DNA of 62,000 bases from Octopus vulgaris (taxonomy: Eukaryota). Made by a program: the position numbers and the translations under genes. The notes under the pieces are model-generated. The model worked only from the letters and a program-made list of their open reading frames with translations. It searched no databases and was not told where the DNA came from. Location: NCBI GenBank assembly GCA_951406725.2, contig OX597821.1:102320001-102382000 (forward strand), in the 5' to 3' direction. Every line of letters begins with the position of its first letter. Within the stretch, counting starts at the first letter, position 1. This document shows, one piece after another, positions 1 through 62,000 of the stretch.

Positions 1-2
1 AC

Positions 3-143
3 ATAGCACTGAAGAAAAGTATACAGTATCAGGTTAGGAAGAAGCTCAGTGTTGATTCATCCAACGAGTCGCTGATACTCAACAAGACTAATCATCTAGC
101 AGAGCACAAGAAAATTGTAAATCATCCGAAACCATTTCGATAA
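3..143 (+). CDS. Possible 3' end of a coding exon entering from the left edge
   Basis: Stop-free frame IALKKSIQYQVRKKLSVDSSNESLILNKTNHLAEHKKIVNHPKPFR*, followed by microsatellites and AATAAA (486). No homology recognised. Confidence 0.2.
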   Translation: MALKKSIQYQVRKKLSVDSSNESLILNKTNHLAEHKKIVNHPKPFR

Positions 144-189
144 TGAATGAATTCCTAACACATTTGCTACTTGAATAACTGTCCATTAC

Positions 190-480
190 ACACACATGCA
201 CACATGCACGTACACACACACACACCCACACACCTCTATATATATATATACATGTGTGTGTACACATATCTACCTACCTACCTACCTATCTATCTATCTA
301 TCTATATATATATATATATATATATACATGTGTGTGTACACATATCTACCTACCTACCTACCTACCTACCTACCTACCTATCTATCTATCTATATATATA
401 TATATATACATATATATACACACACACATATATATAAATATATATGTATGTATGTATGTATACATATGTATATATACTGA
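190..480. repeat. Compound microsatellite (CA/TA/CTAC/CTAT) with a 76-bp higher-order duplication
   Basis: CATGTGTGTGTACACATATCTACC at 251 and 327. Confidence 0.9.
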
Positions 481-1127
481 ATGTCAATAAATCAAGAAAA
501 ACAAATGTACATTGGTAGTCATCCAGAGCTATCCTTTATGGAGTAAGTGTATTTCAAAAGAATGTATATAGGAAAGGGATAGAAATCATCCTAGCAGTGA
601 CTGGTGAGATGCTAAATGGGCATTTCTGCTTGTACTTCAAGCCAACTGCATGCTTAGATGAAATCTATTGCCACAAATACAGGAAAACTGTGAATAAACA
701 GTCACTGATGTTGCAAATATTCTCCTGCCTGAATAAAAACCTGTTATATGCAACAGAATCACTATTGGATAAAAATAGATATGTATGTATCATACTTAAT
801 GTAAATACACAGTGAAAAGCAAATCTACTGGGGTATTCATCTGGAGATAATATCTATAATGGACGTGCAGTGTTTAAAAACACAATATATATCAGAGGTG
901 GACATAGATTGTCCTAGTAGTAGCTGAGAATGTTAGATGTGTATGTCTTCCTCATATGGCATTGTCAGTGGTATGTATTCTCAGCCAACTGATAACATGT
1001 ATGTACATTATTAAATAAAGTAATTTGACCACTCTTTTCCAATCCTCAGTGTCTCTTAGTGTGGGAGAGATTGTCCCCTGCTACATTACAAACACTGCAT
1101 TAGCACATTTTAAAGTGGTTTGTTACT

Positions 1128-1413
1128 CTTTTCAAGCCTAGTCAGGTTCATGGGCCCAGTTTCTGTGGTGTATGTGTTCCCCCCAGCTGGACAGGATGCC
1201 AGTCCATCGCAGCATTACTCAAGAAACAGGAAGAGAGAGTGAGAGAAAGATGTGGCGAAAGAGTACAACAGGGGTCACCCCTCCCCTGCCGGAGCCTCGT
1301 GGAGCTTTAGGTGTTTTCACTCAATAAACACACAACACCCGGTCTGAAAATCGAAACTGCAATCCTCCGACCGCGAGTCTGTTGCCCTAACCACTGGCCA
1401 ATTGCGCCTCCAC
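1128..1413 (-). mobile_element. tRNA-derived SINE family C (tail type 1)
   Basis: Head GTGGAGGCGCAATTGGCCAGTGGTTAGGGCA...GTTTCGATT; same head and body at 11210 (+) and about 19183 (-). Confidence 0.8.
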
Positions 1414-1414
1414 A

Positions 1415-2430
1415 TTGTAAAGTGGTAAACTGGTAGAATTGTTAGCATGCAGGGAAAAATGCTTAGGAGCATTTCATCCATCTTTACCTTCTGAGTTCAA
1501 ATTTTGCTGAGGTTGACTTTGCCTTTCATTCTTTTGGGGTCAATAAAATAAGTACCAGTTGAGTACAGGGATCGATGTAATTGACTTAACCCCTCCCCCG
1601 AAATTTCTGGCCTTGTGCCAAAATTTGAAACCAGTATTTCCTTATTGTTAGGCAGTGACCTGCAGAATCATTAGTGTTGGAGGAATCGTTAGAAAGGCAG
1701 TGAGCTGGCAGAAACGTTAGCACGCCGGGTGAAATGCTTAGCAGTATTTTGTCTGCTGATATGTTCTTGAGTTCAAATTCCACCGAGGTTGACTTTGCCT
1801 TTCATCCTTTCAGGGTTGATAAATTAAGTACCAGTGTTTCACTGGGGATCAATGTAATTGACTTAATCCCTTTATCTGTCCTTGTTTGTCCCCTCTGTGT
1901 GTAGCCCCTTGTGGGCAGTAAAGAAATAAGAATCATTAGTGTTGGGTGGAAAAAAAAAAACGTCCTTGTGGTATTTCTTCCAGCACTTTATGTTCTGAGT
2001 TCAAATCCTGACAAGGTCAATTTTATCTTTCATCTCTTCAAAATTGATAAATTCAGGAACAAGGAATAATGTAATTGTCTAAACCCCTCTCTCAAATTTG
2101 CTAACCTTGCACCTAAACCAGAAACAATATTTCACTACTATACCCCATCCAAAATATTTCATAATGGTTTAAAACTCACCTGTTTCATTTATAAGCATTT
2201 TTTGCTTCTATTGTACTTTGGACTGTGTTTTGACCTAACAAGAATTCAGCTGATGTCATGTTCACAGACTATATTTATGATATTAATATTTTAGATGTGG
2301 CTGGGGCTAACTTTGCCTTTCAACTTTGTAGGGTCGATAAAATAAGTACCAGTTGAGCACTGGGGGTCAATGTAATTGATTTATCCACTCCCCTGAAATT
2401 GCTGGCCTTGTACCAAAATTTGAAATCAAT
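1415..2430 (+). mobile_element. Cluster of family-B SINEs
   Basis: Four copies of differing age. Other copies at about 3300-3520, 36250-36425, 39960-40140, 40720-41040, 42930-43345, 44560-44880 and 53050-53260. Confidence 0.8.
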
Positions 2431-4211
2431 ATTTTAGATGAAACATTTTTACTCTATATAATCCATTATCTTTCAGCTTCCAAATTTTAAGAAAATTTCA
2501 CAAATAATATTTTTTTTCACCTTTTTTTTTTAAAGAAATAAGAACACATTAGATGACATAATCTGGAAGTACACGAAATAAAATCAAATAAATTTAATTT
2601 TACATACTGTTTAAATTGTTCTCTTTCTTCATGTGCCATGCAAACCTACAGATGTTTGGCAATCATGGAACTCCATACCATCTATTTCTGGAGGACACTG
2701 GTAAAGTCCTCCAAGTATCCTCCCTCACTCCCTGTTTTCATCCTTTTTGTTTCTCTGTTGTCACCATATGCTCAAGGTGTTTCTTGTCATATGGAATCCA
2801 ATAAATTGAGCCTCCTTGAGTTGTTGAGAAGTATAAAGACAAATCATGACTCTTCAGACTTTAAATATAAATAAATAAATAAATTGTGGTGTTAGCAGTG
2901 TTATGGGCTGTGATGAGCTATGTGGTGTTGGTGGAGAGGATGGTAGGTGAGGCAAAAGGGAAGTGAAGACTGCAGGGGCTGGTGGAAGAGTGAAAGGGGC
3001 ATGCATGGGTAGGAAGCATGTGTAGGGAGTTCGAGCAGAGATGGCAGAGAGGCAAGATGTGTTTAATTCGTGAGAGTGACCACTGATTCTGCCGAGGTCA
3101 ACAGGTAAGGCCTTTTGTATTTCTTTCTCCCGTTTACTTCTTTTTCTGTTGTCCTTTTCTTCCATCGCACCACATAAATATTGCATGGAACACTAAACGT
3201 TTTCATTAAAATTTCAACATGATACCCTGTAAAACCTTTGGTATTTTGTATTTAAAATCTGAATACTTAATGCATTATAGAATAAAGTATTATAATTATC
3301 TAAGAGGGTGAGCTGACAAAATTATTAGTACATTGAGCAAAACACTTAGCAGCATTTCTTCTGTATCATTATGTTCTGAATTCATATTCTACTGTGACCA
3401 ATTTTGTCTTTCATTCTTTCAAGTCAATAAAATGAGTATGAATTGAACACTGGGACTCATATAATCAACTAACCTCTCTAACTAAAATTGCTGATCTTGA
3501 TCCAAAATTGAAACCTTTATAGTTATCTACTTAATTAATGCATTATAACATTTTAATTAATGCTGCCTTATATAATCAGGTGATACTGTGGATTTCTAAA
3601 TTTGAAGATTCATTATTTCTTTCCAACATGAAAGTGGTCTGCAGATTCTTATCCTTTTTTTTCTTTTTAGCCCCTGCATGTGAAAAGGTTCCCCATCATA
3701 GATATAATGTAGTGGTTCTTAAAGGGACAATTACCAGGCCCACCACTAAGAAATTTTTAGTTCATCCTCCTGGTTAACAAGAAGGCATTTGCATCATTAT
3801 AATACTTCTTTTTTTTTTATAAAAATGAAGCTTATGTTCATATAATTCTTCTTTTTATGTCAAAGTGTTGAACAAGTTATAAAAAATTAAAACCCATCTT
3901 AATTTTATTGAGCATGGTAATGTGTCCATCATCCTTTTCAAACTTTTCTGATCTCTTCCCTAGGGATAGGAGTAACCCTCTTATAATGTATCCAGGATGA
4001 GAATGGAATTATAATATAAGACTAAAAAACAAGCGAATAAGTGAATCTCTCTCAGTGGTAGGTTACCGTTTTCCGAAGGATTAACAGGCAGTTTACAGTC
4101 GTAAAATAGTGAAAGTAAATTGTCCTTAGAAAATGAAAAATGTCTTTCAGGTAGAAACCGGAAGTGACAACAGAGACATCCCGTAATTTCAAATAAACAC
4201 TATGTAACTAA

Positions 4212-4468
4212 TATTTCGTTTTTGGATTTGGTTTGCAAGATTCTTTATATGAGTTCGTGTGTTGAAGCATATTCTGTTGTGTCTGGGGAGAGTCATTCTC
4301 TTTTAGTGCCTTATTATTTAATACACTCACCGGTAAAATTTCCACTTATTTCGTCTTTTTATTTTCCTAAAATTTTCGTTGCGTCTTGCAACCTTTTCAA
4401 TAGTCAAGTGGAAATTTTATCGGTGAGTGTTAAATAATAAGGCACTAAAAGAGAATGACTCTCCCCAG
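4212..4468. mobile_element. Interspersed repeat with about 66-bp hairpin arms and 13-bp flanking direct repeat
   Basis: Arms 4281-4347 and 4406-4470; ACTATGTAACTAA at 4199-4211 and 4469-4481; related decayed copy at about 32485-32910. Confidence 0.8.
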
Positions 4469-4580
4469 ACTATGTAACTAAAACGTAAATTTACATATAT
4501 TTAATGTAACTTGAAAACTGTACATATGTTTTATATAATATGCAAGCAATCACATTTACGGGAAAACATTTTATAATCTA

Positions 4581-5168
4581 CGTAAGGTGTACTAGCCATC
4601 TGAATGTGGCTAGCCACTGGGGGTGGGATGTTACTGATGCTTTTAGCCCCAGGCGATCAACGTCACCAGATGGACTTTAGACACAAAATTTCAGTGCCCT
4701 TGTGTTATTTGCAAAGAGAGGTCATCCCCCCTCGACGCCTGGGGCTAAAAGCATCAGTAACACCCCACCCCCAGTGGCTAGCCACATTCAGATGGCTAGT
4801 ACACCTTACGTTGTCGAGCGGTTACTGTTTATATCTCGTTCAGAGATTTTTTAATGCTTTCAGACAGTTTTTCTAAATCAGTGACAGTGGTTGCTGTGAA
4901 AAACGTTAAATATTATTTGCAAGGGGTCTCCTTCATCGAAAACCGGTGTTTACCATGCGTTGACGAGAGGCAATTACCTTGAAACTATAGTCCGTATGTA
5001 GCACTTAGGTTTTCGAGGGAGGATGACCTCCCTTTGCAAATAACACAAGGGCACTGAAATTTTGTGTCTAAAGTCCATCTGGTGACGTTGATCGCCTGGG
5101 GCTAAAAGCATCAGTAACACCCCCACCCCCAGTGGCTAGCCACATTCAGATGGCTAGTACACCTTACG
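4581..5168. mobile_element. Foldback/MITE with about 155-bp inverted arms and an extra internal right end
   Basis: 4581-4735 is the reverse complement of 5013-5168; 4736-4810 repeats 5093-5168. Confidence 0.85.
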
Positions 5169-5792
5169 TTATATTTTATAATCTATACTTAATAAACTTG
5201 GGAGTGAAATGAAAAAGAATCAGCTGGATAGCAAGTTATAATATTATTCATTCGCATTATTAAATGAATAAATACGCTCCCAAATAATAGCTACCATCCT
5301 AAGAGAATATTTCAGAAAATAAACCAAGAGATAAATAGCATAACTGCGACTAAATCTAATACTTCTCCATAAACACTGTGTACGTGTTGTTGGTGAGTAA
5401 TAAACAGCTAAAGGTTATTTTCCCCTCCTACTTTTCAATATTTAACTAGAAGTTTCATAAAGACACGGAGAATATTGTCTCATGTTTCAAACTCGTTACT
5501 GTAACTATAAGTAAACAGAATAAATCCTCTAAGTTTCACAGTCCTAGATGTTGATGTTTCACTTGTGAGCTGAGAAAAGACATATACGTTTACACGCAAT
5601 ATTAACGTTTTATCCTCGCCGCATATTTTCTTTTCCTTTTTTCTTTTTAATCTTTTGTCTTCACAAAGCATTTTCATAATTTTGTCCTAAACGTCCATAC
5701 TTGTTTTCAGACTTTTAGCTAGCCTTTGTGTAATGTGTTCTGAATAATATAAGGCTTTCGTTTCATAAATCCCAACTCACTCTGGTTAGGTA

Positions 5793-5824
<32 letters not shown>

Positions 5825-7559
5825 GTGGGGTGGTACAATGTGTCTCATAGATGATGCACCAGGGAAATATGTCCTGCGTATCGCATGTGATAGACAGGAC
5901 ACTTTTATTTTCTTGCAGATAGAACTTCGAAGGATTTAATGCCTAAAGAATTTTCTATTTCTCCTCACCAACGAATGTACAATTTTATAAATATACTTAT
6001 TGATTCTTTCATCACTATTTTGGTAAGTATGAAGGAAATTATGCTTCACTGATGAAGTCAGAATAAGACCCGTTCACATCTAGAGTTGTCTCCCCTGTAC
6101 TTGATTGAAAGTAAAAAAAAAACTATTAAAATTTGACCAATATGATTTTCTCGTGCATATATTATTTCTAGTTATCATTTTAATGCATGAAACATTAAAA
6201 AAAAAAAACGACACTAACTAGGATTATTTTAATTGTTTTATTTTCCATGTTAATTAACAATCCGATCGTTTATCTCAACAATTATTTTAGCTTTATTAGT
6301 TGCTATTTTGAAGCAGATTAATAGTTATCATTTATCACGTAGTAGATTCGCTCATAAAAATGTCTAAGATCTGGTATTTCAAGTGTCATGAGCCTCGGGG
6401 TTAATTTTTCATTTTCTATCATGATTTTTGCCGCCTACTTGTCTACACCAATATTCTCCTACCACTAATTTTGTTGAAAAAGCTCACTATAAGTTTGATC
6501 ACATATTTCGTAATCCATGGGGCAATTTTGTATGCAATCCATTGGGGCCAGAATCATTCCACGAATGAAGTTAATAGTCATCGTAGAAGAGGTCGGCTAA
6601 AAATGTCTCTATAACCACTGTAGGCGCATTACCCACTTGACAGCAGGTAAACAAGCTGGCTATACAGAGATAGAGGACGTTACACAACATTAAGGTTGAG
6701 ACACGTGACCTTATCTCTTCCTCTTTAGCACTGGGACCTCGAACTGTAAAGATGTAATCTAGTCTCTCTCAACAACCACCAGCTAGCAGATAGGAGCACA
6801 ACTCTGAAGGCCATGGCTTTACACACCAACCATTCTATTTATCATTCCATTGTATATACGTGTGGCCACAATAAACATGTTTAAGTTGCAACCTCGCTTG
6901 TATGTTTTTCATCCGGGTTACTACCAGCGAAATTACAGCCTTCTGAGAGTCATATTAGGTGGCTCATAACGACCTGCACCATCTAAACCGCCTTCACGCC
7001 ATCCGATGGCCTCCTGAGAAATTATACAGGATTAACAACCAATGAGTATAATGGAAAGCTTACACAACACATGCAGGGATAGAGAAAACTCCACCTTCTT
7101 GTTCTATTTCATCTAGAGGCTCTAGGACCAAGAAAACGATTTTCTCAGCAATAAATAAAACCTCATAAGTGAGATCCCTCCTTATTCACCTGGAGCTCGT
7201 GAATACTAACCCTACTTTCACAAGAAACTACTTATATCACACAGTCTACAGTGTCCATCCATAGGAATAGTGAGCTATCGTGTGGTTGCTATAAAAGAAA
7301 CGTCCTGTTAATGAACCGTGAGCCACTGGCCGTTAATACCGAGGAAAAAGCACTTTAATTCTAATTAGCTCTTATGCAATTTCAGGATAAATAATCCTTT
7401 CTTAATTGATACTACGTTGTGAGATCGACCCTGGGACCTTATGCTGGTGAAGGGAACTTCTTAACCATTTGGCCATGCCTGGACGCACGAACGTAATGAA
7501 TATATATATATAAGTAATTATTTTAATTTGCCCTTTTCGTCTATGCAGACGGTCAATTT

Positions 7560-8995
7560 AGCTTAGAGGTCACTTAATCGAACATATCAGGGGCTCCCTC
7601 TCTTGCAGCTTCTTGCTATGATTGAAGCACAGCTCCTGCCACAGTACTTGCATACCAAGAGGGTGGCTCGGCGCTCTGCATTTCTGTTGTTTTCCTTTCG
7701 CCGCTTCTCAACTTGTTTGTTTTTCTGTAGCTGCTCTCTAGCAGTTCCTTCCTTGACCACAGTCTTCCATGTTGTTCTGTCCTCAGCCCGCTCTTCCCAG
7801 GTGCTGACATCCAACTCACACTTGGACAAACTAGTTTTGCAAGTGTCCTTATACCTCAGTTTTGATCTTCCTCTTGGTCTCTTGCTCTGGGCCAGTTCTC
7901 CATAAAACAGTTGCTTCAGGATTCGATGGTCATCCATTCTGACATGCCCCAGCCACCCCAGTCTTCTCATACACAAGATAACTGTCATGCATTGAAGATT
8001 CGCCTGCGCCAGCACTTCAACATTGGTGACCTTGTCGCGCCATGTTAGGCCTCAGATCTTGCGGAGGCATCTGACATAGAAAATGCCGAGGCACCTTTCA
8101 TGTCTGCTGTACAAGGTTCATGTTTCAGATCCACAGAGAAGTGTGCTGAGAGCAGATGCTTCACAAATCCTCATCTTTGTCCTGATGTCTAATCTCTTGT
8201 TCTTCCATACTCGTTTTGTCAGCCTTCCCTACCCTGAGATTAATCTCATCATCAAGTGAAGTAATAGAGGAACTGGTAGACCCTAGACAGCAGAACCTGT
8301 CCACTTTCTCAAGCTCTTTGTCATCAAGCTTGATATGGCTTTTCACTGCGCCCTCCTGAGTGAGGATGACTGTCTTCTTTATACTGATGACCAAACCGAA
8401 GGCCTTGCATGCTGATGATAGGTGGTCCATCATTATTTGTAGAGTTAATTCACTGTGAGCAACAAGTGCCGCATCGTCGGCGAAGAGAAAGTCTCTTATT
8501 GTTGCTCTATTGATCTTAGTATTGGCCCAAAGTCTAGAAAGATCAAAGTGTGACCCATCAGTTCTCCAATAAAGGCAGACATCTCCTGGAAACTCTTGAA
8601 ATGCATACTGCAGCAATACAGCAAAGTAAATGCTGAAAAATATTGGTGCTAGGACATTACCTTGTTTTATTCCGCTGTTGATGTTGAAACTATCTGATAT
8701 TAAACTGTCAAACTGAATGGTGGCCTTCATGTCATCATGGAACGAAACAATGAGCTGCAGTAGTATTGGGGGACAGCCACATTTTCCAAGCACCATGTGC
8801 AGTCCTGATCTACTGACTGTATCAAATGCCTTTGTCAGATCGACAAATGTTCTTTATAGTGGTAATTGCTGCTCCCGGCATTTTTCTTGTAGTTGACGAA
8901 TGGAGACGATCATATCCATTGTTGAGCGGTTAGATCTAAAACAGCACTGGCTCTCTGGTAGCACTCTTTCTGCTAGCTTCTGAAGTCGTTTCAGA
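7560..8995 (-). mobile_element. RTE-clade (BovB-like) LINE, 5'-truncated, frameshifted reverse transcriptase (RT) relic
   Basis: FVDLTKAFD, GIKQGNVLAP, FLFADDAALVAH, RLGWLGHVRM..R..KQLFYGEL, RLRYKD-type motif and C-terminal CKYCGRSC, spread over broken frames. Confidence 0.92.
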
Positions 8996-9759
8996 ATTAT
9001 ATATACATATATATATGCATTTCTAGTCCTCATAAAGTCCTTGTACCGTTTTAAATATTAATAGCATTATATTCTACAATTAATATTTAGAAGCCGGATG
9101 GTTGATTAAATGAAAATGTAAATATCTGCATTATTCTGTTTGTCAAGATATGTGAGTGTTACGTTTTTAAGAAACTTAAAAACTATAGCACGAAATCGAA
9201 GACAACCGAACTCTAACATAAGGTTATGAATATCTATAATATACGCATCAAACTTAAATCAAGAATGTGGAATTTTCACGCGTTTCATTATTTGTTAGTA
9301 ATCAGCTTTGGCTGAGACACAACGATGTCAAAACATCAAGTGTCCCAAAGTCCTCTTACACTAATTAATCAAGCGTGTTATGAAAACACACTCGTCTGAA
9401 AGTTGTTCTCCACTGACGAAATACAACATCAATGTGCATATGTTCAAATCTGCTGGGATATATTAGGAATAAATATGGACGTCACCATTTTGATTCTCGT
9501 TGCTCAACTTGCACATGATGATTTGTATATGTATCTTCCGTCGTTAGACTGTAGCCATACTGGGGCACCACATTGAACAATCGATCATCAGGGCTTATCA
9601 TGTAAATGATGATACTTATTTTATCGCTCTCTATTTAAGACGGAACGTAAACACCAACACCGCTTTCCAAGCGGAGGTGAGGAACAAACACAAAGACACA
9701 TATTTAGCTCACCTATAAAGCTCTCTGCTTCATAGGCGACTCGCCAGACTCAAATGACC

Positions 9760-11030
9760 GGAGGTACATAACCTCTTTACAACTGGGGAGGGGGGAAGGA
9801 GGAAAGTATCATGGTCAGTGAATTTTGGAAACAAAGATTTCTAGAACTACTGGGTAAGGCGGATCGGTTCCATCTGTGTCATAATGACTTTCGAAGATGA
9901 TAGCGTCATCCTAGTCGATTTATGGAGAATTTTCTCTGATGAGGACATTGATTAAATACCTCTTTTTTGGATTAAAAAGGTTTCCAGGTCGAGTTTTTCA
10001 GGATCCTTGCTCTTTCGCCCAAGCAAAGCTTACGTTTGCTCCCGTTGAGGTACAAGTCCGGTAGTTCTCGGAGCCTCTATTTAATTATATATGGTATACC
10101 CTACTCTTTTAAATGCCATACATAGCTAGTCAGAGAGGTTATGGTATCCAAAAGGAGGACCTGTGGTTATTCAGATGCTGCTTGAACGAGTCGCCTCTGG
10201 AACCAACATATTTGAGTGTCTGTGCTGGTGGTGCTACAGCCGCTGCTGTTATTACTGGACGCGATCTTGGTGTCAGAGTTGCCACCACAGCCGGGCGCAT
10301 TGCTGGTACAGTTGGTATTGATGCTGCTTTTATTGGTGGATGTGTTGTTGCTAACGCTGCCGCTGTGGTCGCCAGCACCAGTTACCACCTTAGCCGCATA
10401 CACTATACCCTTGGAGCTCCATCGACCCCACCCCACTAGGAATTCATTGGAAATCCTACACGAACATCCTGCTTCTGTTCGTGGCTTAGGGATACTCACT
10501 AATATTCTTTTAACGCTGGGCGCACAACAAACGCCCGCATCTGTGTGAAGTGTTTGTCCACTAATCTAAGGAATATCCTTCCCACGCAAATCTTGACGTT
10601 AAGTGACAAAGGTGAGGCAACCTAAGCGATTTTACGGTAGCGCTTCCTTTTGTGGGTGCTAGGGCTCAGCATAAAGAAGATGCAGTCCTTTGAACCCACG
10701 GGATGCCAAAGCCTCGTTGTAATAGGAGGCTACGGTGTCGAAAATTTCTTGTCTGGAGGACAAGTTCGAAATTCTCTTGTTGATACTCTTCACTAGGTTC
10801 TTGAACACGACAGGTGGATGATAGGAGGCTGTGTTAATGCACGAGTTTTTCGTTTGGTTTGCGGTAGGGCCTATAAGAACAGGTATTCGGGTCCAACGTA
10901 ACGTCTAAGAAGTTGAGAATGGGTCCAATTGAGCTAAGGGTGCGAATTAGGTCCTTCCCAAGCCTATCAAGGGTATGTCCGTTAGCTTCTTCAGAGATGG
11001 CTAAAGCATCATCTCAGTATAGAACAAAAG
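9760..11030 (-). mobile_element. Penelope-like retroelement relic (RT thumb + GIY-YIG endonuclease), possibly Naiad-type
   Basis: Minus-strand fragments NFLDVTLDPNTCSYRPYRKPN, YHPPVVFKNLVKSINKRISNLSS, NVKICVGRIFLRLVDKHF, GCSCR, GIVYAAKV, KYVGS..SFKQHLNNHRSSF, SLTSYVWHLKE, with stops and frameshifts. Confidence 0.88.
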
Positions 11031-11158
11031 GTGTCCAGTATATACAAATCCTATAAGGTCGTAGACATCAAAGAGACGACCGGGTCAGTTTGTCTGACAC
11101 AAGCCAGATCTTTATTGAACAGCGTTTTCGTAGCATGCCTAATTACATGTATGTATAC

Positions 11159-11209
<51 letters not shown>

Positions 11210-11517
11210 GTGGAGGCGCAATGGCCTAGTGGTTAGGGCAGCAAACTTGCGGTTTCGATTCCCAGACTGGGCGTTTTGAGTGTTTATGAAGCGAAAACAC
11301 CTAAAAGCCCCACGAGGCGCCGACAGGGGGTGGTGGGGAACCCTGCTGTACTCTTCCACCCCAACTTTCTTCCTGTTTCTGTTGTACCTGTATTTCAAAG
11401 GGTCAGCCATGTCACAGTGTCATGCTGAATCTTCCACTTGCACGTTAATTTCACGAGCAGGCTGTTCCGTTGATCGGATCAACTGAAACTCTCGTTGTCG
11501 TAACTGACGGAGTGCCA
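11210..11517 (+). mobile_element. SINE family C head with family D tail
   Basis: 5' half matches 1213-1413; 3' half matches 36905-37087. Confidence 0.78.
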
Positions 11518-12100
11518 CGGTGTGTATGTATGTATATATATATATATATATATACAAGCTCTTATTACAACTATTTTATGGGGACATGTTCAACCACATT
11601 TACATAAATTCAAGAGCAATATTCAAAAGACAAAATCCTCGTCGTTGAATGGCGGAGATCCATAACCAACATACAGACGTATGTGTGTGTGTGTTGGTTA
11701 TGAAAGGGAGTGTGCGAGGTGACGTTTTAAATATGAAGATATACAAGGACTTCTACAGATCCTGTCTACCTAATTCCACTCAAGAGGTTTTCGTCGTCCT
11801 AATGTTGGGACATTAAGCAATTCCCAGCTGTCACACAATGAATTTGAACCCAAAACCACAAAACTGTGGGTTGGACTTCTTAACTACGTATCTACGATAG
11901 CAATCTCATAATATCCCCGTCACTCAAAGACAATGTGGCCTCAGAGGGAAGTTTGTGGAGTTCATACGTTCTACATTGATCTTAGCAAAACCAAAGTAAC
12001 AAGGTCGATCGGTCGGCTACAAATAGCAGCCAATCGTCCTCTTAAATCAAACATTACTGTCTCACCATTATTTAACATTCACTTTCTCGACGCTTGCATA

Positions 12101-12667
12101 CTCTTTTACTTGTTTCAGTCACTTGACTGCGGCCATGCTGGAGCACCGCCTTTAGTCGAGCAAATCGACCCCAAGACTTATTCTTTGTAAGCCTAGTACT
12201 TATTCTATCGGTCTCTTTTGCTGAACCGCTAAGTTACAGAACGTAAACACGCCAGCATCGGTTGTCAAGCGATGTTGGGGGGACAAACACATACACACAC
12301 ATATATATATATATATATTACATATATGCGACGGGCTTCTTTCAGCTTCCGTCTACCAAATCCACTCACAAGACTTTGGTCGGCCCGAGGCGAAAGTAGA
12401 AGTCACTTGCCCAAGGTGCCATGCAGTGGGACTGAACCCGGAACCATATGGCTGGTAAGCAAGCTACATACCACACAGCTACTCCTGCACATGGGTCAGA
12501 TGGAATTTAATGAGGCACATTTTCTACAATCAGATGCTCTTTCTGTTTCCAAATAGGGCAATATTTCCCCATAGCCAGACACGTTTTCCACAGAAGACTG
12601 GAAATGACTATTGCGTGTATGACCGCGATGGTCACTCACAGCCATCACATGGGTGTTAAGACATGGG

Positions 12668-12699
<32 letters not shown>

Positions 12700-14090
12700 C
12701 ATACATACGTACGTGGTAAGTAGTTTGCTTCCCACCCCGATGATTCCGAGTTCAGTCCCCACTGCAAGGCACTTTGGGCAAGTGTCTTCCCCTATAGCAT
12801 TGAGTGAATTTGGAAGATGGAAGCTGAAAGAAGCCTGTGTGTGGACCTGTCTTTGTCTTCCACCACCACTTGACAACCAGTGTTGGTGTTTAAATTCTTC
12901 TAACTTAGCGGTTCGGCAGAAGAGACTGATGGAATAAGTACCAGGTTAAAAAGATTTGTTCAGCTAAAATTCTTCAGGGCAGTGCCCTAGCATGGCCACA
13001 GTCTTATGACTGAAACAAGTAAAAAGGTACACATACATACACACACGACAGGCACTTGCTTAAAGTGCCACACGGTGGAACTGAACCTAAGACCATATAA
13101 TTGGGAAGCAAATTTCTCAAGCACAGGGCCATGCCTGAGCCTTTATGGCATTGGATAATAATGCCCTGTGGGCAGAGGATGGGGTGGGTGAAGAACAATG
13201 GGACTGTCATGACCAGATGTCTTTCATAAAACGTTTGTTTAAATTGAGCTGACAAGAAATTAAACAGCTCCATCAACATTAAAGAAGTGGTTTGCTTATG
13301 AATAGAAAGCTAAAACCTGTTTATGCATCTATCTTGCTGAATGTTAATTTATAGTCATACAAAACTATAAAACAAAAACAAAAACAGAGCCTCTATGTGG
13401 TCACATGGCTTACTCTTTCACTTGTTTCAGTCATTTGACTGCGGCCATGCTGCAGCACCGCCTTTAGTGGAAGCAAATCGAACCCAGAACTTATTCTTTG
13501 GAAGTCTAGTACTTAGTCTATCAGTCTCTTTTGCCGAACCGCTAAGTTACGGGGACGTAGACACACCACCATCGGTTGTCAAGCGATATTGGGGGACAAA
13601 CAAAAACACACAAACATACATATATATATATAAATATACGACGGGTTTACTCTCTTTTACTTGTTTCAGTCATCTGACTGCGGCCATGCTGGAGCACCAC
13701 CTTTTAGTACTTATTCTATCGGTCTCTTTTTGCCGAACCGCTAAGTGACGGGGACGTAAACACACCAGCATCGGTTGTCAAGCAATGCTAGGGGGACAAA
13801 CACACACACATATACATACATATATACGACAGGCTTCTTTCAGTTTCCGTCTACCAAATCCACTCACAAGGCATTGGTCGGCCCGGGGCTATAGCAGAAG
13901 ACACTTACCCAAGATGCCACGCAGTGGGACTGAACCCGCAACCGTGTGGTTGGTTAGCAAGCTACTTACCACACAGCCACTCCTGGGGTTTCTTTTCAGT
14001 TTCCATCTACCAAATCTACTCACAAGGCATTGGTCGGTCCGAGGCTTTAGTAGATGACACTTGCCCAAGGAGCCACACAGTGGGAGCACC
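12101..14090. mobile_element. Cluster of about 6 family-A SINE copies and fragments in both orientations
   Basis: 12101-12490 (-), about 12712-13020 (+), about 13030-13140 (-), 13408-14090 (-, stacked partial copies). Confidence 0.85.
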
Positions 14091-14259
14091 AAATCTCATT
14101 TCACATTATAACACATTGAGAAAGATTAGATCTATAAAAATAAATGCCAAAACGATTGTGTGTGTCAGTGTGTCACACTTTGACCCCCTTTCACTATTCA
14201 ATGACACTTCAACTATTTGTGCCTCCTGCTGGGGTGAGAGTAATAGTAGACATAGAAAC

Positions 14260-14500
14260 GGGGAGGGCGGCAGTAGATTGACAGTTGTGATGGTAATGGG
14301 GTGATAGTAATAGTATGAGCTGTAGTTGTGATAGAGGCAGAGGCGATGGTGGTGGAGGCATTAATGGTGGCGGCATCAGAAGTCTGAATGGTGTGCATAT
14401 GACAGTTGTGGTGGTACTGGTGATGGTTGAAAACAATCAACAGAAAGAGAGAGAGACGGAGAGAAAGAAAGCAGTCAGACAGAAAGAAAAAAAAAATTGT
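14260..14500. repeat. Low-complexity (GGT/GAT/AGT)n and (GA)n tract
   Basis: Degenerate trinucleotide repeats that explain the overlapping ORFs in the track. Confidence 0.75.
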
Positions 14501-16339
14501 ACTGACCCACAGAATAGGAAGATAAAAAATGTTATGCAGCTTTGCAATAAGTTGACAAATTATATCCTTGTTTTGATGAAAATTGTTCATTGCTTGAAAA
14601 ATACTGGTCAAGTTTAATAAAATTTAATATGTACTCAAAGCACGAAGTGTCATCGTTGGGCCCAAGGCCCAATGAAGAGCCCTCCACAGGAGCTAGCTTA
14701 AAAGCCGCTTGACAGGGGAGTTTTTAAGCTAGTATATTGCTATATACCAGTAAAGAGATAGTATGGTCTGGATTATATAAAGGCTGACTTGGGATTAACC
14801 ACCTGTGGCTCCCAGGGCCTCCTGCAGCCCTTGATGGTCTTTCCTCTATAAATATTATTTTTTGAGTCGATAAGGTGTGATTTAGTTGCTGTTTCTAGCA
14901 TATTGGACACCCAAATAAATCAGAGGTGAGGAAGCCCTTGCACACGTTCAAATTAGAAGTTGCTCAAACCAGTTCATTTCTTTCACATACTAACAAATTT
15001 CTGAAATTTAAGATGCATCATTTTTTTTTCAGGACAGATGTCAATCATCATCATCATCGTTTAACGTCTGCTTTCCATGTTAGCATGGGTTGGACGGTTT
15101 GACTGAGGGCTGGCGAACCAGATGGCTACATCAGGCTCCAGTCTTGATCTGGCAGAATTTCTACAGCTGGCTGCCCTTCCTAACGCCAACCACTCCGAGA
15201 GTGATGTAACCTCACAAATGTTTATATACTTGTACTTCTCAATCTTGATACAAAAGAGGTTTTCTATTTGTTGTAGTAGTTCCCTTGTTGTTGAAGATGT
15301 AACTGCATGACTATCCATGCAATCATTCTTTACAGATCCTCATTACATGCATAGACTTACCTGTTAGTTCTTCATGCAGATGGTGACACTGAATTAAAAA
15401 ATTTATTCTGAGTGAACTTATCCCATATCAATAAGTGTATAATCTTGTGCATATACATTGATGAAAGACACTACTTCAGGAAGTATGGCAAAAGCTATGC
15501 TTAACTGATGAGGTTAGAATTAAACCAAAACCTATTTGGTGTTGTCTCTCATATTCAATAGAAAATGACAAAGAAGACCATTTTACTTCACACTCCTTAA
15601 CACAATAAGCTGAAAATTAGGTTGACTAGTTCTTGTTTGGCTTTCACTGAAGTCATTGGCATTGTATAGTGTTTGTTTTTAGCCACTTTTCTATGCTTGA
15701 ATGAGTAAGATGAAATGTGCTGAGACAGATTTTCTACAGCTGGATGCCCTTCCTGTCGCCAACTCTCACCCATTTCCAAGAAAGCACCCCCCCCCCACCA
15801 TGGCTGGACATGTTTTTCATGGAAGTTTGGAAATGAAGGACACAGCTTGTATGACAGTGGTTATTGCTTACAATAATCACATGATGTCAAAACAAGAATC
15901 CACCAACTCAGCATGCACATATACACTTCTTTTAGTTTCTCTTACTAAATCCACTCACAAGGTTTTGGTCAGCCTGGGGCTATAGTAGATGACAATGGGG
16001 CAAGGTGTATGAGCCTGTGCTGATTTTCACTGCCACCAGAGAGAAATTTGAAATTGCTAACTGATCTGCAGTCTAACGATTTTAACCTGCAGTCCACGAG
16101 AAAAATAAAACAAACATGGATGGTAACAGAATCAGCACAACACTACCATCAATTCATTTTTGTGAATATAGAAATGTATTTTTTTTTTTTTTTTATTATC
16201 AAAGATTAGTGGTCTGAATGGTTATATTAGTTAAACCTAATCCACTAACATTTCAGCAAGTAGACCTGATCTGGATTTATTATGACTATATAAGCGAAGC
16301 ATAGCCTTCACCAATTAAACAAGATATAAGAGCTGTTAA

Positions 16340-16763
16340 CCCTTTAACATTTAAGCTGGTCAGAGCTGGCCTCTCACGCCTACCCCACAATGTCATTTTA
16401 AAAATAAACAATCACATCATGGTGGACCCCCATAGCCACTCCATGTTTAAAACCTAATTTTATAGAAACTTCTTCGCTAGTGTAGGTTTGCAATAGCATT
16501 CTCTGAGAGAACACGTTTCAGTGGCTGGAACCATGCTGAACTATGTTAGACATTAGAGGAAGAAACCTAGCTGTTTCATGCTATAAATACATCTAAGGCA
16601 AAATTTATTCACGGACCCTTAAAATACTACCAAAGTGCCCATAACTTACTACTTTGCTTGCATGGACCCCAGAAAATCTTATATGGATCCTGGTTGAGAA
16701 GCACTGATTTAAAACTGAATTAAAAAGCATTATGTTTGACAGAGTAATCTAAATGCTAAAAGG
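16340..16763. mobile_element. piggyBac-like MITE with a nested partial hAT MITE (16421-16706)
   Basis: TTAA-CCCTTT...AAAAGG-TTAA; ends match 49335-49915; the insert matches the 56099 family and lacks its left end. Confidence 0.65.
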
Positions 16764-17291
16764 TTAAGGGACTATTGCTTTAAGAAAATCTATACTGCTG
16801 TAAAAAAGTATTTAAGAATATGTATTTGCAAAATTAATTAAAACAACTTTGCATTAAAAAGTGGGGGAGGGAAAAAAAGCAAAATTATTAAAAAACAATA
16901 GGAAAAAATTTTTAAACGATGTTTGTCTTTAAGGCATCAAAGAATATATTATATAATATACCTGGAAAATATAAGTGGATCAAAAAGATACAAATTTTAG
17001 TGATTGTAATTCGCTTTGTGTTGTTTTTTTAAACATCTTGACTCAAAGTTGATGGTAGGATTATATGAGTCTTGTGATAGAAGTCTGAAGGACTAAGTGA
17101 GAATGTGTCTGTGGGTGTATATATATATATATATATATATCAATATATATATATACACATATTTATATCCAAAGTAAATAAAAATTATATATGGAACTGT
17201 CTTGCTACCAAAAAAATAATTTCTTTTTATCATACTTTTTTTTTTTATTATTCTACATTAAAATATATTTTTAAAATATCTAAATTTAACT

Positions 17292-17297
17292 TTTATT
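17292..17297 (-). terminator. Candidate polyadenylation signal of TGIF
   Basis: AATAAA on the minus strand about 150 bp past the stop codon. The context is AT-rich, so this is weak. Confidence 0.3.
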
Positions 17298-17445
17298 TGA
17301 AAAAAAAAAATATCAATATTGAAAATATATTTTCTTCTTGGTTCTCAATTTAAGAAATATATTTTGTATTCAGCATTTGAAGAGAAATATACCAACCATA
17401 ACCCTAAGCAGATATTTAAAAAAATAAATACATTATGAATATATC

Positions 17446-18215
17446 TTATATCATATTAAATTCTAGAACACGGAAATGGCTCTCTGTATTACCATATCGG
17501 TTACGTAACAACTGGTCCGTGGGTTGGTTGGGATCAATTTGTAAAACATTGTGATTGTGGTTGCTGTTGTTGTAGATAAGGTTGCACGGGTAATCAGCAG
17601 TAGTTGGTTCGTACTGACGAGAATGAAAATGAAGCGGATAACGATGATAGAGGTTTGATTGATAGTCCTGGAACGATTCTGATGTTCTGTCGTGATAATC
17701 ATTACCAACTTGGCAATCCGGTGTGGTGCTGTTGAAGGAATAAGGGGGTGGCAGAGGTAAATATGGCGGCTGAGCCAGATGCGATCGACTAGTGGGAGTC
17801 AGTGAAGACGGTGGGGTTGGTGTCTGGCGGCAAGATGAAGTCGAAGCATTGGAAGGAGGTGCAGGGCTGTCGGCACGAGTCGCTGGAAGGCCACTGGAAG
17901 CTGATGCCGGAGATGATGGTGCTGGTGAAGATGGGCTTTGATCAGAGGAGTAAGATGCCAGACGTCTTCGTGTGATTCGGTAATCTCGTGGTTCTTTGCC
18001 TTCACTTGATATAAGAGCTGGTAGAATACGACGCCTAGCATTGATATACCAGTTATTGACCTGCTGGATTGTCAGACCAGTGTCTTTGGCCATCTTTCGC
18101 TTTGTTTCTTCACAAGGGTAGGCACGAAATCTGTTCTGATACAGCCATTTCATAAGATAATCAACAGCCTCCTTCGGTAGATTTCCACGAGTTCGCTTTC
18201 GTTTTGAGCAGTTAT
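17446..18215 (-). CDS. TGIF: TGIF-family TALE homeobox protein, homeobox-containing terminal coding exon
   Basis: The frame extends upstream of the track ATG to an acceptor (CCCCTCTCTTTGTAG, AG at 18217-18216), phase 1. It reads xNCSKRKRTRGNLPKEAVDYLMKWLYQNRFRAYPCEETKRKMAKDTGLTIQQVNNWYINARRRILPALISSEGKEPRDYRITRR. This has the TALE AYP loop, I50/N51, the RGNLPKE start and the TGIF-type post-homeodomain block. A Ser/Pro-rich tail follows, with the stop at 17446-17448. Confidence 0.93.
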
Positions 18216-18498
18216 CTACAAAGAGAGGGGAGAAAGGATTAATAATACATCTGTATTAAAAAAAAGAAGAAACAATCAGTGAATTTACATTTAGGTTTGG
18301 TAAAATAACCAAGAAGGGTCTTTTCTGTTTGGCGGCTCCTGTGGAAATCACTTGTTTTAAAAATTGAAGAAATTGAAAAGTTGAAGCCAAACAGACATGA
18401 TCCAACATGATAGATAGAACTCACAACAGGAATATATTAAGCTTAATTATTTTTAAGCAACAGAAGTTGCAAACTGACTCCAGCATTGATATATATAT

Positions 18499-18872
18499 CT
18501 TTTACTCTTTTACTTGTTTCAGTCATTTGACTGCGGCCATGCTGGAGCACCACTTTTAGTGGAATCAAATCAGCCCCAGGACTTATTCTTTGTAAGTCTA
18601 GTACTTATTCTATTGGTCTGTTTCGCTGAACCGCTAAGTTACAGAGACCTAAACACACCAGCAACGGTTGTCAAGTGATGTTGGGGGACAAACACAGGCA
18701 CACAAACATATACAGGACGGGCTTCCTTCAGTTTTCTGTCTATCAAATCCACTCACAAGGTTTTGGTCAGCCCGAGGCTATAGTAGAAGACACTTGCCCC
18801 ATGTGCCACGCAGTGGGACTGAACCCGGAACCATTTGGTTGGTATGCAAGCAACTTACTACACAGCCACTCC
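18499..18872 (-). mobile_element. SINE family A (intronic)
   Basis: Reverse-complement match to 37399-37808. Confidence 0.9.
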
Positions 18873-20132
18873 GGAATAAGTATTCCAGGTAATCAGGACA
18901 TTTACTAGTGCAATGTAAACAGTACCATTTATAATATTATGCTCGAGAAGATTCAGCGTGACGCAGAGTGCAACAAGGCTGGCCTTTTGAAATACAAGTG
19001 CTACAGAAACAGGGAGAAAGAGTTAGAGAAAGTTGTGGTGGAAGAATACAGCAGGGTTTCCCACCACACCCTGCTGGAGCCATGTGGAGCTTTAGGTGTT
19101 TTCACTCAATAAACACTCACAACATCCGGTCTGGGAATCGAAACCGTAATCCTATGACTGCAAATCCACTGGGCCATTGTGCCTATATATATATATTATG
19201 CACACACACACATTCAGTGAGAGGAGAGAGGGGCAGTTGGAGGAGAAAAAGTAAGCATGTGAGAGAGATGGTCACAAAGTTTTATATAGTTACTTAACAA
19301 TGCAGATGAAAAACAAGATACTTAAAATAAGCAAATAAATTAAGAAAAGGGTCTAAACTGGGTAGAGTAGTCCCCACAAGAAAAAAATTAATAGTTAGAA
19401 GTAGCAGCTAAAACTCATCAAAATCACATTCTCCCTTCAAAAGGATACTTTGTGGAACACATAAACACCAAACTTTGGAGTTGCATTTGTCTACTAAATG
19501 ACTGAAGTGGAAGAGCTATTCAATGACTTAAAAGGCTGTTAAATTCCCTTTAGAGATAAACTTAAATTGAATTTAACAGCATTATTTTAACCTTGCAGTA
19601 CAAGTAATTTGCTGTACGAATTTTTGTCTTGAAGTATGTGTGGAAATCTACAGTACAAGCACACATTGTCCCATCATCATCATCATCGTTTAGCATCCGT
19701 TTTCCATGCTAGCATGGGTTGGACTCATCTTTAAGGTAATTCAGTTAATAAAACCAGTTTACATATTTCTTTTGCATTCTCTTTTTCATAATTGTCTCTT
19801 TACTTGTAACTACACCTTTTCTGTTTTAAAACCCATAAAAAATTATTTTTGAGTGGTTTTTGTGGGGCTGGAACAGATTAATTATATTTTAGTTAATTTT
19901 AATAAGGAAAATTGATTTGTAAAACGTAAGTCGAACTCGGTCATGGCACAAATTAAACTTATACTGTGAGGTATCACTGTTTGTGTGTGTATGTATATAT
20001 ATATATATATATATATTTATCAAAATAAAAACATGATGCAAAGGATTTAGCGGTACATATACTCTATCACCTACACCACTAAATGTCATATACAGGTGCT
20101 TACAATTATCAAGTATTCACCCTGAAGTTTTC

Positions 20133-20171
<39 letters not shown>

Positions 20172-20667
20172 CCAAGTCAGCCCACAGCATTCCTTGACTG
20201 TGAGATGCATGAATTTGGTAGAGAGAGAGAGAGAGAGAGTTTGGGGGATAGTCTAAATAAGAATGATAAATTATCAATAAGAAAATTCAACTAAATAGGT
20301 CAACAAACAAATCTAGAGTAGCAATTAGTTCGACCAAATGGAAGTGAAGTGTTTCAAGACATGAAGACAATCGCTTCCAAATGATCCAATTGTTTTGAAT
20401 CAGATCAAAGAATCTAAAGAACGACACAACTCAGTACAATAAACACGAAGACTTGTAACTATGTAAGAAAGTGTAGCGTTACTACACTAGTATGTCCCTA
20501 TCCTCAAAATCATTTTGTTTTTTCATGAAGTTTTCTGCAAATACATTTCAGATGGTGTAAATCAGGTTCTCAAATGTGGTCTGTTTTATTGTGAAAATTT
20601 ATCTGCAATAAGCTGGTTACACTTCTACAATACACAAAATATTTTAGTGTTTTTTAAAAGACAATTC

Positions 20668-21008
20668 AGTACTTTTTGGTTATCTCACCCCCATTAAAAA
20701 ATTGGGCTATCTCCAAGTTTTATGAGAAATAGCAGTACTTTTGGTTATCTCACTCATCTTAAAAAATGGTGTAACCCCCAATAAAACAAAAAAAAAGAAC
20801 AAAAGTGAAAAGATGAAACATCTTACTAAATCTGATATTTTTATAACAAATCATTCCATGTCTTTTGAGGAGACCAAACGTCAACAATGTGTTGAAGTAC
20901 TGAATCAAAAGGATTCAACTCTTAATCCAATCTGTCGCCACATAAGCTCAATATTTTAATGGGGAGATAAGCCATTTTTGAATGGGGGTGAGATAAACAA
21001 AAAGTATC
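20668..21008. mobile_element. Merlin-like MITE family 1, copy 1
   Basis: Terminal inverted repeat (TIR) (A/G)GTACTTTTTGGTTATCTCACCCC; perfect 8-bp TSD GACAATTC. Confidence 0.8.
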
Positions 21009-22957
21009 GACAATTCTTAATAATATTTAATTATAAAATTTTTTCAAACATCGAATTGCTATGAGGGTCAAACCGAGTAAAATAGGAATCGAAGGGGTCC
21101 ATAGGTAAAAAACTGTTGAGAAACACTGATGTAAATTAACGATTATATCAGAGTTTTGGACAATTCACATGTGTCATTTTGATGATACATTGAACAATTG
21201 TAGAAAAAAAAAACCCATTTTTTTTTAACATTATAATCTACACAAACTGAAATGTATCAGTAGAAAAATTCCATCAAAAAATTATAAATTTTTCCGAAAA
21301 CAAAGACGCAGGTGGCGAAGTAGGTATCTGTAGTTTATACCGAAAGTATAATTTATTAGAGTATTGTTTAGCCCCAGGTAAGCACTGATCAAGCAAACAC
21401 GTATGATAAAAAATGTCCAAACCCTACTCATCGTCTTTTCTATAAGACATAATCCATACATAATCTGAATAATTTTTTTGTATTTTATTAAGCTGGTAAG
21501 GTGTAATCTGAAGAATTTTTAGCTGTTATTTTCAGCAGGTTGAGTGACCACGTAGAGAAGTGTTTGTCATTCGGCTGTCAAAGACCAGTTCAAACCGAGC
21601 ACCTAAGTGACTAAAAGCATTCCAGCTGCGACCATCCCATCTTTATAAAGCGTTACATTTAAGCCGTTAACAGGAATTTAAAATTAAATTTCACTCTGCT
21701 CCCAGTACAGAGTGCCCGGCCACAGCAATAAATACTCCGTCAATATTCTTAAATTTTGTTTTTAACACAAGGCCTGTAATTTGCAGGATGATGGGGCAAG
21801 TCGATTACATATTGGTATTTTGTTTGAGAGAAAGTTGGCCAAGACAGGATTTGACCTCAGAACGTGAAGTAATAATGATGATAAAAACAAAAAGGGCCAG
21901 AACAAATACCACAATGTATTTTTCCGACGCTCTAACGGTTCAGCCAATTCGCCGTCCTAAATTTGTTTTAAAATAATTTCAATTTAGCATTTATGTAATG
22001 TCTACCCTCTTTATTATACAGTAACGTGATTTGAGAAAGATTTGACTATTATTTCTAGCAGACCAAAACGACAACGAAAGGATTCCCCTCCGTGGCTAAG
22101 GTTTATTTGACATGTAAATGTTTTACTTAAACAGACGTGGTTTATATCATAAAAAACAAAAACAACACTGAAGAGATCAACGGCAAAAGAAACCGTATTA
22201 AATGTTATTACATATAAATGTACACAAATTTACTAAATACACTAACAGGCACTAACTAACCATATACATCTTTCTAAAAAGGATGGGCCAGGAAATGACC
22301 GGCATTCGTTCAAATCTGTTGCTATGAATTGTGGTTGCGTGGTCGTAGAGAAAGATGAGAGTTAATTTCCGCTTGTGTCATATGCTTTGATAGAAATAGT
22401 ACCTGCCATGACATGACAACGCAAACACCTCGACCACAACAGCAGCATCACAAACACCATAACCCCAAGGAACGTCATACATAATAACAATATGTTATAC
22501 TGTCGTATGTCCAAATGCGTATCTCCAGCTGCTTCAGATGACAAGATATAAAAATTGTCGAAGTGAAGTACAACGGTTTTGCTATGGAATGGTCAAACTA
22601 TTTTTTCGTTTTCTGAAAAAGCAACGTTTTGGACTTACGACACTTTTGCATTATAGCAACGATATAAACACACACACACACAAAAACATTGTGTTGTTGC
22701 TTTCATGTGAAGTTATATACAAAAACTATTTAACATTAAACTCAATAGTTTTTTTTTTTTTAGCATAATACATATTTACTAATTTTTACAAGTTTCGACT
22801 GACCAGCTACCATCATGTGTGTGTGCCATGATGGCTGGTAAACCTAAAACTTCGTAGTCACAAACTTTCCCTTGGAAATAAATAAATAAATGCTATATAT
22901 TTTCCGATTATCCGATTGCACTCAACAAGGTATGGGTCGACCCGAGGTTATTGAAAC

Positions 22958-22993
<36 letters not shown>

Positions 22994-24386
22994 CAAGATT
23001 AAAGTTCTCATTGGAACTATTTTCATCCCCATCCTAGTCTCCACTTATTTATGAGAAGACAAGGTGGAGTTTGCATCCCTAAAATTTTAAAACCAAGCTT
23101 CATATTATAAGCTAGCAATTTGCCTGCCCTCGCATCTTTTCAATCCTCATGAAAAAACTGGATAACTCCCCTCCAATGAATTATGATGAATGAATTATGA
23201 AATGAATTATGCCTCTGTTAATGCCAACAAGAACAAATTAAAGAGCGAAACATCATCATTGTTTTAGTACCCCTTTTCCATGTTCGCAAGGGCCGGACGG
23301 TATTCACTAAGATTTTATACGACTTGATGCCTTTCCCGTTACCAACCCAAGGCAATATTTTCCTATGAAGACACGTTTCCAAGAAAGACAACTGTCTGCA
23401 TATGACGCATTGTGAAGTGAAGAAAACAGTAACACAGACACAGGCGACAGGTTTCTTTCAGTTTGTCTACCAAATCCACTCACGAAAATTAGGTCAGCTC
23501 GAGACAGTGTCTTAAAAAGAGTTCCACTAACATCATGAAAGCAAGTGTAGAAAGAAGATATAATAATGCTAAGGATAAACTGTTCGGAAAAAACATATAC
23601 TAAAGAAAGAAAGAAAAAAAAAAAAAACCCACGAGATTGTCATAGGTAGATTGTGTATGATCATCTTTAACCATAAGGTCATCTCGACCTGGAGAACAAG
23701 TGATTCAGAACGGTAAGGGAAAACCTTTTTGTTTTCAAGTGTCAACGCTCTGCCGATCGCATTACAGAAGCTAGAGATTAACCTATATAATCTAAATTAA
23801 AGCACATTTTTCGTCACACTATTATATTATTAAGTAAACGTTAGTAAAAACAAATAAGCTGCTTTTAATTTAATGACACTGAAAAAGAGAAAGGAATGAC
23901 AAATTTTTATATAGGATGAACCATACCTCAAGTAGTGGAGGTTGTGGTAGTAAGTATAGTAAATAAAGTGGGAACTGCGATGCACTGGTGCACCGCAAGG
24001 GGTATTTAAGTGCGCTGCGGGCTTTAAAATCTTACACTCTCATGCTTGAGTGTCGTGACAAAAAAGTTTTATTTAGAAGTATGAATAATAAAAACAACGT
24101 AAGAAGCAATTGTGGGCGAACTTTCAGAATAGCCATCCCACTTAAGTTGGAATTTCTGTTTTAGGGATTTTCTCAATTTTTTTGTACCTACATTTCAAAA
24201 GAATGGGGAAACGGGTGGGGGAAACCCCATCGTGTCTTCGCAACAGCAACCACCACTAAAATGATCATTTTTTTTTTTTTCGGACAGAAAAATGTTTTTA
24301 CAAACTGGCAAAAGTATGAAGGAATGAAAAGAAAAACGATAGGTGACCTTTGGTTTTAAGACAGCTGCCTTAAATAACAACATCAA

Positions 24387-24611
24387 CCCTTTTGTTACTG
24401 TGTTTATTTTGAGATATTCAATATTTCTTTCAATTATTTAAAATATAACAAAGAATTTAATTAAATAACTTAATTATCATTAAGCTAATGTTAGGGACAA
24501 AAATTGCAACTAAGGTTTGGTGGAAGATTTTAACTCAAAACTTATGAAAACAAGACATTTATTTGTACTACAGAACCAGAAGCGGTTTTAGCCAGGTTGG
24601 TAAGAAAAGGG
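24387..24611. mobile_element. piggyBac-like MITE
   Basis: TCAA-CCCTTTTGTTAC...GTAAGAAAAGGG-TTAA. Confidence 0.6.
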
Positions 24612-25091
24612 TTAAAACAGTTTTAATTTTAAACAACTCCATTATACCGCATCCACAGACACCTAAATGCATAGTAGCTTTTTGTGACTGCTAATATCAC
24701 GAGAAGGTACTATACATGTAGTACTTCAGAAATAACAGCTGAGGTACACCGTTCCAACGTACTTATACCCAGCAACGAATAACATCACCGAGAGGTAATT
24801 CAGTGACTTGTATGTCGAGGAATGATAGCCAACACTGTTACATGGGAGCGATGCAATAATCCTTGCACGAAAACTTTTACAGAAAGAACCGACGGGAAAT
24901 GGTGGCATTGTTCCTGTCGATTCACGTTTTATACTGTTTATCAGAATTCACCGCCGTGACTTTCGGTTAGGTTTTTAAAGAAATCCCTAACGGCATCCAC
25001 GGTTTATGTTCACAGGTTGTTTTAATTTAGACCAGTGGGCTCGAAGGTAAAGAATACGTACACCCCACCCGTTTTCGGCGTAACAAAAACC

Positions 25092-25308
25092 GGCATTCTT
25101 TCGATATAGCTCGACAAAATCAAAACACTTCATTTCGGGTATTTCCGTGGAAGCAAATGAGTTCGATTCCGTTTTCTGCTTGGAAATTCGCGAATTTTAC
25201 ATACATGAAACATTGCTGGCATAATTTCGTTATAGCTATACTCCACAACCCACGGAAATACCCGAAGTGAAATGTCTCGACCATGTCGACCTATATCGAA
25301 GGAATGCC
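25092..25308. mobile_element. GG-ended MITE family 2 (Merlin-like)
   Basis: TIR GGCATTCTTTCGATATAG plus inner inverted repeat TTCGGGTATTTCCGTGG; TSD CAAAAACC/CCAAAACC. Confidence 0.7.
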
Positions 25309-26668
25309 CCAAAACCCTAACCCCTAGTGTGCGTATTCTTTATTTTCGCCATTATATATATGTCAGGCAAAAACGAAATTCGTTGTTTACTTATGTCAGT
25401 TCACGTTTATGACAAGGCCGGCTAATAACAAACCTATTCAATCAATTTACTTTCAGTTTTATTTTGAAAACCACTAAACTGTTTTCTAACCTCTAACAGT
25501 AATTAACCCACGTGGTGACAATGTCGAAGCCGGTCGAATATCGCTCGAAATGTTTATGTGAAGACGCTAGCACATTCGTTATTAAAATATCCGTTTAACT
25601 GAGTTTCTGTTAGATGAGATTAATATATAACCATGCCTTTCCTACGCCACGAAAGGTCTATGAAATACAGTAAATATTAATTTCTAATCGAAACACAATG
25701 TCATATTTTGAGAGAGTATAATTAAGACAGACCGTAATTTCGATCTTTGTACATATAAAATAGCGAACGAAATAGTAAGCAAAATAATCTGTAATGGTAA
25801 ATACAGGAATTCCCTTTTTTTATTCTGTTCGAAGTATTTAATATAGTTTCTTTAACTTTTAAATATATGCAGAGCAATGCTCAGATAATTATTTGAAACC
25901 TCTTGTAAATTTATCTGCGAACAATTATCGATTCTAGAAGGGTGAAAAGCCAGGATGGCCACTCCGAAAGTAAAGATATTTAGTGGTACATTCTAAAGCA
26001 GATGAACTTTTCTGGCGGAATTTTAGAACAGCTAAAAGAGCGGTTTTCTTCTGTAATATCCTCATGTTTCATACGACAGAAATTGAAATTATGAGTCTGA
26101 CCCCCACTCCCAATCTATTTATTTTTTTTTATATACATTTCTTTCCAGCCTTTCCGCTGAGGTAAGGGACTACGAAGGCACAGCTGTTCCAAAACTCTGC
26201 CGATTCCCTTAAGACGAGAGTGAATTGTAAAAACCGTATTTTAACGTGTATGAGGAACCCTTTTTCTATCAAAATTAGGTTTCTAAATTTTAAGCCCTCC
26301 AAATTTGAGGGTTCCTTATACACGTTAAAATATGGTAATTAAGAATCTGCGAAAGTATACACGCCAATCAAAAATAACGAATCGTTTAAGTTCATAAGCA
26401 ATTTAAATGTCAGTATGAATGAGTTCAACCTCAAGTACTTCTCGTACTTAAAAAAAGAAGTAAATATGATATAATAAATTGTCGCACTGGTCTCAAGGTT
26501 TGAACCATTAAAAATTTTTTTTAGATTTTTCAGATATTCATCAATGAATTGTTTCAAATTTGAATGTTTAAAAGCAGGTAAAAATGTGATTTCCCCACCG
26601 ATGCTGTCAAGAAAATATTTAAAATAATAACTAAAATATTTTAAAAAGGGGGGGAAAAAAATACATAC

Positions 26669-26711
26669 ATAGCGATGCAAACTTAGAGACTTTTCTTCGG
26701 TTAAATTCCAT
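26669..26711 (-). CDS. Weak candidate alternative first exon of TGIF (MEFNRRKVSKFASL)
   Basis: ATG at 26711, 14 codons plus 1 nt, donor GTATGT at 26668, phase 1 compatible with the homeobox exon. Lies in a CpG-richer, UTR-like stretch (26700-27160). Confidence 0.3.
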
Positions 26712-27179
26712 TGGTGTCGGTTGCGTGTAAACAAACAGGCAGAGAGAGAGATGTGAACCGTTGAAAAAGGAGTGAAACAATCTATATGGGATCTCGCCCC
26801 AGTCAAGTTATTGTCACGGACAAGAGATTAATTTGCAACTTTAAATTTACTACTACTACTGTTACAAAAAAAAAAAAAAAAAAATCAAGTATTATGATTA
26901 TCGAGACGGGGTGCGGTGGCGGTGATAGTCCTAGAGGGACGAGTAATGATATAAATAAAAACGAGATGGATAGTTGACATTGTTTCTGTTCTTTATTTGT
27001 TACGGGGTCACGAACTGGGAAAGCAGCAATATTTATCATAGCTATTGTGGGTTTTTTTTTTTTTTTTTTTTTTAAATAGGAAAAGCAGCGAGGATAGTCA
27101 TGGACACAATAGAAAAAGAAAGGAAAGAAGAGAGAAACGAGGAGTGGCAGCAAAGAGAAGGTTTATATTATTATTATTT

Positions 27180-28385
27180 TTTAAGACGTAAGCCGGCGGA
27201 ATAGTAAACACGCCGGGCAAAAACGTCTTTAAGTTCTGAATTAAAATTCCGCCGAAGTCGACTTTGCCTTTCTTCGTTTCGGAGTCGATAAATTAAGTAC
27301 CATCGTCGATGTAAAAAACTAGTCCCCTCCCAACAAATTTCAAGCGATGTGCCTATTATAGAAAGGATTAGTATTGTTGTTACAGGCAGAATCGTTAGCA
27401 TGTTAGACGAAAATGCTTAGCGGTATTTCGTCTGCCGTCACGTTCTGAGTTCAAATTCCGCCGAGGTCGACTTTGCTTTTCATCCTTCCGGGGTCGATTC
27501 CAGTACCAGTTACGCACTGGGGTCGATATAATCGACTCAATCCGTTTGTTTAGCCCCTTGTGGGTAGTAAAGAAATAGGTATTTCGCCAGTCGCTACGTT
27601 CTGAGTTCAAATTCCGCTGAGGTCGACTTCGCTTTTCATCCTTTCGGAGTTGATAAATTAAGTACCAGTGAAATACTGGGGTCAATGTAATCGACTTAAT
27701 CCCTTCCCCCAAATATGAGGTCTTGTGCTTCCAGCAGAAAGGATTATTATTATTGTTTGAGAGAAAAGAAAATTTAGCTTAGACCACGAGAATAATTTGC
27801 TCTGGACTAGATCGAATAACAAGAATGTTAAGTTGGTTTGTTGTTTGTAGTAGTTTTTCATAGGGTGAAGAGTGGGTTTACAAAGGGAAAAAAATTGGGT
27901 GGGTGTGGATATTTAACCCTACGTAATTTACCGATTTTAAAAATTTTATTTTCAAAATTAATTGAAACAAATGGCAACGAAAAAGGAGCAATAAAAATTT
28001 GGCACAAAGCCAGCAATGTTAGGGGAGTTCGTTGATAACCTTATTTTATTGACCGTGGAAGAATGAAAGGCAAAGTCGAACTAGACGGGATTCAAACTCA
28101 GAACGTAAAGAGCCAGAAGAAATGTTGCTAAGCATTTTGTCCGACACGCCAACGATTCTGCTGGCCGCCTTCAGTTGCAAATTATGACATAAGGCCAGTA
28201 ATTTTAGGGAAGGGATTATGTTGGTCTGATCGATTTCGGTATTTGACCGGTACTTTATTATATAGACGTCGACAGGGTGAAAGGCAAGGTCGACCGTGGC
28301 GGAATTTGAACTCAGAATGTAAAGAGCCGGAAGAAATGATACTAAATATTTTTGTACGAAGTGCTAACGATCCTGCCACCCTGTT
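27180..28385. mobile_element. Cluster of family-B SINEs
   Basis: Plus copies at 27180-27360 and 27380-27740; minus copies at about 27980-28385. Confidence 0.8.
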
Positions 28386-28556
28386 ACCTTGAATTTGAGA
28401 TGGTATTAAACGTTGGCGGTTTTTCGAACTTTGTACATATATGTTGGAGGAAACTGAAATATAAACAGGATAGTCAAGATCGGTCATTCTTGTGATTCTT
28501 AAACGGTTCATCATTTGTTTGTAATATTTGAACGGTGACAAGTCTAAACAAATGCC

Positions 28557-28782
28557 ATTCACATTTGACGGATATTTGTCCTCCTCTTTGTTGTTAACAC
28601 AACGTTTCGGCTGATATACCCTCCAGCCTTTATCAGGTGTCTTGGGGAAATTTCGAGCCTGGGTTCTCATTCCTATGTTGTTGTTGTTATTATTATTATT
28701 ATTATTCAGGTCACTGTCTGGAATCGAACTCGGAATCTTGGGGTTAGTAGCCCGTGCTCTTAATCACTACGCCATATGCCCG
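28557..28782 (-). mobile_element. tRNA-headed SINE-like element carrying a hammerhead ribozyme (HHR)
   Basis: A box TGGCGTAGTG and B box GAGTTCGATTC, then (AAT)n/(AAC)n, body, HHR and tail. Head-to-head inverted partial copy at 28783-28886. Confidence 0.8.
28596..28641 (-). ncRNA. Minimal type I hammerhead ribozyme motif (G8A variant, likely inactive copy)
   Basis: GACAC-CUGAUAA-A-GGCUG-GAGGGUAUAU-CAGCC-GAAACGUU-GUGUU: 5-bp stem I, 5-bp stem II, palindromic AACGUU helix III. Confidence 0.75.
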
Positions 28783-28886
28783 GGAATATGGGCGTAGTGC
28801 TTAAGAGCGCGGGCTATTAACCCCAAGATTCCAGGTAGTGATCTGAATAATAATAATAACAACAACATACCTTAGGAATGAGAACC
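28783..28886 (+). mobile_element. Inverted partial duplicate of the HHR-SINE 5' half (B box deleted)
   Basis: Reverse-complement match to about 28662-28782. Confidence 0.85.
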
Positions 28887-31608
28887 TCGTCCCCTCAAAA
28901 TTGCAGGCCTTGATAATAATTAGCATTATCTACTGTTATTATAAAAGAGGCAAACTGGTAGAATCATTAGATTGGTAGAAAATGCCTTGCGGTATTTGTT
29001 CCGACTCATTACATTCGGAGTTCAAATCTAATCGAGGGTGTCTTTGTAACGCTCGTGCATGTCTAAAAGTGTCAAGGGGAAGGTTCAAAAACAAAAAAAA
29101 ACAAAAAACGTGACAGTGTGAATGAAGAAATATGTCAAATATGTGACTATTATTTGTCTTTACTCTAGCCAGCACCAATCGTTTCATCTTGCCTTATTTG
29201 CGCTGCAAGTAAAAACTACAACTGAAATCCTGTTTAAAAAAAGGTGGACGTCTTACGCCAGTCTGGCTTTCTAAGTTGATGATGTCCGTCGTCTCTATAC
29301 ATTCAACATATTCCAACGTCATTCATGCTACAAGATCTACCTTCTCACATGTCAATTTGCCGCAGTCGTCACGTAACGGTTATAAAGCCAGGTTGAAAAG
29401 CGAGGAAAGTAAAGCTCGCTGAACAAAACTAAACCACACTCCCCACACATCACACGCAAATATGAACTTAGGCAACAAAAATAGATAAGTTGTCAATCTT
29501 TTTTGCCAAACCAGAAGAGTCCTTATAGTTAGTGTTTACTAACTGTTTTTATATTTTAGTCATTAACCCATAAAGTGCTAGGATTTGCACTTACATAGCA
29601 TGAACTGCTGAGCACATTTTATGAAAATGAGACTACCATGCACACATAAAAAATATTTAAAAAATAGTCAAAATATCTTCTTAGTATAAAATGGTGGCAA
29701 GTTTTACATCATCTGAAAAGTCATTAGTTGAACTATTTAGTCCTCTTGCATTCTGGGGGGTATCGGAGTGTTTGAATGACATTAGACCCCAACAAACGCC
29801 CATAACTTAAATGCACCTATCTGGGCCACAATTGTGCCCTGTTGACCCGTGCCTAACGGCCACCATCGTGGCCCGTCGCGCTTTATGTGTTAAGCTACTG
29901 CGAAATAAAATCTTAACCGGGATAAAAAGCTGGTAACAGTGACCATCTGTACGGTTCGGTTTGCTAGAAGCAACAGCCAAATCTACTCCAAATCAGATAT
30001 CTTCTTTCTATTCAAAAAAAAAAAGAAGACAACAATGAAGTTGCAATAATCAGGACGAGGAGTGGGAGATAGATACTATGAAGACGAGATTTTGTCTCCA
30101 AATGCTGGTCTTAGTCATTGGACAGCGGCCATGCTGGGACATCGCATTGAAGGGTTCAGTTGAATAAATCGATCACAGTACTTATTTTCCGAAGTCTGGT
30201 ACTTATTCTATCGCTGTTTTGTCTAAACGCTAAATTGGGACATAAATAAACCAACACTGGTTGTCAAGCAGCGGAGAGGGACAAACACAAAGACACACAC
30301 GCGTTACATACGATGAGTTTCCATACAGTTTCCGTCGACCGGGGACTCTAATAGATGACTCTTGTCCAAGGTGCTAATCATGTCTGCTAGATCAAGGCTG
30401 CGCTGGAGCTGAACAACAACAGTATCTTAGACAGCTGTCTTAGTATTATTATAAGCCCCAGGGAAAATCAGTGCACTGGGTCCTATAGTATTTATTGACA
30501 GCATTATGTATACATTACATACACAGACATATGTAAATGTATACATATCTATCTATCCATCCACACACAAACGCGATGAGCTTTCACAGTTTCCGTTAAA
30601 TTCGCTCACAAGACATTGGTCGGCCCGGGACTGTAGAAGACATTTGCCTAAAATGCCAAGGAGTGGGAACGAACGCGAAACCACGTGGTTGCAAAGCGAA
30701 TTTCTTAATCACACAGCCATGCCCACGCCTATATCTGAACTACACATGTAAATAAACATGAGCCGGTCACAGCTGGAGTACTTTTGATCGTAGGTATGCG
30801 CGATCAAGATGACACGGAGATTAAAAAAATATAAAAAAACGACCACCTCCACCTGCTGCTATTGTATCGTACACACACACAGACACTCAGCAGCAAAAAA
30901 CAAACAAAACTGAATTCATAGACGGAGAGAGAGAGCACTTGGCTGGTGATAAATTTATGTATCAAATACCGCAACTGGTGGACTTCGACACCTCAGCGTT
31001 TATAGTTCCGTTGAAATTTATGAAGTTTTAGGCCTTTCTTAGATAGACTGTAAGTACTTGAATGTTATCACAAGTAGGTATGATAATAGCCCGTTACTGT
31101 TCTGTTCTGTATAGATTCAAGTCGACCTCTGACACTTCAGATGACCCCCAAACTCAGAAAGGGAAGGAAGAGGGGGAGAGAGAGAGAGGTAGGTATGAAA
31201 GAGGGAGATGGAAGGAGGGACAGAGAGGGGTATAGAGGAAATATTCTAACTCTTCACTTTCAGAATTTTTCTCACTCTGAGATGAAATAGGAAACAGTTA
31301 TTGGGCATAGAGAATCAATGACTCACAGACGCCAGCCATTTCCCCCTGATTTCTTTTTTTCAACCACCAGAACAACTTAGGACTTATGAAAGGAATGCTT
31401 CATTTACTCAGAACGTATGAAAATAGTTGGGAATAAAAAAACAACAACAACAAAAGAGAATGAGGGGTAAGTCAGTGTTAGCTTATTTAATGCAGGGATC
31501 ATTAAAAATAGCTAACTATAAATAAACATGCGGCGAAGAAAAAAAAACCCTCAAAAAAGAAAAACAAACCGATATTCTATATCGGTTAATGAGTAATAAT
31601 CTCTTTTT

Positions 31609-32226
31609 GGTACTTTTTGGTTATCTCACTCCCATTAAAAACTGGGTTATCCCCACCCCCGTTTTACGAGAAATATCGGTTCTTTTGGTTATACCTAACT
31701 AAAAAAATTGTTTAACCGTCAACGACAACAAAAAAGAAAAAGAAAAAATTAATAAACATAAAAAGCGAAAAGATGAAACATCGCTTTGAATCTCTCTTTT
31801 ACTTGTTTCAGTCATTTGACCGCGGCCATGCTGGAGCACCGACCTTAGTCGAGCAAATCGACCCCGGGACTTATTCACACGGTTCCGAGTTCAGTCCCAC
31901 TGCGTGGCATCTTGGGCAAGTGTCTTCTACTATAACCTCGGGTCGACCAAAACCTTGTGAGTGGATTTGGTAGACGGAAACTGTGTGTGACTGTGTTTGT
32001 CCCCCTAGCATTACTTGACAACTGATGCTGGTGTATTTATGTTCCCAATAACATTTTTATAACAAATCATACCATGCCTATCGAGGAGGCCTAACGCCAA
32101 CAATGAGTTCAAGTATTGAATCAAAAAGACCTCTTTTAATCCAATCTCTTGTCGTCACATTAACTGGATTTTTTAGTAGGGAGATATGGCAATTTTTTAA
32201 AGGGGGTGAGATAAACAAAAAGTACC
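31609..32226. mobile_element. Merlin-like MITE family 1, copy 2, with internal rearranged SINE
   Basis: Same TIR; TSD CTCTTTTT/CTCTTTTC; SINE insert at 31794-32052. Confidence 0.8.
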
Positions 32227-33071
32227 CTCTTTTCTTTTTTTCTGGGTTAGTTTGGGAAAGAAATTCAGACAAGTCCCACTCTTTTCTGGTCTCATCAGTA
32301 AAGCATAGAGTTCACTGTAATTATCTAAGAAGAACCGAAAGAGTTGCTAAGTAAACGAGCGGCTATAGGATTAACATATAATCTCCTCGATCAAAATTGA
32401 GAAAATATCGGACAGCTGCTGTAGAACTGAAGAAAAATAAACAAGAGATTTAAGTGAATGCGAAATACACGCTAACATTAGCCATTTTGTTTTATATTTG
32501 GTTTGTAAGATTCTTGATGTGAACTCGTGTGTTGAAACATATCTTGCTGTATTTTGGGAAGGTCATTATATCAGTAATAAACACACGCACTGGTTCTATT
32601 TCACTTCTTTATTTGATAATTGGTTAACTATTTAACCAATAGATTTTTTTGGTTAATCGTTCGGCCAATCAATCAACAAAGTTTGTTACCACTCGCGACA
32701 CCATCAAGAACAGCTTCATCATCCAGCAGTCCTGGACTATAGAAATAGCATGTAATCGGTGAAGTCGAAAATGGTGTTGAAAGGACTTTGACAAAACTAG
32801 CTGACTGATTGATTGACTGAACGATTAATCAAACAATCAATTACTGAAATGGCCGACTAATTGATAAAAAAATAAAGTGAGATAGAACCAGCGCGCGTTT
32901 CTCATTGGCATAATGACCCACCTGAGATTTAAAAAAAATACGATTTACATCTGCTTTACATTGTTACATTTGTTTCTTAGCCCTAACTTTAAACTATAAT
33001 ATCGCATTAAAATTTAGCTGAGTAAACCCTAAACCCTTTCCAACCACTACGTCTTTTGAAAGGCAATATTA

Positions 33072-33528
33072 CAGTAATCACTCGCCATATTGCGCCCTCG
33101 GTACATCGCTAATTTTTCTGGCTAATAGATGTAAATTTATATCGCGGACTCCTCAGTTTATCGCGGGTTTCTGCGGCCGACAGGTATTTATATTTTTTTA
33201 GATTTTAATTATTTCTGTGGTAAAATAAGCATTTTCACACCAAAAAGTTGATAAAAATACAGTACAGCACTGCACTGTATAACAAATAAAATTTATAAAT
33301 AAAAGAAAATACGTAGTGTACCGTAAATGAGAGTAAACAAAGAATCGCACATACTATAGGGAAAACGAAACTCGGGAGACGAGTGTATGGTGTTGTTTTG
33401 CATTTATAATAATATAGACTTATACAAATTATAAAAAAGAAAAAAATACACTACTGTTTCTACGCGGATTTTCACCTATCGCGGGGTTTTTTTGGAACGT
33501 AACACCCGCGTTAGTCGAGGTATTACTG
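33072..33528. mobile_element. Tc1/mariner-pogo (Tigger-like) MITE
   Basis: TA-CAGTAATCACTCG...CGAGGTATTACTG-TA. Confidence 0.75.
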
Positions 33529-33974
33529 TAAACCTTTCCCCATCAAGATAGGAACACGAGAATAATTTGTAACGTATTCAGTCAGTGCCAATACAGAACC
33601 TCTGGTAAATAATATACCAAGTCGACACAAATGGTTATCGTTACATAAACGAAAGAGTGACGTTTATTAAATTTACACCAACAACAGAACTGGTAATACG
33701 TAGCATTATTTTGTTATTCTATCGTTGTGCATTGGCTTACTGTAAGAAAGAAGAAAAGGTCATGTTACTTTTAGTAGGATGGACTTTTTATTTTCCTTCC
33801 TGTTTATGTAATTTTGTAGTAGTATTTTTAGATAAGACAAAAGAAAAAAAAAAGATACTTGATTTCGGCATCTTTTGTAAATGCAGCAACAAAGATACTC
33901 TTTCATTTCAAAGCAGTCGAAGGACAAAAGACACTTGACGAGAAATGTTAATAGCATTTCATTTATCTTTTCTC

Positions 33975-34365
33975 TCTCTCTCTCATTTTATTCTTTTACT
34001 TGTTTCAGTGACTAAGACTGCGGCCATGCTGGGACAACTCACTTGAAAGGTTTAGTCGAAAAAAGACCGATCTCTGTACTTATTCTTTTAAACAATCCCA
34101 TACTCATACAATCGGACCTTTTTGCCGAACCGCTAATTAATGGGTGCGTAAACAAACCAACATCGGTGGCCAAGGAATGTGGCAACAAAGGGTACGTACA
34201 CACACACACATAAATATGTATAAGACAGGCTTCTACACAGTTTCCGTCCACTTGATTAACTATTAAAGTATTGGTCAGTCCAGGCCTATAGCAGGAGACA
34301 CTTGCCCAAGGTGTCCTGCGATGGGACTGAACTCAAAACCAGCGATAGGAAAGCTAACTTCTTAA
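33975..34365 (-). mobile_element. SINE family A, decayed
   Basis: Recognisable tail, middle and head. Confidence 0.75.
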
Positions 34366-34504
34366 CCACACAACCATACCACACTCCTCCCCCCTCTTTT
34401 CACACACAATATTCATTCTCTCCTTTTTCTTTATCTCTTCCTATCATAATCCTGGCTTTTTTATGTCTGTTTTTGCATATATAGTTTTCTCAATAATCTT
34501 TATT

Positions 34505-34538
34505 TTTTTCCGAAGAGGGATTTTTTCTGAAACGTCAA
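34505..34538 (+). ncRNA. Decayed minimal hammerhead-like motif
   Basis: CCGAAGA-GGGA-TTTT-TTCT-GAAACGTC, downstream of a pyrimidine-rich tract resembling a PLE 3' UTR. Confidence 0.4.
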
Positions 34539-34592
34539 CGCCTTCTTAATAACTCCACACCAATTTTATTAAACTATTCTTTTTTTTAACGA

Positions 34593-35000
34593 GGATCTTT
34601 TCGGTTTGAACAGCAGTTTTTTCTAGCGGTGTCATATGAAATTGTCACCCATATTATGACCCTAGTATCGATCTATTGCATTTCAATCTGTTTTAGGGTT
34701 CGGGGTGGGGGGAAGGGTATCTTTTTTTCTTCACAAATGTAAATAAACTCAATCTGTTTCTTAAACGAGGGACATATTCATACGGCACAGAATATTTTTT
34801 AAACCTCAATAGACGTATTTGATTTGCTGAAATTGCAGAAATTGAAGAAAAAAACAAATATCTTACAAACTATAGAATTTTCTCAATAAAGCCAAGAGAA
34901 AAATATGTTTTATAAACACATTCTACCAGTATACGAAGTTTAACATTTTTTAGTTACCTAGAAATTATGTTAAAAACTGCCGTTCAAACCGAAAAGATCT
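34593..35000. mobile_element. GG-ended MITE family 3 (Merlin-like)
   Basis: TIR GGATCTTTTCGGTTTGAACAGCAGTTTTT; TSD TTTAACGA/TTTGACGA. Confidence 0.75.
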
Positions 35001-35281
35001 TTTGACGAAACACCATTTAGTTTCCTAAAGCCCTGATTTTTATTTAACCACTCTTTGCTCGATATTTTTACTATCATCTCAATCAAACTACATAGTTTTT
35101 ATTTTAAGACTTCCCCGTAAATTCTTACTTTCAATTTTACATTTAGTCCTGTCAATAAACTCCACTTTCACCTATCGCTCTCACATATTCTAATTCCTTT
35201 TCATTTCTATTCTCTTCATCTACAAGTCATCACTGTTTAACTTCTACACACACAACAAACAATATAACAATCATCAACTAA

Positions 35282-35897
35282 GGCGGAGAGATGGCAGAAA
35301 CGTTAGCACGCCGGGCGAGATGCTTAGCGGTATTTCGTCTGTCGTTACGTTCTGAGTTCAAATTCCGCCGAGGTCGACTTTGCCTTTCATCCTTTCGGGG
35401 TCGATAAATTAAGTACCAGTTAAGCACTGGGGTCGATATAATCGACTTAATACCTATGTCTGTCCATGTTTGTCCCCTCTGTGTTTAGCCCCTTGTGGGT
35501 AGTAAAAAAATAGGTATTTCGTCTGCCAATACGTTCTGAGTTCAAATTCCGCCGAGGTCGACTTTGCCTTTCATCCTTTCTAGGTCGATTAAATAAGTAC
35601 CAGTTGCGCACTAGGGTCGATATAAGAGACTTAATCCGTTTGTCTGTCCTTGTTTGTTCTCTCTGTGTTTAGCACCTTGTGGGTAGTAAAGAAATAGGTA
35701 TTTCATCGGTCTTTACGTTGTGAGTTCAAATTCCGTCGAGGTCGACTTTGCCTTTCATCTTTTCGGGAGTCGATAAATTAAGTAATGAATTAATTTAAGT
35801 AATTTTTAATACTTCAATTAAGTATTAGTGAAACACTGGGGCCGATATAATTGGCTTACCGCAACCCCAAAATTGTTGGCCTTGTGCCACAATTTCA
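35282..35897 (+). mobile_element. tRNA-derived SINE family B (Deu/Nin-domain-like), tandem array
   Basis: One head, then units starting GGTATTTC at 35329, 35513 and 35697 (184-bp period). The core GCCTTTCATCCTTTCGGGGTCGATAAATTAAGTACCAG resembles the Deu/Nin domain as recalled. Confidence 0.88.
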
Positions 35898-35920
35898 AAG
35901 TAATCAACAATAATATTTAC

Positions 35921-36004
35921 CTATGGGCTCGGAGAAATCCATATTGGCAGCAGTGTACTGTTGGTGGTTTTCAAACCATCCTATTTCTTCAGATGTAAAC
36001 ATTC
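35921..36004 (-). CDS. TGIF: Candidate upstream TGIF coding exon (84 bp, phase 1-1)
   Basis: Long pyrimidine tract plus TTCCAG acceptor, then GA-ATG at 36002: MFTSEEIGWFENHQQYTAANMDFSEPI. Donor is G/GTAAAT at 35920. It joins the homeobox exon in frame as ...EPI-D-NCSKRKR, at the position where vertebrate TGIF1 has PLDLS. Confidence 0.65.
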
Positions 36005-36183
36005 CTGGAAGAAAGAAAGAAAAAAAGATATCAAAAGAAGTCAAAACTGAGATGGAAATTCCAAACATTAGGTCATTTAACAAAGAAAGAAAAGTGGGAA
36101 AGGAGTAACGTAGAGGAAACACGAAACGAAAGAGGATTTTAAATAACGGTGTGAGAGAGAGGAGGACATCAGTACAATGTGTA

Positions 36184-36239
36184 TGTGTGTCTTTTCTCTT
36201 GACAGCTTGATTAATTATAAATGACCAGAGAGAGAGAAA
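36184..36239. promoter_or_regulatory. Duplicated 56-bp element, proximal copy (TGACAG + TGATTAAT + TATAAA)
   Basis: Identical to 57090-57145; about 180 bp upstream of the exon ATG at 36002. Confidence 0.6.
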
Positions 36240-36771
36240 ATATTGGACGGTCAAAATGCATTGCGGTATTTCGGCTGCCGTTACGTTGTGAGTTCAAATT
36301 CCGCTGAGGTCGACAAATTAAGTACCAGTTACGCACTGGGGTCGATGTAATCGACTTAATACCTATGTCTGTCCTTGTTTGTCCCCTCTATGTTTAGCCC
36401 CTTGTGGGTAATAAAGAAATAGGTATTTAGAATCAACATTAAAAAAAAAAAAAAAATTTTAATCATTCTGAGATGCTTAATAAATATGTACCAATCATGT
36501 TCCGGCGTACTACCGTATTTATTCGTGTATAAGTTGCAGCCCTAATTTAGTGTTGAATCTTTGTACAAAATATTTTCCATTCAGTTTTAGATTGCCCTGT
36601 GCATCGGACACCTCTCAGTTTTTCATAAAAATAAAATCAAGCATAAAAAAGTGCAACTCATGCACAAGTAAATACGGTTTATTAGATTGGTTGTGTCCTT
36701 TCTAGAGAATTTCTGGCCTTATACCAATTCTATACAAATCAATATATCACTGGTGTGTGATTTCTGCCTTA

Positions 36772-37087
36772 TCGCGTGGGTTAGTGGTCAGGGTAGTCGT
36801 TCATGATCGTAAGGTCGTGAGTTCGATTCCCGACGGTGCGTTGTGTTCTTGAGCAAGAGACTTTACTTCACGTTGCTCCGGTCTACGCAGTTAGCAAAAA
36901 TAAGTTATACCTGTAATTCCAAAGGCCAGCCATCTCACATCCTGTATCACGCTGAATCTCCACCAGGACTACGTTAAGAACACGCATGTCAGTAAAGTGC
37001 TCGGCTCCTTAAACGTTAATTTCACGAGCAAGCTGTTCAGTTAATCGGAGCAACTGGGACACTTGTCTTCGTAACCGACGGAGTACC
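36772..37087 (+). mobile_element. tRNA-derived CORE-like SINE family D
   Basis: B box GAGTTCGATTCCC, TGTGTTCTTGAGCAAGAGACTTTAC core, tail ...CGTAACCGACGGAGTACCA. Confidence 0.75.
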
Positions 37088-37172
37088 AGTTCCTAGGTGT
37101 ATTTTAACGAAAGTCTGCGACCTACTGCGCATTCTAGCAAAGAATTTCTTCTTAGAACCTACACCTCAAATT

Positions 37173-38015
37173 GGTACTTTTTGGTTATCTCAACCCCATT
37201 AAAAATTGGGTTATCTCCCCTCGGTTTTCAGAAAAATATCGAAACTTTTGGTTATCGCCTTCAACTAAAATATTGTTTAACAGTCAATAAAAAAAAAGAT
37301 GAAAAAATTAATAAACATATAAAAGGAAAAGATGAAACCGTTTTGAATCTGATAATATTTTTTAAAACAAATACAAAACTGAAAAAATTAAACATCTAGG
37401 CGCAGGAGTGGCTGTGTGGTAAGTAGCTTGCTAACCAACCACATGGTTCCGGGTTCAGTCCCACTGCGTGGCATCTTGGGCAAGTGTCTTCTGCTATAGC
37501 CCCGGGCCGACCAATGCCTTGTGAGTGGATTTGGTAGACGGAAACTGAAAGAAGCCTGTCGTATATATGTATATGTATGTGTGTGTGTGTTTGTGTGTGT
37601 GTGTTTGTCCCCCTAGCATTGCTTGACAACCGATGCTAGTGTGTTTACGTCCCCGTCACTTAGCGGTTCGGCAAAAGAGACCGATAGAATAAGTACTGGG
37701 CTTACAAAGAATAAGTCCCGGGGTCGATTTGCTCGACTAAAAGGCGGTGCTCCAGCATGGCCGCAGTCAAATGACTGAAACAAATAAAAGAGTAAAGAGT
37801 AAAAGAGTATCTTACTATCTAATAATATTTTTTATAACAAATCATACAATGTCTATCGAGGAGGCCAAACGCCAACAATGTGTCGAAGTATTGAATCAAA
37901 AGGATCTAAATCTTTTAATCCAATCTCTTGTCGCCTAACTCGATGTTTTAATGGGGAGGTAACCCAATTTTTTAATGGCAATTTTTCAAAGGGGGTGAGA
38001 TAACCAAAAAGTACC
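37173..38015. mobile_element. Merlin-like MITE family 1, copy 3, with internal full-length SINE
   Basis: TIR GGTACTTTTTGGTTATCTCA; perfect TSD CTCAAATT; SINE at 37399-37808. Confidence 0.82.
37399..37808 (+). mobile_element. tRNA-derived SINE family A, full-length reference copy
   Basis: Head TGGCTGTGTGG/GGGTTCAGTCC, CORE-like CTTGGGCAAGTGTCTT, internal (TA)n(TG)n, tail ...AAATGACTGAAACAA.TAAAAGAG. Confidence 0.9.
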
Positions 38016-38490
38016 CTCAAATTATGTAATATATATTTCATACTTATCTGTCTCCTCAACCGTTTATTATCATAATTATCATATACCTATTACTATAATC
38101 ATTATATCTAATCTTCCACTTAGTCTGCCTCAGAAGGCCATTTACACAGCAGGCATCAATCATCTTCGCGACACACTTAAAAGCAATATACTTTCTCCTT
38201 TTAACGCACCAATATTTCTGACTAAGCAACCTAGTTTAGACTAATAAAAATAATAAAATAGCGATACATTCCACAAGTCATAACATCAGTACCTAGACTG
38301 ACCTGCCAAACAACATCCGTGCTACTTTACACTACCTGTCAGTCATCTACTCCAACCACCCGAACCCCCTTCACCTACACACCTCCAACTATCCAAAGCA
38401 CCCTTCCTCACAAAACGGTGTTAAACGGAATGGACCCCCAATGCTGGTTGCCGCTGCTGCTGCTTTTAATAAACATCCCAGAACCAACTC

Positions 38491-38763
38491 CATCGGCACC
38501 TGTATTGACATGTAACACGTGTCAGGCTTTTAACGGTCTTAAAGCATTCATCACCACTGTCGTCGTTGATTAGCCTCTCCGCCCTGATTTAGCAAGATGT
38601 ATGATCAGAGACGTTCCAACCGTGACCATCAGCACCTGTATTGACATGTAACACGTGTCAGGCTTTTAACGGTCTTAAAGCATTCATTCACCACTGCCGT
38701 CGTTGATTAGCCTCTCCGCCCTGATTTAGCAAGATGTATGATCAGAGACGTTCCAACCGTGAC
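38491..38763. repeat. Near-perfect tandem duplication, 136/137-bp units
   Basis: Units start CATC(G/A)GCACCTG at 38491 and 38627; they differ by about 2 substitutions and 1 indel. Confidence 0.95.
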
Positions 38764-38926
38764 CACACCGTTTTTTTTTCTTTTCTAGCAAGCGTAGTGT
38801 ATCTAGGACTACATTATTCAGTGTATGCTCACATTAAGATGTTAGAGTTGGATCTTTTAAAATTCTTTCTAACCACCAGAATTTGCCAAATTTTACTAGA
38901 TTTTTAAAAACGTTTTCTACATTGAT

Positions 38927-39314
38927 ACTCTTTCACTCGCTTCAGCCATTTGGCTGCGGCCATGCTGGAGTACCGCCTTTAGTCGAGCAAATCGATCCCA
39001 GGACTTATTCTTTTTAAGTCTAGTACTTATTCTATCGTTCTCTTTTGCCGAACCGCTAAGTTACGGGGGACATAAACACACCAGCATCGGTTGTCAAGTG
39101 ATGTTGGGGAGACAAACACAGACACACACACACATATATATATATACATATATACGACGGGCTTCTTTCAGTTTCCGTCTACCAAATCCACTCACAAGGC
39201 TTTGGTCGGCCCGAGGTTATAGTAGAAGACTCTTGCCCAAGGTGCCACGCAGTGGGACTGAATCCGGAACCATGTGGTTGGTAAGCAAGCTTCTTACTAC
39301 ACAGCCACTCCTGC
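38927..39314 (-). mobile_element. SINE family A, young copy
   Basis: Near-full reverse-complement match to 37399-37808. Confidence 0.9.
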
Positions 39315-40299
39315 AAAAACTTTTATTATTAATAATTTCAAGAGTGGGGAGGGGGATGAATGTGATTTTCATCATTTGCAAACAAAACTACAACAGTGTG
39401 TCTGTGTGTGTGTGGGGGAAATGGTGGTTGGAAAGAATTTAAAAGGACACGCATAAAAGATTTGGCTGCTATTTCTAACAGATCAAGTGACTGCATGGAG
39501 GTCAACTACATATCGGTTCCAACTTACATCCTTTGTTCTAACGTTATACCGTACTGAAAGTCACTTGACCACGCCACCCCCCGTTCCACGTTTATAGTTC
39601 ATCATGTATCGACACATTTCAGCCTGAAACAGCTGGTGACTTCAACTACGACATCATCACACAGCTGAACTTTGTCTCAACCCTATAAAAATGTTTCATA
39701 TAATCCCTCAATCAAATAATAGACCACGTGGGAGCAACTTATTCGAGAAGCGCCCACCACCCAAGGTAGTTTTTTTGTTAGGCGTGCCATTCAGATAATC
39801 CCGCGGGCCGCAATTTGCCCATTACTAATCTAGATGTAGTAGGCTCTATAATAACAGTCTGAAGCCATTCCATCAAGATTTAACGAGGGAGTATCTACAC
39901 AATCGCTTGACCAGCTAGAAATAGTAGCCACCCCCTACTATTTGCTTAAAAGAAAGGACACGTTGTATAATGTATTCCTATTTCTTTGCTACCCACAAGG
40001 TGCCAAACACAGAGAGGACAAATAAGAACAGACAAACGGATTAAGTCGATTATATCGACACCAGTGCGCAACTGGTACTTATTTAATCGACCCCGAAAGG
40101 ATGAAAGATAAAGTCGACCCCGGCGGAATTTGAACGTTGTATAATGTATTCCACGATGCTCCAACAGACACAGTCGGAAGCTGGCGTGGTGCTTAGACAA
40201 CAAAAACGATCTTTCAGTGCATGAACCAACGAAACCATCTACATAGTCGCTAAATTGCTAGAAATAGAAGCTTAAATTTCCCGAACCCACAGTCTACAG

Positions 40300-40572
40300 C
40301 AGTGGTTCTCAACCATTGTTTGCCTATGAAACCCTTCTGATTCCTATTTTACTCGGCTGGACTCACCCCGCCCACCCAGATATTCGATGTTAATTTTAAC
40401 AGCAAAATCTTATGCGGGGTCCGCCCTTCGCTGCCCCCCTCGTCTCCCGTCCGCCGCCGCCGGTCGAAATCGTTTCGACCCGCAGCGGCCCGGTGTGCGG
40501 CAGTCGGATCGCAAACCGTTTTTGCTCCGCGAACGTTTCTTCGCGCGTTTCCCTGTCGGTTGAGAACCACTT
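40300..40572. mobile_element. hAT MITE of the 56099 family with GC-rich captured interior
   Basis: TIR CAGTGGTTCTCAACC/GGTTGAGAACCACT; the left third matches the 56099 copy; 40414-40558 is about 69% GC by manual count; no TSD. Confidence 0.75.
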
Positions 40573-43510
40573 CATAATACAATAAAATTATTTCGATTTG
40601 CTCCAAATGACGGTGGTCAGACATTAAAACCAAAAATGCCCTTCGTTTGTTCAAAATTAGTCTTCATTCGTTTAAACTTCTTTATCGTTAAGAGCATCGT
40701 TATTATTGATATGAAGGCTGCAAATTGGTAGAATCGTTAGAGAGTCGGTAAAAGTGCCTTGCGGTATTTGCCCCCAGCTCTTTATGTACTAAGATCAAAT
40801 CCTGCAGAGGTGTATTAGCCTTTCGCGGCCGATAAGACAAAGAACTAATTAAGTACTAGTGTCAATGGCATCCATTAATCTCGTCCCTTCAAAATTGTTG
40901 GCCCTGTGCCTAAATTAGAAACCTTTATTAATGATATCACCAAGACGGAGAGCTAGCAGAAATCAGCAGAGCACTGGATAAAAATACATTGCGGTATTTT
41001 ATGGAACTCATTATGTTCTAAGTTCAAATCCCGCCCGGGGTGGATGAATTAAAATACTATTTAAATTATGGGGACGTAAACAAACCAACACCGGTTGTTA
41101 AGCGGTGGGAAGTGAAACAAACACAGACGCGTACACACATATGCGACGGACTTCCACAGACTTTCCGTCAACCAAATTCACTCACAAGACATTGGTCGGC
41201 CCGGAACTATAGAAGCTACTTGCCCACGGTGTCGCGCGGTGGGATTGAACTTGAAATCACGTGGTTGCAAAGCGAACTTTTTACCCACACAGCCATATCT
41301 GCGTCTATGAAGATACCTTTTTACAAATATATTTTTCTAAAATCTATTTTCTTTCTTTTTTTTTTTTGTTATACTTTAGTTTCCATTTACGATGTAGTTG
41401 TTAAATTTTCTCTTGATATTCTGGCTTGCAATTTAAAATGTGTTATCGTTGTTAAACTACGTATTTTTGAATTAATTCAATATTTCATTCAGTCCAGCAT
41501 TTATTGCTATTCACAAATAATTGTTATATGAATAAATTATCTCTCTAAAACAATTGTTTCATTTAATGACTAATTAAAATTATGCGATGAAGGCGAATGG
41601 GATTAAATATTCTTTTTAAAAAAAATTAAATGCAAATTACAAATGTTTCAGAACGTGGAATACAATAAAATTACGGGGGGAGGGGAGAGAAAAAAGTGGT
41701 GGTTACTGCTCGCAAAGGCACGGTGAGGGTTTGCAGGCAATTAATAAGGCCCCGTTGTTTTGAAACGTAGGATCTAAAAAGACGGAGGGGGGTGGTGGAA
41801 AAAATCTTGACCATGATGGAGAAATTCCGACATATATGGAACACAGGGTCATCTTAAAAAATAAGCACACAGAGCAGTTGCCAGGGGCCTCGTGGGTCTA
41901 GGGGCCCAATTATGATCTATGTATACTGTGGTTAGCTGTCAAAAAAAGAAGAAAAAAACTACTACAGATCTCAGTACATTGATTGTCTCAGAGAACTGTA
42001 ATGCTTCTAAGACAGCTCTGGTGGGTCAGCTATTTAGAAAGTTCGTCAATTATGCAAGCGGGGGTTGTTTGTAAACTACAGCGGCTACTGTTTGTCACAT
42101 TTCAGTATGGAACAACTGCCTTTAAAAGCAATTCTAAACAATGAACAGAATACATACTTAATGCGTATGTACCATTAAAAGCCTTCTAAATTACGGTATT
42201 TATCTTGAGCGAGTTTCTCATGTAGACTTGTAGTGTTAAAAGCACAGAAAAATATCAGGAGCAGGGAAGGTTGCTTAGCAGCGGCGCTGGAATTGATAGA
42301 TCTAGAATTCTGCTTGTTAACTTCACCAGTAGCAAATATCCACGGCACCATCTTCCAAGCAACCTCAGTTGCCAGCTGATAAAGTTAAATAGTGATTGTA
42401 AAGTCACCGATGTTGCATTTATCTGGCAGGTTACAATAAATAAATAAATAATAGTCATTATTGGCAGCAGAAGCAATATTAGTTCAAAATTACGTTGATA
42501 AGACAGACTTGACTCAAAACGAAAACTGCAGTTTAGAAGGTTTTCAATAGTATATACACTTTAAGTAGGTATACAGATTGCCAATTCCGAACTACAGCAC
42601 TTCCGTCGCTAATAATGAACTCTAAATAATATACGCTGATCCATCAAATGTTAGCCCAGTTGTAACCAACCCGTCAACGTTTTCAAAGCGCATTGTGTAT
42701 CTAAGACATTATCCAACATATCCTTTTGTGAAATGAACTCTAAGGAAAAGGTGATTACATTAAATCGTTATTGTTGCTTTCACTTTCACTTTTGTGTTGT
42801 TTTGCAAATGAAGACTTTTTTTTAAAATCCCAAAAGAAAACAAATTTACTCAAAGATCGCCATTAACAAGTTTTTATTGCATGCCAAAATACTCAATCCC
42901 AACCAAATAATAATAATAATAATAATGGTTTCAAATTTTGGCACAAGGCCAGCATATTCGAGGGAGGGGATGAATCGAATACATCAACTCTAGTACTCAA
43001 CTGGTACTTATTTTATCGATTCAAAAAGAATGATAGGTAAAGTCGACCTAAGCGGAATATGAACTCAGAACGTAAAGGCAGACGAAATGCTGCTATATAT
43101 TTTGTTTGGGGGTGCTTCGCCACTTTAATTATAACAATTATTTCTAATTTTGGCACAAAGCCAGAAACTTTGAGGGGTGGGGGCAAGTCGATTACATTAA
43201 CACCATTACTTGACTAGTACTTTATTTTATCGATCCTGAAAGGATGAAAGACAAAGACGACCTCGGCGGGATTTGAACTCAGAACATAAAGAGCCGAAAG
43301 AATTACTGTAAAGCATTTTGTCCGAAGCGTTAACGATTCTGTCAATTAGCCTCAACAGTAATAATAATCTTCACCGGTTGCCAAACAAAATCGTACCAGC
43401 TGCTGATTGATGGAAGTGGAAACAAACTTAATGATCCCCTACAAGTTTAAGTAATTTGCACTTGGTACGGTTTTATGTATATTAGTCAACAAGATCTGAA
43501 CAATTTAGAC

Positions 43511-43793
43511 CAGGGCTGGCAAACCTGCGGACCGCTTGATACCTTCTTGAAGTATTGTTTAATTTCAAAATAAAATTGTGTAAAACATTTGTCTCAAAAT
43601 AAATAAAAAATTCATAAGTGGCAATAAAGCAATAGCCTACAATTTTATAATTTTAAACAAACGAAAAGTCTGAAAAATTCTTGATTCTGTAATTTGATTA
43701 TTTGACTATTAGTGCATAAAGTATACAAGCGCGCCCCACCCCACTTTCTGTGATTAAAGTGGCCCGCAATCTAACTCGAGTTGACTAGGCCTG
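43511..43793. mobile_element. hAT (Charlie-like) MITE
   Basis: Ends CAGGGCTGGCAAAC...GTTGACTAGGCCTG; 8-bp TSD ATTTAGAC/ATTTAAAC. Confidence 0.75.
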
Positions 43794-45157
43794 ATTTAAA
43801 CACACTGAGCTCAAGACCTTCAATCATCTCTCATGGTGAGACTAAATATCTGACACTTTCATTATGACATACGCCAGTAGCATACTTATAATGTTATAAG
43901 GTGTGCAAAATGAAAAATTAGGAGTTCCAAAAAATGGTCAGCTATTTAAAACAATACTATTTATAGGAAATTGACATTTTTTTTTTACATATTAAACGTA
44001 CATGACTAAACCTCTAAGTATACGAATGTAGATGCGTTTCAGAATGTGCAAACAAGACTGTTTTCGCTAATGTCGACCTACTCTTTTACTTGTTTCAGTC
44101 ATGTGACTGTGGCCATGCTGGAGCAACGCCTTTAGTCGAGCAAATCGACCACAGGACTTATTCTTTGTAAGCCTAGTACTTATTCTATCGGCTCGGCAAA
44201 ACAGAGCAATAGAATAGGTACCAAGTTAAAAATAAGCACCGGGATCGATTTGACTAAAAACCTGAAGGTGGTGCCCCAGCGTGGCCACAGTACAAAGACT
44301 GAAACAAGTAAAAGATAAAATGTATATATATGTATGCACACACTTTCACATTATATACCTGTGTACATATATAAATACATGTGTGATGAGTTTACAAAAA
44401 TGAGATAAGGGAAATGGGCTAATGGCAAGAAATTCAAGCCAGCAATGATGTACTGAATACATCATGAGAAAAGGAGGGGGAGGGGAAATGAAAGTTAACT
44501 AAAATATACAACTTAATTTAGAGTGGGGGAGAGGAACCTTTTCCTTTCTCCTAAAGGTACAAGGATTGAAATTTGGTGAGAGGAGACTAGTCGATTACAT
44601 TGACCCCTCCCAGTGCGTAACTGGTACTTAATTTATCGACCCCAGCGGAATTTGAACTCAGAACGTTCAGACAGACGAAATACTTATTTCTTTACTACCC
44701 ACAAGGGGCTAAACACAGAGAGGACAAACAAGGACAGACAAACAGATTAAGTCGATTATATCGACCCCAGTGCGTAACTGGTACTTATTTAATCAACCCC
44801 GAAAGGATGAAAGGCAAAGTCGACCTCGGCGGAATTTGAACTCAGAACGTAGCAGAAGACGAAATATCACTAAGCATTTCATCGTTGGAGCGGGGAACCT
44901 AATGCTACTTGTTAATGATTCCCAACGAAAAGGGGAGAGAATATCAAAGGATTAAGAATTAATGTCAACGAAATTTAAATTTCTTTTACAGGAATTAGCT
45001 TAAATTTATGTTATTGATTCACTTCAATAATTTACCTTGGTTCACATCACTTTGTGTAACTAGGTAAATTATACTGGACAACAACATTCTTCATCAATCC
45101 TCATTTCCTACTCAGAAAATCTCTGTCATCTGGTTAGAGCAAATTTGAAATGATTAT

Positions 45158-45194
45158 GATTTACAGATGAGGTCTAATAAATCTGGAACACGTC
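45158..45194 (+). ncRNA. Decayed hammerhead-like motif, second family
   Basis: CAGATGA-GGTC-TAATA-AATC-TGGAACACGTC; related copies at 6039-6075 and 15495-15531. Confidence 0.35.
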
Positions 45195-45705
45195 TATAGT
45201 TGTCACTTTGCAAGCTAACGAAGATCAGGTCTACTCTCACCTTAAATGTGGAAATTCAATTAACTGAGAAATTATTTCTTTCTTTATTGGAATTATCTCC
45301 TCTTTTCTTTGAGAGTTGCAAACAATTGCCATTAGGTTTTGTTTACTTTCTCCAACTGAGAGGTAAATAATGTTTCATTGAGAATTGTTTTTGCGTCTGT
45401 CATTTAGTACACACCATGACCTATGAGTGAGTGTGTGGAGTGGAGTATCATATTAAATATTTCCATATTTTGAGCATAGTTATTTATTAAGCTATGTAAG
45501 TGTGAGAAGAAATATTAGACACAGGTGTGTCTAAAATAACAGAACAAGACTGCACATCAAGGGTCAAAGAGAAGAGAGATCCTAAACAGATACATCAAAG
45601 TTGACAGTGAAATCATCCCAGCCTTGAGGCAATAGAACAGCAAGAATATTTTGGAAGCAAAGTCATAATTATAAAACTATTTTTCACACCAGGCACAATA
45701 AAATG

Positions 45706-46001
45706 CACTTGGTTCCCAAACTTTTCGGGCTGCCGCCCCCTTGACACTCAGGGCGCATTCCTAGCGCCCCCACCCCAACTAACCATCACAAACATTGACC
45801 TCTTTCTGAAGCAAATTCAAAGCGAATGTATTTCACAAATAAAACGTAACCTAATGAACCCATTATTTTGTTCTTTTTACATGAATTGCCCCAATTGTTA
45901 TATGAATCGCTACTCCATTATCACCCAACTTTTCTTCAATGTTCACTTGGACCTTTTCACTGGCCCCAGAGTGGCAATACTGCCCACCTTAGAAACCACT
46001 G
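45706..46001. mobile_element. Decayed hAT MITE
   Basis: Ends CACTTGGTTCCCAAAC...TTAGAAACCACTG. Confidence 0.5.
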
Positions 46002-47629
46002 CTCTAAGACATACATAACAAGAAAAAGGCCTGTTTTTCTTGTGGTGTAGGTATCAGATGATGCAGACTGCAAAGAGTGACAAGATCTAGCCAACCCATG
46101 ACAGCATTGGAAAGAAAAAAATGATGATGATGATGGTGATAATGACATATTTATATAATGGGTTTTTTTCATACCAAATCCACTCACAAGGCTTTGGTTG
46201 GCCTGAGGCTATAGCAGAAGACACTTGTCCAAGCTGCCACGCAAAGAACCAGTCAAAGCTGCCACACGAAGAACCAGGTTCAGTTAATAATATTCCTATA
46301 AAACATCCAACATGTAAATGAAATTATAATAGAAGACTTGAGTGTATGAGATAAAACTAAATACCATAATCAATTAAATTCAGCACTTTTATTGTGTTGC
46401 CTGCAGAACAAATACAGATGACTGGTAACAACACATAAAGAAATTATGCTGTCATTTCATGAATTCTTTCTAGATTGCAGCTGCAGATAACACAAGTAAT
46501 GATTGCTACATCTGTGGATTCTATTAATATTGTTAAAGACAAGAATGGTTGGTGAGCTAGCAAAGTGTGAGACGAAACACTTTATAATGTTCAGTGTTTA
46601 TTAGTTTTGACTTCAAAATCCTGACGTGGCTCATTATATTTTTTTACCCCACAGCAGAAGATGAAACCAGTTCCATTGTCATATTGGTATTTCATTTTTT
46701 TTTTCTTTTAGTTGACTATACTCTTCCCTGCCACGAGAAAATGTTACTTTTGTGATTAATAAAGAAATTAATTTGCTAGCCTAGCAATATTAACAATAAA
46801 CAGACAAGAGCTATATCTAACAAGCCACTATGTAGATGTTTGACTGACCAGAAATAGTAACCAAATTTCCCTCAACTGAAATTCTACTTCTTAAAAAACA
46901 GGAAAGCCGCAATAGATAATGTAGTCCTAGATACATTATACATGGAAAAAAATCTAGGATATTCATTCCTGGAACTTCTTTGATCATAGAACTGCTCAAT
47001 CAGAACTAAACTATGATCAACAGCATTGCTTGGTGATGGCAGCAGTGGCAACAACCATGACCACCACAATCAGCCACCTTTACAACGTCCACTTTTCCCT
47101 GCTTACATGAGACAGATTAGAATACACTGGGGCAGAGTTTGTACAACCAGATGCCCTTCTTATTGCCAATACCCACTTGTTTCTAAGTAGGATAATAATC
47201 TCCAAGTCAATAGAACAATAAACACAGCCTGGAGATAATTTTATGTGGAAAACTGGAAACGAAATGGCAGTTTGAACGAGTCTTTAGTTTTACAAAAGTT
47301 GTGTAACATGTCAAGAAGCCTAGACACGCTTTCACAGTGGACTGCAAGCAAAAGACACCTTCAGCAGGTCATTGTTTACAAACCAGTGAGCACAAGGGAA
47401 ATAGGAACTTATTAACACAATCACTATACACACACACACAATGGTGTTACTCTTCATGCTGGTTCCACATGAAAATCACCCACTACACTCATGGTTGGCA
47501 TTAGGAAGGGCATGCAGCTGTAGAAACCATGCCAGAACAGACAATGGAAACTGGTGTGGCTCCTGTCAAACTGTCCAATCCATGTCAGCATGGAAAATGG
47601 ATGTTTGATAATATATGTACAAATATTCA

Positions 47630-47961
47630 TACACACACAACAGGCTTCTTTCAGTTTCCACATACCAAATCCACTCACATGGCTTTGATTGGCCTGGGAC
47701 TACAGTAGAAAGCACTTGCCCAAAGTAGCATGCAATGGGATTGGACACAGAATCATATACTCTTTTACTTGCTTCAGTCATATGACTGTGGCCATGCTGG
47801 AGCACTGCATTTAGTCGAGTAAATCGACCCCAGAACTTATTCTTTGTAAGCCTGGTACTTATATCAGTCTCTTTTGCCGAACCGCTAAGTTATGGGGACC
47901 TAAACACACCAGCATCGGTTGTCAAACGATGTAAGGGGGACAATCACAGACACAAACATAT

Positions 47962-48010
<49 letters not shown>

Positions 48011-48150
48011 GCTTCTTTCAGTTTCCGTCTACCAAATCCACTCACAAGGCTTTGGTCGGCCTGAGGATATAGAAGAAGACACTTGCCCAAGGTGCCATGC
48101 AGTGGGACTAAACCCGGAACCATGTGGTTGGTGAGCAAGCTACTTACCAC
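47630..48150 (-). mobile_element. SINE family A, partial plus full copy
   Basis: 47630-47750 fragment followed by 47758-48150. Confidence 0.85.
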
Positions 48151-49334
48151 AGGAATCTAGCAGTATATACATCTTTGTCAATATCTCAATATTTATAATT
48201 TTAATAGGTTTCATCCCCAACTGTCCTCAAGTGTTTTACTCATAGATATGTACATCATATCAGATTGTAGCTGAACTAGGAACCTTTAGTTTTAAACTAA
48301 ATGTAACAATGCTCTTATTGTTTGTACACAGGTTGTTGATCACAAAACTAGATGTGATTCATAGAGCTATGACAAAGATGATAGAACAAGAATCAAAAAC
48401 AGGATCTTGCGATCATGAGTGCAACCACAAACCACTAGGCCATGTGCCTTCACAATTAAGCAGTAAAAGGGAAAAATACTGTCAGACTAAGATTACATGT
48501 TTTGGCCTTATTCTGACCTTTTCAGCAAAGGAGAATCAGAATTTGTGAATAAATAATCACATCTTGGTGATGGGATCAAATAAGATGGTTTAAGTAGTCA
48601 AATAAGATGGTTTAATTTGTTATATCATTTAGCTTGGATGAAAATGACAAAGTTATAAATTATGATGTCTCACAATTGACTGTGGTTGGATAAGTTCTGC
48701 TTCTTTAGTGAAATGAATGAGCAAGAAAAGATGTACTTCTTTCCTTCTGCATTCATTTAGTTCCACTAAAAGAGCAGGACTGGTCTTACAATACCCAATA
48801 TCTTCATTGTGCAGGCATGGCTGTGTGGTTAAGAAGCTTGCTTTGCAACCATGTGGTTGTAAGTTCAGTTCTACTGAACAGCATCTTGAGTAAGTGATTC
48901 TTCTATAACTTTCAGTTAACCAATACCTTCTGAGTGAATTTGGTACATAGAAACTGTGTGGAAGCTTGCTGCTGTATGTGTGTATATATCTATGCATGTA
49001 TGTCCTCTCTGACCCACCTAACAACAGGTATTGGTTTGTTTATGTTACCTTAACTTAGCAGTTCAGCAAGAGACTAATGAAATAAGTACCATACAAAGAG
49101 GAAGGGGAAGTACTGGGGTTGATTTGTTCAACTAAAACTATTCAATGTGCGCTTCAGCATGGCCACAGTCCAGTGATTGAAACAAATTTAAAGACCAGTT
49201 TCTTTTCATATCTAGATGTGATTAACTTTTGCCTTCATCTCTAAGGAACGAATAAAATTAACTGACAATTCTTCAAAAAAACAAACAAAAAAAAAACATT
49301 ATGCAACAAAAAGAATAACTTTAGTCAGCCATAA

Positions 49335-49915
49335 CCCTTCGAACATATCTGGCCCGAACATTCTTCTTGTTTTATGCTCAAACTGGCCAGATCTGACCTC
49401 TTACACATACCTTACAATGTTATTCTAAAAATAATCACATCATCAAAATCTTGAGACTCCAAGATAATGCACGGCTAATTCAAAATAATGTGATTAAATC
49501 TCCTAATATAATAATGAGTGTATTTTATGTATGTGTGTGTGTATTTACACTTGATAAGATCGATATTTAAATTAACGATCTTATCCTTATATATATATAT
49601 ATATATTTGTCCAGAATGACGCTGGACGCAGAGAAAATAGTAATTCAGTGAAGGAGAGGGAGTGAGAGAAAGTAGTAGCAATGACAAAAAGGAAGGGGTG
49701 AAAAAAAAAATCAGTGTTTCAACTCTGTGCGAGTATATATGTGTATGTGTGTGTGTGTAGAAGGGAAGTATGTGAATGTTTGTATGCGAGATTATTACGT
49801 ACCTTACTTATATATAAAATACTACAATTCGCTGTCATTATTGACGGAACATGGTCAGCTAGTCATCATCATCATCATCATCATCATTTGACAGAGTAAT
49901 CTGAATGCTAAAGGG
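49335..49915. mobile_element. piggyBac-like MITE interrupted by microsatellite-rich DNA
   Basis: ATAA-CCCTT...TTTGACAGAGTAATCTGAATGCTAAAGGG-TTAA; same family as 16340. Confidence 0.6.
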
Positions 49916-50316
49916 TTAATAAAACTAAAGCAAAACAAGTTTTCTTCAGTTAATACTTATCAGTGTGGATCCTAATTCTAAAGATAAGTGATATTGCTTC
50001 CAAATGAGGAGGGGAAACTGTTCTTGGTAGACATTGTGTTGCAACAAGAAGTTCTTTGTGAAACTGACACCTTCTAATGACTTCCATTTATTACTAGAAT
50101 TGGTTATACCACGTAGGCTTCAAATGTACACAAAACGAAAAGACAGAGACATCAAAATGGACAATGAGAATCCTACCCCACCACAAAAGCGAAAGCTTTG
50201 ACACATTATACTCCTTTGCAAAACTGAAAGCTTCTGCATAAAGGGACAGTATTAAATTATTTCTGTTTAATTGTATATTACACTGGGTAAAATAGAAAAA
50301 TTGGTATTAAAAATTG

Positions 50317-51000
50317 AGAGCGGCTGTGTGGTAAGTAGCTTGCTTACCGACCACACAGTTGCGGGTTCAGTCCCACTGTGTGACACCTTGGGCAAGTGAC
50401 CTGCTATAGCTTTGGGCCGACCAAAGCCTTGTGAGTAGATTTGGTAGACGGAAACTGAAAGAAGGCCGTTGTATATTTGTATGTATATATGTGTGTGTTT
50501 GTTGCCCCACCATCGTGTGACAACTGATGTTAGTGTGTTTACATCCCTGTAAATACGCAGTTCGGTACAAGAGACTGATAGAATAAGTACTAGGCTTACA
50601 AAGAATAAGTCCTGTGGTTGATTTGTTCGACTAAAGGTGGTGCTCCAGTATGACCACAGTCAAATAACTGAAACGATAAAAGACTAATAGAATATATATA
50701 TATATATATATATATATTTTTCTGTTTTTTACTTGTTTCAGTCATTGCACTGGCCATGCTGGGGCACCACCTTGAAAGAGTTAGTCAAGCAAACCAACCC
50801 GAGTACATATTCTTAAATCTGGTAATTATTTTATTGCTTACTTTTGCCAAACTGCTAAGCTATCAGAACAAAAACAAACCAACACCAGTTGTCAAGAGGT
50901 AGCAGTGGAGACAAACACAAACCCAAAGACACACACGACAGGCTTCCACAGTTTCTGTCTACTAAATCCAAATACAAGTCGATTGGCCCCAGGGCTATAG
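50317..51000. mobile_element. Tail-to-tail family-A SINE pair
   Basis: 50317-50680 (+), (TA)n spacer, 50718-51000 (-, decayed). Confidence 0.8.
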
Positions 51001-51494
51001 AAAAAGACACACAGTAAGACTAAATGTAAAGCAACCTTAATTAACCACGCGTTATTTCTACTAACACAGGATGGATGAGACTTACTTAGCAGTGTTCTAT
51101 GACTAGATGCCATACCTGTCACCAACCCTTGTCCCTCCGCTTCCAATAAGGTACTTGAGTTTCACTGGTCTTCACACAACACTGACAAAATGATCAAACT
51201 ACTTAAGGGATAAACAAATGCACAATTGCTGCAGCAGTGTCAATGTGAAGACACACAGAGACAAACATACATGTGCACGCACACACACAAGTGAAGTCAC
51301 ATGACCAAGTGGTGCATGGTGTTTCTGAGCCTTAAGATACTTTGTTTCACACAGCTCCACCCTATGCAACTGAAAATGAGTACCAGCCAAGTGCTGGAGT
51401 AGTCCGCTATTCCTTCAACTGTCACATCCTCAATGCTTCACAGCAACGAGAGTGAGACAGTGGGATAATGTCCATGTCATTCTGTGATTATGTG

Positions 51495-51705
51495 CAAGGG
51501 GTTGCTGAAAAGTTCCCAGCTTTAAAGATATCACAAAAGGTCTGGTTGGAAACCCAGCCTTCCGAGTTCTTTCACAGGGCTTAGAAAAACTGAAGGACCA
51601 CTGCACTAAGTGTGAATCTAAGAGGGGAATATATTAAATAAAATCCTAACTGATTCTCCTGTATTTTCTTTTACCCAAATCCAAGAACTTTTCAGCACCC
51701 TCTTG
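51495..51705 (+). mobile_element. mariner-derived MITE
   Basis: TIR CAAGGGGTTGCTGAAAAGTTC/GAACTTTTCAGCACCCTCTTG; the interior keeps a broken transposase C-terminus (..GLEKLKDHCTKC..LRGEYIK*). Confidence 0.7.
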
Positions 51706-54358
51706 TAAGTGCCTAAACCAATTAGCAAAAGCATGGCAAAACTCTCAGATTATACTGATAGCTGTGGTGAGAAAAATTGAGTTCTGGAAATGCTATGCTG
51801 TGGGTTCTCCGCCCATTACAGAGACTCTCTCCTCCAGCCTCTTTCCCCCTTCCTCTGGCTCCTACAGACTACCCAAGCATGTCATATCCTCACCACCACC
51901 CTATGACTGTATCATCTTTACCCCTCTTGTGGCTTGCTACCCTAAAACTTCTGCACCTCTCTATCTTCCCCATTCCATCATTCTTGTTTCAACCTGTCAA
52001 CCCTATCCATTTTGGCAGTCTGCCTCTCCACCACTCATTCTCCTTCCCATACAATTTTGCAAACCAACCGCTCACCTACCCACTTCTACTTAGCTTGTAA
52101 CTTGTGGGGTCTCCTAGGGACCTCATTACCATTATCTATATTTTGCAACTCTTCTTTTTCTCTCTCCCATTTTCCCCTACTAGTTCTCAGTAGTTATAAA
52201 AATCCATCTACAGGAACCTACCCTGTCCCATCACACAGTATTCCCCTCATCCTCTAGCACAAAGATGACTTCACCTCCAGGGTTTGTAGTCCTGCAAAAT
52301 GCATGGCAATCTCAATAGTACAGGTGGTATGGAAAAAACCCTTCAAAGTGGTGCCTCAGCCTGGCCAGTCTAATGAATGAAACAAAGTCAATGTTTCATG
52401 CTTATGCAAAATCCCATTTCAATCCCATTTTAACATCTCACGGAAGAAGGTAATTATGATAGAACTGATGGTTCTGTGAGAAGATGGGCATGAGGAAACT
52501 TCAAAGAGAGAAGCTATTATGTGCCAGAATCTGGTCCAACAACGAAGAGAAAAAGGTTGGATATTCTGGTTATTTCCAGTTGAAGCTGGATGCAGGAGGT
52601 TCCCAGCACAGTCTGTTGGAAAATGTTGACAGTTGTGGGAATGGTAAGAAGGGAAAGGATGATAGCTGCTCACAGGTTGGGGGACGAAGCACAAAGAGGA
52701 CCATGCTGGTGCTGGAGCAAGCAGGAAGAGTTGAGCTGAAAGGCAGGTGAACAGTGACTGCCCAATTATTGCTGACCCACAATAAGAGGGTGTTGTGGCT
52801 TCGAGTTGAAATGTCTAAGGAAAGCTGGACACAACTTGATGACACTCTGGGTCCAAAGCGACAGTTGTGGGTGTATGACTTATTCTGTTGGTATTTCTAG
52901 TGGATGTATCTAACAGTAAATCTGTGTGTGTGACATGATTGATCAGACTATCGGATGTCGTTATACATTGCTGGTCACAATGTACTTTGCATCATATTAG
53001 CTTTTGAATGACGCTACCCTGCTGATATCAATATTACACCTGATCTAAGATGGTGAGCTGGCAGAAACGCTAGTACGGTGGGGGAAATGCTTAGTAGTAG
53101 TTCATCTGTCTTTATATTCTGAGTTCAAATTCCTCTGAGGTCGACTTTGCCTTTCATCCTTTCGGGGTCGATAAATTAAGTACAAGTTACGTACAAGAGT
53201 TGATCTAATCAACTGGCCACCTCCCCCAAAATTTCAGGCCTTGAACCTAAAGTAGCAAAAGAATATTACTCCTGATTGTAAGGCTTATCCATCACTGGGT
53301 TACCTATTTACAGCTGATGGGATTGGAGCAGAGTGAAATGAAGTGTTTTGCTCAAGAATCCAATGTGCAGCTGGTTTGGGAATTAAAATCATGATCTCTC
53401 TTAACCACTAGGCTATGTAGGCATGGCTGTAAGGTAAAAAGTTAGCTCCCCAACCATATGGTTCTGGGCTCAATCCCACTATGGCCAAGTGTCTTCTACC
53501 ATAGTCTCGAGCCAACCAAACCCTTGTGAGTGGATTTGGTATTTGGAAACTGAAAGAAGCTCATTATACATTTGTGTGTGTGTGTGTCCTGCAATACTGC
53601 TTGATAACTGGTATTGGTGTGTTTACATACCCGTACAAAAGAGACTGACAAAGTAAGTATCAGGCTCAGATAAAAAAAACAAAAAAACTATGGGGTTAAT
53701 TTGGTTGATTAAGATTCTGGCCAGTAAAAACATAAAACATAAAAGACTATATATATATATATATATTTATATGACACACATGCAGACACAGAGGAATTGT
53801 TGCTTATTACTTCTCCTCATCGATTATTTCACAGTGAAACTAAATGTAGATGCATATGACACTATTTAATTATTCATCCTCCACACAATATAGATTATCT
53901 TGTAACAATTGTTGGATTTGTTAACCTTTCATCAACTAAAAGGGAAATTTCAATTAATTATGTTTGTATACTGTTGCAGTGTGGTACGAAGCTTGCTTCC
54001 CAACCACACGGTCTCGGGTTCAGTTCCACTGTGTGATACCTTGGGCAAGTGTATTCTACTATAGCCTTAAGCTGACCAAAGAATTGTCAGTGGATTTAGA
54101 CAGAAACTGATAGATGACCATGTGTGTGTGTGTGTGAGTGTGTGTTACTGTCTCCTTGCCTTGATTATATGTGACAACTGTAAATGAATGTCAATGTGAT
54201 GCAAGCAGCATGCTTCATTTCCAATCTATGAAAGTAATGTTTAGGGATATATTACCTAGCTTGAAAACATGTGAGAGTTAGCGATAGGAAAGGTATCTGG
54301 TGGTAGAAAATCCGCCCCATGCAAGTGCAAAAAAAAAAAAGGACGTTAAATCGATGAT

Positions 54359-54839
54359 GGGCGCAGGTAAAGGACATGGACTGCACCCCCTTTCGGTTAT
54401 TTATTTATTTTTTTTCTACAGAAACCCACTTTTTCAACTGTGGAGATTCCGAATCTGAAAAAAAAAAAAAAAAAAGGCATCACGTTTTCTAAATTTTAAT
54501 TTCTCCCACCCTTTTTTTTCCTTTACCAGAGGGAAAACTAACATTTTGAAAACGTGTTTTTGGGGTTTTAAAAATCTTCAGTTTTTAAGTATGCTCCAAC
54601 AGGAAAGTCCGACAAGCTAGAAACAACAGCCAAACTTAAGATCCACTTTCTAAATATGAATTACCAAAAGACCCTCAACCACAACGTTTACTTTCTGTCA
54701 CAGGTGCGCTGACGGAGTGGAGGGGTGTTTATTTATTTATTTTAGAAAACTTTAAATTTTACAAAATTTTCTGTAGCAAAAAAAAAAAAAAATTAAATAA
54801 ATAAAAAACGAAAAGGGGTGCAGTCCTTTACTTCCGTCC
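54359..54839. mobile_element. TIR element inserted in the (GAT)n tail of an RTE fragment
   Basis: IR GTAAAGGAC..TGCACCCC.TTTCG / CGAAAAGGGGTGCAGTCCTTTAC; TSD unclear. Confidence 0.65.
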
Positions 54840-54904
54840 GATGACGATTACTCCATAGCTTATTTGTCAAAATACATGCAATTAGCTCATTTGAATTTCC
54901 GCCC

Positions 54905-55235
54905 CGCCTTTAGTCGAGTAAATCGATCCCAGGACTTATTCTTTGTAAGCCTGGTACTTATTCTATCGGTCTCTTTTGCCGAACCGCTATGTTACGGGGA
55001 CGTAAACACACCAGTATCGGCTGTTAAGCGATGATGGGGGGGGGGCAAACACAGACACACACGCATATATATATATACATATATACGACGGGCTTCTTTC
55101 GGTTTCCGTCTACCAAATCCACTCACAAGATTTTGGTCGGCCCGAGGCTATAGTAGAAAACACTTGCCCAAGGTGCCACGCAGTGGGACTGAACCTGGAA
55201 CCGTGTGGTTCGTAACTTATCACACACCCACTCCA
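54905..55235 (-). mobile_element. SINE family A
   Basis: Match to the family consensus. Confidence 0.85.
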
Positions 55236-56098
55236 ACTCGATAAAATTTTTAAATTTTGCTACTTTATCCCAACATATTAAGAAGGAAGTGTGAAGAGGG
55301 ATCTTGATGAGCTGAAAAGACAAGTGAAGCCAGTCAGTGCAATCAACATCCAAAGATGCCGAAAAGATTCACATGGACGAGTCCGTATATCTGTTTTTGA
55401 CAAGTGTAATTAAGAGGAACCAGTTCACCGTTTACACCGGTAAGACTTAATTCTAGTTACACTTGTCATCTAGTAATCAATGAGTTCGTTTTCATGGCAA
55501 TTGGAACGTTTTCTCTGCAAGGATGGCCACGAAGATAAGAAAACTGCAACCAACTCTTTCTCTTGCACTACTACGGCTTAAAAACGCAATCGAGCTGAAT
55601 TGCTAGAAACAGCAGACAAATTTTCCCTATCATCCACCCTTATTGACTAGCAAGAATACATTCGCGAATGCAATCCTATATTGTGTCTCAAAAAGCTGGT
55701 TGGATGGTCACAACAGGAATTGTTTTGATCAGGGACGACATGGGGTTAAACATCAACAGCAAACAAAAGTGAATTTCAACGGTTAATAAAAAGAAAAAGA
55801 AACCCGATGTTTCCTTTCCTCTGATAATAAGCTTACTATTTTTTTTTTTTAATTAACAAGTGTATGTTAATAAATAAAAATGCCAAATTAAATTTGACTT
55901 ATGTTAAGTAATTCTACAAAGAGGGAAAATGGTAAAATATAAGGTAAATCTGGATGTATGACAAAAAAATAACGTGAAACTAAAATAACATGGACCTACT
56001 ATAACTTTAAAAAAAACAATACACATACACAAGTCAAATAGGTAGCCCTTACGAGGATTCTCGAAGTACTAAAAACCCCAGCAAATATCCCTCTAAAC

Positions 56099-56412
56099 CA
56101 GGGGTTCTCAACCATTTCTTTTTATCTTTGATTAGTATTTTATTCTGGTGGACCCCCATAGACATTTGATGTTTGACTAGTTTCATAGGAACTTCTTTAA
56201 ACATTTTCATTTTGTTTTTCACACATTAACTTGTGTAAATTGAACAATGTAAAATGTTAGAGAAAAAAACCTAGCTATTTCTTGCAATACATATCAATAC
56301 ACACATCTAATGCAAAGTTTTTTTCAGGGGCCCTTAAAATACTATTGTGGAGCCCCAGTTTACAATTTTGGACTCCCAACAATTTTGTATGGATCCCGGT
56401 TGAGAACCACTG
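56099..56412. mobile_element. hAT (Charlie-like) MITE
   Basis: TIR CAGGGGTTCTCAACC/GGTTGAGAACCACTG; TSD CTCTAAAC/CTCTAAGC. Confidence 0.85.
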
Positions 56413-56569
56413 CTCTAAGCACACTCTTAGTTAAGAAAACGTGTAGCCCCAACATACACAAACATACAAATGGGATGGTCAAGGCTGGGACGGCTTTGAT
56501 TAAAATTAGGCCTGCTCGATCAGGGGTGATGGTGGTGGGAGCTAAATAACAATAACAATTTTGTCTTAC

Positions 56570-56579
56570 CTGAATTCAT
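56570..56579 (-). CDS. TGIF: Candidate first coding exon of TGIF (ATG AAT TCA G), preceded by probable 5' UTR up to about 57100
   Basis: Strong donor CAG/GTAAGA at 56569, phase 1. In frame with the 36004 acceptor (MNSG-MFTS...) and with the 18215 acceptor (MNSD-NCS...). Very short, so it could be chance. Confidence 0.4.
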
Positions 56580-57089
56580 TTTCCCAAAACGGAAATATAT
56601 ATAACTTTCGGTAGTGGTTGGTGGGGGCGGGGAACTTACGTTTTTAGCTTTATCTTCTTTCGTTAGAAAATTAAATTTAAGAAGAAAATATCTTCAAATC
56701 CTGCCTTTTAAGTGAGGCTTTAAAAATGCTGTGAACATATACTTTCCCCATAATCACTTCATTTGCAGAAGCAAACAAATAAAACATTATCTCGAACTTA
56801 ATACCCGCAGACAATATATATAAATATGAATATAAAATATATAAACAATTAAACAACGTGAAGGGAAAATATGTAAACAAACAAAACAGCAAGAAAAAAA
56901 AAAAAGAAACCAACAAAAAACAAAACAAACAAACAAACAATAAATAAATAAATAAATAAAAAAAATTAAACAAAACCTCAACTTGCGATGTGACTGGAGC
57001 AGAAAGCGAACATATTCTAGGAAGAGAGAAACGAGTGAAAGGTTGGGGGTGTGGAGGAGGAGGAGGAGGAGGACATGTGTGTGTGTGTG

Positions 57090-57145
57090 TGTGTGTCTTT
57101 TCTCTTGACAGCTTGATTAATTATAAATGACCAGAGAGAGAGAAA
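57090..57145. promoter_or_regulatory. Duplicated 56-bp element, distal copy
   Basis: Identical to 36184-36239; about 510 bp upstream of the candidate ATG at 56579. Confidence 0.6.
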
Positions 57146-58394
57146 GAGAGCGTGTGTGTGTGTGTGTGTGGCTAAAAGAAGCCGTCGGCTAACGATACAA
57201 CAGTCACTTTAATGATGGAAAAAGCGTTGTGTGTATGTATATATACACACACACACACATACATACATACACACTTCTGTGTGTAAGCAGACGGGACGAT
57301 TCTGCTGGTGTGAGCGAGATATTTGTGTGTGTGTACATGCGAAGGAGGTAAGCTAATATACACAGCATGGTGTGTTTACATGTTTCGTGGTATGTGCGTG
57401 CCCATCACTACTTTCATTGGACTTGTTAAAAGTTTTACTTTTTCTCTGTGTATATATATATATATATATATGCGTATATTTGATCGTGTATACTGCGAGA
57501 GGTATTTATGTATGTATGTATGGTCATGTGCATATATATACATTCTAGTTGTATATTTGCGATGTCTCTTCTTTTTTTCTACCCACCTTGCTTTCTCATT
57601 CATCCATTATACGACCATATGTGTGAACCCGTTAATAATGGCGTGTGTACATGTGATACATATCTTTAAGGTGTGCCACTTAACCTCTCACCCCGACTCT
57701 GTCTTTCTGGTATGTGCGTTTATGTTACCGAGCGATGTGTATATATATATATATATATGTGTGCGCGTGTGTGTGTACATATACATCTATGGTATGCATG
57801 CCCTTGAGGAAGCCCATCCTCCCAACCCTCGTCTTTGCCCCCCTCTAAACCATCTTCCATCTCTCGGCGATATATGCGCACGTGTGTATTTTAAAGCTTG
57901 TGCGACCACTTCGCACGGTAATTCATGTCGGTATGTGATCATGACTGTTTTCTCCATCAACCAGTCTGACAAGTTAAACACACTCTCACGCACGTACGTA
58001 CATGCGTATACATACACATACACACAGCTATCCGGCAGTGAAATAGAGAAAGTTTAAGAGGAATATGCAAATATGTTAAATTAGTAAATAATAAAATTAA
58101 ACTGACTAAAAACTACACCACCCTTTCCCTCTAACACATGCACGCACACACACACATACATGAGTAAGTGAACAAGCGAAAGAAAGTAGCACTCAAAACA
58201 TTTGAAAGAGTCACATATACTTTAAATCTGTTTGCCGGCATCTGTTGAGATGGATCTCACCTACGCGTCCACGAAACTTAAGTCATGTGGAGCCGAGCAA
58301 AACCCGTGTCTGCCACGCGGGCGTGTTTTCTGTATATCTGTACATAAAGACGACCAAATAGTCTTCAGGGCACGAAATGTTTGGGAGCAAGGGG

Positions 58395-58925
58395 GGGGGG
58401 GGGGTGCAGTCGATTAGATCGACTCTAGTACACAACTGGTACTTAATTTATCGACCCCGAAACGATGATAGGCAAAGTCGACCTCGGCGGAATTCGAACT
58501 CAGAACGAAAGTGGATCCCGTAAAGTCAGACGAAATACCTATTTCGACAAGGGCTAAACACAGAGAGGACAAACAAGGACAGACAAACGGATTAGGTCGA
58601 TTAAATCGACCCCAGTGCGTAACTGGTACTTATTTAATCGACGAAAGGATAAGTCAATCGAATTTGAACTCAGAACATAGCGGCAAACGAAATACCTATT
58701 TCTTTATTACCCACAAGGGGCTAAACGTACAGGGGACAAACAAGGACAGACATAGGTATTAAGTCGATTACGTCGACCCCAGTGCTTAACTGGTACTTAA
58801 TTTATCGACCCCGAAAGGATGAAAGGCAAAGTCGACCTCGGCGGAATTTGAACTCACAACGTAACGCAGACGAAATACCGCTAAGCATTTCGCCTGGCGT
58901 GCTAACGTTTCTGCCAGCTCGCTGC
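58395..58925 (-). mobile_element. SINE family B tandem array
   Basis: Head at about 58925, three partly deleted units. Confidence 0.85.
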
Positions 58926-59339
58926 CTTAAGACGATCAAATATCAACTGAAGAGAGAAATGTGGTGTATAGGATTTATTTTTGGGCAAAAAATGGTTAAC
59001 AGTCAATAGGTCAGTCTTTGGAGGAACTTTGAAGTCATTTCTATGTAGAAAAGTAATGCCATGACTCGTTACGGGACCTCTGAGATTGGTGGTAAGCTTC
59101 ATCAAACTAGAGACCTGGCCTGGATATTAGTTGAGTGAACTCTACTAAAGGCATCCTGGGTACTCGGTGGTTTTTAACTGTTTGATGGATTAAGTCTTCC
59201 ATGCAAATGAACAATACTTTGATTTGAACTCAGAATGCAAGGATCCAGAACAAATACTGTAATGCATCTGGTCTGACAGTCTTAGTTCTGCCAATACACC
59301 ATCCTAGATTTGCACATTTTTTTGTGATGAGTATGGACA

Positions 59340-59668
59340 AGGGTAGCTAGGTAAAGAAGTGCCGATCTCTAACTGTGGAGGAAACCTGTGGAAGAGGTCA
59401 ACCCAGGAAGACAGTGAAGTATGATCTTTGAATGTTGAATCTCATGGAGTGATGACAAATGACTGAGACATTTGTTAATTTGCTGTGCTTGAGAAGGCAT
59501 ATCAAGAAAAATCATAGTTGTGGACGGTGTTGGTGACACGTAAAAGGCACCCAGCCATAGAAACCAAGCCAAAACAGACTGCAGCTTGGTGCAGTTCTTT
59601 GGCTTACTAGTTCCAGTCAAACCCTCTAAACCATGCCAGCATGGAAAATGGATGCTAAATGATGATGT
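59340..59668 (+). mobile_element. 3' end of a second RTE-type LINE with (GAT)n tail
   Basis: Decayed EETCGRGQPRKT..YDL..LNL. The tail ...GCATGGAAAATGGATG.TAAATGATGATG is shared with 15044-15203 (-), about 15700-15850, 47480-47600 and 54280-54358. Confidence 0.65.
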
Positions 59669-59694
59669 GATTACACACAAACACATGACAAACT

Positions 59695-60255
59695 TACTCT
59701 CTTTTACTTGTTTCAGTCATTTGACTGTGGCCATCCTGGAGCACCGCCTTTAGTTGAGCAAATCGACCCCAGGACTTATTCTTTGTAAGCTTAGTACTTA
59801 GTTTATCGGTCTCTTTTGCCGAACTGCTAAATTACGGAGACGTAAACACACCCACATCAGTTGTCAAGTGATGTTGGGGTAGGGGGGGGGGGGCAGACAC
59901 ACAAACACACACACATATATATGTATATATATATACATATATATGATGGGCTTCTTTCAGTTTCCGTCTGCCAAATCCACTCATAAGGCTTTGGTCGGCC
60001 TGAGGCTAGTAGAAGACACTTGGCCAAGGTGCCACGCAGTGGGACTGAACCCGGAACCATGTGGTTTGCAAGCAAGCTACTTACCACACAGCCACTCTTA
60101 CGCCTAGGACTCGTTTTAGTTTCTATTTACTAAATCCATTCATAAGGCTTTAGTTAGCAGGACTATAGTAAAAGACTGGGGTGCCTTGCAGAGGCACTAA
60201 ATCCCAAACCATGAGGTTGTGAAGCAAACCTCTTAATCACACAGCCATACCTGCA
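59695..60255 (-). mobile_element. SINE family A, full copy plus decayed partial
   Basis: 59695-60098 and 60100-60255. Further decayed copies at about 30100-30730, 41060-41300, 44080-44320, 48810-49190, 53420-54140, 60750-61075 and 61415-61590. Confidence 0.85.
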
Positions 60256-61594
60256 CCTATTCTCACAATATATGGATTAAGTAAAACTTAAAGAAAACTA
60301 GAGGAGTGGGGTGTGTGTGTGTGTGAAGGGAGAGGTGATTAACAAACATTACTACCACAAATATAGCTAAAACGAAAATGAAAAAAATGTCTTCAGTAAT
60401 GTGACAGTGGCAATAATAAAATTGGGTGGGTAGGGATCTCGCAGCCTGCCCTGTCCCTCCCTGTGTACAGCACATAAGTACAGGAATTCACATACGATGA
60501 CCCATGAATGTCACCACACTCACAGAGGTACAGAATGTAGTATAGTCAACAAAAGGAAGACCGTCAAATAACAGCAGAGCACTCAATGACAGAATGTTTT
60601 TGTTTTAAAATTAAGAATATGTCAGTTGTTTATAAAAAATATATTTTGGAATTGCAATGAAGACTATGTCTTATGTTATAAAACTCTGACATTTAAATCA
60701 CAACAAGCTACAAGAAGGACCAACAGACAAGCTTCTGCAAGGCTACACAGCCCAACAGAGATGCTGGGGCAACACCTTGAAGGGTTTTAGTTGAACAAAT
60801 TGCCTCTAGTATTTGTTTTATTTAAATTTTGGTACCTATTCTAGCAGTCTCTCTTGCTGATCTACTAAGACACAGGGAAGTAAACAAACCAATATTGATT
60901 GACAAGAGAGGGGAGAAGTTGGCAAACAGACAGAAAGACAGACACACACACAAACTGCAGGCTTCTGTCTGCAAAATTCACTCACAAGGCATTGGTTGGC
61001 TGAAGGCTATAGGAGAACACACATATCCAAGGTGCTGCACAGTGGGAGTAAACTCAAAGCCATGTGGTTGCAGAGTGAGGCTATTATTTCTAGCAGAACG
61101 AACAACCACATAATAGTGCCCTTGGCTTGTATGTGTCAGACTTGTCACTATGGCTGTCACATAGCAGAGTCCAAGCAACAATAAACACATGTTGTCATTT
61201 ATTGGTTCCCTGGCAGCTGCTGAACAGCATAAATTCATTGATTTATGCTAAATAAATAAATATTAGCTTTTGTAATAACCTCATTCTCATCCAGTGAAGA
61301 AGCACCACTTATTATGCTAGTAAAAAAAAAAAAAAAAAATCCCTTTGATTATCCACAAAGCCCAAATTATTCTATAGCGTAAAGGTAAGGCTAACTGGAT
61401 CATTTATCCCGAATAGGTGCTGGTGTGGCTTTATGGTAAGAAGCTTGCTTCCCAACCACATGGTTTCAGGTTCAGTCTCACTGTGTGGCACCTTGGGTAA
61501 GTGTCTTCTACTATGACCTTGGGCTACCCAAAGCCTTGTGAGTGGATTTGGTAGAAGGTAACTTAAAGAAGCCTGTTGTGAGTGTGTGTGTGTG

Positions 61595-61653
<59 letters not shown>

Positions 61654-62000
61654 TGTTGCTATAATGCAAAAGTGTTGTAAGTCCCAAATGTTACTTTTTC
61701 AGAAAACAAAAAAAGTTTCACTATTCTATAGCAAAACCATTGTATAAAACTTTGATAGTGTTCAATATCTTGGCATCTGAAGCAGTTGAGCAAACGAACC
61801 CGCTATTGCAAGCAAAATTAAATATTGAAAAAAAAAAAAAAGCGCATTTCACCTATTTGGACACAACAGTTTAACATAATAGCAACTATATATATACATA
61901 GTTAAAATTTACAGAAAAACGAAGACAGGTGTATAAACAACAAGCAGGTGTATTAGTTTGACAATCGAGAAGGTGAAAAAGTCTTTTATGTTTCGAGCTT

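What the first reader, a model, noticed from the sequence alone, without database searches (positions are those of the whole stretch)
36148..57145. Identical 56-bp TALE/Hox-motif element duplicated 20.9 kb apart, each copy ahead of a 5' exon of a TALE homeobox gene
Seen: 36184-36239 and 57090-57145 are base-for-base identical. The non-repetitive core is CTTTTCTCTTGACAGCTTGATTAATTATAAATGACCA. Looser homology continues through GGTGTG-(GA-rich)-GGACAT on the gene-proximal side, where microsatellite lengths differ, and further flanks are unrelated. Each copy lies 180-510 bp upstream of a candidate TGIF 5' coding exon. Established: TGACAG/CTGTCA is the site bound by TGIF/Meis/Pknox; TGATTAAT is a Pbx-Hox site; adjacent Meis and Pbx-Hox sites typify trimeric TALE-Hox enhancers. 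Inference: a duplicated promoter module held identical by selection or gene conversion, giving twin promoters with possible autoregulation by the TGIF product. The TATAAA reads on the plus strand, so antisense or bidirectional initiation is also possible.
Basis: partly seen in the sequence, partly recalled or inferred. Interest (0 to 1): 0.72.

Follow-up and report, generated by a model that had tools for sequence, protein, structure and literature searches.

The report
Young duplicate of TGIF2 leader element
A roughly 95-base piece of the front end of the octopus TGIF2 homeobox gene was copied 21 kb downstream, to just ahead of exon 2; the copies are identical because the copy is young, and the original has a probable cuttlefish counterpart, so it may be a real regulatory site.

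Summary
Window 36184-36239 and 57090-57145 are identical 56/56. Looser homology spans 36148-36239 and 57048-57145. The 37-bp core occurs only at these two places in the 2.8-Gb genome, so it is not a transposon. An independent O. sinensis assembly has both copies, so it is not an assembly artefact.

The gene is TGIF2 on the minus strand of Octopus vulgaris. Copy 2 lies among the alternative first exons: 442 bp after the exon-1a donor, 77 bp before the X1 ATG and 511 bp before the canonical MNS ATG. Copy 1 lies 180 bp before exon 2, next to a SINE.

Copy 2 is the parent. O. bimaculoides has it in place and keeps a flank motif that copy 1 still carries but O. vulgaris and O. sinensis copy 2 have lost. 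Copy 1 already has three substitutions in O. sinensis, one in the core. Youth therefore explains the identity; selection or gene conversion is not needed.

Within Octopus the element is no better conserved than the surrounding introns. A 65-nt stretch of the cuttlefish TGIF 5' leader does match it far above background. It keeps CTTGATKAATTAT (a TGATNNAT type site) but not TGACAG, and it is transcribed. "Twin promoters" and TGIF autoregulation remain untested.

The parts
57048..57145 (-). Copy 2, the parental block. In gene sense it reads (TC)n, 37-bp core (57097-57133), (AC)n, ATG TCC(n), CACACC. It lies in the TGIF2 5' region between alternative first exons.
   Evidence: The core is present with 0 mismatches at the orthologous place in O. 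bimaculoides (L005:10430-10466) and O. sinensis (L007:10465-10501).
36148..36239 (-). Copy 1, the derived block (core 36191-36227), 180 bp upstream of the exon-2 acceptor in gene sense.
   Evidence: It is present in O. sinensis with 3 substitutions. It keeps ATTGTACTGATGTCC, as O. bimaculoides copy 2 does.
36254..36457 (+). tRNA-derived SINE with a poly(A) tail at 36441-36457. It abuts the gene-upstream side of copy 1 and belongs to a family with many copies in the window.
   Evidence: The O. sinensis orthologue is more complete.
57587..57599 (-). Coding part of alternative first exon 1a (isoform X2): ATG AGA AAG CAA G|gt.
56983..57013 (-). Coding part of alternative exon 1b (isoform X1, MFAFCSSHIA); ATG at 57013, 77 bp downstream of copy 2. 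An acceptor-like ttcctag| sits at about 57017.
57017..57076 (-). Small upstream ORF beginning inside the duplicated block (ATG TCC TCC ... TAG). It stays in frame in three Octopus species and stops 3 nt before the X1 ATG.
   Evidence: Read from the alignment and the sequence. Whether it is translated is inference.
56570..56579 (-). Coding part of first exon 1c (isoform X3, MNS-G). This is the canonical first exon, because cuttlefish MDPG|IYG... aligns to MNSG|MFT...
45036..45087 (-). Alternative first coding exon of the O. vulgaris model CAI9727281 (MLLSSIIYLVTQSDVNQ-G).
35921..36004 (-). Exon 2 (GA ATG TTT ... EPI G), shared by most isoforms; it holds the ATG of isoform X4.
   Evidence: It is conserved in Argonauta.
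26667..26711 (-). Alternative first coding exon of isoform X5 (MEFNRRKVSKFASL...).
17446..18215 (-). Last exon: the whole TALE homeodomain, the C-terminal region and the stop codon.
   Evidence: PF05920 at 60.7 bits; ORF; 99% identical to O. sinensis TGIF2; closest solved structure is the TGIF1 homeodomain 6FQP.

Best explanation
The two copies are a small direct duplication of about 95 bp, unique in the genome, inside the Octopus vulgaris TGIF2 gene.

Copy 2 (57048-57145) is the original. It sits in the gene's 5' region among three alternative first exons. The equivalent region in cuttlefish is a transcribed 5' leader longer than 1.1 kb.

Copy 1 (36148-36239) is a secondary copy. It was placed 180 bp upstream of exon 2, beside a SINE. 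This happened after copy 2 had its full ATTGTACTGATGTCC flank and before O. vulgaris and O. sinensis split. It probably also happened after O. bimaculoides split off. Both block boundaries fall in simple-sequence tracts, (TC)n and CACACC. I therefore infer a short templated insertion (template switching or break repair that used the nearby 5' region as template). An old exon-plus-promoter duplication is less likely.

The copies are identical in O. vulgaris because too little time has passed for substitutions. Selection or gene conversion is not required.

Function is inferred and not shown. The AT-rich half of the core, CTTGAT(T/G)AATTAT, is most likely a real homeodomain-factor binding site of the TGIF 5' region (TGATNNAT PBX-HOX type, or another TAAT-binding factor). 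Copy 1 is most likely a neutral passenger that happens to carry the same site close to exon 2.
For: Uniqueness: only 2 copies in 2.8 Gb.

Both copies are also present in O. sinensis.

Parent and daughter: copy 2 lies in a collinear orthologous block in O. bimaculoides with the core at 0 mismatches. O. bimaculoides copy 2 keeps CATTGTACTGATGgCC. Copy 1 shares this motif, but O. vulgaris and O. sinensis copy 2 have lost it.

No flank homology exists beyond the block.

Neutral yardsticks: O. vulgaris against O. sinensis is 97.7% identical over 51 kb, and against O. bimaculoides 93.7% over 22 kb. The element's 64-bp perfect run is one of 19 runs that long. The 1.1-kb 5' region is no better conserved than the introns.

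O. sinensis copy 1 carries 3 derived substitutions; O. vulgaris copy 1 carries none.

Cuttlefish: the best local hit of the octopus block in the TGIF leader falls at the positionally equivalent place. The joint sense plus antisense score is 28, against a maximum of 24 in 138 kb of control DNA. The only repeat of 11 nt or more in the cuttlefish leader is an inverted pair of CTTGATGAATTAT. This differs from the octopus motif only at an N position of TGATNNAT.
Against: The orthologue of copy 1 in O. bimaculoides is hidden by an assembly gap (L005:22240-23383). The age of the duplication therefore rests on a weak clock argument: no substitutions on the O. vulgaris copy-1 lineage in about 67 unique positions, which has P of about 0.12 if the copy were older than that split.

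No transcript 5' ends, chromatin data or binding data were available. A promoter or enhancer role for either copy cannot be excluded.

The cuttlefish homology is short, its orientation is ambiguous, and it rests on one clade.

The templated-insertion mechanism is inferred only from block size, orientation, proximity and simple-sequence boundaries. No empty site was seen.
Confidence: 0.6

Rival explanations
1. The block is a promoter or enhancer module, and both copies are functional. Each drives or modulates transcription from the 5' exon downstream of it. Input comes from Meis/Prep/TGIF (TGACAG) plus Pbx-Hox (TGATTAAT), possibly including feedback by TGIF2 itself. Purifying selection keeps the copies alike.
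For: The motifs are present exactly as stated, and their literature assignments are correct. The TGIF2 homeodomain keeps the TGIF1 recognition helix. Each copy precedes a real 5' exon. In gene sense a TATA-like TTTATAAT lies about 30 bp before the (CA)n tract, and a short conserved uORF follows in copy 2. The AT-rich half seems conserved in the cuttlefish TGIF leader, where it is present twice.
Against: Copy 1 evolves at or above the neutral rate in O. sinensis, including a core change. Within Octopus the element is not better conserved than the introns. TGACAG is absent from the cuttlefish counterpart. That counterpart lies about 700 nt inside the longest assembled transcript, so it is not upstream of that transcript's 5' end. 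Octopus copy 2 lies downstream of exon 1a. Argonauta has no copy within 10 kb upstream of exon 2.
Confidence: 0.2
2. An old duplication (an ancient tandem duplication of first exon plus promoter) in which everything but the block has decayed. Recurrent gene conversion between the copies maintains the present identity.
For: The copies are 56/56 identical in O. vulgaris with unrelated flanks. Both copies lie ahead of exons that begin ATG TTY.
Against: The 9-bp indel next to the core has not been homogenised in either species. O. sinensis copy 1 differs from O. sinensis copy 2 at 3 sites. No residual similarity is seen between the downstream exons or the flanks. A 95-bp island is a poor substrate for sustained conversion (established knowledge, not tested here).
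Confidence: 0.08
3. A fragment of a mobile element, a small RNA gene, or an assembly artefact.
For: The block is flanked by microsatellites and a SINE.
Against: There are only two copies in the genome. RNA fold z-scores are -0.4 and -0.6 in gene sense, and no fold is shared by both copies. Rfam gives only sub-threshold hits from microsatellites. No coding signal and no protein-database hits were found. Both copies are present in a second species' assembly.
Confidence: 0.03

Closest known systems
Meis/Prep plus Pbx-Hox composite elements (for example the vertebrate Meis2 enhancer with a TGATNNAT site used in PMC8707757; Hoxb1 and Hoxb2 r4 autoregulatory elements, from my own knowledge)
   Same: A TGATNNAT site (TGATTAAT) lies 2 bp from a TGACAG half-site, near a developmental TALE homeobox gene. 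The single octopus-cuttlefish difference in the motif falls on a degenerate N position.
   Different: No binding or reporter data exist. TGACAG is not kept in cuttlefish. Conservation extends to CTTGAT.AATTAT, which fits other TAAT-binding factors (POU, Lhx, Antp class) equally well. The Meis-Pbx order and spacing differ from the classic TGATTGACAG heterodimer site.
Short templated insertions and small intrachromosomal duplications from template switching or break repair (FoSTeS/MMBIR-type events; my own knowledge)
   Same: A segment of about 95 bp copied in direct orientation from a site 21 kb away on the same chromosome. The boundaries lie in simple-sequence tracts. The flanks are unrelated. 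The event is specific to one lineage.
   Different: No empty site was seen, no junction microhomology was resolved to the base, and a SINE lies at one junction. The mechanism is inferred.
Repeated promoter elements ahead of alternative first exons (for example the conserved sequence element of clustered protocadherin variable exons; my own knowledge)
   Same: The same short sequence sits ahead of different 5' exons of one gene.
   Different: There are only two copies, and one is recent and drifting. No TSS evidence exists. The cuttlefish homologue is transcribed. The exons themselves are not paralogous.
Conserved non-coding elements in 5' leaders of developmental transcription-factor genes
   Same: Copy 2 and its cuttlefish match are the only detectable similarity between the two otherwise unalignable TGIF leaders.
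   Different: The match is very short (about 15 plus 17 nt), its orientation is ambiguous, and within Octopus it is no better conserved than neutral sequence.

Membership tests
Transposable element, SINE or MITE fragment | Many dispersed copies in the genome | tested here: not met
   Two matches only at up to 3 mismatches in 2.8 Gb. BLAST with 106 bp finds the same two places.
Meis/Prep-Pbx-Hox composite element | A TGATNNAT Pbx-Hox site | tested here: met
   TGATTAAT is in both copies. The cuttlefish counterpart has TGATGAAT, twice. The motif definition is from PMC8707757.
Meis/Prep-Pbx-Hox composite element | An adjacent TGACAG (Meis/Prep/TGIF) site that is conserved together with the Pbx-Hox site | tested here: not met
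   The site is present in the three Octopus species. It is absent next to either cuttlefish motif, and one cuttlefish allele deletes that flank.
Meis/Prep-Pbx-Hox composite element | Binding by the factors and factor-dependent enhancer activity | not testable with these tools
   This needs EMSA, CUT&Tag or reporter assays.
Core promoter (TATA plus initiator) | A TATA-like box about 25-35 bp upstream of a mapped transcription start | not testable with these tools
   TATAAATG is on the + strand and TTTATAAT on the gene strand. No octopus 5'-end data could be reached.
Core promoter (TATA plus initiator) | The element lies upstream of the transcribed region | tested here: not met
   For the cuttlefish homologue, the element is at L012:682-744, about 700 nt inside the longest collinear transcript contig. 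Contig starts are scattered. Octopus copy 2 is downstream of exon 1a. An additional internal TSS is not excluded.
Duplicates homogenised by gene conversion (concerted evolution) | Paralogues within a species are more alike than orthologues between species, across the whole shared tract | tested here: not met
   O. sinensis copy 1 differs from O. sinensis copy 2 at 3 sites, whereas copy 2 is identical between species. The 9-bp indel persists in both species.
Recent small templated duplication | Two copies with unrelated flanks, in the same orientation, near each other | tested here: met
Recent small templated duplication | The daughter copy is absent at the orthologous site of an outgroup (an empty site) | tested here: inconclusive
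   The O. bimaculoides site falls in the N-run L005:22240-23383. Argonauta introns cannot be aligned, and Argonauta has no copy within 10 kb upstream of exon 2.
Structured RNA or miRNA | A stable fold shared by both copies, or a match to a family model | tested here: not met
   Fold z-scores are -0.37 and -0.63 in gene sense, and +0.24 and -2.38 in antisense; only one copy folds well. Rfam hits fall far below the gathering scores.
TGIF-class TALE homeobox gene (the host gene) | A TALE homeodomain with a TGIF-type recognition helix | tested here: met
   PF05920 at 60.7 bits. The best solved relative is the TGIF1 homeodomain 6FQP at E 2e-24, with NWYINARRR against NWFINARRR. The source databases name it TGIF2.

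The most novel reading that the evidence does not exclude
CTTGAT(T/G)AATTAT, with its TC-rich arm, is an ancient coleoid cis-element of the TGIF 5' region that has been multiplied independently in two lineages. Cuttlefish carry an inverted pair 576 nt apart. The O. vulgaris lineage carries a direct pair 21 kb apart. In this reading copy 1 gives exon-2-proximal transcripts the same homeodomain (Pbx-Hox or TGIF) input, so it acts as a newly born alternative promoter or enhancer.
Probability: 0.12. Interest if true: 0.5.

Novelty: new member of a known kind. Interest (0 to 1): 0.3.

Why it matters
In itself this is an ordinary small duplication. Two points give it modest value.

First, it is a dated example of a short regulatory-region fragment being copied within a developmental gene. 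The age bracket comes from a shared flank motif and a later deletion. Events like this are raw material for new alternative promoters or enhancers.

Second, the parental copy marks the only detectable similarity between the octopus and cuttlefish TGIF leaders. It is a 13-15 nt homeodomain-type site that cuttlefish carry twice. That gives a concrete, mutable candidate site for studying TGIF regulation in cephalopods, where almost no cis-elements have been defined.

Tried and rejected
- **Transposon or repeat:** rejected by the genome-wide pattern count and BLAST.
- **Larger decayed segmental duplication:** local alignment of the upstream and downstream flanks found only low-complexity similarity.
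- **RNA gene or hairpin:** folding both strands of both copies and searching Rfam found nothing shared or significant.
- **Coding sequence:** the open frames across the copies have no start codons and no database relatives.
- **Chimeric retro-insertion with the adjoining SINE (template switch):** rejected because the SINE is + sense while the block is TGIF2-sense on the - strand. No clear target-site duplication was found.
- **Empty site from paralogous repeat copies:** the right flank holds an old repeat only from 36508 onward, so the junction itself is unique.
- **Orthologue of copy 1 in O. bimaculoides:** it falls in an assembly gap.
- **Argonauta:** only exons and SINEs align to the window, and the fetched locus does not reach the first exons.
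- **Octopus transcript or other-species contigs through ORFs over exon 2 upstream and over copy 2:** no hits.
- **TSS from cuttlefish contig ends:** the ends are scattered at 1, 20, 60, 697, 725, 937, 1068 and 1109, so they are uninformative.
- **A third copy in the window:** matches to CTTGATKAATTAT at up to 2 mismatches are at chance level, 8 found against 7.9 expected.

Full report
**1. Observation**

The two stretches are identical base for base: 36184-36239 equals 57090-57145, 56/56. The 37-bp non-repetitive core lies at 36191-36227 and 57097-57133, and dinucleotide shuffles of the window give no such match.

In the whole 2.8-Gb assembly (window = G000:C8:102320001-102382000) the core occurs only at these two places, even with 3 mismatches allowed. 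A BLAST search with 106 bp finds only the same two places.

Looser homology continues on the gene-proximal side through (AC)n, ATGTCC, a TCC/TC tract and CACACC. The shared block is therefore 36148-36239 against 57048-57145. Beyond that the flanks are unrelated.

**2. Gene context**

A Homeobox_KN (TALE) match lies at window 18028-18147 on the minus strand, inside a 269-codon open frame. That frame is 99% identical to O. sinensis "homeobox protein TGIF2" and identical to an Octopus vulgaris entry at the diagnostic VGNDYHDR site. The window is therefore O. vulgaris TGIF2, transcribed right to left. Its homeodomain is closest to the solved TGIF1 homeodomain and keeps the recognition helix.

Mapping the annotated isoforms gives this structure on the minus strand:
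- exon 1a, MRKQ-G, 57599-57587
- exon 1b, MFAFCSSHIA, 57013-56983
- exon 1c, MNS-G, 56579-56570
- an O. vulgaris-model exon, 45087-45036
- exon 2, 36004-35921
- an X5 exon near 26711
- the last exon, 18215-17446

Copy 2 lies 442 bp downstream of the exon-1a donor. It is 77 bp upstream of the X1 ATG and 511 bp upstream of the MNS ATG. Copy 1 lies 180 bp upstream of the exon-2 acceptor.

The cuttlefish protein starts MDPG|IYG..., which aligns to octopus MNSG|MFT.... Exon 1c is therefore the canonical first exon.

**3. Which copy is the parent, and how old is the duplication?**

I fetched the orthologous loci of O. bimaculoides (L005), O. sinensis (L007) and Argonauta hians (L006).

Copy 2 evidence:
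- It sits in a collinear 3-kb orthologous block in O. bimaculoides, with the core unchanged.
- It is also present in O. sinensis.

Copy 1 evidence:
- It is present in O. sinensis at the orthologous place beside the same SINE.
- There it carries three derived substitutions: G to T inside the core, C to T in the CA tract, and CCTCC to CCTTC.

O. bimaculoides copy 2 keeps CATTGTACTGATGgCC after the (AC)n tract. Copy 1 of O. vulgaris and O. sinensis has the same motif (CATTGTACTGATGTCC). Copy 2 of those two species has lost 9 bp of it.

The inferred order of events is therefore:
1. Copy 1 was copied from an undeleted copy-2-type sequence.
2. Copy 2 then suffered the deletion.
3. O. vulgaris and O. 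sinensis then split.

The unhomogenised indel and the O. sinensis substitutions argue against ongoing gene conversion.

The O. bimaculoides orthologue of copy 1 falls in an assembly gap (L005:22240-23383), so its presence there is unknown. Argonauta has no copy within 10 kb upstream of exon 2. Only exons and SINEs align at that evolutionary distance.

**4. Is the identity more than neutral expectation?**

Substitution identity across the locus is 97.7% for O. vulgaris against O. sinensis (51 kb). It is 93.7% for O. vulgaris against O. bimaculoides (22 kb alignable).

About 0.8 substitutions per lineage are expected in the roughly 67 unique positions of the block since the vulgaris-sinensis split. 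O. vulgaris copy 1 has 0 and O. sinensis copy 1 has 3. Neither suggests constraint.

The element's 64-bp perfect run between O. vulgaris and O. bimaculoides is one of 19 runs that long in the locus. The 1.1-kb 5' region (91-95% identity) is no better conserved than the introns.

If copy 1 predated the O. bimaculoides split, about 2 substitutions would be expected on its lineage, and 0 are seen (P about 0.12). The duplication is therefore probably, but not certainly, younger than that split. Youth is a sufficient explanation for the perfect identity.

**5. What the block is not**

- It is not a transposon (two copies only).
- It is not a structured RNA. Gene-sense fold z-scores are -0.4 and -0.6, and Rfam gives only microsatellite-driven sub-threshold hits.
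- It is not coding.
- It is not the remnant of a larger detectable duplication.
- It is not an assembly artefact, because a second species has both copies.

The adjoining SINE (36254-36457, + sense, poly(A) at 36441-36457) is antisense to the block. A template-switch retro-chimera therefore does not fit.

**6. Deep conservation**

A cluster of cuttlefish TGIF sequences, which includes Acanthosepion pharaonis TGIF1, supplied spliced transcript contigs with a collinear 5' leader of at least 1122 nt.

The best local match of the octopus block to that leader is at L012:690-744 (ATAATTCATCAAGCT...). This lies about 400 nt upstream of the ATG, which is positionally comparable to copy 2.

Scores for this match:
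- A 45-nt core scores 15 there. The maximum is 14 in 134 control chunks of decapod and Argonauta DNA, and 1 of 108 window chunks reaches 15.
- The antisense orientation gives a second hit, GTCTGTCTTTTCGCTTG, 15/17, in the same 65 nt.
- The joint score is 28, against a maximum of 24 in 138 kb of control sequence.

The orientation is ambiguous because the element is quasi-palindromic, with TTTTCTCT and AGAGAAAA arms.

The only repeat of 11 nt or more in the whole cuttlefish leader is an inverted pair of CTTGATGAATTAT, at 123-135 and 712-724. This is the octopus CTTGATTAATTAT with one change, and that change falls on a degenerate position of TGATNNAT.

TGACAG has no counterpart in cuttlefish. One cuttlefish allele (L013) deletes the flank where it would lie.

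I read this as good but not conclusive evidence for two things. The AT-rich half of copy 2 is an old cis-element of the TGIF 5' region, and in cuttlefish it lies inside transcribed sequence.

**7. Mechanism (shown against inferred)**

Shown:
- The duplication is locus-specific.
- Its direction is copy 2 to copy 1.
- Its timing is bracketed by the shared flank motif and the later deletion.
- There is no sign of extra constraint within Octopus.
- There is a probable cuttlefish homologue.

Inferred:
- Origin as a short templated insertion, with junctions in simple-sequence tracts.
- Function of CTTGATKAATTAT as a homeodomain-factor site. The PBX-HOX reading fits (PMC8707757), but so do other TAAT-binding factors.
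- Copy 1 as a neutral passenger.

TGIF autoregulation is biochemically plausible. TTGACAGCT equals the start of the TGIF1 co-crystal site (PMC6158717), and the recognition helix is conserved. It has no comparative support.

A TATA-like box occurs in both orientations, and a short conserved uORF starts inside the block at 57076-57017. Both are compatible with a downstream TSS. No 5'-end data were available to test this.

**8. Verdict**

The "held identical" and "twin promoter" inferences are not supported by what could be tested. The duplication is an ordinary young copy. The modest interest lies in the parental element as a candidate coleoid-conserved homeodomain site at TGIF.

Noticed in passing
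L012:123-135 and L012:712-724 (cuttlefish TGIF transcript contig): The only repeat of 11 nt or more in the 1125-nt cuttlefish TGIF leader is an inverted pair of CTTGATGAATTAT, 576 nt apart. It is the same motif as the octopus core with one change.
   Followed up: partly
window 57017-57076 (minus strand): A short upstream ORF (ATG TCC TCC ... TAG) starts inside the duplicated block. It stays in frame in O. vulgaris, O. sinensis and O. bimaculoides despite TCC-repeat length changes, and it stops 3 nt before the X1 ATG. Copy 1 keeps the ATGTCC start.
   Followed up: partly
G000:C20, about 22.80-23.20 Mb: At least ten Homeobox_KN (TALE) matches lie in tandem on the same strand. This looks like a lineage-specific TALE homeobox gene array.
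   Followed up: no
window 36254-36457 and L007:30640-30900: The SINE next to copy 1 has two internal deletions in O. vulgaris relative to O. sinensis (27 bp and 55 bp). The 55-bp deletion lies between two copies of the internal AAATGC.T.GCGGTATTT segment.
   Followed up: partly
window 9361-9373: A third near-match of the motif (CTTGATTAATTAG on the minus strand; TAATTAATCAAGC on the plus strand) lies 3' of the gene. The count of such near-matches in the window is at chance level.
   Followed up: yes
window 57014-57020: A strong acceptor-like site, tttctctcttcctag|AATATG, lies directly before the X1 ATG. 'Exon 1b' may therefore be an internal cassette exon and not a first exon with its own promoter.
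   Followed up: no
L013:690-720 against L012:712-745: One cuttlefish transcript contig lacks 15 nt (CTTTACACACATACA) directly after ATAATTCATCAAG. This is an allele or a close-species difference in the flank that corresponds to the octopus TGACAG side.
   Followed up: no
window 36508-36684: An old dispersed repeat of about 170 bp (72-88% identical copies on many chromosomes) lies 50 bp beyond the SINE tail.
   Followed up: partly
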